DNA of 64,000 nucleotides, taken from assembly GCA_965116795.1 (NCBI GenBank), contig OZ220716.1, forward strand, positions 192,001 to 256,000, read 5' to 3'. Origin of the DNA: Gammaproteobacteria bacterium. GTDB taxonomy: Bacteria > Pseudomonadota > Gammaproteobacteria > JAJFKG01. The notes under the pieces were generated by a model, which was not told the origin of the DNA, ran no database searches, and saw only the letters and a program-made list of their open reading frames with translations. A program made the position numbers and the translations under genes. This document shows positions 1-64,000 of the stretch, piece after piece (positions within the stretch are counted from its first letter, which is position 1; every line of letters begins with the position of its first letter).

Positions 1-867
1 GGCACTGACGGTGTCGGCAGTAAACTGTTATTAGCCACCCAAGCACAATGTTTTGACACAATTGGGATCGATTTGGTTGCCATGTGTGCTAACGATGTCG
101 TGGTATGTGGCAGTGAACCATTATTCTTTTTGGATTATTACGCAACAGGTCATCTAGACGTTGATCAAGCAGCACTCGTGATCAAAGGCATTGCTAACGG
201 GTGCAAGCAAGCTCACATGGCATTAGTCGGCGGTGAAACTGCTGAGCTACCCGGGATGTATCAACAGGGTGATTACGACTTAGCTGGCTTTTGTGTTGGC
301 ATCGTAGAAAAAAATGCGATCATTGATGGTAGTCAGGTTAAGCCAGGCGATGTATTAATTGGCTTAGCTTCATCCGGTGCACATGCAAATGGTTATTCAC
401 TGATCCGACATGTATTGCAGCAGCAACAGCTCAGCATTGATGCAATAGCACCATTTGATCAACACACGACACTTGCTGATAATCTACTAGCACCTACAAC
501 TATCTATGTTAATAGTATTCGCCAATTATTATCTACTGTGCCAATACACGCGATTGCACACATTACCGGTGGCGGCTTACTGGAAAACATACCACGTACA
601 CTACCAAGCACTGTTTATGCTGAGATTGATTTAACATCTTGGCAAATCCCACCACTGTTTCAATGGTTAGCTACCTGTGGCAACATCGATGAACAAGAAT
701 TATTACGCACATTTAACTGTGGTATCGGTATGGTGTTATGTGTTAGCCAAGATCATGTTGATACCTGTTTGCAACAATTAGCTGAATTAGGTGAAACAGC
801 ATGGTGTTTAGGTCACATCTATGCACGTCAATCTAATCAAGCGCCTGTTTCTTTTAAACAAAAATAA
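1..867 (+). CDS. purM: Phosphoribosylformylglycinamidine cyclo-ligase (AIR synthase), 5'-truncated by the window edge
   Basis: Frame open from base 1 (GTDGVGSK), then [25 protein letters not shown] and TFNCGIGM motifs; precedes purN. Confidence 0.97.
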
Positions 868-872
868 ATAAC

Positions 873-1547
873 ATGATGCCCCACACAATTAAACAACCAC
901 TCAACATTGGCGTTTTGATTTCCGGACACGGATCGAATTTACAAGCGATTATCGATGCCATTGCTAACAATACGTTGGATGCTAACATCGTTAATGTTAT
1001 TAGCAATCGAACAGATGCGCCTGGATTATTACGCGCTACACGTGCTGGGATTATTACCACCACATTAGCAACGACAGATTACCCAAACCGAGATGCGTTT
1101 GATTTGGCGTTAGCCGATTGTTTAGCAACGACCAAAGCCGATTTATTTGTATTAGCCGGTTTCATGCATATTTTGCCGGCAACCATCGCCAATGCTCATG
1201 TAGGTCGTATGATCAATATTCATCCTTCATTACTGCCTAAATACCGCGGACTCCATACTCATCAACAGGTATTAGCTGCAGGTGATCAACAACACGGCAC
1301 AACTGTGCATTTTGTCACCCCCAGCTTAGATGCTGGCCCTATCATTGCCCAAGCCCATTTTGCAGTCGATCCCAACGACACGCCGACTACACTCAAGGCT
1401 CGCTGCCAAACATTAGAACACCGTTTATTACCACGTGTAATTGGTTGGTTCGCCGACGATCGAATAAGATACCAGCGAGATAGCGTCACATTCGACAAAA
1501 ATCCTTTGCCTGCTGAAGGTGTACAATTCTCTGAAAGCCAACTGTAG
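873..1547 (+). CDS. purN: Phosphoribosylglycinamide formyltransferase
   Basis: LISGHGSNLQA, INIHPSLLPKYRG, GTTVHFV..LDAGPII motifs. Confidence 0.97.
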   Translation: MMPHTIKQPLNIGVLISGHGSNLQAIIDAIANNTLDANIVNVISNRTDAPGLLRATRAGIITTTLATTDYPNRDAFDLALADCLATTKADLFVLAGFMHILPATIANAHVGRMINIHPSLLPKYRGLHTHQQVLAAGDQQHGTTVHFVTPSLDAGPIIAQAHFAVDPNDTPTTLKARCQTLEHRLLPRVIGWFADDRIRYQRDSVTFDKNPLPAEGVQFSESQL

Positions 1548-1763
1548 ATTGTTTCTTAGATCCTAACATCACCCTAGTGATTGATAATTAAACATTTTTT
1601 GACTACGCAAACTGAGAAACTGCCTGCTATAGTTACTAGCAAGCACGAACATGAGCAACGTACAATACATAGCCAATATCATAAGTTGATGAAATTGCGA
1701 CATTTTAATTGAATTTGCTACGATTATTCGATGGCTCGACACAGTATTTAGGATGAGGGAAAC

Positions 1764-2150
1764 ATGATCAAATCAGAACTAATTGACAAAATGACCAATC
1801 AAATGCGGATGCTATCTGATACCACAGTTGAAGCGGCGATTAATCACATTCTTGAACAAATGAGTCACGCATTAAGTCACGGTCAACGGGTAGAAATTCG
1901 TGGCTTTGGTAGTTTAAGTTTACATTTTCGTGCATCACGGATTGCGCATAACCCTAAAAACAAACAAAAAGTATCAACAAAACCGAAATACATCCCTCAC
2001 TTCAAACCCGGCAAGGAATTACGTGAACGCGTCAATAACGCTTATCTAAATAATCAACAAACTAGCCATCAAAATATGACTGGTAGTCATCGTGATAACG
2101 ATGATAGTGGTGATGGCGGTAATGGCAGTAATAATAATACATCTTGGTAG
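1764..2150 (+). CDS. ihfB: Integration host factor subunit beta with a low-complexity C-terminal extension
   Basis: MIKSELI, GQRVEIRGFGSLSLHFR, PHFKPGKELRERVN. Confidence 0.9.
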   Translation: MIKSELIDKMTNQMRMLSDTTVEAAINHILEQMSHALSHGQRVEIRGFGSLSLHFRASRIAHNPKNKQKVSTKPKYIPHFKPGKELRERVNNAYLNNQQTSHQNMTGSHRDNDDSGDGGNGSNNNTSW

Positions 2151-2220
2151 CAGATAACTTTTGATAAAGTACAGTCAATAAACATACTAACTTCGACTAT
2201 TATGGAATGGCATTCCATAA

Positions 2221-2402
2221 TATAGCTTTTCAGAAAAATAAATTGGATTTTAGCATTCAGATTGAGTTTAGATAGCCGGGTTACAATTGAAAAAAAGCGG
2301 AAGAATAGTTGGGCTATTTTGAGCATTTTTTGAATGAGCAACGCGGCTAGATGAGCCCAAGATGAAATGATTAAATCCAATTTATTTTTCTGAAAAGCTA
2401 TA
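2221..2402. repeat. 182-bp Correia-like MITE, family D copy 1
   Basis: 30-bp perfect TIR TATAGCTTTTCAGAAAAATAAATTGGATTT; a near-identical inverted copy lies at 27945-28126. Confidence 0.92.
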
Positions 2403-2427
2403 GTTGGAAACTCGGTTAGTCACTTTC

Positions 2428-2994
2428 TCACGTTCTTGGTAAAGTCACACCGCGCTGCCCTTGGTATTTACCACCGCGATCACGATACGACGTTAAACAC
2501 GCTTCATCCGATTGCAAGAATAACATTTGCGCCACTCCTTCATGTGCATAAATCTTTGCAGGCAGTGGTGTGGTATTAGAAAATTCCAAGGTGACATGCC
2601 CTTCCCACTCAGGTTCTAACGGGGTGACATTGACAATGATCCCGCAACGCGCATACGTCGATTTGCCTAAACAGACTACCAACACATCACGTGGTATGCG
2701 AAAGTATTCCACTGTCCGTGCTAAAGCAAATGAATTCGGGGGAATAATACACACATCCGATTTCATATCAACAAAACTCTCTGAACTAAATGCTTTGGGA
2801 TCAACAACTGCTGAATTAATGTTGGTAAATATTTTAAATTCATCTGCACAACGCACGTCGTAACCATAGCTAGAGGTACCGTATGAAATAATTTTATGGC
2901 CGTCATGTTCGCGAATTTGACCAGCGATAAATGGCTCGATCATATTCGTCGTCTCTGCCATCGTTTGGATCCATTTATCAGACTTAATACTCAT
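2428..2994 (-). CDS. dcd: dCTP deaminase
   Basis: [45 protein letters not shown]. Confidence 0.97.
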
Positions 2995-3012
2995 CGGTTA
3001 CATTCTCCTAAT

Positions 3013-4101
3013 TCAACGATTTGCAATGCTAATTTTCGGGAACTTATGCGCATCCGATTTCGGTAACCCCGCCAATGCCACACTCATATTTACTCCTATT
3101 TCGATATAGCGCTGACGCAATGGATCGGTCTTATTCATTGCAGCCACTGTTGGCGTACCGCTATCGGTTTGTGCGCGAATAGCCATTGCCAATGGTATTT
3201 GTCCAAGCAACGGCACCTGCATTGTATCGGCGAGGATCTTACCACCATCTGCAGCAAAAATCGCTTCTTCATGGCCACATTGGGTACACACATGAGTGCT
3301 CATGTTCTCGATGATACCCAACACAGGGATCTTCACTTTATTAAAAAAACTGATCGCACGTTTGGCATCGATCAATGCCAGATCTTGTGGTGTGGTGACG
3401 ACAACTGCAGCAGTGACTGGCATTTTCTGCGCTAAGGTTAATTGAATATCACCAGTGCCCGGTGGTAAATCAATAATAAGATAATCAAGTTGCTGCCACT
3501 GGGTATCATTTAATAATTGTTGCAATGCACGACTTACCATTGGTCCACGCCACGCCACCGCCGCTGCACTATCGACGAGGTAACCCATCGACATGGTTTG
3601 CAACCCATGACACGTAATCGGCGTTAATCGTTTATTTGTATTAGCTTCCGGTTGTTGATCAGTGGCACCTACCATGGTAGGGACACTGGGCCCATAAATA
3701 TCAGCATCTAATAATCCAGTACGTGCACCCAATGCAGTTAATGACAATGCCAAATTCACTGCTGTGGTTGATTTACCAACGCCGCCTTTACCAGAACCCA
3801 CAGCAATAATGTTTTTAACCCCGGGGAGCGCTGTGGTTGTTTGTACTTGATGTCCACTAACCTGCCAATCTAAGGTTAGTTTAACCGTATTAACCCCCTC
3901 AAATTGTTGTAAATGATTCATCCATGCTTGGGTTAACTTGTCTTGTATGTCATCGATTGGATACGGTAAACGCAAGTGTAAACTCAATGTTCCTGCATGT
4001 AATTGTGATGAGACAATGTAATCAGAAAATGTGATCGCTGCATGAAGCATTGGATCAACAAATTGGTTTATATGATCATGTAAGCGTGTTTGATCAGACA
4101 T
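3013..4101 (-). CDS. apbC: Fe-S cluster carrier ATPase ApbC/Mrp
   Basis: SGKGGVGKST Walker A, DADIYGPS, WRGPM, DLPPGTGD, ENMS..C..C. Confidence 0.95.
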   Translation of the reverse strand: MSDQTRLHDHINQFVDPMLHAAITFSDYIVSSQLHAGTLSLHLRLPYPIDDIQDKLTQAWMNHLQQFEGVNTVKLTLDWQVSGHQVQTTTALPGVKNIIAVGSGKGGVGKSTTAVNLALSLTALGARTGLLDADIYGPSVPTMVGATDQQPEANTNKRLTPITCHGLQTMSMGYLVDSAAAVAWRGPMVSRALQQLLNDTQWQQLDYLIIDLPPGTGDIQLTLAQKMPVTAAVVVTTPQDLALIDAKRAISFFNKVKIPVLGIIENMSTHVCTQCGHEEAIFAADGGKILADTMQVPLLGQIPLAMAIRAQTDSGTPTVAAMNKTDPLRQRYIEIGVNMSVALAGLPKSDAHKFPKISIANR

Positions 4102-4119
4102 AAATTAACCTTATTACTT

Positions 4120-4734
4120 TCAGATACGGTCTGCTGCTGTATTCGTTTCACTAGCATGAGATTGCACACAATTAATAAAATAACGATGGATACGCTGTTC
4201 ACTGCTCAATTCCGGATGAAAGCTTGCCGCAAAACAGTTACCTTGGCGTACCATAACTGGCATATCTTGATAACAAATTAAAGTATCCACTGTTGACTGT
4301 TGTGCGATAATTTGTGGCGCACGAATAAAGACTAATTCCAATGGCGATGTTGTCCATTCAGCTACACTGACGTCAGTTGTTTGCACAATATGACTGGCTA
4401 ATTGACGTCCATATGCATTGCGTTGCACATCGATATCAATTAACCCAAGTGATGCTTGTGTTGGTTCGCTTACCGTACGTGCTAATAAAATCATACCCGC
4501 ACAGGTACCAAAAATAGGTTTTTGTTGTTGGTGAAATGTGAGTAGCGCATCACGCAACTGCATTGTGTCGAGTAACATCAATAATGTTGAACTTTCGCCG
4601 CCTGGAATGATTAAGCCATCGACTCGTTGCAAATCAGCAGGTGTTTTGACTAATTGGGTTACACAACCACATTGGGTTAACATTGCAACATGCGCCGCAT
4701 AGCCACCTTGTAAGGCTAATACACCGATTACCAT
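4120..4734 (-). CDS. pdxT: Pyridoxal 5'-phosphate synthase glutaminase subunit
   Basis: GVLALQG, PGGESST, GTCAGMIL, RNAYGRQ, FIRAP, FHPE. Confidence 0.95.
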   Translation of the reverse strand: MVIGVLALQGGYAAHVAMLTQCGCVTQLVKTPADLQRVDGLIIPGGESSTLLMLLDTMQLRDALLTFHQQQKPIFGTCAGMILLARTVSEPTQASLGLIDIDVQRNAYGRQLASHIVQTTDVSVAEWTTSPLELVFIRAPQIIAQQSTVDTLICYQDMPVMVRQGNCFAASFHPELSSEQRIHRYFINCVQSHASETNTAADRI

Positions 4735-4736
4735 TA

Positions 4737-5624
4737 TTAATCGCCTCGGTCTTGAAAACGTCTTTCTGGAGTCAACTCATCTATGTTGAGTCCAACCATG
4801 GCTTCACCTAAATCTTCAGACACTTCTGCTAGTACGTTCGGATCATCAAAACAGGTAACCGCTTGCACAATCGCATGCGCACGTTTAGCAGCATCACCTG
4901 ATTTAAAAATCCCCGACCCAACAAATACCGTTTCAGCACCCAATTGCATCATTAAAGCAGCATCGGCTGGCGTAGCCACACCACCGGCGGCAAAATTAGG
5001 CACCGGTAATGTCCCATCCTGAGCCACACTGCAGACTAATTCATACGGTGCACGTAATTCTTTTGCTGCTATCATTAATGCTTCTGGCGGCAGGGTTGTT
5101 AAACGTTTAATGTCACTTTGAATGCTGCGCATGTGACGTACGGCTTCAACCACATTACCTGAACCGGCTTCACCTTTACTACGAATTAATGCCGCGCCTT
5201 CACCAATGCGACGTAATGCTTCGCCAAGATTTTTCGCACCACACACAAATGGTACATCAAACGCGTGTTTATCAATGTGATAATGCTCATCTGCAGGCGT
5301 TAATACTTCACTTTCATCGATAAAATCAACGCCTAAGGCTTGTAAAATTTGTGCTTCGACAAAATGGCCAATGCGTACTTTCGCCATCACCGGAATATTA
5401 ACCACGCGCATGATATCTTTAATTAATTTAGGATCGCTCATACGCGCTACCCCACCTTGATAGCGAATATCAGCAGGGATGCGCTCCAAGGCCATCACCG
5501 CAACCGCACCGGCTTTTTCAGCAATCATTGCTTGTTCTGGGGTAGTAACATCCATAATCACCCCACCTTTTAGCATTTCAGCCAAGCCTGTTTTTAACCG
5601 TAATGGATGTGTTGGCATGTGCAT
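4737..5624 (-). CDS. pdxS: Pyridoxal 5'-phosphate synthase lyase subunit
   Basis: [46 protein letters not shown]. Confidence 0.97.
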
Positions 5625-5795
5625 TCCTCCCCGCGGATATAGGTATTGTGAAAGTAGGTAAAACAGTCAGTAGAATACCTGATCAACCCAAAATGGGGAA
5701 GTGGCTCACCAGTTCTTCTCACTCTATTTGGCTGTTCTCTAGACAATAAATGCGCTAAAATCTCGAGTTAATTATACAGATGTGGGCAATACACG

Positions 5796-7451
5796 ATGAA
5801 CAACAATAAACGACGTATTATGGTGACGTCAGCATTACCCTATGCCAATGGTGATATCCATTTAGGGCATTTGGTTGAATACATTCAAACGGATATTTGG
5901 GCACGTTTCCAACGGTTGCGCGGCCATCAATGCTTATATATCTGTGGTAGCGATGCTCACGGCACACCGATCATGTTATCTGCTGAACGTGCTGGGATCG
6001 ACCCAGAAACCTTGATCGAACAAACTCGAGCTGATCAATTAGTCGATTTTAATGCATTTGATATTCAGTTTGATAATTTCTATACGACGCATTCGCCTGA
6101 AAATCAGCACTGGTGCGAAACAATTTATGCTGCACTGCAAGCCAATCATGCGATTGATAAACGTACTGTCGTCCAAGCTTATGATCCGCAACGCAATATG
6201 TTTTTACCGGATAGGTTTGTCAAAGGAACCTGCCCAACCTGTCAGACACCGGATCAGTACGGTGATAGTTGTGATCACTGCGGAGCAACCTATTCACCGT
6301 TAGACATGATCGATCCGGTCTCAAGCATTAGCGGCGCTACGCCTGTTGAAAAAACAGCAGAGCACTATTTCTTTAAATTAACCGAATGTAAAAACATGTT
6401 AATGACATGGTTATCAACCACACCACTGCAAGCAGAAGTGAAACATAAATTACAAGAATGGTTTGTCAGTGGTTTACAAGATTGGGATATTTCACGCGAT
6501 GCCCCTTATTTTGGTTTTCCTATTCCAGGAGAGTCGACAAAATATTTCTATGTGTGGCTTGATGCACCGATTGGTTACATTGCCAGTTTAGCCAATTTAG
6601 CCAAACGGCAATCCACTATAACGGTTGATGATTTTTTTGGTAAAACAGCTGCAGATAATACTGAGCTATATCATTTTATCGGCAAAGACATTATGTATTT
6701 TCATGCCTTGTTCTGGCCAGCGATCTTACACAGTGCGGGTTACCGTTTACCGACTAATATTTTCGTGCATGGCTTTTTGACAATCAATGGCGAGAAGATG
6801 TCAAAATCACGTGGCACATTTGTCAATGCAAAACATTATTTAGCCCATTTAGATCCCAGTTACTTACGTTATTATTTCAGTGCCAAATTAGGTAATAACG
6901 TTGCTGATATTGATTTAAACTTGGTGGATTTCCAACAGCGGGTTAATGCAGATTTAGTTGGTAAGGTGGTTAATATCGCTAGTCGTTGTGCCGGGTTTAT
7001 CCATAAATATGCACAAGGTGCATTAGCAGATACACTGGCTGAGCCTGCGTTATATGCTGAATTCGCTGATACCAATCAGACGATTGCCGATGCATTCGAA
7101 GCACGTGAATTTTCTCAAGCAACTCGGCAGATCATGCAATTGGCTGATAAAGCCAACCGTTATATCGATCAACAGCAACCGTGGGTACTAGCTAAGCAAG
7201 CTGGCAATGAACAAACTATTCAAACAATTTGTACTCAAGGATTAAATTTATTTAGGGTGCTTATTATTTATTTAAAACCGATCTTGCCTAAGCTAGCAGG
7301 TGATGTTGAAACCTTTTTACAAATTGAGCCACTGCAATGGGATGATTGCCAGACACCACTGTTGTCGCATGACATTGGCATGTTTAAACCATTACTGCAA
7401 CGTATCCGTGAAGAAGATATCAATCCGTTACTTGACTCATTTGCTGATTAA
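5796..7451 (+). CDS. metG: Methionine--tRNA ligase (short form without the C-terminal tRNA-binding domain)
   Basis: [11 protein letters not shown] (HIGH-type motif), Zn knuckle CPTC..CDHC, KMSKS. Confidence 0.97.
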
Positions 7452-7455
7452 TCAT

Positions 7456-8085
7456 ATGAATAACGATAACGATCGGATCCAACAAATTGATGCGTTACTG
7501 CCACAAACCCAATGTGATTTATGTGGTTATGGTGGTTGCAAACCCTATGCGACAGCCATTATCAACGACAATGCACCTATTGACCGCTGTCCACCGGGCG
7601 GAGTTGATACATTAACACAACTAGCTAAACTGACTGGACGCGATCCGCAACCATTGCTGGCCGAATTTAGTAAAACCGTTAAAGCACCGAGCATTGCTGT
7701 CATTGATGAAGCAGCGTGTATTGGTTGTACTAAGTGTATTCAAGCCTGTCCAGTCGATGCTATCATTGGGGCAGCTAAAGTTATGCACACGGTGATCACT
7801 GCTGAATGCACCGGTTGTGAATTATGTGTTGCACCTTGTCCTGTAGATTGCATTGACATTAAACCAGTTACCAAACAAACCTATCAAACACACAAAGCGC
7901 GTGCCCGATTTAACGCACGTCAACAACGTTTAGCAACCTTAGCAACCGCTAAAAAAGCACGCTTTGAACGTGCTAATGCTGCAAAAATGATTAAACAAGC
8001 TAACCAAGACAATCAACAAGCGAAGCGCGATTATATTCAACAAGCATTACTGCGCAAACGTCAACGGTCTATTAACAAGGAGTAA
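7456..8085 (+). CDS. rsxB: RnfB/RsxB-type ferredoxin (electron transport subunit B)
   Basis: [15 protein letters not shown], two CxxCxxCxxxCP clusters; start reassigned to ATG 7456 just after the metG stop. Confidence 0.9.
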
Positions 8086-10632
8086 GTGACTATGCCAAGA
8101 AAAAAAGGAAGCCATACAGAAACTCCAACAACAATCGATTCACGTACACTTGGTTTTTTGAAACAAATGTCAGACAGTATACCACCAACCTATAAGAGTG
8201 AGCCTTCTGCTACAGAAATAGCAAATCATCAGCAGGTTTCAAGTAATACAGCAGTAAAACAAAGCCCAACTCCTGTTTCAACACTGAGTAATAGCCATGG
8301 CAAATTATCTAAATGGAAACGACGATCGCCTCCTCTATCGTCAATTTCTCTATCGTCAACTCCTTTATCTTTTGGATTCTTTTCAAAGTCAGAACCACCA
8401 CCATCACTCAGCCCATCAATGGAATACCCTTTTCCAGAACCACCATTACTGATCAGTGAGAAAACGTCTTTACTTAACATTCATAAACATATCTTTTTTT
8501 GCTTATTTGGTAACTTAAAAATCAAACAAAAACATTTTGCCGCGTTCTTCAGTGCAAACCCAATCATTGATGAGCAAATACCTGTTGATGATAAACACAT
8601 TTTTTTACAATCTTTATTACTGAACTTAAATTCAACGACTGCAAACATGTTACTAGGCCATGGAACAGATAAAAGGCAAGCATCGGCATTTGCTGAACTA
8701 CTAACATATCTCACCGAGTCGATGCCACAACCGCAACCTGGTAGCATTAAATCCTATATTGAAGCGATTGCTGATATCAAAATAGAAGAACAGCAAGTAT
8801 CTGTACAATTCCCTTATCAATATACATTCGAAACAGAAAAACGTAATTATTTGATAAAAAAAATGTATGGCTATTATGATCTTTTTACTTTTGTTCTTAA
8901 CACGCATACATATGAGACTCTTGCAGATAATGTGCTTGATCAAATTAAAACTGATCTAGAGGAACTATTAAATGGTAAAGTACTTAGCCCATTCTCAAAT
9001 GGTATATCGTTCTTAGATGGTGTATCTACTTATGTGAACAGATTGCTAAATGAAGATAAACTGATTATTACACATTCACATGGCATATCGATCATATTTA
9101 ATATCATGTTTGTAAAATTAACTAATATAAGCCCAGAAAATAGAGCACGTCATGTCGATAAGTTAATTGATTCATTATTAAAATGTGCTTCAGGCTGGCA
9201 CATTGCATTTGGTATCAATTTAGAACAGATCACAACATTATTTAACATTCTCGATGAGACACAAAAAGCAACTTTACCTAAGAAACTATTTGATTTAATT
9301 GATCAAGTCGATGAAGCAGATGGCGCACTTACAAAAAAAGAATGTGTGCTGTTTTGTGAACTCTTCATTCAATCACAACTAATATTATCATTAGAACTAT
9401 CATTAGATAATAAATTACACCTGTTACGTACATTATTCACATTAAAATCAGATGGAATAGATGAATTAATTTGTCAAATCCCGTGGCTACTAAAACATAT
9501 TTACCAAACTGATGAATTAAAATCTGTTTTGCTGAGTCGCGTTAAATACTGGTTTTCATTTGACTGCTTGAAGAATCTGTCTGACGAAACAACAAGGGCT
9601 TTTGCGGTAAGCGATGTCTTGGTTGATGACACGCAAGACAAAACACTTGAGAAATATTACTATAAATACCCCTTGCTGACAGATAATGAAATTACTAGCA
9701 TTAATAACATTCGAGCAGGCATAACACTTAGTAAAATAAGGCAGCAATGGGTAATCACTTATAAAGAAATTTTAACTATTATTGGTACGGGCTGGGAGCC
9801 ATCACGTGATCAGCTTTTAAACATAACGTCAATAAAAAATAAGTTTTATGAAAAAATGGTCGACCATTTAAAGCAAAGCAATACGGACTTGCTTAATGCA
9901 CATAATCCAGAGCACTATACACTAGAGTCTCTGCCTGCTGTTATCGGCCAAGCAATACAAGTACAGCCTGATTTAGTGGTTAACTATAATGATCAAATAA
10001 AAAAAATGCAAAAATACTATATTGAAATAGGTAACCATTACCGACCTGCTGGAGAAATAACTGTAAAGAAAGAAGAGGAACAAGTTGAAAAAACATATCC
10101 TCAAGCAGAAGGTTACATTAGCTTAAGTGAATTAGTTGACCAAGCAATACAGATAAAAATAAAAAATACATCAGGGATTAGCAATAGTTCTATTGAGCCT
10201 AGCGCTCATCATGCAGCTGAACTCATTAAAATATCTACAATCGAAGGTAGAGAACTATTCACAATCAAACTTATCGAGTTAATATATCAATCACAACGAC
10301 TAACATACCAACTACAACAAACTGAAAATAAATTAACACTCATGCCTGCTGTTGTTCGAGCTGTAAAATCACCAAATATGATATATATCTCTTCCAATTT
10401 GCAAGACAAAGTCATTGCAACATTGACTGGAAAACACACTGTATTCAAGGTTTTCAAAAAATCGTCTGGACATCTATCGCTGATGTCTAAGCAAGCAAAA
10501 TGGCACATTGAAGTCGAAGATGACGATATAGTTAAAAAAGCTATCGGTAAATTGATAGACGTCATTGCATCTGATAATCATTATGTTGTTGCAAACGCCA
10601 TAGTCAATACTGCATCACCACTACCGAAATAA
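8086..10632 (+). CDS. Large orphan protein with S/P-rich N-terminus; effector-like
   Basis: 848-aa ORF, AT-rich, no recognisable motif, inserted between rsxB and nth. Confidence 0.8.
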   Translation: MTMPRKKGSHTETPTTIDSRTLGFLKQMSDSIPPTYKSEPSATEIANHQQVSSNTAVKQSPTPVSTLSNSHGKLSKWKRRSPPLSSISLSSTPLSFGFFSKSEPPPSLSPSMEYPFPEPPLLISEKTSLLNIHKHIFFCLFGNLKIKQKHFAAFFSANPIIDEQIPVDDKHIFLQSLLLNLNSTTANMLLGHGTDKRQASAFAELLTYLTESMPQPQPGSIKSYIEAIADIKIEEQQVSVQFPYQYTFETEKRNYLIKKMYGYYDLFTFVLNTHTYETLADNVLDQIKTDLEELLNGKVLSPFSNGISFLDGVSTYVNRLLNEDKLIITHSHGISIIFNIMFVKLTNISPENRARHVDKLIDSLLKCASGWHIAFGINLEQITTLFNILDETQKATLPKKLFDLIDQVDEADGALTKKECVLFCELFIQSQLILSLELSLDNKLHLLRTLFTLKSDGIDELICQIPWLLKHIYQTDELKSVLLSRVKYWFSFDCLKNLSDETTRAFAVSDVLVDDTQDKTLEKYYYKYPLLTDNEITSINNIRAGITLSKIRQQWVITYKEILTIIGTGWEPSRDQLLNITSIKNKFYEKMVDHLKQSNTDLLNAHNPEHYTLESLPAVIGQAIQVQPDLVVNYNDQIKKMQKYYIEIGNHYRPAGEITVKKEEEQVEKTYPQAEGYISLSELVDQAIQIKIKNTSGISNSSIEPSAHHAAELIKISTIEGRELFTIKLIELIYQSQRLTYQLQQTENKLTLMPAVVRAVKSPNMIYISSNLQDKVIATLTGKHTVFKVFKKSSGHLSLMSKQAKWHIEVEDDDIVKKAIGKLIDVIASDNHYVVANAIVNTASPLPK

Positions 10633-10682
10633 AAGTAAATTAATGGTTTGCTGGCATTGCCATTTTGAGCATAGGAAAATGA

Positions 10683-11324
10683 ATGATGAACAAACAAAAA
10701 CGTAATGCCATTTTTGCACGCTTGCAACAAGCCAACCCGAATCCGACTACCGAATTACGTTATCAATCTCCCTTTGAATTGCTGATTGCCGTCATCTTAT
10801 CGGCTCAAGCCACCGATATCAGTGTAAATAAAGCTACCGCTAAGCTATTCCCTATGGCCAATACCGCTGAAGCATTACTGGCCCTCGGTATCGAGGGGCT
10901 CACCCCATATATTAAATCAATTGGCTTATTTAATACCAAAGCGAACAATATCATTAAGACGTGTGCACTGTTATTAGAAAAACACGATGGACAAGTTCCA
11001 CAACAACGTCATGAATTAGAAGCATTACCGGGAGTTGGCCGCAAAACAGCTAATGTGATCTTAAATACGGCGTTTGGTCAACCTACCATTGCAGTTGATA
11101 CCCATATCTTTCGCGTTGCCAATCGCACCGGGATTGCGCCAGGCAAGACTGTACTTGCTGTTGAGCAAAATCTATTAAAGCAGGTACCGGCCGCTTATAA
11201 ACACGATGCTCATCATTGGTTGATTTTACATGGACGGTATACATGCATCGCACGCAAACCGAAGTGTGGCAGTTGTATTATTGAAGACTTATGTGAATAT
11301 AAAGACAAAACCAGTGATGAATAA
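10683..11324 (+). CDS. nth: Endonuclease III
   Basis: LLIAVILSAQATD, LPGVGRKTANV HhH motif, VDTH, C-X6-C-X2-C-X5-C. Confidence 0.97.
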   Translation: MMNKQKRNAIFARLQQANPNPTTELRYQSPFELLIAVILSAQATDISVNKATAKLFPMANTAEALLALGIEGLTPYIKSIGLFNTKANNIIKTCALLLEKHDGQVPQQRHELEALPGVGRKTANVILNTAFGQPTIAVDTHIFRVANRTGIAPGKTVLAVEQNLLKQVPAAYKHDAHHWLILHGRYTCIARKPKCGSCIIEDLCEYKDKTSDE

Positions 11325-11341
11325 AAGTAATTACCTCTAGC

Positions 11342-11491
11342 TAGTCCTCACAAACAAAAAACGTCAGCTTTGAGTGGAGGTTGCCAGAAAATGTAATCAA
11401 AAAAGCGCAGTGTATTAGACATACATGAGCACTTTTTGGTTACATTTTCTGGCAAGATCCGCCAAAGATGGCGTTTCCTGAATAGGGCCTA
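11342..11491. repeat. About 150-bp palindromic element, family C (RPE/ERIC-like core)
   Basis: Long internal hairpin TTGCCAGAAAATGTAATCAAAAA / TTTTTGGTTACATTTTCTGGCAA around GCAGTGTAT-loop-ATACATGAGC; internally deleted copy at 61700-61758. Confidence 0.85.
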
Positions 11492-11500
11492 ATTACTAAA

Positions 11501-11535
11501 CAAAAACGCCCTGACAGGATCACTATCAGGGCGTT
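11501..11535 (-). terminator. Intrinsic terminator for the HU-like gene (possibly bidirectional)
   Basis: AACGCCCTGA / TCAGGGCGTT stem followed by a T-run on the minus strand. Confidence 0.7.
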
Positions 11536-11562
11536 CTATAAGGCCTAGAAAAAATTGGCGTG

Positions 11563-12021
11563 TTACTTAGCAGCCATTTCTTTTAATTTTTTCAATGGGC
11601 GTACTTTCACAATATTACGCGCAGGCTTGGCTTTAAACACAGTTGGCTCACCAGTAAATGGATTGATCCCTTTACGGGCTTTAGTTGCTTTCTTGTGTTG
11701 TACCACAATTTTAGCCAAACCAGGCAAGGTAAATTGACCTGCACCACCTGGCTTAACATGACGATTAATGATATCGCCCAGTGCTTCTAACACAGCACCT
11801 ACGTCTTTTTTGGCAACATCAGTGACTTCAGAGATTTCAGCTAATGTTTGTGACTTAGAAAACGGTGTACGGATTGCAGTTAATCTTTTTTTAACAGCTG
11901 ACTTACGCTTAGCAGGTGTACGCCGACGTGCTGTTGTTTTACGCTTTGCAGTTGCTTTAGCGCGTGTTTTTTTACGCTTTACAGTTGTTTTGCGTTTGGC
12001 GGTCTTCTTTCTCGCTGCCAT
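11563..12021 (-). CDS. HU-family DNA-binding protein with a Lys/Arg-rich, histone H1-like N-terminal tail
   Basis: About 45-aa K/R/A/T tail followed by an HU-type domain (FTLPGL.K, ARKGINPFTGE...KAKPA..VKVRPLKKLK). Confidence 0.88.
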   Translation of the reverse strand: MAARKKTAKRKTTVKRKKTRAKATAKRKTTARRRTPAKRKSAVKKRLTAIRTPFSKSQTLAEISEVTDVAKKDVGAVLEALGDIINRHVKPGGAGQFTLPGLAKIVVQHKKATKARKGINPFTGEPTVFKAKPARNIVKVRPLKKLKEMAAK

Positions 12022-12581
12022 AATTATTTTCCCCCTATTATGGTTGCAATTAACTTTTTACTTCAATTTCCCAAGAAAACACAGGTTATTTTTGCGTTTT
12101 CATTAGCAACCATATCATAAAATACATAAATTGCGAATCTTTTTTTAAATGTTTTAATTCTTAATTCTTATGTCTTATTAAAAACCCCTACTTTTAACCT
12201 TTGAATAACGTTAACTCTATTGGAACTATCAGCTTACTCTATCGTTTACCGCATTTTTGCAGTACTTTTTGTTAGTTGAATATCTCAACCACACTCTTTC
12301 GTGAAACATTTGTAAGAAAATAGCAGTGTTTCACAAATGTAGGGTAAGACACGTTAATAGTAAAATACAGTTTATTACTTAAATAATAGGACTATTACTT
12401 GAAGAAAATTTTGTTGAAATAGTTAAGAAAATTGGATGAACGGTTATGAATAGATTTGCCCTTCTCGAAAACTGTCACCCCATGACTCTCTCTTTTCAGT
12501 AGTGCCTGCAGTGCTTATCCATAGTCCGATACAGTAACGCAATTATCTCTTCTATGGCCGCCATCCCGTATTTCCCTCTTT

Positions 12582-12702
12582 CCGTCATCCCGCGGCTTGA
12601 CCGCGGGATCCAGGGAATCGTGCATATTAATTCTGATATTCACCGTTGTTTTATCTTTGAGCTTTGTTCTCTGGATCCCGCGGTCAAGCCGCGGGATGAC
12701 GG
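12582..12702. repeat. Inverted pair of CGTC-type REP palindromes (REPIN-like)
   Basis: CCGTCATCCCGCGGCTTGACCGCGGGATCCAG (12582-12613) and its exact reverse complement (12671-12702). Confidence 0.92.
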
Positions 12703-12780
12703 CTACGGTGAAGAAGCAATCGCATCACTTATGTAGAGTCCTCAGGAATTTTGGATGAAGAGCCTCACAACTATATACCT

Positions 12781-12810
12781 GTCATTCCTGGACTAAATCC
12801 AAGAATGACG
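12781..12810. repeat. Degenerate single REP-like hairpin
   Basis: GTCATTCCTGGA-ctaaa-TCCAAGAATGAC. Confidence 0.6.
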
Positions 12811-12860
12811 ACACTCTTATATATTCACAATCAACTCAGTGATATATAAAAATATCATGC

Positions 12861-12886
12861 AAAAAAAAAGCCCTCTTGGCGAGGGC
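12861..12886 (-). terminator. Intrinsic terminator of the rplM-rpsI operon
   Basis: GCCCTC/GAGGGC stem followed by 9 T on the minus strand, about 50 bp after the rpsI stop. Confidence 0.8.
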
Positions 12887-12934
12887 AGTATGAAGGAACT
12901 TGTGAGGAAATCTATTTGCTCTAAAGGGGAACTA

Positions 12935-13375
12935 TTATCGTTTCGAGAACTGGGTAGCACGACGTGCTTTGTGTAAACCCACTTTCTTACGCTCAACACA
13001 ACGCGCATCACGAGTCACCAATTTCAATTTACGTAAAATTCGACGCCATGCAGTTGGCTCACTGCCATCACTACCATCACGTTCATCAAATGCGATCAAT
13101 GCCCGGGTTATGCCATGGCGTACTGCACCAGCTTGACCAGTTAAACCACCACCGGCGACAGTGACAGCAATATCGAATTGATCGAGCACATTAACCGCTT
13201 CTAATGGTTGGCGTACAATCATACGCGCACTTTCACGCCCACCAAAATAGTCTTGTAGGCTACGCTTATTAATCGTGAAGTTACCACTGCCTTTGCGAAT
13301 CAACACACGAGCAACGGATGATTTGCGTCGCCCTGTCCCACGAAAGTAATCGGTTTGTTTTGCTGCTGTTGCCAT
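12935..13375 (-). CDS. rpsI: 30S ribosomal protein S9
   Basis: [49 protein letters not shown]. Confidence 0.98.
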
Positions 13376-13407
13376 TGATTTACTGTACCTATATTGAATT
13401 CTATCTA

Positions 13408-13863
13408 TTAACTGGCTGTATCACGTCCACTGATTTCTAATACTGTTGGTTGTTGGGCATGATGACCATGCTCACTGCCAGCATACACCTTTAACTTACG
13501 AAACATTGCTCGGCCTAATGGATTCTTGGGTAACATGCCTTTTACTGCCATTTCAAATGCACGAGTTGGGTGGGTTACCAATAACTTAGCCAGTGATGTT
13601 TGTTTAATCCCACCTGGGTAGCCAGTGTGACGATAATAAATCTTATCTGTCATTTTGCGCCCCGTTGTACGGATTTTTTCAGCATTGATGACCACGATAT
13701 AGTCACCTGTATCCACGTGTGGGGTAAATTCAGGCTTATGCTTACCGCGCAAACGCTTAGCCACTTCGGCAGCAAGACGCCCCAGTGTTTTGCCAGCAGC
13801 ATCAACAACATACCAATCACGACTCACGGTCTGCGCCGTCGCATTAAATGTTTTCATATTCAT
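13408..13863 (-). CDS. rplM: 50S ribosomal protein L13
   Basis: [37 protein letters not shown]. Confidence 0.98.
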
Positions 13864-14080
13864 GGTGCTGCTCCCAGCTATTTTGCCAATAATTGATCTA
13901 CTTATATAAGGAGGCGGAATTGTACCTGATGACTATAGGGATGACAAGCAGGCAAGCTATCCCTTGTTTTATAGAGTTGGCCAAACGAAAAGTGGAAAAT
14001 AATCGAACATTATCGGGCATATAGCGCTGCCCTCTCACCGTCTCAGTCAACTCGGGAACACTCTCCAACGTTTCAGGGCA

Positions 14081-14118
14081 CAGAGACTGGTTTGTCTAGA
14101 GCAACAAACTAGTCTCTG
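14081..14118. terminator. Hairpin downstream of the orphan gene (possible terminator)
   Basis: CAGAGACTGGTTTGT / ACAAACTAGTCTCTG stem with one wobble. Confidence 0.45.
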
Positions 14119-14154
14119 AATGTTTGTATCCTCAAAAATGGCGCTTTTCTCTGG

Positions 14155-15768
14155 TTAGCAAAAGCTTGGTATGAGGTCAGTATTCTCTTCTTCGTTGGTT
14201 TTGCTAGGAAACAATACTTCCCTCTCTTCCTCTGTCAGACTATCAGACAAACTCTGTAGTTCTTCTTTAGAAAATTCGTCTTTGTCACAATTAGTAAAGT
14301 CATCAAACTGTCTAATTTCTGCAAACAATTTGTCCATGGATACAAACGCTAGGTGCATTGCCGCACAATCTTCAAGATATGTATCAGTGAGCACTTCATT
14401 CAGCACAGCAAAATAAGGTAGTCTGTCATCAGATTGATTATATTCTTCTAATAATAGTTTGGCTAACCTAATGTCATTTTTTGCAAGAAGAATTAAATTT
14501 ACAGAATACTCTGGATTACTTAATAACCATCCATGATGCTTCTCAACAATAGCAGGTAAATGCTCACTTAATTCAACTAGTGATAATTGACTTTGAGAAT
14601 CAGCAATCAATATTTCTTGTATACACAGCTGATTGTTTAAGAAAGCAGGCACTGTCAGCAAATTATCCAACAGCTTTGCATTGTCAAGATGCAGGCATGC
14701 TTCTTTTCTTAATGCACTACTTTGTGACAACGTAAATGCTGATTCTTTCCCAGTGATAACACCAGCAACAAATGTGGCAAATTTAGGTTTTCGTGCAGCC
14801 ACTGATAATAACACTTGTCTGTCATTTGGTTGATCAAGTAACCATGAGTGGACTTTCACGATATTAGGTAAGTCATCGCTTAAAGCTAATAACATTGAAC
14901 TATGCTTAGCAGATGCTTCAAAGAATTTTTTAACATTTTCCTTATAAGCTTCAGAACCGCACATATCATAGCTAGTATAAGCTGCAGCACCTTGACCTGT
15001 CCAAGAAATTGCATTAGCTAGCGTGTCAGAAACTTCTTCAGAAGTTGTTGATGTGGAAGATGTATCATCACTACTTGTTCCCCACCAACTAGACGTCCAA
15101 CTAGATGATGATGCAGACGAACTTGTTGATGGCATAGCACTGGTAGAATCACTAGACCAATAAGACGATAATCCAGTAAGAGAAGAAACAGCAGATAATC
15201 CACTAGCAGCGATGTCTAGTGTTGCGTGTACAGCATCTGATGCACTTTTAGCAAATCGATTTTCAGTTTTCAATAAAATTTTAGTTAAGGTTCGACCAGA
15301 TTTTTTTAATAAATACAAGAAACCATCGTTTAACGTATTGTTGTCATTAGCTAGGTTGTCACAGATAAAATTAATTGCTGTTTTAGAAAAATCATCATCT
15401 ACTTTTAATAAATCGATAAAGTTAATTTGTAATGCATCGTCTAATTCAGCAAAATCACCTGTTTCTGGGTTCAGTAATACTGCTAAGTGTTCTCTACAAA
15501 ATGCTGTATCTTGCAAGGCAACAGCCAACCCTACTTTATCCTCAGTATTTAATAAGATGCTGCTAGTAATAACGTGTTTAGCTTTGTCTGGGTTTGCGAT
15601 AAGGTAGTCTGCAAACTCCTTAACATCAAAAAAGAATTGGTCTAAATAATTAAGCGATTGTTCACGACGTTGTATTTGGCAAAAAACATCGTATAATTCA
15701 GCTGCTTTTAGTCGAATTTGGGGTATGGAAATAACGTTAGGCGCAGGGCCTGCTAATTGCGTTGGCAT
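14155..15768 (-). CDS. Orphan protein with a Ser-rich tract and acidic C-terminus; candidate Dot/Icm substrate
   Basis: 537-aa ORF, SSSASSSSWTSSWW tract, Glu-rich C-terminal 40 aa. Confidence 0.8.
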   Translation of the reverse strand: MPTQLAGPAPNVISIPQIRLKAAELYDVFCQIQRREQSLNYLDQFFFDVKEFADYLIANPDKAKHVITSSILLNTEDKVGLAVALQDTAFCREHLAVLLNPETGDFAELDDALQINFIDLLKVDDDFSKTAINFICDNLANDNNTLNDGFLYLLKKSGRTLTKILLKTENRFAKSASDAVHATLDIAASGLSAVSSLTGLSSYWSSDSTSAMPSTSSSASSSSWTSSWWGTSSDDTSSTSTTSEEVSDTLANAISWTGQGAAAYTSYDMCGSEAYKENVKKFFEASAKHSSMLLALSDDLPNIVKVHSWLLDQPNDRQVLLSVAARKPKFATFVAGVITGKESAFTLSQSSALRKEACLHLDNAKLLDNLLTVPAFLNNQLCIQEILIADSQSQLSLVELSEHLPAIVEKHHGWLLSNPEYSVNLILLAKNDIRLAKLLLEEYNQSDDRLPYFAVLNEVLTDTYLEDCAAMHLAFVSMDKLFAEIRQFDDFTNCDKDEFSKEELQSLSDSLTEEEREVLFPSKTNEEENTDLIPSFC

Positions 15769-15811
15769 AGTGACCTACCTTGTATTTGTTTTAATATTAA
15801 AAAGAGGGCAA

Positions 15812-15839
15812 ATTATACGCGCTTTACTTACAAATTCAA
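15812..15839 (-). promoter_or_regulatory. Putative sigma70 promoter of the 537-aa orphan
   Basis: Minus strand TTGAAT-N16-TATAAT about 45 bp upstream of the ATG. Confidence 0.5.
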
Positions 15840-16206
15840 CGTATTTCTTTCAAAGCTATCAGCAACTTAATGCTATCCTTTTGAATAAATTAGATTTTTT
15901 TATTAATAGGCATCGTAAAAATTTATTGTGCCAAAGAGTACAAAGTCTAATTTGCTTTGAATAACTAACGTGAATTCGACAACATTATTAGAAATAATTA
16001 CTTGAATAAACTGAGCTAGACGTTGCTTACTCTTTCCTAACAACTCTGTCGCCTTACAGAACTCTAAACCCTTACAGCCGTCTAACCTACAGATTAACTT
16101 CTTTAATAACAAAAAGTTATGAACTTAATGAAACTTTTAGAGATTTTCTGAGTCTTATAGAAGAAATGTTTTATTGTTATTAATTAGCTATATAAAAGGT
16201 AGTATT

Positions 16207-16725
16207 ATGAAACAGGCTTTCCAATTCAGTACTTTATTAATAGGTCTTTCTTTACCCGTTGCAATGTATGCAACTACATGTGACACAAATTGTCTTTCAG
16301 TCGGTGGAATCGCTGAGATGAAAGTAAACGTTGTAGATTTGAAAGCACGAATAAGTAGTAGTGGTTATGGAAGCTGCATGAGCAGTTTCTCTAAAACAAT
16401 AAAGAATTTTACGACAGAAAACGAAGCACAATATATAGTGGCAAACAACCCAACTCATGACAGATACACTTGTTTAGAGATTAATTTTTCTTATGAACAC
16501 GTTGGAGAAAACCAGACAGGTTTAATTAGAGCAGAATTTGCATATCCTGAACGCTATACAGAGTATGTGTGTTCATCAACGGGAGCAAATAGAAGTTGTA
16601 CAACAGAAAAGAAAGTAAGACAGGTAAACAAATGGAAAATAAAGACTCTGTCTAAATCACCAGATAACATTATAGTTACATCAACAGAAAATCAGCAAGG
16701 TATGCATATTACTATTAATAATTAG
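16207..16725 (+). CDS. Putative secreted Cys-containing hypothetical protein
   Basis: MKQAFQFSTLLIGLSLPVAMYA signal-like N-terminus, 6 Cys, AT-rich; start reassigned to ATG 16207. Confidence 0.7.
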   Translation: MKQAFQFSTLLIGLSLPVAMYATTCDTNCLSVGGIAEMKVNVVDLKARISSSGYGSCMSSFSKTIKNFTTENEAQYIVANNPTHDRYTCLEINFSYEHVGENQTGLIRAEFAYPERYTEYVCSSTGANRSCTTEKKVRQVNKWKIKTLSKSPDNIIVTSTENQQGMHITINN

Positions 16726-16778
16726 AGACTGGGATCTGTAAAACAGATTATGTCAATGACAAAAATCAGGTGACCAAT

Positions 16779-17420
16779 TTAGGGCTTCAATGCAGGTTTA
16801 AATTCCATCCCCACATTCGGCGTCAGTTTATTCGCCCAATACAGGACTACTTTATCTTCCGATGTGGGTTCAAATCCTGTTAACTGTTTACCAAAACGCA
16901 TTGCAGCAACCCATGCTGCGCGTTTCATACCGTAAAAACCACCGATAATAGCAACGTTTTTCCAACGATTATACGCCATTTGGACCATCTCATATGCTGT
17001 TGTGATCATTTGCGCTTGCAACGTGCCACGTCCACCTTCGCCACCATCCTCATCGTCATCGCTATCTGCAGCACTTGCAGCAGATTTAGCTGTGGCAGTG
17101 GTTTCACCTAACAACGTATTATACAAACGACGCACTTCGCTGATGGGCAATTCCGTTGATGAGGCACAAATAACATCATTATGATCATGAATAATCCAAC
17201 CACTGCGTGCTTTATGTAATTGCGCTGTGTCGTTGATTAACGGTTTTGGTTTATCTACATTATGCAATTCTAGATAAGGATAACGACTTAATAAATGGTA
17301 AAACTCTTCATGGGTAATATCACGTTCCCAGATCGCTGTCTGATCAGGCATATGCTGTTCACGCAATGCTTTGATTAATTTCGCACGTTCTTGTGGATCA
17401 CCTTGATGCTTATCTGCCAT
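16779..17420 (-). CDS. Hypothetical protein, candidate LvgA-like Dot/Icm adaptor
   Basis: Colinear motifs IHDHNDVICAS, QMITTAYEMVQM, IIGGFYGMKRAAW, LTGFEP resemble Legionella LvgA as I recall it. Confidence 0.6.
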   Translation of the reverse strand: MADKHQGDPQERAKLIKALREQHMPDQTAIWERDITHEEFYHLLSRYPYLELHNVDKPKPLINDTAQLHKARSGWIIHDHNDVICASSTELPISEVRRLYNTLLGETTATAKSAASAADSDDDEDGGEGGRGTLQAQMITTAYEMVQMAYNRWKNVAIIGGFYGMKRAAWVAAMRFGKQLTGFEPTSEDKVVLYWANKLTPNVGMEFKPALKP

Positions 17421-17490
17421 GATTCATGTTCACTGTTATGATGGTTACTTGAATTAGTGTAGCAGAAATCGCTTACAGTCGCGATTTAAT

Positions 17491-18588
17491 TTATTCTATA
17501 TGATGGGCACGTGCCAAATACGCTTCTGATTGCATTTCAATTAAACGCGATTGGGTACGTTGAAAATCAAAGCGTAAGCGTTCACCTTGATATACCTCAG
17601 CAATCGCTGCTGCTGCGGATATTACCAACTTGATATTGTTATCATAAAACACATCAACCATACTGATAAAGTTACGCGCCAAATCATCTTGTTCTGGTTT
17701 ACCATGCATGATGGGGACATCGCTGACAAACACGGTGTGAAACTGTTTAGCCAATTCAACATAATCATATGCCGAACGTGGCACACTGCACAATTCAGTG
17801 CAATCAAACCAGGCAATCGTATGCGTATAGCAATGAGTATTAATTTCACGACCCAAAATGGTTAATGAATTACGATGGATTGCATTTGGGTCAGCAAATG
17901 CCATAAACATGTGTTGTATAGTCTGCTGCGCTTCGATATCCAGTGGATAAAAGTAAACGCCGGCTTGCTTGAGTGTGCGTAAACGATAATCCATCTCACT
18001 GTCTAAGTGAATAACCTGTGTATGTTGCTTGATTGCACTAATTGCGGGTAAAAACAATTCGCGTTGCAAACCATTTTTGTATAAGTCATCAGGATACAAA
18101 TTGGATGTCGCCACCAATGTGATCCCCGCAGCAAATAACGCAGCAAATAAATTCCCTAGCAACATCGCATCGGCGATATCGGCTACATACAATTCATCAA
18201 AACACAGAATGCACTTGGTCTTAGCGATATGGCGTGCCAATTGAATTAACGGATCCGTTTGCCCTTGGCGTACAGTCAATTCAGTATGAATATATTGTAA
18301 GAACCGATGAAAATGGGTGCGATGTTTGGCATGAAACGGTAAGTTATTATAAAAGATATCCATTAAATACGTTTTACCCACTCCAACGCTGCCATATAAA
18401 TACACGCCTGGTACTGGCTGAGGATGACGATGTAGCAAACGCCACCAATACGATCGCCAACACCGCTGACGTTGCACAATATTGGCATGCAGTGTATCTA
18501 ACTGCTGCAATGCATGCGCTTGCGCTGGATCAAACTGCACCCCACCGAGGGTAACATCTTGTTGGTAGTGATCGCTAGGTTTCATCAA
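17491..18588 (-). CDS. zapE: Cell division ATPase ZapE (AFG1 family)
   Basis: GVYLYGSVGVGKTYLMD, RTHFHRF, LCFDEL.V.DIADAM, LYKNGLQR, FQRTQSRLIEMQ. Confidence 0.95.
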   Translation of the reverse strand: MMKPSDHYQQDVTLGGVQFDPAQAHALQQLDTLHANIVQRQRCWRSYWWRLLHRHPQPVPGVYLYGSVGVGKTYLMDIFYNNLPFHAKHRTHFHRFLQYIHTELTVRQGQTDPLIQLARHIAKTKCILCFDELYVADIADAMLLGNLFAALFAAGITLVATSNLYPDDLYKNGLQRELFLPAISAIKQHTQVIHLDSEMDYRLRTLKQAGVYFYPLDIEAQQTIQHMFMAFADPNAIHRNSLTILGREINTHCYTHTIAWFDCTELCSVPRSAYDYVELAKQFHTVFVSDVPIMHGKPEQDDLARNFISMVDVFYDNNIKLVISAAAAIAEVYQGERLRFDFQRTQSRLIEMQSEAYLARAHHIE

Positions 18589-19266
18589 TTAATCCATTGT
18601 TGGCAGTTGTTCAAGCAATGCAGTACGTAGCGTGTCACGTAACATCACTAATTTACTATGAAAGAAATGATCAACGTCTGGCAAATAGCAATAACGTGGC
18701 GGATTATTGGTAATCCCCTGTACCCATGAGGTAACCGCATTAGGATCAATCACTTCATCTGCACCACCTTGTACAACTAACCACGGACACTGATCCGGTG
18801 GCGTTCCATGAAAATAATCGCGATCAACACCAGGTGCAACACATACAATGTAACCAATATCTGTCGATGTTTGTGCTGCTGCGTTTAATACAATCCCCGC
18901 GCCAAACGAAAAACCGAATAACCATAATGCATCCTGCGGACAGACTTGTTTGACCCAAGCGATGATCGCAAGCAGATCATCGACCTCACCGATTGCATTA
19001 GCAAATTGTCCGTCACTATTATCCACGCCTCGATAATTAAAACGAACCGTGCGCACCCCTATATCACGACAACAACGGTGCAATGTAGTCACCACTTTAT
19101 TATGCATCGTCCCTTGCTGTTGTGGATGTGGGTGACAAATAACGGCAGTCACTGGATACAATGGTGTTATTGTCGGTGTTGCCACAATCGCTTCAAGTTT
19201 ACCCACTGCGCCTGGCAATTGTAGTGTTTGTTCACCGTCAGGAAATTGGATTATTTGATTGTTCAT
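18589..19266 (-). CDS. Alpha/beta hydrolase
   Basis: CHPHP..GTMHNKVV, RFNYRGV, GFSFG nucleophile elbow, D..V, HFF. Confidence 0.9.
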   Translation of the reverse strand: MNNQIIQFPDGEQTLQLPGAVGKLEAIVATPTITPLYPVTAVICHPHPQQQGTMHNKVVTTLHRCCRDIGVRTVRFNYRGVDNSDGQFANAIGEVDDLLAIIAWVKQVCPQDALWLFGFSFGAGIVLNAAAQTSTDIGYIVCVAPGVDRDYFHGTPPDQCPWLVVQGGADEVIDPNAVTSWVQGITNNPPRYCYLPDVDHFFHSKLVMLRDTLRTALLEQLPTMD

Positions 19267-19378
19267 ATGGTGTATTTGCCTCGAATACTATTATAGCTTT
19301 GTATGTATTTTTTCGTTTATACTGTTAGTCATCAGTTTACTGACATTCGTATTTTGCCAATCAGTTGAGGAGAACGCC

Positions 19379-19783
19379 ATGCTTAGTGTTGGATTTTCTA
19401 TCGGTCAAGTGACATTATTTGCCTTGATCAGCGCCTGTATCGGGATCATCGCTGGATTGTGGTTATCGCCTGGTGCGCGTCAAGCTCGTCAATTGGCGAT
19501 TAAGCTCGAACAGACTGAAGCCAAGCTTGAGCAATATCAACAACAAGTCACTAATCATTTCGTGACAACGTCACAACACTTTCGTGAATTGACCACTCAA
19601 TATTATCAACTGTTCGAACACTTGCGCACTAGTGCCAATCAATTGTGCTCTGATGAACGCATCCAATCACAGTTGGCCGCAATACGCATGCCCAGTAAAT
19701 CATTACTGGATGCCGAAATTCACGACATCAACATCCCAACAGATTATTCATCTAAGAAACAAGTAGAAATAGAGCCGGCATAG
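19379..19783 (+). CDS. zapG: ZapG/YhcB (DUF1043) family membrane-anchored coiled-coil protein
   Basis: N-terminal TM, LEQYQQQVTNHF..T, YQLFEHL, P.DYS; divergent from zapE; GAGGAG RBS before ATG 19379. Confidence 0.8.
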   Translation: MLSVGFSIGQVTLFALISACIGIIAGLWLSPGARQARQLAIKLEQTEAKLEQYQQQVTNHFVTTSQHFRELTTQYYQLFEHLRTSANQLCSDERIQSQLAAIRMPSKSLLDAEIHDINIPTDYSSKKQVEIEPA

Positions 19784-19816
19784 TCGGTACTACGATTATC
19801 TTTGATAAAGTAATGT

Positions 19817-20614
19817 TTACGCTTTACTATGTTTAACCTTAGCAAACGCGCGTGAACTAGAGTAGTTCTTTTGCAGTAATTTGTAAGCGGCACTGGCTTC
19901 ATCTACTCTATCAAGCTTATGATAAGCTATCACCAATATCGCTAAACCATCTGCAACACTGGGTGCGCCTTGATAGTGTTGCACTAAATTATTAGCACGA
20001 TTAATAGCCGCAAGATATGCATCGCGTTTCATGTAAAACTGTGCAACATGTAATTGATGTCTTGCTAACAAATCACGTAAGTGGATCATGCGTTGTCGTG
20101 CATCTTGATCATAGGGACTTTTAGGGTAAAGACGCACTAGCGTTGCAAAATCTTGATAGGCTTTTTCAGACGCTTCTAAATCGCGTTCAGATAAGTCCAA
20201 GTGTAAATAGCGCTGGATAATGTTACGGTCTTGTTCGAAATAAGATAACCCACGTAGATAGTACACATAATCATTACCTTTTCTGGTTGGGTATAAATGC
20301 AAATAACGATCAGCAGCGGCTTGTGCTGAGGCAAACTCACGATCTTTATAATATGCATAGATCAATTGTAACTGACCCTGCTTAACATATGATCCAAATG
20401 GGTATTGAGTTTGCAGTGCTTCAAAATATTTAATTGCACTATCCCAATTTTCCTGTGCTAACTGCTGTTCACCATTAGTAAATAACTGCTGCTCAGACAT
20501 GGCTTGCAGTTTTTTATCTACCTTTGATTCAAAACCAGAACACCCAGTGAATGTTACTGTACATAAAACGATACATAATACTGCTTTTAGCGATCGTGCC
20601 ATTATCACTGCCAT
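19817..20614 (-). CDS. bamD: Outer membrane protein assembly factor BamD
   Basis: Lipobox FTGC, YPFG.Y..Q.QL.LIYAYY, DYVYYLRGL, TPR-like pattern; divergent from rluD. Confidence 0.95.
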   Translation of the reverse strand: MAVIMARSLKAVLCIVLCTVTFTGCSGFESKVDKKLQAMSEQQLFTNGEQQLAQENWDSAIKYFEALQTQYPFGSYVKQGQLQLIYAYYKDREFASAQAAADRYLHLYPTRKGNDYVYYLRGLSYFEQDRNIIQRYLHLDLSERDLEASEKAYQDFATLVRLYPKSPYDQDARQRMIHLRDLLARHQLHVAQFYMKRDAYLAAINRANNLVQHYQGAPSVADGLAILVIAYHKLDRVDEASAAYKLLQKNYSSSRAFAKVKHSKA

Positions 20615-20822
20615 TTAAAACCCCGTTAATTCACATTATGTATTCTACTTAACAGTAGATACGTAGTGCACGGCAGTATACACTATCGATGGCTAACCCA
20701 CATAGTCGTGTTGTCACTTATGTATTAGGTGGCATACTGTATAATTTTTTGCTTTTGATTGGCATTTGAGCATTGTCTTTATCATCAAGAACCCGTAACG
20801 TATTGAAATCAACCCTTAGCAT

Positions 20823-21791
20823 GTGAACATGATGCAACAACCCATTCAACAACACTTCGTAATCCCCGCCGAATTAGCTGGCTATCGTTTAGATCAAGCA
20901 CTTGCCAAACTGTGTCAACAGTATTCGCGTGCGCGCTTACAAACCTGGTTAAAACAAGGCATGATCACCGTCGATGGTCAACTTTATCCTGGCAAACACA
21001 AACTACACGGTGGAGAAATCATTGATATCAACGCCACACTCACCCTAGAAACACCTTGGCAAGCACAAGCATTGCCACTTGATATCATTTATGAAGATGC
21101 TGATCTATTGATATTGAACAAAGCAGCTGACTGTGTTGTACACCCTGCTGCTGGCAATCCTGATGGCACATTGGTTAATGCCTTACTTCACCATGCACCT
21201 GCATTAGCAAAGTTGCCACGTGCCGGTTTAATTCACCGTTTAGACAAAGATACAACGGGGTTATTAGTAGTTGCCAAAACATTGGAAGCACATCATTGGT
21301 TAGTTGATCAATTACAACAACGTTTGATCACACGTGAATATCTGGCACTGATACACGGACAAGTTATCGCTGGCGGCACTATCAACGCACCGATCGGCCG
21401 TCACCCAACTCAACGTACTAAAATGGCGGTAGTAACTAACGGTAAACCAGCAACTACCCATTACCGTGTATTAAAACGCTTTGCGCAGCACACATTGTTA
21501 ACTGTCACATTGGAAACAGGACGTACTCATCAAATTCGTGTGCATTTAGCTCAACAACGTTATCCCATCGTCGGTGATCCGATTTACGGAACACGTGCTG
21601 TATTACCCGCTAATGCCCGCACTGAATTACAACAGGCGTTATCTCAATTTAAACGTCAAGCGTTACATGCACACCGCTTAAGTCTAGAGCATCCAACGCA
21701 ACACCAAACCATGACTTGGACATGTCCACCACCAGCAGATCTACAGCACTTGCTTGATGTATTAGAACAACAACACGAGAAGGATCACTAA
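20823..21791 (+). CDS. rluD: 23S rRNA pseudouridine synthase RluD
   Basis: S4 domain RLDQAL, HRLDKDTTGL, LETGRTHQIRVH, QALHA. Confidence 0.96.
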   Translation: MNMMQQPIQQHFVIPAELAGYRLDQALAKLCQQYSRARLQTWLKQGMITVDGQLYPGKHKLHGGEIIDINATLTLETPWQAQALPLDIIYEDADLLILNKAADCVVHPAAGNPDGTLVNALLHHAPALAKLPRAGLIHRLDKDTTGLLVVAKTLEAHHWLVDQLQQRLITREYLALIHGQVIAGGTINAPIGRHPTQRTKMAVVTNGKPATTHYRVLKRFAQHTLLTVTLETGRTHQIRVHLAQQRYPIVGDPIYGTRAVLPANARTELQQALSQFKRQALHAHRLSLEHPTQHQTMTWTCPPPADLQHLLDVLEQQHEKDH

Positions 21792-21793
21792 CT

Positions 21794-22543
21794 ATGCCAG
21801 TGACTTACGCACCGTTTATTAATGCTGATTGGCCAGCACCAGCCAATGTGCGCGCACTGACAACATTACGTTATCCTGGTGCAAGTCAAGCGCCGTATGC
21901 CAGTTTTAATTTAGGATCACATGTCGGTGATGTTGCAGAACACGTATTACAAAATCGCATGCAACTGCAACACACATTACAATTAACCCATCCGCCAACT
22001 TGGCTTAATCAAGTGCATGGCAACACGATCGTCGAACTGCCAATCGCAAGTGATACACCACCAACAGCTGATGGTAGTTATACACAATCTGCTAAACACG
22101 TATGTACTATCTTAACTGCCGATTGCTTGCCGATATTACTGTGTGATCTATCCGGTACCACTGTGTGTGCATTGCATGTCGGTTGGCGCGGCTTAGTGGC
22201 AAATATTATTGAAAATGCCATCGCACAATTACCCATTGCAGCAGACACGTTACTCGCTTGGTTAGGACCTGCAATTAGTGCAAGTGCATTTGAAATTGGT
22301 GATGATGTTAAACATACCTTGGCAGCCCATACCAGCGCACCTAGCAATGCATTTACTCGTAACAGCAATGGACGCTGGTATGCCGATTTACCTAAGTTAG
22401 CAACAGCACGATTACAAGCGAATGGTGTCACCCATTGTTTCGGTGGTGGTCAGTGCACAGCCAGTGACCCCAAACGTTTTTACTCCTATCGACGTGATGG
22501 ACAAACCGGACGTCAAGCGAGTTTAATTTGGCTTACCAATTAA
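21794..22543 (+). CDS. pgeF: Peptidoglycan editing factor PgeF (YfiH)
   Basis: WLNQVHG, TADCLPIL, H.GWRGL, FYSYRR. Confidence 0.93.
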   Translation: MPVTYAPFINADWPAPANVRALTTLRYPGASQAPYASFNLGSHVGDVAEHVLQNRMQLQHTLQLTHPPTWLNQVHGNTIVELPIASDTPPTADGSYTQSAKHVCTILTADCLPILLCDLSGTTVCALHVGWRGLVANIIENAIAQLPIAADTLLAWLGPAISASAFEIGDDVKHTLAAHTSAPSNAFTRNSNGRWYADLPKLATARLQANGVTHCFGGGQCTASDPKRFYSYRRDGQTGRQASLIWLTN

Positions 22544-22632
22544 ACTGTAAAAATCTTATCCTTAGCTAAGATTGTGTTCCCAGATGAAAGCACGTTAGAA
22601 TGCGACTATCCAATAACCAGTGAGACTTAAAC

Positions 22633-24063
22633 ATGAATAGATTGATCGGTTGTCGTTTTCTACTTGTTATCATAGCAATTTTATTTGGTAGCATGAGTCA
22701 TATTGAGATGACATATGCACAAAACCCAGGGCACACAGCACTCCATCAACAGAATAGTCTTGCACCGATGTTAGCCAAGGTCATGCCGTCAGTGGTTAAT
22801 ATCTCAGCACGCGGCACTATCACCGTGCCTACTGTATTGCACCCCCAACAACGCTCACCGAAAAATGATGGGGCTGACAATAATACCCCGACGCGACCTG
22901 ATGATCTGATCCCTGGCTATCCACGTAAACGTCGCTTTGAAAGCATGGGTTCTGGTGTGATCATCGATGCTAAGCAAGGATATATCTTAACAAATGCACA
23001 TCTAGTACGTGATACTGATGACATTACCGTTACCTTAAGTGATAGTCGTCATTTAGATGCCAAATTAATTGGGATTGATAATCCATCGGATGTTGCTGTG
23101 GTACAAATCAAAGCTGATCGATTAAACGCAGTCACCTTAGCTGATTCGGATACGTTACAAGTCGGTGATTTTGTCGCAGCCATTGGCAACCCATTTGGAT
23201 TAAAACAAACTGTCACCTCTGGGATTGTATCCGGTCTTGAACGTAATGATATTGGCATTGAAGGCTATGAAAACTTTATTCAAACCGATGCTCCGATTAA
23301 TCCTGGTAATTCAGGTGGTGCATTAGTTGATTTAAATGGACATTTAATTGGGATTAATACCGCCATTTTGGCGCCTGACGGTGGTAATATCGGTATTGGA
23401 TTCGCTATTCCAGTCAATATGGCAACTGCTGTTATGCAGCAGTTAATCGATCATGGGCGGATTAAACGTGGCATGATGGGGGTAATCGTTCAAACCCTAA
23501 CACCTGAATTAGCCGACGGATTTCATGCAAGTGGAAAATCAGGAGGCGTGATCACTGAAGTCAAAGCGTATTCGTCTGCGCAAAAAGCCGGATTAAAAGT
23601 CGGTGACATTATTACATCAGTTAATGGCAAATCGATTACTAGCGCCAATCAAGTTCGCAATATTATTGGCTTAGTACCTATTGGCAATACAGTGAAAGTT
23701 AAGATATTGCGTCGTGGTAAACCAATGACATTGTCAACCAAAGTCATGGATCCTAAAGCCTATAATGAATTAGCTGAACACAATAACCCATTTTTATTTG
23801 GTGCAATTTATAATGATTTTAATATCCATACTGCCAGCATCGGCGATATCCGTGGCGTGCAATTATTACAATTGTCGCAAAATAGCCCATTAGCACGCGC
23901 TAATCTACATCCGGGCGATATTATCATTGCAGTCAATGGTGCCCATACACCAGACTACCCTGCATTGCAAAAAATTGCAAAAGCTACACATGCAAAACAC
24001 TTAGTAGTACATGTAGTTAGAGCCAGTGGTGAAGCGTTCTATAAAGTGATAAATCGATCATAA
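22633..24063 (+). CDS. degQ: Do/DegQ family serine endoprotease with two PDZ domains
   Basis: SLAPML.KVMPSVVNI, TNAHLV, QTDAPINPGNSGGAL. Confidence 0.9.
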   Translation: MNRLIGCRFLLVIIAILFGSMSHIEMTYAQNPGHTALHQQNSLAPMLAKVMPSVVNISARGTITVPTVLHPQQRSPKNDGADNNTPTRPDDLIPGYPRKRRFESMGSGVIIDAKQGYILTNAHLVRDTDDITVTLSDSRHLDAKLIGIDNPSDVAVVQIKADRLNAVTLADSDTLQVGDFVAAIGNPFGLKQTVTSGIVSGLERNDIGIEGYENFIQTDAPINPGNSGGALVDLNGHLIGINTAILAPDGGNIGIGFAIPVNMATAVMQQLIDHGRIKRGMMGVIVQTLTPELADGFHASGKSGGVITEVKAYSSAQKAGLKVGDIITSVNGKSITSANQVRNIIGLVPIGNTVKVKILRRGKPMTLSTKVMDPKAYNELAEHNNPFLFGAIYNDFNIHTASIGDIRGVQLLQLSQNSPLARANLHPGDIIIAVNGAHTPDYPALQKIAKATHAKHLVVHVVRASGEAFYKVINRS

Positions 24064-24080
24064 CTACCGAAGAAGCGTTT

Positions 24081-24350
24081 TTATTCCATCTCACCAAAAC
24101 GATTTTGGAATAATTGGTAAAGTTGAGCCCATGCATCTTGCTCATCAATGCCATCTATTATTAACGTAAGTGATGTATCTTTAGTGGCACCCAGTGTCAT
24201 CACACTCATAATGCTCTTACCATCGACAGTACGTTGTTCATGGACTATTTCAATACGACTACGAAAATGTTTAGCTAGATTAACAAACTTAGTCGCAGCA
24301 CGTGCATGTAATCCCAATTTATTAATGACAGTTACTGTTTTCTTTATCAT
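24081..24350 (-). CDS. ptsH: HPr/NPr family phosphocarrier
   Basis: NKLGLHARAA, DGKSIMSVMTLGA. Confidence 0.88.
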   Translation of the reverse strand: MIKKTVTVINKLGLHARAATKFVNLAKHFRSRIEIVHEQRTVDGKSIMSVMTLGATKDTSLTLIIDGIDEQDAWAQLYQLFQNRFGEME

Positions 24351-24371
24351 CGTTTATTACTTTTTTTCAAC

Positions 24372-24887
24372 TTACAACGGTTCATCATCATTTAAATCAG
24401 ATAGATCATCATCCCTAGCTAAGTGAGCACGCTCATGATCTAATACGATTTGATATAACTGATGTTCATCTGTTGCTGCACGTAACGTGCTACAAATATT
24501 AGGATCACTTAACATGTTGGCAATTGTCGCTAAGATTTGTATATGTTCATCTTGTGCGGATTCTGGAACAAACAATGGAAAAAATAAATCAATAGGCTGA
24601 CCATCACGCGCATCGTAATCAATAGGGTTAACTAATTGCAATAACATCACCAACGGTTGATTAATCTCAGCAAAACGAATGTGTGGGATTGCCACACCGT
24701 GCCCAATTGCAGTACTGCCTAACCGTTCACGTGCAATAAATAAATCAAAAATATTCATTGGTGTTACGTCAGCTAACTCAGCTGCACACAATTGACTGAT
24801 GTGCTCCAGCACACGCTTACGGCTATCCAGTTTAAGCTGCACAAAACAATGGGATGGGGATAAAATGCGACTAAGTTGTGTAATCAA
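24372..24887 (-). CDS. ptsN: PTS IIA(Ntr)
   Basis: RERLGSTAIGHGVAIPH; in the rpoN operon. Confidence 0.92.
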   Translation of the reverse strand: MITQLSRILSPSHCFVQLKLDSRKRVLEHISQLCAAELADVTPMNIFDLFIARERLGSTAIGHGVAIPHIRFAEINQPLVMLLQLVNPIDYDARDGQPIDLFFPLFVPESAQDEHIQILATIANMLSDPNICSTLRAATDEHQLYQIVLDHERAHLARDDDLSDLNDDEPL

Positions 24888-24907
24888 AGTATGTTACCGA
24901 AATGATC

Positions 24908-25249
24908 TTATTGTTTGTCTATTGATTTACCGACTAAATTTTTTAACCATGATACCCGATGATGGCTTGTTAGTTTACGTTTATGTTTTTTTACTTGACG
25001 ATCAAGCCGATCTACCATGATATCCAGTGCTTTATACATGTCATCATCTGCGCCTTTTGCATTAATGTCAATACCCGACAAATGCAAATTTGCTTCAGCA
25101 ATTTGGCGTATGTGTTTCTCCACAGTAAAAATCACATGCACATTCAAAATAGGCAATGAATGACGCTGGATTCTATCTAACTTTTCAATGGTTAATTGTT
25201 TTAGTGCGGGAGTAATCTCAACCCTCCGACCTGTAAACTCAATGTCCAT
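24908..25249 (-). CDS. hpf: Ribosome hibernation promoting factor
   Basis: MDIEFTG..VEITPAL, DMYKALD...DRLDRQ.KKHK; downstream of rpoN. Confidence 0.92.
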   Translation of the reverse strand: MDIEFTGRRVEITPALKQLTIEKLDRIQRHSLPILNVHVIFTVEKHIRQIAEANLHLSGIDINAKGADDDMYKALDIMVDRLDRQVKKHKRKLTSHHRVSWLKNLVGKSIDKQ

Positions 25250-25284
25250 ACAGTCTCCCCATTGTGCAAATTCATACGTTGTTA

Positions 25285-26709
25285 TTATACCCAGCTCTTA
25301 CGTTCATTTGAAGGTGGGATTTGCAAACTTTCACGATACTTAGCCACTGTACGTCTTGCGACATTAATCCCTTGAATTGCTAGCAAGTCAGCAATTTTAC
25401 TATCACTTAATGGCTTTTTACGATCTTCTGCTGCTACGAATCGCTTGATAAATGCACGAATCGCTGTTGACGAACACTCACCACCACTACGCGTACTCAC
25501 ATGACTAGAGAAAAAATATTTTAATTCAAAAACACCACGTGGTGTATGCATATATTTCTGAGTAGTGACTCGTGATATTGTCGATTCGTGCAACTCAACT
25601 TTCTGCGCAACATCTTGCAAGATCATCGGTTTCATTGCTTCTTCACCATATTCAAAAAAGGCATGTTGCGCTTCAAGAATACATTCAGCAACTTTCAACA
25701 GTGTTTCATTACGACTTTGTATACTCTTAATAAACCAACGGGCTTCCTGCAAATGATTGCGTAATAATGTACTATCTGCTACATCACGTGCATGTCGAAT
25801 AAAACCAGCATACTGCGTATTAATGCGTAATTTTGGCATTGAGACATCATTAAGAATTGCTATCCATTTGCCATGCTGCTTGCGCACAATCACATCTGGG
25901 ATAACATAGCTAGCTTGAGTTGGATTAATTGCATTACCAGGACGCGGATTTAATTTTTGAATTAATTGCATCACACAGTTAAAATCAGATTCTGACAAGG
26001 TTGTTAATCGCATAATTTTTTCATAATCGCGCTTTCCTAATAAAGCAATATGATCCTTTAACACCACCATTGCTTGATCACGCCAAGGTGACTCACTGGG
26101 TAATTGCTGTAATTGTCGCAATAAACATTCACGCAGATTGCGTGCACCAACGCCACAGGGATCAAAGTTTTGTATTTGATGTAAAACAACTTCTACTTCA
26201 TCTAAACTGATTGGCTCATTACTGTACACACTTTCTAAAATATCCATCAAGCTGCATTGTAAAAACCCATCTTCAGCAATCGCATCGATAATGGCCATCG
26301 CAATCGCTTTGTCACGTGGCGTAAACGGTGCCAATTCCATTTGCCAGTACAAATGATCACGTAGTGTTGTTTTAGTCGCATGCAAATGTTCAAATGAATC
26401 ACCAGGCATATCGTTACGCTTGCCACGTATGGCAACTTTAGTTTGGTAACTTTCATCGAATGTTGTTTGTATTGTGCTATTGGTAGCATTATCACTGCTA
26501 GCATTAGCTGATAACTGTGTGGTTGATGAAGATGTTTGTTCACTTGTATTATTAGCTTCTTCAGCTTCTAACATCATGTTAGATTCAAGTGCTTGTTGAA
26601 TTTCTGTTTGCAAGTCCAGTGTAGACAGCTGTAATAATCGAATCGCTTGTTGCAATTGTGGAGTTAGCGTCAGTTGTTGCCCCAAACGAAGCTGCATTTC
26701 TGGTTTCAT
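25285..26709 (-). CDS. rpoN: RNA polymerase sigma-54 factor
   Basis: LTPQLQQAIRLLQLS, HESTISR, ARRTVAKYRE (RpoN box). Confidence 0.98.
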   Translation of the reverse strand: MKPEMQLRLGQQLTLTPQLQQAIRLLQLSTLDLQTEIQQALESNMMLEAEEANNTSEQTSSSTTQLSANASSDNATNSTIQTTFDESYQTKVAIRGKRNDMPGDSFEHLHATKTTLRDHLYWQMELAPFTPRDKAIAMAIIDAIAEDGFLQCSLMDILESVYSNEPISLDEVEVVLHQIQNFDPCGVGARNLRECLLRQLQQLPSESPWRDQAMVVLKDHIALLGKRDYEKIMRLTTLSESDFNCVMQLIQKLNPRPGNAINPTQASYVIPDVIVRKQHGKWIAILNDVSMPKLRINTQYAGFIRHARDVADSTLLRNHLQEARWFIKSIQSRNETLLKVAECILEAQHAFFEYGEEAMKPMILQDVAQKVELHESTISRVTTQKYMHTPRGVFELKYFFSSHVSTRSGGECSSTAIRAFIKRFVAAEDRKKPLSDSKIADLLAIQGINVARRTVAKYRESLQIPPSNERKSWV

Positions 26710-26958
26710 GATTCACATCCTTGTGATAATGATTGCCAACAATAATGTTAAGTCTAATCTAAGAATGACAGCTGTAAATGAAACACTCCTATATATTGCA
26801 CAGTTAGTGACATTATTATTGTGTTTGATTTAACCAAAGTTACCAATTTTAGTTGGCTGCTCAAGTAGATAGTCTATTTGTAAAAAGTGAATGGTAATTA
26901 CTAGTTAAACTTGAATATTATTCATTATTTTCTTGATTTTTGCAGTCAAGCGAGACAG

Positions 26959-27032
26959 TCTCTACATAAGTAATGCAATTATTTCACCCTTATAACCGTT
27001 GGAAAGAAGCAGTTGCGTTACTTATGTAGAGA
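26959..27032. repeat. 74-bp hairpin element, family E
   Basis: TCTCTACATAAGTAATGCAATT / AGTTGCGTTACTTATGTAGAGA; both arms resemble the sequence flanking the REP pair at about 12533-12738. Confidence 0.75.
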
Positions 27033-27069
27033 TCTATGGGCTCTCCAGAATGATGGTGTGCAAAGAAGG

Positions 27070-27198
27070 TATAGACTCAAGCAATTGGATTGTAGGCAAG
27101 GCGGCAAGCGATTTTGCCACGGGAGTGTATATAAACATACATGACTGTGGCAAAATCGCGTAGCCAACAAAGTCTACAATTCAAGGGCGCCGAGTATA
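27070..27198 (+). repeat. Full-length ERIC/IRU-like MITE, family A
   Basis: TATA ends, AAGGCGGCAA, GGAGTGTAT-loop-ATACATGAC, TAGCCAAC; 129 bp; abuts the lptB stop. Confidence 0.9.
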
Positions 27199-27924
27199 TT
27201 ACAAATTAAATTCTTCACCCAGATAAACATCACGCACTTTTTTATTCGCCAATATGGTATCAGCCGTGCCTTCACAGATAATTTGCCCTTCACTGACAAT
27301 ATATGCACGCTCACAAATATCCAGTGTTTCTCTAACATTATGATCAGTAATCAATACACCAATCTCACGTTCGCGCAAATGCCGAATAATGTTTTTAATA
27401 TCAACAACAGAGATTGGATCAACACCAGCAAACGGTTCATCCAATAAAATAAACGTTGGATCAGTTGCTAATGCACGCGCAATTTCAACTCGACGACGTT
27501 CACCACCTGATAAACTCAAGCCAAGATTACGACGAATATGAGTCAAATGAAATTCTGCTAACAATTTTTCGCATAATGTTTCACGCTGTTGGCGAGTCAA
27601 TGCTTTACGTAACTCCAAAATAGCCATAATATTCTTTTCAACTGACAATTTGCGAAAGACTGATGCTTCTTGCGGCAAATAACTAATGCCAAGACGGGCA
27701 CGTTGGTGCATGGGTAGTGTAGTTACATTAGCATCATCGATAAAAACATCTCCTGCTTCACCCATGATCAAGCCAACTATCATGTAAAAACTAGTAGTCT
27801 TACCGGCACCATTAGGTCCTAATAAACCAACAATTTCACCGTTATTAACCGATAACGACACTCCGTTCACGACCAAACGAGATTTATAAGTTTTTTGTAA
27901 ATTGACTGCCCGTAACGTTCCCAT
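27199..27924 (-). CDS. lptB: LPS export ABC transporter ATPase
   Basis: [57 protein letters not shown]. Confidence 0.97.
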
Positions 27925-27944
27925 TGATAATCACCTTGTTAAAC

Positions 27945-28126
27945 TATAGCTTTTCAGAAAAATAAATTAGATTTTATCATTTCATCTTGAGTTCATCTAG
28001 CCGCGTTGCTCATTCAAAAAATACTCAAAATAGCTCAACTATTCTTCCGCTTTTTTTCAATCGCAACCCGACTACCTAAACACAATCTGAACGCTAAAAC
28101 TCAATTTATTTTTCTGAAAAGCTATA
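27945..28126. repeat. 182-bp Correia-like MITE, family D copy 2
   Basis: Reverse complement of 2221-2402 at roughly 90% identity; TIR TATAGCTTTTCAGAAAAATAAATT. Confidence 0.92.
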
Positions 28127-28141
28127 AATTCCGCATTAGCG

Positions 28142-28783
28142 CTACTGTAATTCGTAGCGCCCTCGCATTTGCGATAAAAATGTAATTTCCCCAGTATTTA
28201 AATTGGCTTTCATGCCCACTGCATTCACTTGATTGCTATTACTTTGTTTAATCTCTACTGGTTTTGCAGTATCAGCTAAACGTGTCTTTGGATAATAAGT
28301 TAATTCACTGGTAACTAACACTGTACCTAAATTAGTATTACTCTTGGCTTGCGAGATATGCACATTTCCCCATAAAAATAATACATCACCACCTTCACGC
28401 AATTGACCATGTTCAGCATTAATTACCCAAGGTGGTTTTGTATGATGTGTTTGGCTATTACCATTTACTGCTAACATCCCACCTATATCCAACGTATCAC
28501 TGACTCCATCATCAGTTGTGTTGTATAAAATAGCACGAGGCACGGTTAAGTCAGTAATATTGTTGGGGTAACGTATCGCTTTATCAGCATAATAACGACT
28601 TTTAACATTGCCTTGATTATCTAATTCAGATAATACCAAGTGTGTTGCATACGCTTCAGGCGTATCTGGATCGAGTTTTCGTTGGATTACATCATCTTGA
28701 GTCACTTGAACGACTAACCAAATACCAAAGATCCCAACAAGTATTAAGCCGAGCAAATAATAACTTCTGGTTATCCACATCAT
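28142..28783 (-). CDS. lptC: LPS export periplasmic protein LptC
   Basis: N-terminal TM, beta-jellyroll pattern (PW.I.A..G, L.GNV.I, T..PVEI, GM.ANL); follows kdsC. Confidence 0.85.
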   Translation of the reverse strand: MMWITRSYYLLGLILVGIFGIWLVVQVTQDDVIQRKLDPDTPEAYATHLVLSELDNQGNVKSRYYADKAIRYPNNITDLTVPRAILYNTTDDGVSDTLDIGGMLAVNGNSQTHHTKPPWVINAEHGQLREGGDVLFLWGNVHISQAKSNTNLGTVLVTSELTYYPKTRLADTAKPVEIKQSNSNQVNAVGMKANLNTGEITFLSQMRGRYELQ

Positions 28784-29316
28784 TCGAGGTAACGTTCTAA
28801 TAAGGTTGGTAATAAATCTTGCGCTATTAGAATTAAGTCACACACTTCTCGTGCAGCGCCATCGCCTCCTTTATGCGTTGTTTGCCAATGCGCATACTCG
28901 GCAACATACTCTATTGCATTAGCTACTGCTATGCTTAAACCCACTTGACACATCACTGGCAAATCAATAATATCATCACCGACATAAGCAATTTGTTCGT
29001 CTTTTAATGCTAATTTATCACGCAATTCACGATACGCTACACGCTTATCGTCCTGGCCTTGATAAACATGTTTGATCCCTAATTGATTCATTCGTTTGTC
29101 TAGCAATGGTGAACGTCGTTTGGTAATAATGCCAACGTGTAATCCCATTTGCTGCAGAGCAACAATTCCAATACCATCATGCACATGAAAACCTTTACAT
29201 TCCAGATCAGAATCGTAATAGTACAAAGTGCCATCTGACAGTACACCATCAACATCAAAGATAACTAATTTAATTTGACGTGCACGCTCGAGCACAGATT
29301 CTGCAATAGATTGCAT
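28780..29316 (-). CDS. kdsC: KDO 8-phosphate phosphatase
   Basis: IFDVDGVLSDG HAD motif, AYVGDD..DLP, GG.GAAREVCD; ATG overlaps the kdsD stop. Confidence 0.94.
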   Translation of the reverse strand: MQSIAESVLERARQIKLVIFDVDGVLSDGTLYYYDSDLECKGFHVHDGIGIVALQQMGLHVGIITKRRSPLLDKRMNQLGIKHVYQGQDDKRVAYRELRDKLALKDEQIAYVGDDIIDLPVMCQVGLSIAVANAIEYVAEYAHWQTTHKGGDGAAREVCDLILIAQDLLPTLLERYLE

Positions 29317-30305
29317 CACACTACTCCTGCTTGCAATAACGTGTGCATATGCAATACCCCACACAACTTATTACTATCATCTAATACAACTAATGATGTG
29401 ATCTTATTTTGTTGCATTTTACTTAATGCATCCACAGCTAATATAGCTGGGGTTACACATTTAAACTCTGATGTCATGACCTCATCGATAGTCACTGTAT
29501 GCAAATCAGATACGCTTTCAATAGTGCGCCGTAAATCCCCATCTGTATACAATCCAATAACGTTATATTGTTTATCAACAACAATGGTCATGCCTAACCG
29601 TTTCTCAGTCATCTCCACAAGTGCTACGGTTAATGCCGTACCACTGACCACCTGTGGAATAGCATCACCAGTCACCATTAAATCACTTACATGCAATAAT
29701 AAACGTCGCCCTAAGGTACCGCTGGGATGTGATAGTGCAAAATCGTTAGCAGTAAAGTTACGTGCTTTTAACAGTGCGATCGCTAATGCATCACCCATGG
29801 CTAATGTTGCCGTGGTGCTCGCTGTTGGGGCTAATCCTAGTGGGCATGCTTCTTTGGTAATGCTGACGTCAATGTGCACAGTTGCTGTTGTTGCTAATAC
29901 AGAGTGTGGACTGCCAGTCATTGCAATTAGCGGGATCTTGAGACGTTTAATTAAGGGTAATAATGCGAGTAACTCATCAGTACGTCCAGAATTAGATAAC
30001 ACTAATAACACATCTTGTTGAGTAATCATGCCCATATCGCCATGGCTGGCTTCACCAGGATGTACAAAAAAAGCAGGAGTGCCCGTGCTGGCAAGGGTAG
30101 CAGCAATTTTGCGAGCAATATGTCCTGATTTGCCCATACCACTGACAATCACCCGCCCTTGGCAGCCAAGACAATAACGGCAGGCTGTTATAAATGTATC
30201 ATCAATGCGGGTGGCCAAATCAGCAAGTGCAGCTTGCTCAATCTCGATTACTGACAAGCCTGCTGTGCGTAATATATCGTCATCTGCTGTGTTAGGGGTG
30301 TTCAT
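29316..30305 (-). CDS. kdsD: Arabinose 5-phosphate isomerase
   Basis: GMGKSGHIARKIAATLASTGTP, HPGEASHGD, CBS domains. Confidence 0.96.
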   Translation of the reverse strand: MNTPNTADDDILRTAGLSVIEIEQAALADLATRIDDTFITACRYCLGCQGRVIVSGMGKSGHIARKIAATLASTGTPAFFVHPGEASHGDMGMITQQDVLLVLSNSGRTDELLALLPLIKRLKIPLIAMTGSPHSVLATTATVHIDVSITKEACPLGLAPTASTTATLAMGDALAIALLKARNFTANDFALSHPSGTLGRRLLLHVSDLMVTGDAIPQVVSGTALTVALVEMTEKRLGMTIVVDKQYNVIGLYTDGDLRRTIESVSDLHTVTIDEVMTSEFKCVTPAILAVDALSKMQQNKITSLVVLDDSNKLCGVLHMHTLLQAGVV

Positions 30306-30449
30306 AAGATAGGATTAGTAACTCACCGTGATAATATCGAGGCCAGATTATAGCGTAGTACTAGAGCAAAATCACCAATTGCTGCTAAGCTGTTAACAAG
30401 CTACCTTATAAGCTAACTGACTGTTTCATCAAATGATTATGATGTTGGA

Positions 30450-31265
30450 ATGACAATGACTGAACCTACACCTCTGGTAACTATAGATAACTTACACTAC
30501 CGACGTGGTAACACGGTTATCTTTAACAACGCATCGCTACATATTCCTCGTGGGAAAATCACGGCGATCATGGGCCCCAGTGGTACGGGTAAAACCACAT
30601 TACTTAAACTAATTGGGGCAAAGCTTACTCCTAACCGTGGTCAAATTCATGTAAATGGACATGCCATACATGATTTATCACGCCACCAATTATATGAACT
30701 GCGTAAACAAATCGGTATGTTATTTCAAAATGGTGCGCTCTTTACCCACCTGAGCACATTTGACAATGTTGCTTTTCCATTACGTGAACACACGACTTTA
30801 CCAGAAAGTATGATTCGTGATTTAGTATTAATGAAATTAAATGCAGTGGGATTGCGCGGCGCTATTAACTTAATGCCCAGCGAACTATCTGGCGGCATGG
30901 CAAGACGTGTTGCACTAGCCCGTGCAATTATTTTAGATCCGATGTTAATTATGTATGATGAACCATTTACCGGACAAGATCCGATTTCGTTAGGGGTATT
31001 AGTCAAATTAATTCGCCAAATTAACGATAGCCTTGGTATGACATCTATTATCGTGTCACACGATGTCAATGAAACTATGGAAATCGCTGATTACATTTAT
31101 ATTATTGCCAACGGTGATGTCGTTGGACACGGCAGCCCTGCGATTTTACAACACAGTGCTAATCCATTCGTATCACAATTCATGCATGGCTTACCTGATG
31201 GTGTTGTGCCATTTCATTATCCTGCAGATGATTTTAAACAACAATTACTCGAGGAACCGGTGTAA
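30450..31265 (+). CDS. mlaF: Mla ABC transporter ATPase
   Basis: [45 protein letters not shown]. Confidence 0.95.
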
Positions 31266-32047
31266 TGCTCACTTTAATTCAAAAGCTCGGTTACATTAGC
31301 ATTCAATATTGTCAACACTTTGGACGATCCGGTGTATTTCTATCACGTGTTCTGCTAAGACAACCACGTATATTAAAATCTGTTCCATTAATTATTCGCG
31401 AAATATATAACGTTGGCGTGCTGTCATTAGTCATTATTGTATTATCCGGTGTATTTATTGGTATGGTGGTTGGTCTTCAAGGTCATACTATTCTTGTTAA
31501 ATTCAGTGCTGATCAAGAATTAGGACAACTGGTTGCGCTCAGTGTCATCCGTGAATTAGGCCCTGTGGTAACCGCACTATTGTTTGCAGGACGTGCTGGC
31601 TCGGCATTAACTGCTGAAATTGGTTTAATGAAAACCACCGAACAACTCGATAGTATGGAAATGATCGGAGTCGACCCACTATGGCGGATTATCTCTCCAC
31701 GTTTTTGGGCAGGCTGCATTGCAGTACCAGGATTAACAGTCATCTTTAGTGCTGTTGCCATTTTAGGTGGTTATTTTATTGGTGTGGAATGGTTAGATGT
31801 TGATGCTGGCGCCTTTTGGACAAGTATGCAAACAGCCGTTGACTTTCGTATTGATGTCATTAATAGTTTAATCAAAAGTGTCGTGTTTGGCATAGTAATC
31901 ACTTGGATTGCAATTTATCAAGGTTACGATACGGTACCAACTGCTGAAGGCGTAGGACGTGCAACAACACGTACCGTTGTTTACTCGTCACTGGCCGTGC
32001 TTGGACTCGACTTCACATTAACTGCAATCATGTTAGGAGGCTGGTAA
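31265..32047 (+). CDS. mlaE: Mla ABC transporter permease
   Basis: [38 protein letters not shown]. Confidence 0.96.
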
Positions 32048-32517
32048 TGGTGCGTGAAAAATACATTGAAACTGCAGTTGGTTTATTTATGTTAGCTGCA
32101 ATCATTGCCATGTTAGTTCTGGCATTTAAAGTTAGTGGATTAAATTTATCATTAGGTAGAAGCAGTTATAGCGTAACAGCTAGCTTTGCTAATATCGGTA
32201 ATTTAAAACCCCGTGCTGAAGTATCATTAGCTGGTGTTAAAATTGGTGAAGTTCAATACATTGAACTTGATACTAATGATTACATGGCAAAGATTACCAT
32301 GGTTATCGATGCAAATGCTGATGCCATTCCAACAGACTCCACAGCAAGCATCCTAACATCTGGTTTAATAGGTGCAAATTATGTGAGTTTAACCCCTGGG
32401 TTTGAAGATGCTTATTTAAAAAATGGAGATCATATTAGTAATACTAACCAAGCATTAATTTTAGAAAATCTAATTGGTCAATTGCTATTTAGCTTAAAAG
32501 ATAAATCATCAAAGTGA
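32047..32517 (+). CDS. mlaD: MCE protein MlaD
   Basis: ETAVGLF, F.NIGNLK, GVKIG.V, TSGLIGANY. Confidence 0.94.
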   Translation: MVREKYIETAVGLFMLAAIIAMLVLAFKVSGLNLSLGRSSYSVTASFANIGNLKPRAEVSLAGVKIGEVQYIELDTNDYMAKITMVIDANADAIPTDSTASILTSGLIGANYVSLTPGFEDAYLKNGDHISNTNQALILENLIGQLLFSLKDKSSK

Positions 32518-32527
32518 GGATATAATT

Positions 32528-33189
32528 ATGACACCATATACTACTACCCGACGTTTACCACTATCACGTTATCTTGCATTAGTTATTAGTGTCATTTTAG
32601 CGGGAATCATGCTGCAATCTCATGCTGCCACATCAGGTACAACAACAAATTCAACAGATTCACCAGAAGAAATTGTTAAAAACACCTCGGATGAAGTCAT
32701 TTCACAATTATGCAAAGAACCGAATATCGCTAATAATATTCCGACAGCTTACGCTATCATTAAAAAGTATGCTGCACCTTATATGGATAATGTTGGTATG
32801 GCACGCTCAGTACTTGGGCGTCAACGGTGGAAAGCAACTAGTGCGTCTCAACAACGACGTTTTACTGACACATTTAAAGTAACTGTGATGCGTACGTATG
32901 CAGTTGCCTTGTCTCAATACACCAACGAAACCGTACGTGTGTTACCACTACGTGGCAACCAACAACAATCTCGTGTTATTGTTAAAACCCAGATTTTAGG
33001 CAATGGACCTACTGTTGCGGTTAATTACCGCTTGGTTCGTAAAAATGATGGTTGGAAAGTGTATGACTTTGATGTGGAAGGCGTTAGTATGTTACGCAGT
33101 TTTCGCAGTCAATTTGCTGAGGAACTTGCTAGAAATAATAGCCTAGATGCATTAATTAATACGCTACAGCAACATAATCGTGACGTCAA

Positions 33190-33193
<4 letters not shown>
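32528..33193 (+). CDS. mlaC: Phospholipid-binding protein MlaC
   Basis: MARSVLG..W, WKVYDF.VEGVSM..SFRSQF. Confidence 0.92.
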
Positions 33194-34784
<1,591 letters not shown>

Positions 34785-34824
34785 TAGTGAAGTACTATTC
34801 GGGAAAACGTCAAAGGAAAGATAC

Positions 34825-35586
34825 ATGACAACAACGTTAACTGAATTAGTTAAATACTGTGATCGTTTATTGGAAAGCGATAGCTTTCATGATTATTGTC
34901 CGAATGGTTTACAAGTACAAGGTAAACAAAACATTACTACGATTGTATCCGGAGTAACTGCATCGCAAGCCTTACTCGATGCGGCTGTGACACTACATGC
35001 TGATTTAGTATTGGTACATCACGGTTTCTTTTGGCGTGGTGAACAACCGCAAGTCACTGGGATGAAACGTAACCGTCTACATACATTATTGCAACACGAC
35101 ATCAGTTTGCTGGCTTATCATATTCCCTTAGATGCCCATCCTAAATTAGGTAATAACGTACAATTAGCCAAACAATTAGGGATACGCGTTACTGATACAT
35201 TTCCCACTGAATTCACCCCAAGCATTGGTTTTGTCGGCAAATTAACTGAACCCATGCCAGCAGAACAATTTGCTGAACACATTGCAACGGTACTACAACG
35301 TAAACCGTTACATATTAAAACTCATCAGCGTCCGCTGCAAACCATTGCCTGGTGTAGTGGCGGTGCCCAAGATTATATTGAAACAGCAGCAAATTATGGT
35401 ATCGATGCTTACTTGTCTGGTGAAATATCAGAACGCACCACACACAGTGCACGTGAATTAACTATTGATTATTTTAGTGCTGGGCACCATGCGACTGAAC
35501 GTTATGGGATAAAAGCATTAGGTAAACATCTAGCAAGTAAATTTGATCTAACTTGTGAGTTTATAGATATTGACAATCCAGTCTAG
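34825..35586 (+). CDS. Nif3-like dinuclear metal centre protein (YbgI)
   Basis: DYCPNGLQV, VHHG.FW, YHIPLD.HP..GNN, GHHATERYG. Confidence 0.94.
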   Translation: MTTTLTELVKYCDRLLESDSFHDYCPNGLQVQGKQNITTIVSGVTASQALLDAAVTLHADLVLVHHGFFWRGEQPQVTGMKRNRLHTLLQHDISLLAYHIPLDAHPKLGNNVQLAKQLGIRVTDTFPTEFTPSIGFVGKLTEPMPAEQFAEHIATVLQRKPLHIKTHQRPLQTIAWCSGGAQDYIETAANYGIDAYLSGEISERTTHSARELTIDYFSAGHHATERYGIKALGKHLASKFDLTCEFIDIDNPV

Positions 35587-35588
35587 CA

Positions 35589-35649
35589 TATACTCTGCGC
35601 CCTTGAATTGTAGGCTTTGTTGGCTACAATCCAATTGCTTGAGTCTATA
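35589..35649 (-). repeat. Internally deleted ERIC-like element, family A
   Basis: Both ends match 27070-27198; the core is lost at a CTAC microhomology. Confidence 0.88.
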
Positions 35650-35661
35650 CTTCGTTATAAA

Positions 35662-36432
35662 TCAAATGTACTTTAACTTTTCTAGTTTAGCATGTTGCGC
35701 TGATACCACACCATGTTGCGACACCCTCCAATTGTTATCGATAAATCCAACCTGTGTTAATTGTTTTAATACGATCAGTAACCGTTTTTTAAAGTTACCA
35801 CGACGTTTTTCGTTAGTTCCACAATATAACTGTAAGCTATCCAATTCAGTAACGGGAATAGTTTTATATGTTGACCAAAAACCATGTAACCAACGTGCCA
35901 ACCCTCTTGGTAATGCCATACGTTGTGATAAATTAAGCACAACTGCTGCCGTTGTATTAATAAACTGAACATACTCTGGGTTAAATACAAATACAATTTG
36001 TTTACCTGCACGCTCTAAACATAATGTTGTAAAAAACTGTCCATGGAAATGTTGCTTACCATAATAAATACAACATTCCACATTAGCTAAACGGTTTACG
36101 ACTGTCTGTACTAGTTGATAATCAGTACGGCCGTAATGTCGATTGTTTAAGACAGCAAATAATTGGCTAAGTGATATTCGGCAAGTTAGATCGGTTGGTA
36201 ATTGAATTGAATACGTGTGAACTGTTAGTAATGTTGTTAAATAATGCAATGCCAATACTATATCACCATCATATTGTGACAAATATGCACCGCGATATCC
36301 GATGTGTTGTGCTGTTAAACTCGCGACTGTATGCGTAGTTATTCGCTGATCTCGACGTGCCATACCAAACAGAGATGAACGCAGTAATGCCACATTAGCA
36401 CACCCTGGGGACTGCCATGGGTTGCTAATCAT
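35662..36432 (-). CDS. TrfA-like plasmid replication initiator homologue
   Basis: LLRSSLF, I.YRG..L.Q.D.DI.L.L, LARWLHGFWST, L..YCG...RGNF...L...L.QL...GF...W pattern. Confidence 0.7.
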   Translation of the reverse strand: MISNPWQSPGCANVALLRSSLFGMARRDQRITTHTVASLTAQHIGYRGAYLSQYDGDIVLALHYLTTLLTVHTYSIQLPTDLTCRISLSQLFAVLNNRHYGRTDYQLVQTVVNRLANVECCIYYGKQHFHGQFFTTLCLERAGKQIVFVFNPEYVQFINTTAAVVLNLSQRMALPRGLARWLHGFWSTYKTIPVTELDSLQLYCGTNEKRRGNFKKRLLIVLKQLTQVGFIDNNWRVSQHGVVSAQHAKLEKLKYI

Positions 36433-36585
36433 TTTGTTACCTTGCTATTACTGCATTGATGAGTTTATTCTAACATATTGATTTTGATTGCAAATATGAT
36501 TATTCTATACGTCACCAAAAAATGTCAGCTTTGAGTATACACTAAAAAAATAAAAACCAATTTCTGCATTTTGCAAGTTAAATTG

Positions 36586-37947
36586 TTATACCCCAGCAAC
36601 TGTCATCTGCTCTAATAAAATAGATCCGGAATGAATACGCCCACGTCGATCGACATCGTTGGCAACAGCCACTAAATTTAACCATAAATCAGCTAAATTG
36701 CCTGCAATAGTAATTTCAGCAACTGGGTATTGGATGGTACCATTCTCTACCCAAAAACCAACAGCACCACGTGAATAATCGCCAGTAACAATATTAACTC
36801 CTTGCCCAATTAATTCAGTAACTAGCAATCCTGTACCCATTTGTTGACATAATTGCGGCAATGTTAAGTCACTATGGTTAATCATTAAATTATTAACGCC
36901 ACCTGCATTCCCCGTTGTTTGTCTATTTAACTTACGAGCACTGTAGCTACTTAATACATACGATTGTAATTCACCTTGCTCGACAAATGTCTTAGTACGA
37001 GTCGCCACACCATCACCATCAAATGCACGACTACCCATTGCTTTGGGTAAATGCGGCTGCTCACTGATTGAAATGTGTTTTGCACATACAGACTGTTGCA
37101 ATTTATCTAACAAGAAACTGGCTTGGCGGTATTGGCTAAGGCCACTAATTGCTGACACTAAATGGCCAACAAATCCTCTGGCTATCTCAGCTTGTAAAAT
37201 AACCGGGACTTGAGTTGTCACAATCGGCTTTGCATGTAAACGCGCAACTGCACGTTGCCCTGCTTGCTTTCCAATAATAGCTGCATTGTCTAATTCATTT
37301 GGATCACGCGCGACGGTATAACTATAATCACGTTGCATATCATCTTGTTCACTGGCAACTGGCACACAATGTAAGCTGTGTGATGAACTGGCATACGTAC
37401 CTACAAAACCATGACTATTGGCATACAAACGTATACCATTACTCGTTGACACACTGGCACCATCTGAATTAGTAATACGTTGATCAACATCACGTGCTGC
37501 TTGTTCGGCATTACAGGCTAATTCAATTGCTTGCGGTAATTCAATTGACCAAGGATGATATAAGTCTAGTTCCAGAACATTGGTAGCCATTAAGTCACGA
37601 TCAGCTAACCCTGCATACGGATCATCTGTTGCATACTGTGCAAATTGACAAGCTGCCTCAACCGCCGAATCAATTGCAGCAGTGGTTAAATCCGTTGTCG
37701 ATGCACTGCCCTTACGTTTACCAAAATAAACCGTGATCCCAATCCCATTATCACGCTGATATTCAACTATTTCCACATCACCTAAACGTACATTTACTGA
37801 AAAACCATTATCAATGCTTGCTGATACCTCAACAGCAGTCGCACCACGTTGTTTTGCCTGTGCTAACACACGTTGTGCCAATATGGTTAATCGGTCGGTT
37901 ATTTGTTGTGGATTATCAATTAAATGAATTAAATTAGTTGTTGACAC
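36586..37947 (-). CDS. pmbA: Metalloprotease PmbA/TldE
   Basis: LDLYHPW, RITNSDGA, FDGDGV, GQGVNIVTGDYSRGA.GF, EITIAGNL. Confidence 0.95.
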   Translation of the reverse strand: MSTTNLIHLIDNPQQITDRLTILAQRVLAQAKQRGATAVEVSASIDNGFSVNVRLGDVEIVEYQRDNGIGITVYFGKRKGSASTTDLTTAAIDSAVEAACQFAQYATDDPYAGLADRDLMATNVLELDLYHPWSIELPQAIELACNAEQAARDVDQRITNSDGASVSTSNGIRLYANSHGFVGTYASSSHSLHCVPVASEQDDMQRDYSYTVARDPNELDNAAIIGKQAGQRAVARLHAKPIVTTQVPVILQAEIARGFVGHLVSAISGLSQYRQASFLLDKLQQSVCAKHISISEQPHLPKAMGSRAFDGDGVATRTKTFVEQGELQSYVLSSYSARKLNRQTTGNAGGVNNLMINHSDLTLPQLCQQMGTGLLVTELIGQGVNIVTGDYSRGAVGFWVENGTIQYPVAEITIAGNLADLWLNLVAVANDVDRRGRIHSGSILLEQMTVAGV

Positions 37948-38040
37948 GTATTACCTCATTTTAAAAACCATTATTATTTGCGTAGAACGGTTATGCTAGG
38001 GTATATTAACAGCCGCCAGTTTAGCGTGGGTTCGGACCAA

Positions 38041-38201
38041 TATACTCAAAGCGTTTTGAATTTAGGCGAGGCGGCAACCCTGGATAATCTCCGATTTCCA
38101 GGGCAAGGCTGCTCTTCGAATCAAAAGGAGTGTATTGAAATACATGACTTTTGTGAGAAAGCGCAGCCAACAAAGCATAAATTTAAAACGTGAAGAGTAT
38201 A
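38041..38201 (+). repeat. ERIC-like MITE, family B, with a small hairpin inserted in the left arm
   Basis: TATACTC...GAGTATA ends, GAGGCGGCAA, GGAGTGTAT-ATACATGAC, GCAGCCAAC; insert CCCTGGA..TCCAGGG at about 38078-38112. Confidence 0.9.
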
Positions 38202-38227
38202 GCAATGTTAAGCCAGTCGGAGCAAAT

Positions 38228-38893
38228 ATGAAAACACAGGATATTTTACATCAACCAACCCAATTTTCTAACTTCTTTACCGTACACCATCCACTGCTAT
38301 TACATAAGTTATCTCTGCTACGCGATAAACGTACACCTAACAAACAATTCCGCGAATTAGTCAAAGAAATTACCATCTTGTTGGTATATGAAGTAACACG
38401 CAATTTAACCACGCAGTCCACAACCATTGAAACACCAATAACAACGATGCAAGCACCTCAACTATCTGGCAAACAACCGGTGATCTTACCCATTTTGCGT
38501 GCTGGGCTTGGCATGGTTGATGGAATTTTATCGTTAATGCCTATGGCTAAAATAGGTCATATTGGCTTATACCGTGATGAAAAAACATTAAAGCCCGTAT
38601 CCTATTATTTTAAAATTCCTGATGACAGTGCTGATAGGCAATGTTATGTATGCGATCCGATGCTCGCCACTGGCGGATCGGCTGTCGCTACGATTAAGCA
38701 ATTAACACAACGTAATATTAGTGATATTACCTTTGTCTGTTTAGTTGCATCTCCTGAGGGAGTTGAACAATTTTGCAAAGCGCACCCAACTATTCCTGTT
38801 TATGCTGCAGCATTAGACGAACGGTTAAATGAAAATGGTTATATCGTTCCTGGTTTAGGGGATGCAGGTGATCGGTTATTTGGAACACATTAG
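38228..38893 (+). CDS. upp: Uracil phosphoribosyltransferase
   Basis: [45 protein letters not shown]; true start is ATG 38228 (the ORF-track start lies inside the MITE). Confidence 0.97.
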
Positions 38894-38915
38894 TGACACA
38901 GTGCACAAACTATAA

Positions 38916-39689
38916 TTAATCACTGTATCGATAATTCAGATTAATTGACAGCGGTAATTCATTGCACTTATTGACACGCTGAATATGCTTTTTTAAATAC
39001 TGATTAAAAAAATAAATAAACAATTTACGAGCACACTTAGAGAGTTGAGCCTTGATCAAGTATGCTTGTACCGATATAGTAATTTCTTGTGTAGTCTTCG
39101 CTGGCGTGTTGCTCTCTATTTTACCTTTAACTGAATGAGTCAACAGATAACATACTGCACGTGCACGAGAGCGAGCAGTTACTAAAAACTTGGTTTTCTC
39201 CATATCAATCAATGCAAACTGTCCATTATCATATAATATGTTACCCGCATGAGCGCTACGACAATTAATACCTCTACTATGAAGCACTTCTAAAAATTCT
39301 ACTGTTTTACACAGCATACGTTGTCGATATGCCTGATCAGTATTTTGACGTAATAAATTATCTATCGATATTCCTGGAACCTTATAATAACTAATCACAT
39401 ACGCCTGTTGCTCTGGGCAGTCATATGCAGCAATTAATTGCATTGTCTTGATGCCACGCTTAGTTAATTTTTGAATAACCATCAGTAATCTTTGTATTCT
39501 AGACCGTAAATGCCGCCATTCATTAGTTTCATATTTTAGACACTTTATTATTTTATCATCAGGCATCAACACAACCTGTTTATTATAATGATTCGGCGAC
39601 ATCAATATTTCACCACCTGATACCATTTTTAAATAATCTTGATGAGTGATTGTCGTCACAGGATACCGTTTTAATTCGCATTTTGTCAT
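38916..39689 (-). CDS. Atypical kinase-fold protein (Kdo/WaaP/InaA-like), paralogue 2
   Basis: IIKCL, LHSRGINCRSAHAGNILY, FALIDME. Confidence 0.7.
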   Translation of the reverse strand: MTKCELKRYPVTTITHQDYLKMVSGGEILMSPNHYNKQVVLMPDDKIIKCLKYETNEWRHLRSRIQRLLMVIQKLTKRGIKTMQLIAAYDCPEQQAYVISYYKVPGISIDNLLRQNTDQAYRQRMLCKTVEFLEVLHSRGINCRSAHAGNILYDNGQFALIDMEKTKFLVTARSRARAVCYLLTHSVKGKIESNTPAKTTQEITISVQAYLIKAQLSKCARKLFIYFFNQYLKKHIQRVNKCNELPLSINLNYRYSD

Positions 39690-39707
39690 TTTTTCTATCC
39701 TATCTCA

Positions 39708-40484
39708 CTATTCACAGTAGCGATAATTTGCATCAATTAACGGCGATAAAATACCTAGCTGCTTAAATCTCTCAATCTTTTTTCTAATACACTTATTTAA
39801 GTAATAAATAAATTGCTTACGAGTATGCTCAGGGAATTGTGCTTTTGCTAAGTATGTTTGCACTGACACATCAATTTCTTGTATATTATTAACCGGCATT
39901 TTGCGTCCTGCTTTTCCCTCAACTGCATGCATTAGAAAACGGTATACGCCTTCTGCACGATGTTGCGTTGATACAGAAAATTTCGCTTTTTCCATATCGA
40001 TTAAGGCAAACTCGCCTTGATCGTTATATAACACATTACCTGCATGACAACCGCGAAAATTAACGCCTTTTTGATGTAAAGTTGCCAAAAATATTACTGT
40101 TTTAGATAACAGATCTTGCCTGCGTGTATCATCAACACCATATTGCAACAATAAATCACTAACTGCTGTGCCTGGTAATTTGTAATAACAAATGATATGT
40201 GCTTTTTGTTCCGGAAAATCATATGCGGCAACTATTTTCATTGTGTTAACACCACGTGCAGCTAATCCTTGTGCCGCCGTTAAATAGCGTTGTATTCTAA
40301 AGCGTGTACTACGACACGGTTTACTTGCCAAACATTTTATAATTAAGCCATCAGGCATTAACACCACTTGTTTATTACATTTCTCCTCTGCAACAAGCAT
40401 TTTACCACCCGCGACCATATCTAAATATTGTTGATGAGTGATTTTAGTAATTGGATATCGTTTTAGTTCAGGTTTTGTCATCAT
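39708..40484 (-). CDS. Atypical kinase-fold protein (Kdo/WaaP/InaA-like), paralogue 1
   Basis: IIKCL, LHQKGVNFRGCHAGNVLY, FALIDME; colinear with its neighbour. Confidence 0.7.
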   Translation of the reverse strand: MMTKPELKRYPITKITHQQYLDMVAGGKMLVAEEKCNKQVVLMPDGLIIKCLASKPCRSTRFRIQRYLTAAQGLAARGVNTMKIVAAYDFPEQKAHIICYYKLPGTAVSDLLLQYGVDDTRRQDLLSKTVIFLATLHQKGVNFRGCHAGNVLYNDQGEFALIDMEKAKFSVSTQHRAEGVYRFLMHAVEGKAGRKMPVNNIQEIDVSVQTYLAKAQFPEHTRKQFIYYLNKCIRKKIERFKQLGILSPLIDANYRYCE

Positions 40485-40509
40485 TTATCGTGTTCCTATT
40501 GCTCTGTTA

Positions 40510-40682
40510 TATACTCAAAGCGTTTTGAATTTAGACGAGGCGGCAAGTCTTCGAATCAAAAGGAGTGTATTAAAATACATGACTTTTGTGAAAAAGCTTG
40601 CCCAGATCCTGAATCGAGTTCAGGACAAGCTTGATCCAGGGACGCAGCCAACAAAGCATAAATTTAAAACGCTTTGAGTATA
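40510..40682 (+). repeat. ERIC-like MITE, family B, with nested REP-like inserts in the right arm
   Basis: Near-perfect TIR TATACTCAAAGCGTTTT; insert at about 40598-40643 contains AGATCCTGAATCGAGTTCAGGA. Confidence 0.9.
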
Positions 40683-40694
40683 TCATTACAAATG

Positions 40695-42140
40695 CTATTT
40701 AGTTTGTGTACCACCAACAGTTAAACTATCAATTTTCAATGTCGGTTGCCCAACCCCAACCGGTACTGACTGCCCATCTTTGCCGCATACGCCCACGCCG
40801 TTATCCAACGCGAGATCATTACCCACCATCGACACACGGGTTAACACATCAGGACCATTGCCAATTAATGTGGCGCCTTTAACTGGGTATTGCACTTTAC
40901 CATTTTCAACCCAGTAAGCTTCACTGGCAGAAAATACAAATTTTCCAGACGTAATGTCTACAGCGCCACCACCAAAATTGACTGCATACAGTCCTTTATC
41001 AACACTGGCAATGATTTCTTCTGGGGTATGGCTGCCCGCTAACATATAAGTATTTGTCATCCGTGGCATTGGGGTATGTGCATATGATTCACGTCGACCA
41101 TTGCCGGTTGCTGTCATCTTCATTAACTGTGCATTTTGCTTATCTTGCATGTAATTTTTTAAAATACCATTTTCAATGAGTACAGTACATTGTGTGGGCG
41201 TACCTTCATCATCGACATTTAACGAACCACGACGTTTACTTAGCGTGCCATCATCAACGACGGTACAACAATCCGTTGCAATCCGTTCACCTAACCGATC
41301 ACTAAATGCGGATGTTTTTTTACGGTTAAAATCAGCTTCCAGACCATGGCCAATCGCCTCATGCAATAACACAGCTGGCCAACCGGGGCCTAATACTACC
41401 GGCATTGCCCCTGCCGGTGCTGGGCGCGCCTCTAAATTGACTAATGCCTGACGCACTGCTTCATTTGCATAGGTTTGCAGCGTATCATCATTAAACAATG
41501 CGGCATAGGTGTCACGGCCACCACCCCCATAACTCGCTGTTTCAATCCGTCCTTGTTGTTCAACAATAACGGTAACATCAGCACGTACTAATGGGCGAAT
41601 ATCAGCTGCTAACATACCGTCACTGTCCAACATTAAAATAATATCGTATGTGCCAGATAAACTGGCAATTACTTGTTTCACTCGCGAATCAATCGCACGT
41701 GCTGTTTTATCAATGTTTTGTAACAAAGCCACTTTTTCTGCATGGGTTAATGCTGTTAATGGATTATTGGTTGGATATAAATCATGTCCTGTGATTTGAC
41801 GCGCTACGCCAATACGATTATTGCCACCATGCAACACAATTGAACGCGCTGCATTAGCCGCCTGGGTTAATGTCGGTAATTGAATATCATCCGAATAAGC
41901 AAAGCCGGATTTCTCACCACTGAGTGCTCTCACTCCAACACCACGACTGGTATCATAACTGCCTTCTTTTAAAATACCGTCTTCTAATACCCACGACTCA
42001 TGGACTGATGCTTGAAAATATAAATCTGCTGCATCGATAGTAGTCCCCAACATATCACCCAATAAACGTTCTAATTGCTGATCAGTAATACCTGCAGGGA
42101 TAAGTAGTGATTGTTTGGCGATGTCGATCGGAGCACTCAC
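40695..42140 (-). CDS. tldD: Metalloprotease TldD
   Basis: [49 protein letters not shown]. Confidence 0.97.
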
Positions 42141-42146
42141 GTTAGA

Positions 42147-43607
42147 TTATTCCACACTTGTTAGTTTTGCTTTTAACAATTTATTGACTTCAGCCGGATT
42201 GGCTTTGCCTTTAGTTTTCTTCATCATTTGTCCAACAAAAAAACCAAATAATTTTTCTTTACCACCACGATATTGTTGCACTTGTTCAGGATGAGCATTG
42301 ATCACGTCATCGATTAATTGATTGATTACATTAACATCGGTAATTTGTTTTAAACCTTGCTGTTCGATAATACTATCTGCATCACCACCATGTTGCCATA
42401 AATGTTCAAAAACGGTTTTGCCAATTTTGCCAGAAATAGTATTATCAATAATACGATTCAGTAATCCTTGTAATTGTTGACTACTCACTGGCGATTGTTC
42501 AATGGTTAAATTCTCTTTGTTTAAGTATGCTGCCAACTCACCCATCACCCAGTTTGCAGCTAATTTTGCATAAGTCTTTTGATCAGCTACTGTTGGGATC
42601 TCAGCAATCACGGCTTCAAAATACTCAGCTAATTCTTGATTGTTTACCAAGTTTGTCGCATCGTAAGCAGATAAGCCATACGTTTGTTGTAAGCGCGTAC
42701 TTTTCTGTTCAGGCAATTCGGGTAACTGTTGTTTAATTTCATTAATGACGTCTTGAGAAATAACCAATGGCAATAAATCTGGATCGGGGAAATAACGGTA
42801 GTCATTGGCTTCTTCTTTCGCACGCATCGTGCGCGTTACATTACGATCAGCATCATATAAGCGTGTTTCTTGAATCACATGACCGCCGCTGGTTAACACT
42901 TGAATTTGGCGTTCAATTTCATAATTAATCGCTTTTTCAACAAACCGAAATGAATTCACATTCTTGGTTTCTGTACGAGTCCCTAATGTACTTTGCCCTT
43001 TAGGGCGCACCGACACATTGGCATCACAACGAAATGACCCTTCTTGCATATTGCCATCACAAATCCCTAAATAACGCACTAATGTGTGTAATGCTTTTAA
43101 ATAAGCAACCGCTTCTTTAGCCGAACGCATATCTGGTTCAGACACTATTTCCAACAGTGGCGTGCCAGCGCGGTTTAAATCAATCCCCGTCATGCCATGA
43201 AAATCTTCATGCAATGATTTTCCAGCATCTTCTTCTAAATGTGCACGCGTGATCCTTATTGTCTTGCTAGTGTTCTCATCTAACATCACCGTTAACTTGC
43301 CAGACGATACAACTGGCAATTCATATTGACTGATTTGATAGCCTTTGGGCAAATCAGGATAAAAATAATTTTTACGCGCGAATACAGAACGCGTTGCCAC
43401 TGTTGCATTAACCGCTAATCCAAAGCGCACTGCCATCAATACCGCTTGATGGTTTAATACAGGTAATACCCCTGGCATTGCCAAATCGATCATGCATGCT
43501 TGGGTATTCGGTGGTGCACCATAGGCTGTTGCTGCACCTGAAAATAATTTAGATTGTGTGGCTAATTGCGTATGGACTTCTAACCCAATAACTGCTTCCC
43601 ACTCCAT
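42147..43607 (-). CDS. gatB: Asp/Glu-tRNA amidotransferase subunit B
   Basis: [43 protein letters not shown]. Confidence 0.98.
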
Positions 43608-43630
43608 CTTTCACCTCGTATGATTGCGTA

Positions 43631-45082
43631 TTATGACAATGACGGTCGGCGTGTATGCCAATCTGTCACTTGTTGGTATTGATGCGCTACCGTTAATAAT
43701 TGCTGTTCACTAAAATGGTTACCAATTAACTGAGCACCGATCGGCAAGCTATTATGAAAACCAGCAGGCATTGATAACCCAGGCAATCCAGCCAAATTAA
43801 CGGCTAATGTATATTGATCGGATAAATACATGCTGATTGGATCACTGATCTTTTCACCCAGTTTAAATGCGGTGGTAGGCGTGGCCGGTGCTAAGATCAC
43901 ATCCACATTGTTAAATGCAGTTTGAAAGTCTTGATGAATCAAGCGACGACATTGCTGTGCTTTTACATAATAGGCATCGTAATATCCCGCTGATAACGCA
44001 TACGTACCGACCATGATCCGTCGTTTGACTTCTTTGCCAAACCCTTCACCACGACTACGTGCATATAAGTCAGCTAAATTGTGTGGTTCATCACAACGGT
44101 AGCCATAACGTACCCCATCAAAACGCGATAAATTAGACGAGCATTCCGCCGGTGCAATGATGTAATACGTCGGCATACTCAATTCTGTCATGTGCAGATC
44201 AATGTCGACAATGCGTGCACCCTGTTGTGCTAACATGCCTGCAACCGCATGAATGGCATCCGCAATCTCAGGGGCTAATCCATCGACAAAATGTTGTTTC
44301 ACTAATCCAATGCGCATTCCATTTAATGACGTTGATAAATTAGCTACGTAGTCGGGCACGTCACGATCAATACTCGTCGAATCACGTTGATCAAACCCGG
44401 CCATGTGTTGCAACAGATACGCACAATCTTCTGCAGTCATCGCAAAGGGACCACCTTGATCGAGGCTGGATGCATATGCAACCATTCCATAACGCGACAC
44501 GCGACCGTACGTGGGTTTTAATCCTGTAATCCCAGACAATGCTGCCGGTTGACGAATAGAGCCACCCGTATCAGTACCCGTCGCACCTGCTGCAAAACCT
44601 GCAGCCACTGCAGCCGCTGATCCACCGGAAGAACCACCCGGTACACGGTTTCGATCCCATGGGTTTTTAACTGCATCATAAAAGCTGTTTTCATTGGATG
44701 ATCCCATGGCAAATTCATCCATGTTTGCTTTACCTAGCAGCACTGTACCGGCTTGTTGCAAACGCTCGACAACAGTTGCATCATATGGTGCAATAAAGTT
44801 ATCTAACATCTTTGATCCGCAACTGGTTTTAATCCCACGCGTACAAAAGATATCTTTATGGATAATCGGAATACCGGTTAATGGTGTAGCATCACCTTGT
44901 TGCAGTCGTGCATCGGCCGCACGTGCATCTGCTAATGCGCGCTCTTCTGTTAACGTAATCAATGTATTTAAATCTGGATCATGTTGTTTGATGCGCGCCA
45001 AATAGTGTTGAGTCAATTCAACACTGGATACGGTTTTATCTCGCAACAATTGGCTCAGCTCAGCCAGCGTGTGTTGATGCAT
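43631..45082 (-). CDS. gatA: Asp/Glu-tRNA amidotransferase subunit A
   Basis: Amidase signature [33 protein letters not shown]. Confidence 0.98.
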
Positions 45083-45099
45083 GTCACTCCCCTGGTACG

Positions 45100-45414
45100 T
45101 TACTGTGTCTCGTCACTATTATTCTCGATGACGGTTGGCACTAAATATAAATTCGCTTCACTCGACGGTGCGATTGCCATCGCTTGTGCACATTGGTCAG
45201 CCTCAGTCACTCGATCATCACGTAATCGTTGGCTGGTCTGATCACCGAACGGATGTGCCATGGGTAACACATCGGTTGTATCATACGTATTTAACGTCTC
45301 AACCAATGCCAAAATTTTATTCATATCTTGACTGAACTCCGGTATAGCATCGCCTTCAATCGCCAACTGTGCCAGCCGGGCAATATTACGTACATCGTCA
45401 GAGGAAACAGACAT
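45100..45414 (-). CDS. gatC: Asp/Glu-tRNA amidotransferase subunit C
   Basis: V..IARLAQL, PMAHP, RLR.D.V, YLVP.VIE. Confidence 0.93.
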
Positions 45415-45607
45415 GGCTTAACTCCTAAGCTGGATTATTTATGACCGCCAATAGGGGCGTTAGTATATCAGGATGAAAGCATACCACCAAAGCCATACAC
45501 ATTTATTTTTTATTTAATGCCATTTAGTATTGCGCCATGTACATGTTAGTGGCTATATCCGTATCCACGTATGCAAATATAGAGACTATACAAGCCAGAA
45601 TAATTGG

Positions 45608-47044
45608 CTAGCTAGGTTTCAAACGACATTTATCAGGGTCGGTATAACTGTTAGTATTACAAATCCAACTAGTATTAGACTCCTCGCTCCAAACATCTCC
45701 TATAACCTCACTAACATCTATTCGGGTTAATACCAGAGAATTAACTTGGTCAATGTCATCTGCGTACTGAGCGATAGCCTCCGTAGGAAACAACGAGAAG
45801 GTTGTATATATAAGGTGCGTATTAGGCTTTTTAGGATCAAACCCAGGGCTAATGCCTAAGAATGTCCATCCTCCAAAACTACTATTAAGTGGAGGTGTAC
45901 CACTAGCAAAAGCCACTTGAAGCTCCTCTATTGTCAACGGCCTAATGTAGTTAATAATCTCACCACCATCAGCAATGGCCAACACTTCTGTCATGCGTAC
46001 TGCTGGCTCTTGCGTCCAACTTAGCAAACTTTGGCGTTGTTGTTTGGAAAACTCACCGTACTCACGTGATGATGGATCTAACGATATATTTAAACGCCCA
46101 CCACTGGTAAAAAAGCTATGTGCTGTTGCACGGCTATCTACATAATCGGTTGTCCCTTCCAATTCCAATTGCATACCGTTTGGAGACGGCAGCAACCAAC
46201 CAATCCCGCCCCTGTATTCACGCTGCGTTTGTTGTAAGCGCGTCAAAAACTTCACTTTTAATCGTGGCAATAATCGTTGTTCTAGCCGAACATGACCACC
46301 CACACCATTTACCTGTTTGCCATGGCGGTATTTTGTATTGAAACGCACACTGTCATAATCAACTCCACCACTCAAACGATTGTACGGCCATAAACGCAAT
46401 ACAACATCAGCATGCACATTCCCTGCATCAGCACCGGCAATGTGTCGTTGTTCAGCAGTAACTTCTGTCAGACTAGGATCAGATAATGTCTGCCCTTCTG
46501 ATAATGACTTATTCGGCGCATGAGCATAATAACCACCGACATCAAATGATTCGATATAAGGGTTTTCAAATATGAACGCATAAGCGGCACCAATCGCATT
46601 TTGCTCCACCCACGTCGATGCGGTGCTTGCAACAAAATCAAAATCTAACTTCTGTTGCAACCGATCAAATGTCAATTTGAGGCGCTGATTGGCAACAGTC
46701 CCCATACCATAGGTCACATTTGCACGAAACACCTTAGGGCCTGCATTAATTTCCAAGGCTGCTGCATAACGTTCACTACTGCCAAGGTAACTGGCCACCT
46801 TGGCTTCCGCGATAAACCCTAATGTCTTATCCCCATACGCACCCATACTAAACACAGGTGATCGGAACCCACTTGCTTTATTAGATTGATTCGTTTGAGA
46901 TCGGCTAGTTGATTGAGGTGCCGTCCGTGAATGATTGGAAGTATCTGCAAGCAACGCGGCATGTGTTTGATAGGAGAAAAAAGTAACTAATCCGATAACA
47001 ATAGCAAACTTTACACAATGGGGGGTTAGGTAATTTTTGGTCAT
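45608..47044 (-). CDS. Putative secreted/outer-membrane beta-barrel protein with a small C-terminal passenger (inverse-autotransporter-like)
   Basis: Signal-like N-terminus ending THA, long run of amphipathic beta-strands, distinct C-terminal domain with two Cys. Confidence 0.55.
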   Translation of the reverse strand: MTKNYLTPHCVKFAIVIGLVTFFSYQTHAALLADTSNHSRTAPQSTSRSQTNQSNKASGFRSPVFSMGAYGDKTLGFIAEAKVASYLGSSERYAAALEINAGPKVFRANVTYGMGTVANQRLKLTFDRLQQKLDFDFVASTASTWVEQNAIGAAYAFIFENPYIESFDVGGYYAHAPNKSLSEGQTLSDPSLTEVTAEQRHIAGADAGNVHADVVLRLWPYNRLSGGVDYDSVRFNTKYRHGKQVNGVGGHVRLEQRLLPRLKVKFLTRLQQTQREYRGGIGWLLPSPNGMQLELEGTTDYVDSRATAHSFFTSGGRLNISLDPSSREYGEFSKQQRQSLLSWTQEPAVRMTEVLAIADGGEIINYIRPLTIEELQVAFASGTPPLNSSFGGWTFLGISPGFDPKKPNTHLIYTTFSLFPTEAIAQYADDIDQVNSLVLTRIDVSEVIGDVWSEESNTSWICNTNSYTDPDKCRLKPS

Positions 47045-47087
47045 TTATACCATCCTTGGTTAACAATAAGTTAAATAATCCTACTAT

Positions 47088-48105
47088 ACGCCATGCTCGA
47101 CTTTTTTGGGATAAAATTGTTTAAAGTTTGACTGGCACAGTGAATTCCAGTAATTTTGGTTTGAAAGAATCGCCCTTACAAGGAGAGTCACCATGCCATT
47201 GGAGGATTTTATCATTACGGTGTTTTGTTTAGTAGCGGAAAGTACCAAAAGTATGGAAGGATTACAGGTGCTACGACATCGAGGTTTCGCACCAAAGTTA
47301 TCAGATGAAGAAGTAATTACCATGGAAGTTGTCGGAGAATTTTTAGGAATTGATACAGATAAAGGCTTATGGTCTTATTTTAAAACTAACTGGCAAATGT
47401 TGTTTCCCGATCTAGGAGCACGTAGTAACTTTGCAAAACAAGCAGCAAACCTGTGGAAAGTAAAACAAGTTATCCAAATGAAAATAGGTGACCAACTGCA
47501 TGCTACTGATGACACATTACATATGGCAGATGGATTTCCGATACCGGTTTGCAAATTCAAACGAGCAAAATATAGTCGTGTATTTAAGGGTGAAGCAGGC
47601 TTTGGATACTGTGCATCCAAAGATGAGACTTATTACGGTTTCAAAGGAAATGTTGTGATTAATTCTGAAGGTGTGATCAGTAGTATAACGGCGACAGCCG
47701 CTAATATCGATGAAAGAGAATCGCTTTGGGATATTATTGGCGGCATTAGTGGATTAATGTTGGCTGACAAGGGATTAATTGGCAAAGATTATCAACAGCA
47801 ACTGGCACGAGAGACAAACGTAAACTTGCAAACACCACTACGCGATAATATGGTTGATACAAGAGGAAAAGATGCAGCATCATGGTTGATATCAACACGG
47901 CGTTTGGTTGAAACGGTTATCGGCCAATTAAGCGAACGGTTTCATATTCAAAAAGTCAGGGCAAGAGATACATGGCATTTCACTAATCGTGTTACCAGAA
48001 AAATATTATCACACACCTTGGCCGTATTTATTAATAAGATAGTGGGTAACAAACCACTTCAGTTTGAAAGGCTCGTCACTGTATGAAAAAAGTCGAGCAT
48101 GGCGT
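47088..48105 (+). mobile_element. IS982-family insertion sequence, 1018 bp
   Basis: 20-bp perfect TIR ACGCCATGCTCGACTTTTTT; 6-bp target duplication TACTAT (47082-47087 and 48106-48111). Confidence 0.95.
47193..48086 (+). CDS. IS982-family DDE transposase
   Basis: KLSDEEVITM, DGFPIPVC, GYCASK..YYGFKG, ADKG, R..VET.IGQL. Confidence 0.93.
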   Translation: MPLEDFIITVFCLVAESTKSMEGLQVLRHRGFAPKLSDEEVITMEVVGEFLGIDTDKGLWSYFKTNWQMLFPDLGARSNFAKQAANLWKVKQVIQMKIGDQLHATDDTLHMADGFPIPVCKFKRAKYSRVFKGEAGFGYCASKDETYYGFKGNVVINSEGVISSITATAANIDERESLWDIIGGISGLMLADKGLIGKDYQQQLARETNVNLQTPLRDNMVDTRGKDAASWLISTRRLVETVIGQLSERFHIQKVRARDTWHFTNRVTRKILSHTLAVFINKIVGNKPLQFERLVTV

Positions 48106-48324
48106 TACTATATTAAAAAACAGTGATACCTTAGAGTATTTTTTGAAAAGATTCAATGCATATTAACTTACTTTAACGACCATGATTATGCTGCTTACTC
48201 AACACGACAAACACACGCTCAAATCGCGCTAACCAACATCACTGCCCATATCATTTAATACTTGGTGTTCAACGCATTCTGCTTTAGAATTATGCCTGAT
48301 TTACATTCAGATGAGATGACATGA

Positions 48325-49455
<1,131 letters not shown>

Positions 49456-49525
49456 ACGCAATAGTCTAATAGCTTTTTAATTCAAGTTGCCATTGAAAAA
49501 AAGCGAAAGAATAGGAGATTAGGCT

Positions 49526-50368
49526 ATCAAACTATTCAAGCAAGGCTCTCTGCTAGGTTTGCGTTTGTTAATGTTAATTGTATTGTCTATTGTCATGATG
49601 ACATTGGATCACAATCAACAGACCATACGTCCACTACGTACTACACTAAATTGGATCATTACACCATTTCAATATATGGTTAGTTGGCCGATTGATGCAG
49701 CGCATTGGGCACAGCAAACCTGGGTAAACCATCACCAATTAAGTCGAACCAACAAACAATTACGCGAACAACTATTACAACTCCAAGGTCAATTACAACG
49801 CCAACTTAGCTTAGAACAAGAAAATACAACGTTGCGTGCGCTGTTAAATTCAGCTAGCTATGTGCACGGCGATGTGTTAGCTGCACAATTACTCGCAGTT
49901 AACACTGCACCTTTTGTTAATGAAATTATTATCAATAAAGGATCCCAAGCACACGTAGCATTGGGACAACCTGTGATTGATGCTAGCGGGATCATGGGGC
50001 AAGTGATCGAAGTTAATCAATTCACCAGTAGGGTATTGCTGATTGATGACACACGTAGTGCAATCCCAGTACAAGTCCAGCGTAATGGGATCCGTGCTAT
50101 TGCAGACGGCCGCGGCACTGCTAATCAATTGACACTATTGCATATACCAGAAACAGCAGATATTAAAGTTGGCGACTTACTGGTTACCTCAGGACTTGGA
50201 CAACGTTTTCCAATTGGATACCCTGTAGCAACAGTGACTGAAGTCATTCACAGTCACGGAGAAACATTTGCAACAATTATTGCTAAACCACGTGCACAGT
50301 TAAACCGTAGTCGTTATGTATTATTAGTATGGCCAAATTCAAGTTTGGCATATACTCTGCGCAATTGA
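49526..50368 (+). CDS. mreC: Rod shape-determining protein MreC (probable ATC start)
   Basis: ENTTLRALL, IINKGS, GDLLVTSGLG.RFP.GYPVA; AGGAG 8 nt before an in-frame ATC. Confidence 0.92.
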   Translation: MKLFKQGSLLGLRLLMLIVLSIVMMTLDHNQQTIRPLRTTLNWIITPFQYMVSWPIDAAHWAQQTWVNHHQLSRTNKQLREQLLQLQGQLQRQLSLEQENTTLRALLNSASYVHGDVLAAQLLAVNTAPFVNEIIINKGSQAHVALGQPVIDASGIMGQVIEVNQFTSRVLLIDDTRSAIPVQVQRNGIRAIADGRGTANQLTLLHIPETADIKVGDLLVTSGLGQRFPIGYPVATVTEVIHSHGETFATIIAKPRAQLNRSRYVLLVWPNSSLAYTLRN

Positions 50369-50425
50369 ATTGTAGGTTTTGTTGGCTACGCGATATTGCC
50401 TACAATCCAATTGCTTGAGTCTATA
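50351..50425 (-). repeat. Internally deleted ERIC-like element, family A, overlapping the mreC stop
   Basis: TATACTCTGCGC...GAGTCTATA; core lost at a TTGCC microhomology. Confidence 0.88.
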
Positions 50426-50505
50426 CGTTGTTATAACTTAGCAAAGGTTTTTTAGTAAAGGCGGCATTTGTATTTTTCTGACAAATAAGGATAGATAATA
50501 AACTC

Positions 50506-50994
50506 ATGCAATTGCATTATTTAAAGTATTGGCTAATGGTAATCATTACTATCAGCATTGCACTGTTGTTAACTCAATTACCCTTACCCAGTTGGGCACA
50601 ATGGTACCGCCCACATTGGTTATTGCTCGTTGTATTATATTGGGTAATGACTACACCCAATCAAATTGGGATCATGACTGCCTGGCTGATTGGCTTATTA
50701 CTGGATACAAACCAAGGTACTGTGTTAGGTGAACATGCATTGGCATTTGCCATCACTGCATTTCTTGCAGCTAAATGGTATCGACGCATCAAGATGTTCC
50801 CACTATTTCAACAAGCTTGTACTATCTGTTTACTGACATTAGTCTATTTACTTATTATATTCTTGATACAAGGTATTCAAGGATACAGCTTCCAGCATAT
50901 GGGCTACTGGTTAAGTGCGATTAGCAGCGCGGTACTATGGCCATGGATATTTATCATATTATGTCGTTATCAGCAGCGGTTTAATCCTTATTAG
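50506..50994 (+). CDS. mreD: Rod shape-determining protein MreD
   Basis: RP.W..LV.LYW, AW..GLLLD...G..LG.HA, WPW. Confidence 0.93.
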   Translation: MQLHYLKYWLMVIITISIALLLTQLPLPSWAQWYRPHWLLLVVLYWVMTTPNQIGIMTAWLIGLLLDTNQGTVLGEHALAFAITAFLAAKWYRRIKMFPLFQQACTICLLTLVYLLIIFLIQGIQGYSFQHMGYWLSAISSAVLWPWIFIILCRYQQRFNPY

Positions 50995-51018
50995 GATAAT
51001 GTCTATGAGTAAGCAACT

Positions 51019-54000
51019 GTGAAAAAATTACTGTCACGTATAACACATGCCGTATTATATACAGTGATCACACTGATTATCAGTGCAGCAATCCTATCCA
51101 GCCTGGCACGTGCAATAACTCCCTATCTAAATACTCATAAAGCTGCATTAGCAACTTGGATAAGTCAATTACTAGGTCCAAATGTAACGTTAGACAGTCT
51201 TGAAATAACCTGGCAAGGCTTATCCCCAAAATTACAATTACATAATGTATCGTTACATAGCCACAATACGTTACTAGTGCATGTTAATACGGTTAACATT
51301 GGCGCCAATATTATTCAATCATTATGGAAATGGGAATTTGAGCCCGGCACAATTGCTTTATCTGGCACCAAATTAACACTATGGCAACAACCAGATGGTA
51401 GTATTAGTACTACTGCTACAGCAACAAAACAATCTAGCCCACAATTTAATTGGGTTATTGACTGGTTAACATCTCAACATCGCATCGCATTGAATAATGT
51501 TCAACTTAATTTGCATCTACATGATAAACGTACAGTAATACTAGATAATTTACATGTACAACTGACTAATCGGCTTGATCAACATCATATAAGTGGTGGC
51601 TTTATTTTACAGCAACCTAACTATTCTCCTGGCCAAATATATTTTACAATGCAACTAGTAGATGATCTTAGCAAAGCTGGTCTGCGTTCTATTCATTCAT
51701 TATCTGATTTGTTTGCTCATATCACTAGCAAATCTTATATAGTTGCTAAAAAATTACAATTATCCCCTTGGTTATCGCAAAAAACTGTGCGCAATTGGCA
51801 ATTAACCCAAGGCACAAGTAATGTAGAACTATGGTTAGACTGGGATGGGAAAAAGCAAGCTATACTAGCCAATGCGAACGTTAATCTAACTGCGATGCAA
51901 CTTAAAAATAATAAAACAAAACAACTTTATCAACAGCCTTACCTGGCTGGCATATTGAAATTATCGATTAATCCTGAACATTGGCAACTGTCTGCTAATC
52001 AAATTCGCTTCAATAACAGTAAGTCTGCTACGACACACGATGTTAGCATTGATGGCGTAATGCAAGCAGGCCATCTCAGTAACATTAAAACCATTTGGCT
52101 ATCAGACTTACACTTAAGCATATTAAATAGTTTGATTAAGTTACAGATACTCACCGAAAATGATATTACTATACCCATTACCAAACATAAATTATCTGGG
52201 CAATTACATAATATTTACTTTCATTTAAATACTGATAAGAATGGTCCTAAATGGCTGTTGCTGGCTGATTTTGATCAATTATACATGCAAGCTTGGCAAC
52301 AAATTCCTGGCATTCAAAGATTCTCAGGGCAATTACAAATAACGCCTTATCATGGTTTTATTACCCTAGACAGCCAACATGCACACATTGATTATCCAAC
52401 TTTATTTAGCAAACAATTTGATTTAAACCAATTACAAGCAGAAATTATGTGGGCAGTGAGTCAACAAGGCTGGTTTGTTGATATTCAACATATTCATGCA
52501 GAAAATCCAATATTCACCTTATATGGTAATACTCATGCATTTATTCCATCAGCAACACAACCGATTAACTTGGATATGGCACTGCATTTTGATATCAATC
52601 AATTAGATAGCTTATCAACAATATACCCAGACAAAATTGCACCTAAGGGTTTAACCAGTTGGTTGACTGACAATCTCCTTAGTGGCGATCAGTTAAGCGG
52701 CAATGTTTTGTTACGTGGACCAATCACGGCATTTCCGTTTGCGAAGCAACAAGGTATCTTTCAAGTCAATGCCACTGCTAAGCACCTGAATTTTACCCCA
52801 ACAACAGATTGGCCAGTCGTACAAAATGTTGATGCAACCTTTGACATTCACCAAGCACATTTTCAATTTAATGTTAGCAAAGCTACGCTATATAAGAATG
52901 TAATCAGTGATGTACAAGGTGACATTACGGCAATCGACCAAGAGACACCATTAATTATTAAGGGAAAAACACAAGGTGATTTACAAGATGTACAACGCTA
53001 CCTATTAGCTACACCACTAGCTAATCAGTTACCATTATTAAAGTTAACCCAAGGTTCGGGGGAAGTAACCAGTCGAATACGATTACAAATCCCACTAGAT
53101 GATGTAACGCCTTATAATACACAAACTTACATGTCGCTAGATAATGCAACACTAACATTACCATATGGCTTGCCACCACTAACACGTATTAAGGGCAACA
53201 TTCTCATCAATGATGATATCATCACAGCAGATGATATCAGTGCGAAATGGTTAAATAATCTGAGTAAGATTACCATTAATACTCGAAAACAAAAACAATT
53301 TAACCTCATTGATGTTGAACTATCTGGTAAATTAAGTAGTGATATATTACAACAGCACTTAAGTAAAACATGGCATGATTACTTTGATGGCAGCAGTGAA
53401 TTTACACTGCATTTTCAGCATTCTACTGATCCAAAACAACCATTACACACAACAGTCAAAACTGATCTGCGTGGTATGCAAATTAATGTGCCACCACCTT
53501 TTTCAAAAACCAAATCACAAACAATGTACTCAGCACTAGCATTATCTTTTTTACAAGACAGATTACAGCAACTGTCTTTCAATTACGGTAGTGAATTGGC
53601 TGGCTTTATTAAATTTAAACCCGATTCGACTGCTATTCAAGCTGGTCATTTCGTATTTGGGAAGCAAACAGCAACTCCACCTACGATTGATGGGATCACA
53701 TTAAGCGGTCACTTGCCCCATCTTGATGCTGATAAATGGCTGTCAACTTATGCTAAACGCACATTACCATTAACTGACGATAACACACCATCAGCACTGT
53801 CTAATTTGTTAACACAATTACACCGCATTGATATTAGCTTTGATACAGTCAACGTATTTGATCAAATCCTATCGCCAATGAAACTTGGTGCCACACTTAA
53901 TCAACAAAATACCCAGCTACAATTAAATAGCCCTCAATTACGTGGTAATTTGACTGTACCAATTGACTTATCAAAACAACCCATTAGTGGCACTCTTGAT

Positions 54001-54939
54001 CATGTAAAATTAATTTTGCCTAAGCAAGATCAACAACAAACTAACATTTCATCGATCAAACCAGCAACGTTGCCCGCACTTGATCTGACTATTCATAAAC
54101 TCGTCATTAACAATGATGACATTGGTGCCCTTGTGCTAAATACACAACCTATTAAGAATGGCATTGGCATTAATAACATTAATCTAGTGAATCGTTATTT
54201 TAAATTGGCAGCTAAAGGAAACTGGTTACAAACTGAAAATGGTGATAGCAGTCAATTAAATGGCTCTATTAGCACCAAACATTTAAATAGATTATTAGCT
54301 TACTGGAATAAAGTACATGATATCAAGGGAACAACTGGCAATATAAACTTTGACGTTGCTTGGCCTGATGATTTATTTAAATTTAAACTTGCTAATACGA
54401 CAGGTACAGCCAATATTACTCTAGGTGAAGGTCGTATTGTTAACATTGGTGCCAATGACACATCACAACAGATGAATTTAGGTCGTTTATTAAATGTATT
54501 TAATCTATCATCACTATCAAGACGATTGAAATTAGACTTTAGTGACATCACTAAAAAAGGATATAGTTTTGATTCTGTCGAAGGCAATTTCGCTTTAGAT
54601 AATGGTAAAGCAACAACAAGAGATACTATAGTGAAAGGATCAATTGCTGATTTACAATTAGCAGGTACTATTAACTTACAGAATAAAGTTTACGACTTAT
54701 TATTAACGGTTATTCCACATTTAACATCCAGTTTGCCAGTAATAGCAACCGTTGCTGGGACTGCAGCATTAGGACCACTAGGTGCTGTAGTTGGCGCTGC
54801 AACGTGGCTAGTTGATAAAGCGATAATCAATCCAAGTCTAGGCAAATTAACAAGTTATACTTATCACATTACTGGTCCATGGGAAAAACCAAAAATGACA
54901 GCAATCACAAAGAAACCGTCTCAACAATCCACACAATAA
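51019..54939 (+). CDS. yhdP: YhdP (AsmA-like lipid transport protein)
   Basis: 1306-aa beta-rich protein, W.GL.P.L.L, RRL.LDFSD...G.SFD, Y.ITGPW..P C-terminus; after mreD. Confidence 0.88.
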   Translation: MKKLLSRITHAVLYTVITLIISAAILSSLARAITPYLNTHKAALATWISQLLGPNVTLDSLEITWQGLSPKLQLHNVSLHSHNTLLVHVNTVNIGANIIQSLWKWEFEPGTIALSGTKLTLWQQPDGSISTTATATKQSSPQFNWVIDWLTSQHRIALNNVQLNLHLHDKRTVILDNLHVQLTNRLDQHHISGGFILQQPNYSPGQIYFTMQLVDDLSKAGLRSIHSLSDLFAHITSKSYIVAKKLQLSPWLSQKTVRNWQLTQGTSNVELWLDWDGKKQAILANANVNLTAMQLKNNKTKQLYQQPYLAGILKLSINPEHWQLSANQIRFNNSKSATTHDVSIDGVMQAGHLSNIKTIWLSDLHLSILNSLIKLQILTENDITIPITKHKLSGQLHNIYFHLNTDKNGPKWLLLADFDQLYMQAWQQIPGIQRFSGQLQITPYHGFITLDSQHAHIDYPTLFSKQFDLNQLQAEIMWAVSQQGWFVDIQHIHAENPIFTLYGNTHAFIPSATQPINLDMALHFDINQLDSLSTIYPDKIAPKGLTSWLTDNLLSGDQLSGNVLLRGPITAFPFAKQQGIFQVNATAKHLNFTPTTDWPVVQNVDATFDIHQAHFQFNVSKATLYKNVISDVQGDITAIDQETPLIIKGKTQGDLQDVQRYLLATPLANQLPLLKLTQGSGEVTSRIRLQIPLDDVTPYNTQTYMSLDNATLTLPYGLPPLTRIKGNILINDDIITADDISAKWLNNLSKITINTRKQKQFNLIDVELSGKLSSDILQQHLSKTWHDYFDGSSEFTLHFQHSTDPKQPLHTTVKTDLRGMQINVPPPFSKTKSQTMYSALALSFLQDRLQQLSFNYGSELAGFIKFKPDSTAIQAGHFVFGKQTATPPTIDGITLSGHLPHLDADKWLSTYAKRTLPLTDDNTPSALSNLLTQLHRIDISFDTVNVFDQILSPMKLGATLNQQNTQLQLNSPQLRGNLTVPIDLSKQPISGTLDHVKLILPKQDQQQTNISSIKPATLPALDLTIHKLVINNDDIGALVLNTQPIKNGIGINNINLVNRYFKLAAKGNWLQTENGDSSQLNGSISTKHLNRLLAYWNKVHDIKGTTGNINFDVAWPDDLFKFKLANTTGTANITLGEGRIVNIGANDTSQQMNLGRLLNVFNLSSLSRRLKLDFSDITKKGYSFDSVEGNFALDNGKATTRDTIVKGSIADLQLAGTINLQNKVYDLLLTVIPHLTSSLPVIATVAGTAALGPLGAVVGAATWLVDKAIINPSLGKLTSYTYHITGPWEKPKMTAITKKPSQQSTQ

Positions 54940-55408
54940 TATGCAGTAAACCCCACGCATACACACCAGCAACTGCATCATCTAACATAATGCCAAATCC
55001 ACTATGAAAACGACGTTCTAATATTGCGATGGGAAATGGTTTATAAATATCAATTATTCTAAATAATACAAATCCGACAATCATCCACCACCAACCACTC
55101 GGTGCCAACAGCATTGTTATCCAATAACCAACAAATTCATCCCACACAATACTGGGATGATCATCCAAACCAACTGCCTTTGCAGCAATCCCACAACAGA
55201 AAATACCAAAGATAAATGCCAATACTAAACATATTAAATACCCATAAAATGGTAATTGGTTTAAGCCAAGATATATGAATAGTGCTAATAAACTCCCCCA
55301 AGTACCTGGTGCAAATGGCAATAACCCACTTCCAAACCCCACTGCACATAAAATCAATGGTTGGGTTAATACTTGCTTTTTAGTAAATGTGACTGGAATA
55401 TTTGTCAT
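54905..55408 (-). CDS. pgpA: Phosphatidylglycerophosphatase A
   Basis: GFGSGL.P.APGTWGS, D.PSIVWDE, FR..DI.KP.P, GIMLDD; start reassigned to ATG 55408 (the ORF-track start lies in a repeat). Confidence 0.94.
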   Translation of the reverse strand: MTNIPVTFTKKQVLTQPLILCAVGFGSGLLPFAPGTWGSLLALFIYLGLNQLPFYGYLICLVLAFIFGIFCCGIAAKAVGLDDHPSIVWDEFVGYWITMLLAPSGWWWMIVGFVLFRIIDIYKPFPIAILERRFHSGFGIMLDDAVAGVYAWGLLHIIVWIVETVSL

Positions 55409-55431
55409 GACTTCATTACTGTTCACGCTGA

Positions 55432-55505
55432 TATACTCAGCGCCCTTGAATTGTAGGCTTTGTTGACTACGCGATATTGCCACATTTCTAAATGCGGTGA
55501 GTATA
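55432..55505. repeat. Chimeric 74-bp element (family A end fused to family F end) overlapping the nusB stop
   Basis: TATACTCAGCGCCCTTGAATTGTAGG... joined at TTGCCAC to ...ATTTCTAAATGCGGTGAGTATA. Confidence 0.85.
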
Positions 55506-55922
55506 TTCTAATGGTCGCCAACGTTGTGCTGCTTTATCTAAAACGCTATTTACAAAACTATAACTATCTTGTGCACCGAATAGTTTAATGATCTTAATTG
55601 CTTCATCAATGATGATAGCATAAGGCACATCAACACGTTCACTTAATTCAAATATGGCTAAACGTAATACGGATAACGTCACTGGATCAAGTTTATTAAT
55701 CGGCCGCGTTAAATCATGAGATAGTTTCGTATCAAGTGCATCAACTTGCTCAATGACCCCTTTGGTTAAGGCATCAAAGTAGACCATGTCTACTTTTGCC
55801 ATGTTATTTTCAGCAAGAAAGTCATCGCGTATTTGTGCCGCTGTTCGCTTAGTAAAATGCCATTGATACAATGCTTGCACAGCAAAACGCCGCGCTTTAT
55901 GTCGTGCACTCGGTTTAATCAT
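55488..55922 (-). CDS. nusB: Transcription antitermination factor NusB
   Basis: [29 protein letters not shown]...K.FG, FVNSVLD. Confidence 0.95.
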
Positions 55923-56370
55923 GATCTGCTAATCGCTCTATTTCTTCACGAAATTCATTGATATCTTGAAAACGACGGTACACTGATGCAAAACGTACAT
56001 AAGCAACTTGATCTAAGTTACGTAATTCTGACATGACTGATTCACCCAATGTGTTAGCACTGATTTCACGCTCACCAGAAGCACGTAATAATCGTTTTAT
56101 ATTTGCTATTGCTTCTTCTATTTGTTCAGCACTAACCGGCCGTCTTTCCAGTGCACGTTGCATACCTGCACGTAATTTTTCTTCATTAAATGGTTCACGG
56201 CGTTTATCATTCTTGATCACATGTGGCATGACTAATTCTGCTGCTTCATACGTGGTAAACCGCTCAGCACACTGTACACATTCACGCCGGCGACGGACTT
56301 GCGTACAATCACTAATTAAGCGTGAATCGATAACTTTAGTATCTGGTGCTTGACAAAAAGGACAATGCAT
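55915..56370 (-). CDS. nrdR: Transcriptional repressor NrdR
   Basis: [37 protein letters not shown]. Confidence 0.97.
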
Positions 56371-56389
56371 TACTTCAACCTTACTTTGG

Positions 56390-56470
56390 CAATTGCTTGA
56401 GTCTATATTTCGTTATAACCCATATCAAACATCATTTCTATTTGCCACATTTCTAAATGCGGTGAGTATA
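56390..56470. repeat. Repeat fragments: family A end plus tail, and family F end overlapping the glyA stop
   Basis: CAATTGCTTGAGTCTATA-TTTCGTTATAA; TTGCCACATTTCTAAATGCGGTGAGTATA (56442-56470) identical to 55477-55505. Confidence 0.85.
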
Positions 56471-57718
56471 CACTGGAAATTGATGACATAAAGCAAGTAC
56501 CTTTGTTTTGACCTTAGCAATAACATCAGCATTGTGAATATCATCCAAAATGTCACAAATCCAATCCGCTAATTGAGTTACTGCTTTCTGATTAAAGCCA
56601 CGTGTAGTAACTGCTGGTGTCCCTAAACGCAAACCACTGGTGACAAATGGAGAACGTGGCTCATTCGGCACAGTGTTTTTATTAACAGTAATGTTAGCTG
56701 CACTTAATGCCGCTTCTGCATCTTTACCAGTAATATCTTTGTTAATTAAATCTATTAAAAATAAATGATTATCCGTACCACCTGAGACAATATTAAATCC
56801 GCGATCTAACATCACAGAGACCATTGCCTTTGCATTAGTCACAACTTGCTGTTGGTATTGTTTAAATTCAGGTTGTAATGCTTCTAAGAATGCAACCGCT
56901 TTTGCAGCAATAACATGCATTAATGGCCCTCCTTGGATCCCAGGAAAAATCAGCGAATTGAATTTTTTGGTTAACTCTGAATTATCCTTAGCAAGGATAA
57001 TCCCACCACGCGGACCACGTAATGTTTTATGCGTTGTACTAGTGACAACATCAGCAAAAGGTACTGGGCTTGGATACACACCAGCAGCAACTAAACCAGC
57101 CACATGCGCCATGTCTGCTACCATATATGCACCTACTTCATCAGCAATTTGCCGAAAGCGTGCCCAATCGACTGTTAATGAATAGGCAGAAAAGCCGGTC
57201 ATGATTAATTTAGGTTTATGTTCGCGTGCCAATTGTGCAGCGTGATCATAGTCAATTTCACCGGTTGCTGGGTTTAAACCATACTGAATGGCATTGTATA
57301 ATCGACCTGACATATTCACTTTGGCACCATGAGTCAAATGCCCACCATCAACTAAACTCATACCAAGAATGGTATCACCCGGTTGCAATAACGCCATATA
57401 CACAGCTGCATTAGCTTGGCTGCCTGAATGCGGTTGTACATTAGCATACTCTGCATTAAATAATTGCTTAGCCCGTTCAATGGCTAAACTCTCGGCAACA
57501 TCCACATATTCACAACCGGCATAATAGCGTTTTCCAGGATAACCTTCAGCATATTTGTTTGTTAATACCGATCCTTGTGCAGCCAACACTCGTGGACTTG
57601 CGTAATTCTCCGATGCGATTAATTCAATGTGCTCTTCTTGTCGTTGCTCTTCTTGGCATATCGCTTGCCATAATGCATCATCGAATCCAGCAATCGTCAT
57701 CTCTTGCGTGAACATCAA
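56453..57718 (-). CDS. glyA: Serine hydroxymethyltransferase
   Basis: [34 protein letters not shown]. Confidence 0.98.
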
Positions 57719-57940
57719 TTACTTCTCCCATCAGCAAATAGTGTCCAACAAGGTACTTGAAAAAACCGTGATTTTCAATGTATTTTCTACTCAAAATACT
57801 CTTTAGGTACAGTGGAACCGTATTAAAATGGTACGAAGGTACAACACGTTATCAATTCACTTGCTTTTCACCAAATACTTATGGTTTGATCGGATTGTAT
57901 GCTTTGGAATTAATTGAACTTAATTACGTGAGAGAAAGTA

Positions 57941-59623
57941 ATGGCACAATACATTTATACGATGAACCAAGTCAGCAAACGGGTTGATGGGATGAAGCAT
58001 CCCATTTTAGATCGAATCAATTTATCATTTTTTCCAGGCGCCAAGATTGGTGTACTTGGACTAAATGGTGCAGGTAAATCATCACTATTAAAAATTATGG
58101 CCGGTATCGATCAAACATTTGAAGGTGAAGCACGCCCACAAACCGGGATACAAGTAGGGTATTTACCGCAAGAACCACAATTAGATCTGAAAAAAGATGT
58201 GCGTGGTAATGTAGAAGAAGGCGTTCACAAATTAAAAACACTATTAACCCGCTTTGATGAAATTAGTATGAAATTTGCTGAACCCATGGATGATGCAGCA
58301 ATGAATGCATTATTAGAAGAACAAGCCAATTTACAAAATGCAATCGATGCTGCCGGCGCCTGGGAATTAGATCGCAAATTAGATATTGCAGCAGATGCAC
58401 TGCGCTTGCCACCATGGGATGCTGATGTCACTACCCTATCTGGTGGTGAAAAACGGCGAGTTGCATTGTGTCGGTTATTACTGTCTTCACCCGATATGTT
58501 GTTACTTGATGAACCTACTAACCATCTAGATGCACAAAGCGTCGCGTGGTTAGAACAATTTTTACATGAGTTTAAAGGGACGATTGTCGCGGTAACACAT
58601 GATCGTTATTTCTTGGATAATGTTGCTGGCTGGATCTTAGAACTTGATCGTGGTTGCGGGATCCCTTACGAAGGCAATTACACAGCTTGGCTAGAGCAAA
58701 AAAGTGCGCGTCTTGAAATGGAAGAAAAACAACAAAGTGCCCATCAAAAAGCTTTGAAAAAAGAATTAGAATGGTCACGCACCTCAGCAAAAGGACGCCA
58801 TGCTAAAAGTAAAGCACGTTTAAACCAATTCGAAGAATTAAGTTCGAAAGACTTTCAAAAACGTAATGAAACCCAAGAAATCTATATTCCGCCTGGCCCA
58901 CGTCTAGGAGATATGGTCTTTGAAGTTGATAACATCACTAAACATTTTGATGACAAATTATTATTTACCGATGTTAGTTTTGTTATTCCAAAAGGAGCCA
59001 TCGTTGGGATCATTGGCGCTAATGGTACTGGGAAAACAACACTATTTAAGTTGCTCACGCAGCAACAGCAACCCGATAGTGGGACTATGCGCATGGGTGA
59101 GACTGTAGCATTATCTTATGTCGATCAAATGCGTGATCATTTACGCGACGATTGTACTGTGTGGGAAGAGATTACAGATAAGCAAGATATCTTACGCATT
59201 GGTCAATATGAAATTCCATCGCGTGCGTATGTTAGTCATTTTAATTTCAAAGGGACCGATCAGCAAAAATACATTAACGATCTTTCCGGTGGTGAACGTA
59301 ACCGCGTACATTTAGCTAAATTACTGCGTAGTGGCGGCAATGTATTAATGTTAGATGAGCCGACCAATGATCTGGATGTGGAAACTATGCGCGCACTAGA
59401 AGAAGCCTTATTAGCGTTTCCGGGTACCATTATGATTATTTCACATGACAGGTGGTTTTTAGATCGGATTTGCACACATATGATTGGTTTTGAAGGCGAT
59501 AGCCAAGTGACATTTTATCAAGGAAATTACACGGAATATGCCGCTGATTTAGCAAAGCGTACAGGAAAAGATGCTAATCAACCACATCGTGTTCGATATA
59601 AGCGTTTTGATCGCGCCGTATAA
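57941..59623 (+). CDS. ettA: ABC-F translation factor EttA
   Basis: MAQYIYTM, LSFFPGAKIGVLGLNGAGKS, two ABC domains, LSGGERNRVHLAK. Confidence 0.96.
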   Translation: MAQYIYTMNQVSKRVDGMKHPILDRINLSFFPGAKIGVLGLNGAGKSSLLKIMAGIDQTFEGEARPQTGIQVGYLPQEPQLDLKKDVRGNVEEGVHKLKTLLTRFDEISMKFAEPMDDAAMNALLEEQANLQNAIDAAGAWELDRKLDIAADALRLPPWDADVTTLSGGEKRRVALCRLLLSSPDMLLLDEPTNHLDAQSVAWLEQFLHEFKGTIVAVTHDRYFLDNVAGWILELDRGCGIPYEGNYTAWLEQKSARLEMEEKQQSAHQKALKKELEWSRTSAKGRHAKSKARLNQFEELSSKDFQKRNETQEIYIPPGPRLGDMVFEVDNITKHFDDKLLFTDVSFVIPKGAIVGIIGANGTGKTTLFKLLTQQQQPDSGTMRMGETVALSYVDQMRDHLRDDCTVWEEITDKQDILRIGQYEIPSRAYVSHFNFKGTDQQKYINDLSGGERNRVHLAKLLRSGGNVLMLDEPTNDLDVETMRALEEALLAFPGTIMIISHDRWFLDRICTHMIGFEGDSQVTFYQGNYTEYAADLAKRTGKDANQPHRVRYKRFDRAV

Positions 59624-59753
59624 CATAGACTCAAGCAATTGGATTGTAGGCTTTGTTGGCTGCATGATTTTGTCACAGTCATGTATGTCAATATACACTC
59701 CTGTGACAAAATCACTTGCCACCTCGCCTACAATCCAATTGCTTGAGTCTATG
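59624..59753 (-). repeat. Full-length ERIC-like MITE, family A, with homogenised 28-bp perfect TIR
   Basis: CATAGACTCAAGCAATTGGATTGTAGGC at both ends; core GTCATGTAT-loop-ATACACTCC; between convergent ettA and radA. Confidence 0.92.
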
Positions 59754-59785
59754 ATCAATATATCTCTTAAAATGCAAAAATATAA

Positions 59786-61141
59786 TTAACACACCAACGC
59801 CAACGCTTCACTTAATGTTTGTACGCCGTGGACTTCAATGTTATCTGGAATCATTTTCGGGACATTGGCTTTAGGGACAATCGCGCGTTTAAAACCGTGT
59901 TTTGCTGCTTCACGCAAACGCTGCTGCCCACTTTGCACTGGGCGAATTTCTCCAGCCAAACCTACTTCACCAAATATAACTAATTGATTGGATAGCACAT
60001 GATTACGCAAGCTAGATAAAATGGCAAACAACAATGCTAAATCAGATGCCGTCTCTAATACTTTCACTCCACCCACAACATTCACAAACACATCTTGATC
60101 ATAGGTTGCCACCCCACCATGGCGATGCAATACAGCTAATAACATCGCTAACCGATTTTGTTCTATCCCCACAGTCACTCGTCGTGGATTGGCTAAATGG
60201 CTTACATCAACTAATGCTTGCACTTCAACTAACATTGGACGACTACCTTCCCAAGTTGCCATCACAACACTGCCAGAAACAGGCTGAGTATAACGTGATA
60301 AAAAGATAGCGGATGGGTTAGTCACTGCCTTTAACCCTTTATCCGTCATTGCAAAAATACCTAATTCGTTGACTGCACCGAAGCGATTTTTGATTGCACG
60401 GATTAACCGAAAACGATTGTCACGTTCTCCTTCAAAGTACAACACACTATCAACCATATGCTCTAATACTCGTGGACCTGCTAATGTACCCTCCTTAGTA
60501 ACATGCCCTACCAAAAAAATCGTTGTCTGTGTTTGTTTAGCAAAACGCACCAAGCTTGCGGCACTTTCACGTAATTGACTCACCGAACCTGGTGCTGAAT
60601 TTAATGTAGGCGTAAATATCGTTTGTACTGAATCGACAACCATAATACGTGGTTTTTCTTGTTTGGCATGCTGCATAATGCTATCAACATTAGTATCAGC
60701 CAATAAACGTAATTTATCGATTGCTAATTCTAAGCGTCTTGCACGCAAACCCACTTGTTGTAACGATTCTTCACCGGTGACATATAATACTGTTTGAGCT
60801 AAGCCGAGATAAGATAATGCTTGTAGTAGTAAAGTAGATTTGCCAATGCCAGGGTCACCGCCTAGTAAAATAACTGAACCAGCAACTAAACCACCACCGA
60901 GTACCCGATCTAACTCATCCATGCCTGTTGGCATACGCTGCACATCGCCAGTCTCAACCTCGGATAACCATAATACTTGCTGCGCTGCCTCACCTGCATA
61001 GCCACGCGCAGTTGCTGCCTGTTGTTGTTCTTCTGCTAAACTGTTCCAAGCACCACAATCACTACACTGCCCTGCCCACTTAGGGGCATGTGCACCACAT
61101 TGCTGACAAACATAAATGAGTTTTGCTTTTGCGACTTTCAC
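59786..61141 (-). CDS. radA: DNA repair protein RadA/Sms
   Basis: C..CG....W.G.C..C Zn finger, GGDPGIGKSTLL, KNRFG motif. Confidence 0.97.
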   Translation of the reverse strand: MKVAKAKLIYVCQQCGAHAPKWAGQCSDCGAWNSLAEEQQQAATARGYAGEAAQQVLWLSEVETGDVQRMPTGMDELDRVLGGGLVAGSVILLGGDPGIGKSTLLLQALSYLGLAQTVLYVTGEESLQQVGLRARRLELAIDKLRLLADTNVDSIMQHAKQEKPRIMVVDSVQTIFTPTLNSAPGSVSQLRESAASLVRFAKQTQTTIFLVGHVTKEGTLAGPRVLEHMVDSVLYFEGERDNRFRLIRAIKNRFGAVNELGIFAMTDKGLKAVTNPSAIFLSRYTQPVSGSVVMATWEGSRPMLVEVQALVDVSHLANPRRVTVGIEQNRLAMLLAVLHRHGGVATYDQDVFVNVVGGVKVLETASDLALLFAILSSLRNHVLSNQLVIFGEVGLAGEIRPVQSGQQRLREAAKHGFKRAIVPKANVPKMIPDNIEVHGVQTLSEALALVC

Positions 61142-61150
61142 TGCTTTAGA

Positions 61151-61570
61151 CTACTGCCAATGGCCAACTAAATCACGACAACCGGTTGTTTGTGCGGTAT
61201 ATTGTCTACCCTGAATAACCGCGGCAATTTGATAATCACGGCATTGGATATCACCTTTTTGGAAAGTGCGATTTGGAGTGATGGTATATTGGTTACCCGA
61301 AATTGGGTTAGCCCAATTAGTGGGTTGATCATCATTTGCATTCTCTAATGCTTGATTTCTTTTAAGTTGATCAACAGGTCCCATCGACTTATTGATCTGA
61401 GTAATGGTCGAAGTAGGCTTAGATTTACGCTGAGGTGGCGCACTGTGCTGCACCTTGGTTGTCTTTTTTGATGCACTAGGAGTTGTCTTGGCCTCATTAG
61501 AGCCTGGGGCAACACAACCACTGTTAACTAACATGGCAACTATCCACACTAACCCGATAATTGTTTTCAT
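61151..61570 (-). CDS. Lipoprotein with a 17-kDa surface antigen-like (RT0821/Lpp0805) domain
   Basis: Lipobox NSGC; ALE......W.NP.SG..Y..TP, CRDY, GCR...G.WQ. Confidence 0.8.
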   Translation of the reverse strand: MKTIIGLVWIVAMLVNSGCVAPGSNEAKTTPSASKKTTKVQHSAPPQRKSKPTSTITQINKSMGPVDQLKRNQALENANDDQPTNWANPISGNQYTITPNRTFQKGDIQCRDYQIAAVIQGRQYTAQTTGCRDLVGHWQ

Positions 61571-61699
61571 TAAGACAACCTATTCACTTCATACTGGTGT
61601 GTTATCGAATTCTAGTCTAAAAAAACGAGTAAACCAAGTCGATTAATTAAAATATTATAAAAAAATATTGTAACTACTCAGTCGGTCTTTATGTTACCG

Positions 61700-61758
61700 A
61701 AAAACATCAGCTTTGAGTGGAGGTTGCCAGAAAAAATCCGCCAAAGATGGCGTTTTCC
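61700..61758. repeat. Internally deleted family C element
   Basis: AAAAACATCAGCTTTGAGTGGAGGTTGCCAGAAAA joined to ATCCGCCAAAGATGGCGTTT, as in 11342-11491. Confidence 0.85.
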
Positions 61759-61771
61759 TTAATCGCACCAT

Positions 61772-64000
61772 TTAATTAAGCCAACGCCGAGCATTGTAAA
61801 ATAAACGAAACCAAGGACTCATATCACCCCACTCCGTTGGTGCCCATGAACACTGTAACCTGCGATGCACCCGCTCTGGATGCGGCATTATGATCGTCAC
61901 CCGCCCATCTGTGGTGGTTACCCCAGCAATACCACCAGGACTACCATTCGGGTTATATGGATATTGCGTCGTCAGCATGCCATGATCATCAACATAACGC
62001 AACGCAACCAATTGATGTTGCTGTAGCTTTGTTTGATCTGTTGCATTTTCCCATTGCGCATATCCTTCTGCATGTGAGACAACAATTGGTAATACAGCAT
62101 CATCCATATCGGTTAATAAAATCGATGGTGAGTGACTGATTTTGGTTAAAATCAACCGCGCTTCATACTGCTGCGATTGATTATGCCGAAAACGTGGCCA
62201 ATGCTGTGCCCCTGGAATAATCGATTGCAATTGCGCTAGCATTTGGCACCCATTACATGCACCGAAGGTAAAGGTATTAGTCCGAGCGAAAAACGTTTGG
62301 AACTGTTCTAGCATAGCTGCATGATCTAAGATCACTCGCGCCCAGCCAACGCCCGCGCCTAATACGTCACCATAGGCAAAGCCACCACAACAAGCTAATC
62401 CATGGAAATCGGTTAAGGTTATCCGTTTTGCTAGTAAGTCCGACATGTGTACATCAACACACTCAAAACCTGCAGCGATAAATGCCGCCGCCATTTCCAT
62501 CTGACTATTCACACCTTGCTCACGCAAAATGGCTACTTTTGGTTTGTGCTGTTGATGTATGTAAGGTACACTTAATTGCTGAGAAAAATCAAATGTAGCT
62601 TGTGTTGCAGTTAGCCCATTGGCATCATCACGCAATAAATCGGCAAATTCAGTATCAGCACAATCTGGATTATCACGTAATCTTTGTAAATGATAACTCG
62701 TCTTTGCCCAACATTGCTGTAAATCACCACGTGTTTGATCATAGAGTAATGTTCCGTGTTGCAAGAAGCGAATACGTTGCTCACTGTTAACAGTACCTAA
62801 AGTATGAGTATAACGCTGCAAATCACCTAAACACGCGCGTACTGCTGCCTCATCTGCTTGTTTGATTTGTACAACCACCCCTAATTCTTCATTAAACAAA
62901 CTAGAAATAGCATTATCACCTAATACTGATAATTCAATATCAATCCCACAACGCCCAGCAAACGCCATTTCGGTTAAGGTTGCTAACAATCCACCATCAC
63001 TGCGATCATGATAACTTAATAATAATCCTTGCTGACGTAAGGTTACCAATGCATTGGTAACCTCTAATAACATTGTTGGATCATCTATATCTGGCGCATC
63101 GCAACCAATGTGATTGTACACTTGTGCTAATGCTGAACCTGCTAACCGTTGTTGTCCTTTAGCTAAATCAATCAATAATAAACTAGTCGGTTCAGCTAGT
63201 CGTTGTAATTGTGGGGTTAATGCATGATTCACATCATTAACCGGTGCAAACGCAGAAATAACAACTGACAATGGCGAACGAACATGTTGTATTTTACCTT
63301 CATTTTGCCATTTGCATTGCATTGATAATGAATCTTTACCAACAGGGATACAAATCCCTAATGCTGGACACAGTTCTAAACCAATTGCCTTCACTGCCGC
63401 ATATAACTTTGCATCTTCACCTGGCTCACCGCAGGCAGCCATCCAGTTTGCCGATAATTTAACATCGCTTAATGTGTTAATTGGTGCACTTAATAAATTG
63501 GTAATCGCTTCACCGACTGCCATACGTGCACTGGCAGCAGCATCGATCAGTGCTAATAGTGGTCGCTCACCAACTGCCATTGCTTCACCACAAGCTTGTT
63601 CAAAATCAGCTAAGGTAATTGCACAATCGGCAACTGGCACTTGCCAAGGCCCAACCAGTTGATCACGATGAGTTAACCCACCCACACTTCTATCACCGAT
63701 CGTAATTAAAAATTGTTTACTGGCAACACTAGGCAATTGCAATACACGTTCAATTGCATCTGCCAAATCGATATGTTTTATATCAATTGGCGGATAAGTA
63801 TGATGAACTGTTGTCACATTGCGCGACATTGCTGGCGTTTTACCAAATAACAATAACATGGGTAAATCAATTGGATTATTGGTAAAATGCGGATCGCTGA
63901 CAGTTAATTGTGGGGTTAATTGCACTTGCCCGACAACAGCATGTGGGCACCGTTCACGTGCAGCAATGTCAGCAAACTGTTGTTGCTTATTTGGATGAAT
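61772..64000 (-). CDS. purL: Phosphoribosylformylglycinamidine synthase (large PurL), 5' part outside the window
   Basis: KQFLITIGDRSVGG, PVGKDSLSM, YHDRSDGGL, LREQGVNS, GACNGCQM, MPHPER. Confidence 0.97.
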   Translation of the reverse strand: MHPNKQQQFADIAARERCPHAVVGQVQLTPQLTVSDPHFTNNPIDLPMLLLFGKTPAMSRNVTTVHHTYPPIDIKHIDLADAIERVLQLPSVASKQFLITIGDRSVGGLTHRDQLVGPWQVPVADCAITLADFEQACGEAMAVGERPLLALIDAAASARMAVGEAITNLLSAPINTLSDVKLSANWMAACGEPGEDAKLYAAVKAIGLELCPALGICIPVGKDSLSMQCKWQNEGKIQHVRSPLSVVISAFAPVNDVNHALTPQLQRLAEPTSLLLIDLAKGQQRLAGSALAQVYNHIGCDAPDIDDPTMLLEVTNALVTLRQQGLLLSYHDRSDGGLLATLTEMAFAGRCGIDIELSVLGDNAISSLFNEELGVVVQIKQADEAAVRACLGDLQRYTHTLGTVNSEQRIRFLQHGTLLYDQTRGDLQQCWAKTSYHLQRLRDNPDCADTEFADLLRDDANGLTATQATFDFSQQLSVPYIHQQHKPKVAILREQGVNSQMEMAAAFIAAGFECVDVHMSDLLAKRITLTDFHGLACCGGFAYGDVLGAGVGWARVILDHAAMLEQFQTFFARTNTFTFGACNGCQMLAQLQSIIPGAQHWPRFRHNQSQQYEARLILTKISHSPSILLTDMDDAVLPIVVSHAEGYAQWENATDQTKLQQHQLVALRYVDDHGMLTTQYPYNPNGSPGGIAGVTTTDGRVTIIMPHPERVHRRLQCSWAPTEWGDMSPWFRLFYNARRWLN

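Follow-up and report, generated by a model that had tools for sequence, protein, structure and literature searches.

The window, a 64,000-nucleotide stretch of DNA, carries short repeats of several families, two of which (A and B) are imperfect palindromes that form a single long hairpin around a central inverted repeat. A full-length family A copy (27070..27199, + strand) abuts the stop codon of lptB, whose transcript would read the weaker-folding strand of the element. Its predicted fold reached -64.2 kcal/mol (z -11.9), and none of 200 shuffles did equally well. Inside it lies the common core (27091..27178, +; core model R2, in which this copy is included, scores it at 67.4 bits), made up of a 5x6 internal loop, a variable stem, a tandem G.A plus G.U and a 5-bp apical stem. 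A second family A copy (59624..59753, -), directly 3' of the ettA stop, has two arms of the left-arm type, which form a perfect 28-bp inverted repeat. Reduced forms were found as well: arms only, with the core deleted (35588..35649, -); a copy that has lost most of the core and overlaps the mreC stop codon (50350..50425, -); a deleted form in which an E-type (upstream) TA-ended end is joined to a family A right arm (55431..55505, -); and a remnant with an E-type TA-ended end, a spacer and the start of a family A left arm (56391..56470, -). Family B has one copy between the divergent pmbA and upp genes, with a side hairpin inserted in its left arm (38041..38201, +), and another 12 nt 3' of the tldD stop, with a side hairpin inserted in its right arm (40510..40682, +); the plain family B unit is 127 bp, and both copies are longer by one side hairpin each.

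All A and B copies listed in a first-pass annotation of this DNA were recovered at the places and with the motifs it had claimed, and some of its descriptions were refined. The deleted form that it placed at 55432 is present but extends to 55505 and begins with the E-type TA-ended end. The two families were said to differ in their outer arms; they do so, but the inner stems and the loop length differ too. The supposed left terminus of family A is in many cases a junction inside the element. Of 19 family A left arms, 13 have a common remnant in front of them, and the longest remnants begin with an extra TA-ended end that lies further out. Two other families also occur in the window. Family D (11357..11478, +; 17 long copies genome-wide) joins the apical part of the core to unrelated arms, lacks the 5x6 loop and scored weakly with R2 (21.2 bits). 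Family C is a TA-ended element (2221..2402, +, and 27945..28126, -, the latter upstream of lptB) with 10 regions genome-wide; its centre looks core-like by eye, yet R2 did not score it, and it was not retained as a core carrier.

BLAST searches with four queries from the window gave 90 merged regions in the 2.45-Mb genome, 53 of which bear the core and are at least 100 bp long, nearly all of them lying between the calls of a crude ORF caller. The elements span 60-190 bp and are thus too short to encode a transposase. Because arms-only, core-deleted copies are common, the core is dispensable for persistence of the element. TA stands at both ends in 32 of 41 two-armed family B copies, and the left end of family A is atypical. 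In several B copies the right arm has been made fully complementary to the left arm. REP-like hairpins also occur in the genome, some of them nested within B copies. The host was proposed to be non-enteric, which we likewise infer: just two genomes were related to it more closely than at class level, and it has GatA and GatB, which E. coli is not known to have.

The first-pass annotation had also suggested looking for an IS630-type transposase with matching ends, and such an element was found. The sole IS630 detected in the genome (G000:1315253-1316452; 1.2 kb; DDE_3, E 1.4e-33) agrees with the family B consensus at 24 of 26 positions at its left end and 22 of 26 at its right end. The E-type end of the 56391..56470 remnant is 18/26 identical to the IS630 left end, and the family A right end shows only 16-17/26 to the resident element. 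This likeness of A and B to IS630 stops after 26 bp, and the interior is instead a core that recurs across phyla. TA was duplicated upon insertion of IS630 (the paralogous empty site has one TA), and the transposase is interrupted by a mini-element that is a shorter relative of family C. In E. coli, the right end of ERIC matches the left ends of Klebsiella and Vibrio plasmid IS630 elements at 20 of 26 positions and the resident IS630 at 11-12 of 26. These alignments showed that, at the level of sequence, the ends follow the IS630 of each lineage, and the resident transposase is likely to have moved families A and B. Any present-day mobility is hypothetical: the sole IS630 detected is interrupted, and four sequencing runs (window 26000-42000) gave no read joint that skips a whole element and hence no empty site for A or B; in addition, no uninterrupted IS630 was seen in four runs of one study. 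The one read joint that skipped IS630 was traced to paralogous flanks. Genome G314 encodes intact 345-aa transposases that are 70-72% identical to the resident one, and by-eye comparison showed the ends of its most frequent ERIC-like element to be unlike those of these transposases' own elements. In a spirochaete genome, no partner IS was found for 730 end-motif matches among the transposase loci inspected. The link between ERIC and IS630 is itself already published. TA ends and terminal repeats that match a resident IS630 are also features of known IS630-mobilised MITEs (RUP with IS630-Spn1; MITEPlu5 with ISPlu3/8/19), and a mini-element inserted in the transposase gene is described for RUP in passages of PMC2229807; in contrast to these MITEs, the interior of A and B is not IS-derived.

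ERIC has been known since 1990 as a repeat of enterobacteria and vibrios. We built a covariance model (R1) from 24 copies of the studied genome only, with no ERIC sequence included. Run on E. coli K-12, R1 gave 18 full-length matches at 70.2-101.9 bits, the next match scoring 27.3. A 127-bp B copy aligned without gaps to the 17 E. coli matches of 127 bp, with 53-82 identical bases (42-65%), and shared with the E. coli aceF-lpd copy the same layout of stems and loops on the same strand. By-eye comparison showed that the E. coli matches agree with the published ERIC consensus (Table 1a of PMC2759123). The proposed kinship is thus upheld, and families A and B are, as judged from sequence and predicted fold, true ERIC homologues. 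In blastn searches, a family A copy had no match in E. coli genomes; three short matches to plasmids were attributed to chance. R1 matches in G030, G050, G062 and G070, and one in G049, covered arms only, without the full core, and were set aside. Like ERIC/IRU/RU-1 (ISfinder MITEEc1; MITEPlu5, MITEYpe1), which shares its 127-bp length with family B, the A and B elements have TA ends, colinear sequence, the same stems and loops and the same better-folding strand, occupy intergenic sites in many copies and have ends resembling those of CCC-type IS630 elements, as the relevant part of PMC6267812 describes them. They differ in their other arms and apical stem, in their side-hairpin and composite variants and in a host outside the range reported for ERIC, which passages of PMC10969869 give as Enterobacteriaceae and Vibrionaceae. 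Since the host appears to fall outside these families, we class A and B as homologue and variant of ERIC rather than ERIC proper.

The inner ~85 nt proved to be a module that, as judged by pattern and alignment, repeats from many phyla share although their ends are unrelated; we did not find it in print. The apical stem was fully paired in 136 of 137 cross-phylum pattern matches (1 in 8 expected). In an alignment of 80 sequences, both partners have changed in 14 of 17 pairs, which none of 500 shuffles matched. Two columns of the outer stem that the pattern does not cover have non-Watson-Crick pairs of which 30 of 33 and 24 of 28, respectively, are G.A or A.G, and the asymmetric loops are invariant while neighbouring stems turn over. 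Among the 24 genomic copies, 18 of 42 pairs covary, all outside the apical stem. The covariation claimed for the apical TGTAT/ATACA stem therefore holds between lineages but not within the genome, where no compensatory change was found among the 24 copies. Similarly, GGAG/TGAC is fixed, as described, in ERIC and in A and B, but across phyla a register-shifted version, with C-GGAG/TGAG and a bulged A, is more frequent (90/137). G.U exceeded A.C among the genomic copies (40 versus 14 cells; 21 versus 12 by column type, p 0.16). The apical loop varies from 4 to 8 nt, which counts against a double-stranded DNA operator, a reading rejected on that ground. The extension of ERIC-like elements beyond Enterobacterales and Vibrionales was borne out and is much wider than had been proposed.

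Six gammaproteobacterial families also have the core at the gap-pgk junction, where it lacks transposon ends. In these six copies the conserved fold is that of the non-mRNA strand, as it is in 13 of the 18 copies that abut a stop codon in the studied genome. The gap-pgk copies have kept their loops, though four-fold sites are only 0.33-0.49 identical (synonymous sites near saturation). In addition, the core occurs in rRNA/tRNA spacers, and most of the copies that lie in rRNA/tRNA precursors have the sense orientation. One Bacillus genome has seven of its nine core matches in such precursors, all sense; antisense orientation was seen for a tRNA-linked copy in G177 and for one of the three in G416. 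An order-level search around G046 returned G046 alone. No Rfam family reached gathering level in the window; at E-value level, 20 + 20 + 20 of the 134 pattern loci gave only the flanking rRNA/tRNA plus weak matches. The latter included V_AS5 (RF02818) and sX9 (RF02228) over core-bearing loci, far below their gathering scores of 96 and 44 (Klebsiella, 30.6 bits; Chlorobium, 30.5, and Pseudomonas, 30.4). Taken together, the nested compensatory changes, the G.A-rich loops and almost exclusively G.A mismatches on one strand, the retention of loops at gap-pgk and the strand asymmetry agree with the earlier proposal of a strand-specific structure under selection, and the case for selection on the fold is strong. 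Because the fold recurs in many phyla, even at fixed host sites, the core probably serves a function in its own right.

We consider it fairly probable that A and B together are non-coding, TA-ended, ERIC-homologous mini-elements, likely copied in trans by IS630, whose ~85-nt one-strand fold likely acts as RNA. The IS630 transposase would copy them to new TA sites through the common ends. The fold would then act in read-through transcripts, RNA presumably being the selected molecule, and might set the processing or stability of the message; insertions that carry it may be tolerated or kept, and mini-transposons with other ends may recruit the core again and again. According to passages in reviews (PMC2229807, PMC3184786, PMC10969869), ERIC has RNase E-dependent and orientation-dependent effects on Yersinia mRNA. 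More tentatively, and at slightly less than even confidence, ERIC may be one carrier of an ancient, bacteria-wide module of ~85 nt (a 5x6 purine-rich loop, a spacer stem, a tandem G.A plus G.U and a 5-bp stem) with an independent function that the host recognises. This module would have been domesticated at gap-pgk, in at least six gammaproteobacterial families of at least two orders, and in the rRNA/tRNA spacers of several phyla. Its repeated capture by differently ended mini-transposons would follow from the core making insertions tolerated or useful.

Alternatively, the fold could work at the level of DNA (single-stranded or cruciform) or of antisense RNA, recognised by a factor of the host or of transposition, with the mRNA effects of ERIC as side effects. 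The invariant loops on the non-mRNA strand at gap-pgk favour this, and the variable apical loop suits a hairpin. The better-folding strand was the same by RNA and by DNA energies (118/130 each), so folding cannot choose between the two molecules; the orientations conflict too, rRNA-spacer copies being mostly sense and gap-pgk copies antisense. We nevertheless regard the DNA or antisense reading as unlikely, since rRNA/tRNA precursor copies are mostly sense, core-less elements persist and orientation in the studied genome varies with distance to the stop codon: within 7 nt there are 13 antisense-core and 5 sense-core copies, and at 8-400 nt there are 7 and 22 (Fisher p 0.002, with a cut-off set after seeing the data and a crude ORF caller). 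Template-switch repair of near-palindromes, with the core as a passenger of long standing that spread horizontally and no structural selection, would account for the 59624 copy, in which one arm has given way to a complementary copy of the other, and for the fully complementary B right arms. Such repair would erase asymmetric loops, however, and these are invariant beside stems that turn over; nearly all mismatches are G.A, on one strand, and orthologous gap-pgk copies keep their loops despite their divergence. This reading is largely refuted, and we hold it to be very improbable. Still less credible is movement by a hairpin-recognising HUH (Y1) transposase with incidental IS630-like ends. Although the genome has seven Y1_Tnp genes, and REP-like hairpins sit inside some B copies, the 24/26 end match reproduces the left/right asymmetry of IS630 itself, the ends are TA and their sequences follow the IS630 of each lineage.

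To our knowledge, no role has so far been assigned to the interior of ERIC. The matched element-transposon pair in the studied genome, together with the intact close transposase in G314, makes ERIC-type transposition testable, and the value of this finding is reduced because the IS630 link was already published. The cross-phylum alignment tells the nucleotides that matter (the two loops) apart from those that need only pair, and the gap-pgk and rRNA-spacer sites, being single-copy, are clean places to study the role and strand of the fold. Coxiella QMITE1 and QMITE2 are set apart from A and B by their description in part of PMC5896051, with other sizes and variable direct repeats; as described there, they resemble A and B in being transcribed, hairpin-forming MITEs of about 50 copies.

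All copies of families A and B, the ERIC-like TA-ended mini-elements, listed in the first-pass annotation were found in the window with the motifs it gave, and the repeats are real. Four window queries returned 90 merged regions in the source genome (2.45 Mb, 41% GC), 53 of which are at least 100 bp long and bear the core, the inner fold of about 85 nt. The unit measures 127 bp in plain B and 130 bp in A, and each window copy of B has a side hairpin and is predicted to retain the main fold intact. Twenty-four full-length copies, hand-picked and free of inserts, were aligned: pairing holds in 97.3% of cells, and both sides have changed at 18 of 42 pairs (equalled by 0 of 500 shuffles). This signal is overstated, since the structure derives from the very alignment it is scored on and the copies are kin. 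Covariation had been claimed for the central hairpin; it was found elsewhere in the fold, and the apical stem does not covary within this genome. Family A is composite: a common remnant precedes 13 of 19 left arms, the longest remnants begin with an additional TA-ended end that agrees with the IS630 end described below at 18/26, and at window 55431-55505 this additional end is fused directly to the A right arm. For some members of the family, the mobile unit therefore probably exceeded 130 bp.

E. coli K-12 was searched with R1, a covariance model built only from the 24 copies and blind to ERIC. Twenty candidates were scored, and 18 were full-length matches (70.2-101.9 bits; the next one, 27.3), including copies at aceF/lpd, pgk/fbaA and metR/metE. 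By eye, these agree with the sequences that PMC2759123 tabulates (Table 1a) as RU-1 and SeRU-1. One B copy aligned without gaps to the 17 matches of 127 bp, with 53-82 identical bases, and shares identical loops in the fold with the aceF-lpd copy, the same strand being preferred by about 15 kcal/mol. The E. coli apical stem occurs in three sequence versions and is paired in 17/17 rows parsed. These results demonstrate the homology to ERIC that had been proposed.

A pattern scan of GTDB genomes yielded at least 123 stretches, and viral contigs 11 more; titles included Chlorobium, Bacteroidales, Desulfobacterales, Nitrospirae, Bacillus, Clostridia, Coriobacteriales, Campylobacter, Scalindua, Spirochaetaceae, Pseudomonas and Klebsiella. 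The apical stem was wholly paired in 136 of 137 matches, where chance allowed 1 in 8, and a downstream AAC-type loop motif outside the pattern was present in 120. We aligned 80 cores (75 chosen from the 120, two from the source genome and three from E. coli). The best mutual-information pairs nest, and 14 of 17 pairs changed on both sides. The score was 0.626, compared with 0.168 after shuffling and no more than 0.124 after sliding, for a structure drawn from the same alignment and an apical stem partly fixed by the pattern. R2, the core model from the cross-phylum alignment, gave 3 to at least 150 matches per genome in 15 genomes picked from the scan. It matched 63 of 150 genomes of the class, one per family (62/149 without the unpublished G041), and R1 matched 19, a few of them by arms alone. 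ERIC-like elements thus extend beyond Enterobacterales and Vibrionales, as had been suggested. The arms differ widely among pattern matches, and in the source genome the core is also enclosed by further arm types, family D (window 11357) among them; it is a module carried by different arms. B-like IS630 ends enclose other hairpin interiors in G030, G049, G062, G050 and G070 (stretches L093, L106, L126, L130 and L131), so ends and core recombine both ways. A search for a partner IS of elements with non-IS630 ends found none at the transposase loci examined. In a 3.5-Mb spirochaete genome (G401, stretch L181), a single 15-bp end motif matches 730 times, with the core in some elements; a partner IS for this motif was sought at the transposase loci examined and not found.

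The annotation had suggested looking for an IS630/Tc1-type transposase with matching ends, and the source genome has a single IS630-type match, in a 1,200-bp element at 1315253-1316452 (DDE_3, E 1.4e-33; HTH_33). Its gene is split by a TA-ended relative of family C of about 100 bp (1316126-1316226), a form present also in four sequencing runs of one study, and the paralogous site 2383270-2383439 lacks IS630 and has a single TA. The B consensus (45 ends each) agrees with the IS630 left end at 24/26 and the right end at 22/26, the single base distinguishing the IS630 ends shows the same left/right split in B, and the likeness ends past 26 bp; the A right end (22 ends) scores 16-17/26. These results demonstrate the end match and TA duplication by IS630, whose transposase would have moved the elements in trans before its own interruption.

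Left ends of Klebsiella and Vibrio plasmid IS630 elements (36% identical proteins) match E. coli ERIC right ends at 20/26, and the latter match the source-genome IS630 at only 11-12/26. An ERIC-IS630 link is already published for MITEPlu5 (PMC6267812, whose Text S2 may also be relevant), and ISfinder files MITEEc1 under IS630 according to PMC11602168. Transposase homologues (E<=1e-30) occur in 14 of 400 class genomes scored, the source genome included. One of the genomes compared, G314, carries the transposase intact (345 aa) in copies whose ends agree with B at 23/26, along with at least 149 R1 matches (149 of 150 candidates scored); by eye, the ends of its commonest element are unlike its IS630. 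In G001, a 90%-complete genome of the same genus as the source, 59 R1 matches but no transposase match were found. These two observations disfavour a simple pairing of IS630 and elements. IS630 lies at the border of an apparent integrative element whose ends have several paralogues in the genome; on L011, the surrounding stretch, positions 4630-7310 hold a 464-aa recombinase-like ORF with small neighbours. An 843-aa ORF next to IS630 (L011:571-3102; genome 1312570-1315101) has Ser-rich linkers and a stretch that we take to resemble an OTU-type cysteine protease motif; its product could be host-directed.

We sampled 19 high-scoring core loci from 18 mostly low-copy genomes, and five lay at gap-pgk. 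A pattern for this variant gave matches in 7 of 401 genomes. Six of the seven lie at gap-pgk, one per family: L361 (G119), L362 (G170), L358 (G167), L360 (G046), L357 (G078) and L359 (G135). Since G046 is alone in its order, the gap-pgk core occurs in at least two orders. Across the five loci compared, loops are invariant and stems turn over, identity at four-fold sites is 0.33-0.49, and no IS-type ends are apparent; this core is a candidate domesticated element. In the source genome gap and pgk are far apart, and an antisense B copy (the better-folding strand opposite the transcript) 7 nt past gap and an antisense core-deleted copy ahead of pgk may reflect chance. Another three of the 19 loci lie in rRNA/tRNA precursors, sense, and one adjoins a tRNA, antisense. 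One Bacillus genome has seven of its nine core matches within rRNA/tRNA operons (7/7 sense), and 2 of 3 Microbulbifer spacer copies are sense. Sense copies, some tandem, were seen in the 16S leader, 16S-23S spacers and tRNA clusters of Bacillota, Coriobacteriales and gammaproteobacteria (L337, L339, L342, L349, L351, L352, L353, L338, L341, L334, L328, L327, L230 and L239).

Of the source-genome copies lying no more than 7 nt from a stop codon, 13 are antisense and 5 sense, compared to 7 and 22 at 8-400 nt (Fisher p 0.002, with a crude ORF caller, a post hoc cut-off and three rows beyond 400 nt dropped). Between genes that run in the same direction, sense copies number 21 and antisense copies 13. 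In the alignment of 80 cores, two outer-stem columns not covered by the pattern have mismatches that are G.A or A.G in 30/33 and 24/28 cases, which together with the invariant gap-pgk loops bears out the strand-specific structure under selection that had been proposed. These results demonstrate a conserved strand-specific fold with biased orientation. We infer that the core works at the RNA level, in processing or stability; reviews relate that an RNase E-dependent ERIC effect in Yersinia hinges on orientation (PMC2229807, PMC3184786, PMC10969869). The core may instead act at the DNA level or as antisense, as the gap-pgk copies, whose conserved fold lies off the mRNA strand, would allow.

Main texts found by full-text search, including few subscription papers, contained no report of ERIC homologues in such a host, of a core common to several phyla, or of such a core being kept at gap-pgk or in rRNA spacers. 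ERIC itself was reportedly described across Gammaproteobacteria by Zo in 2011. The conserved core merits testing.

Elsewhere in the window, tandem paralogous ORFs of 257 and 258 aa (38916-39689, 39708-40484) and the ORF at 35662-36432 gave no NCBIfam match at 1e-10. Family C, also TA-ended (2221-2402, 27945-28126), has a centre that is core-like by eye and receives no R2 score. Family D (11357-11478, 61700-61755; 32 genome regions, 17 long) has perfect inner stems that differ among copies and the apical core part only. At 12582-12702 lies an inverted pair of REP-like 36-bp palindromes, found in 28 genome regions; the genome has seven Y1 transposase genes, forming two groups.
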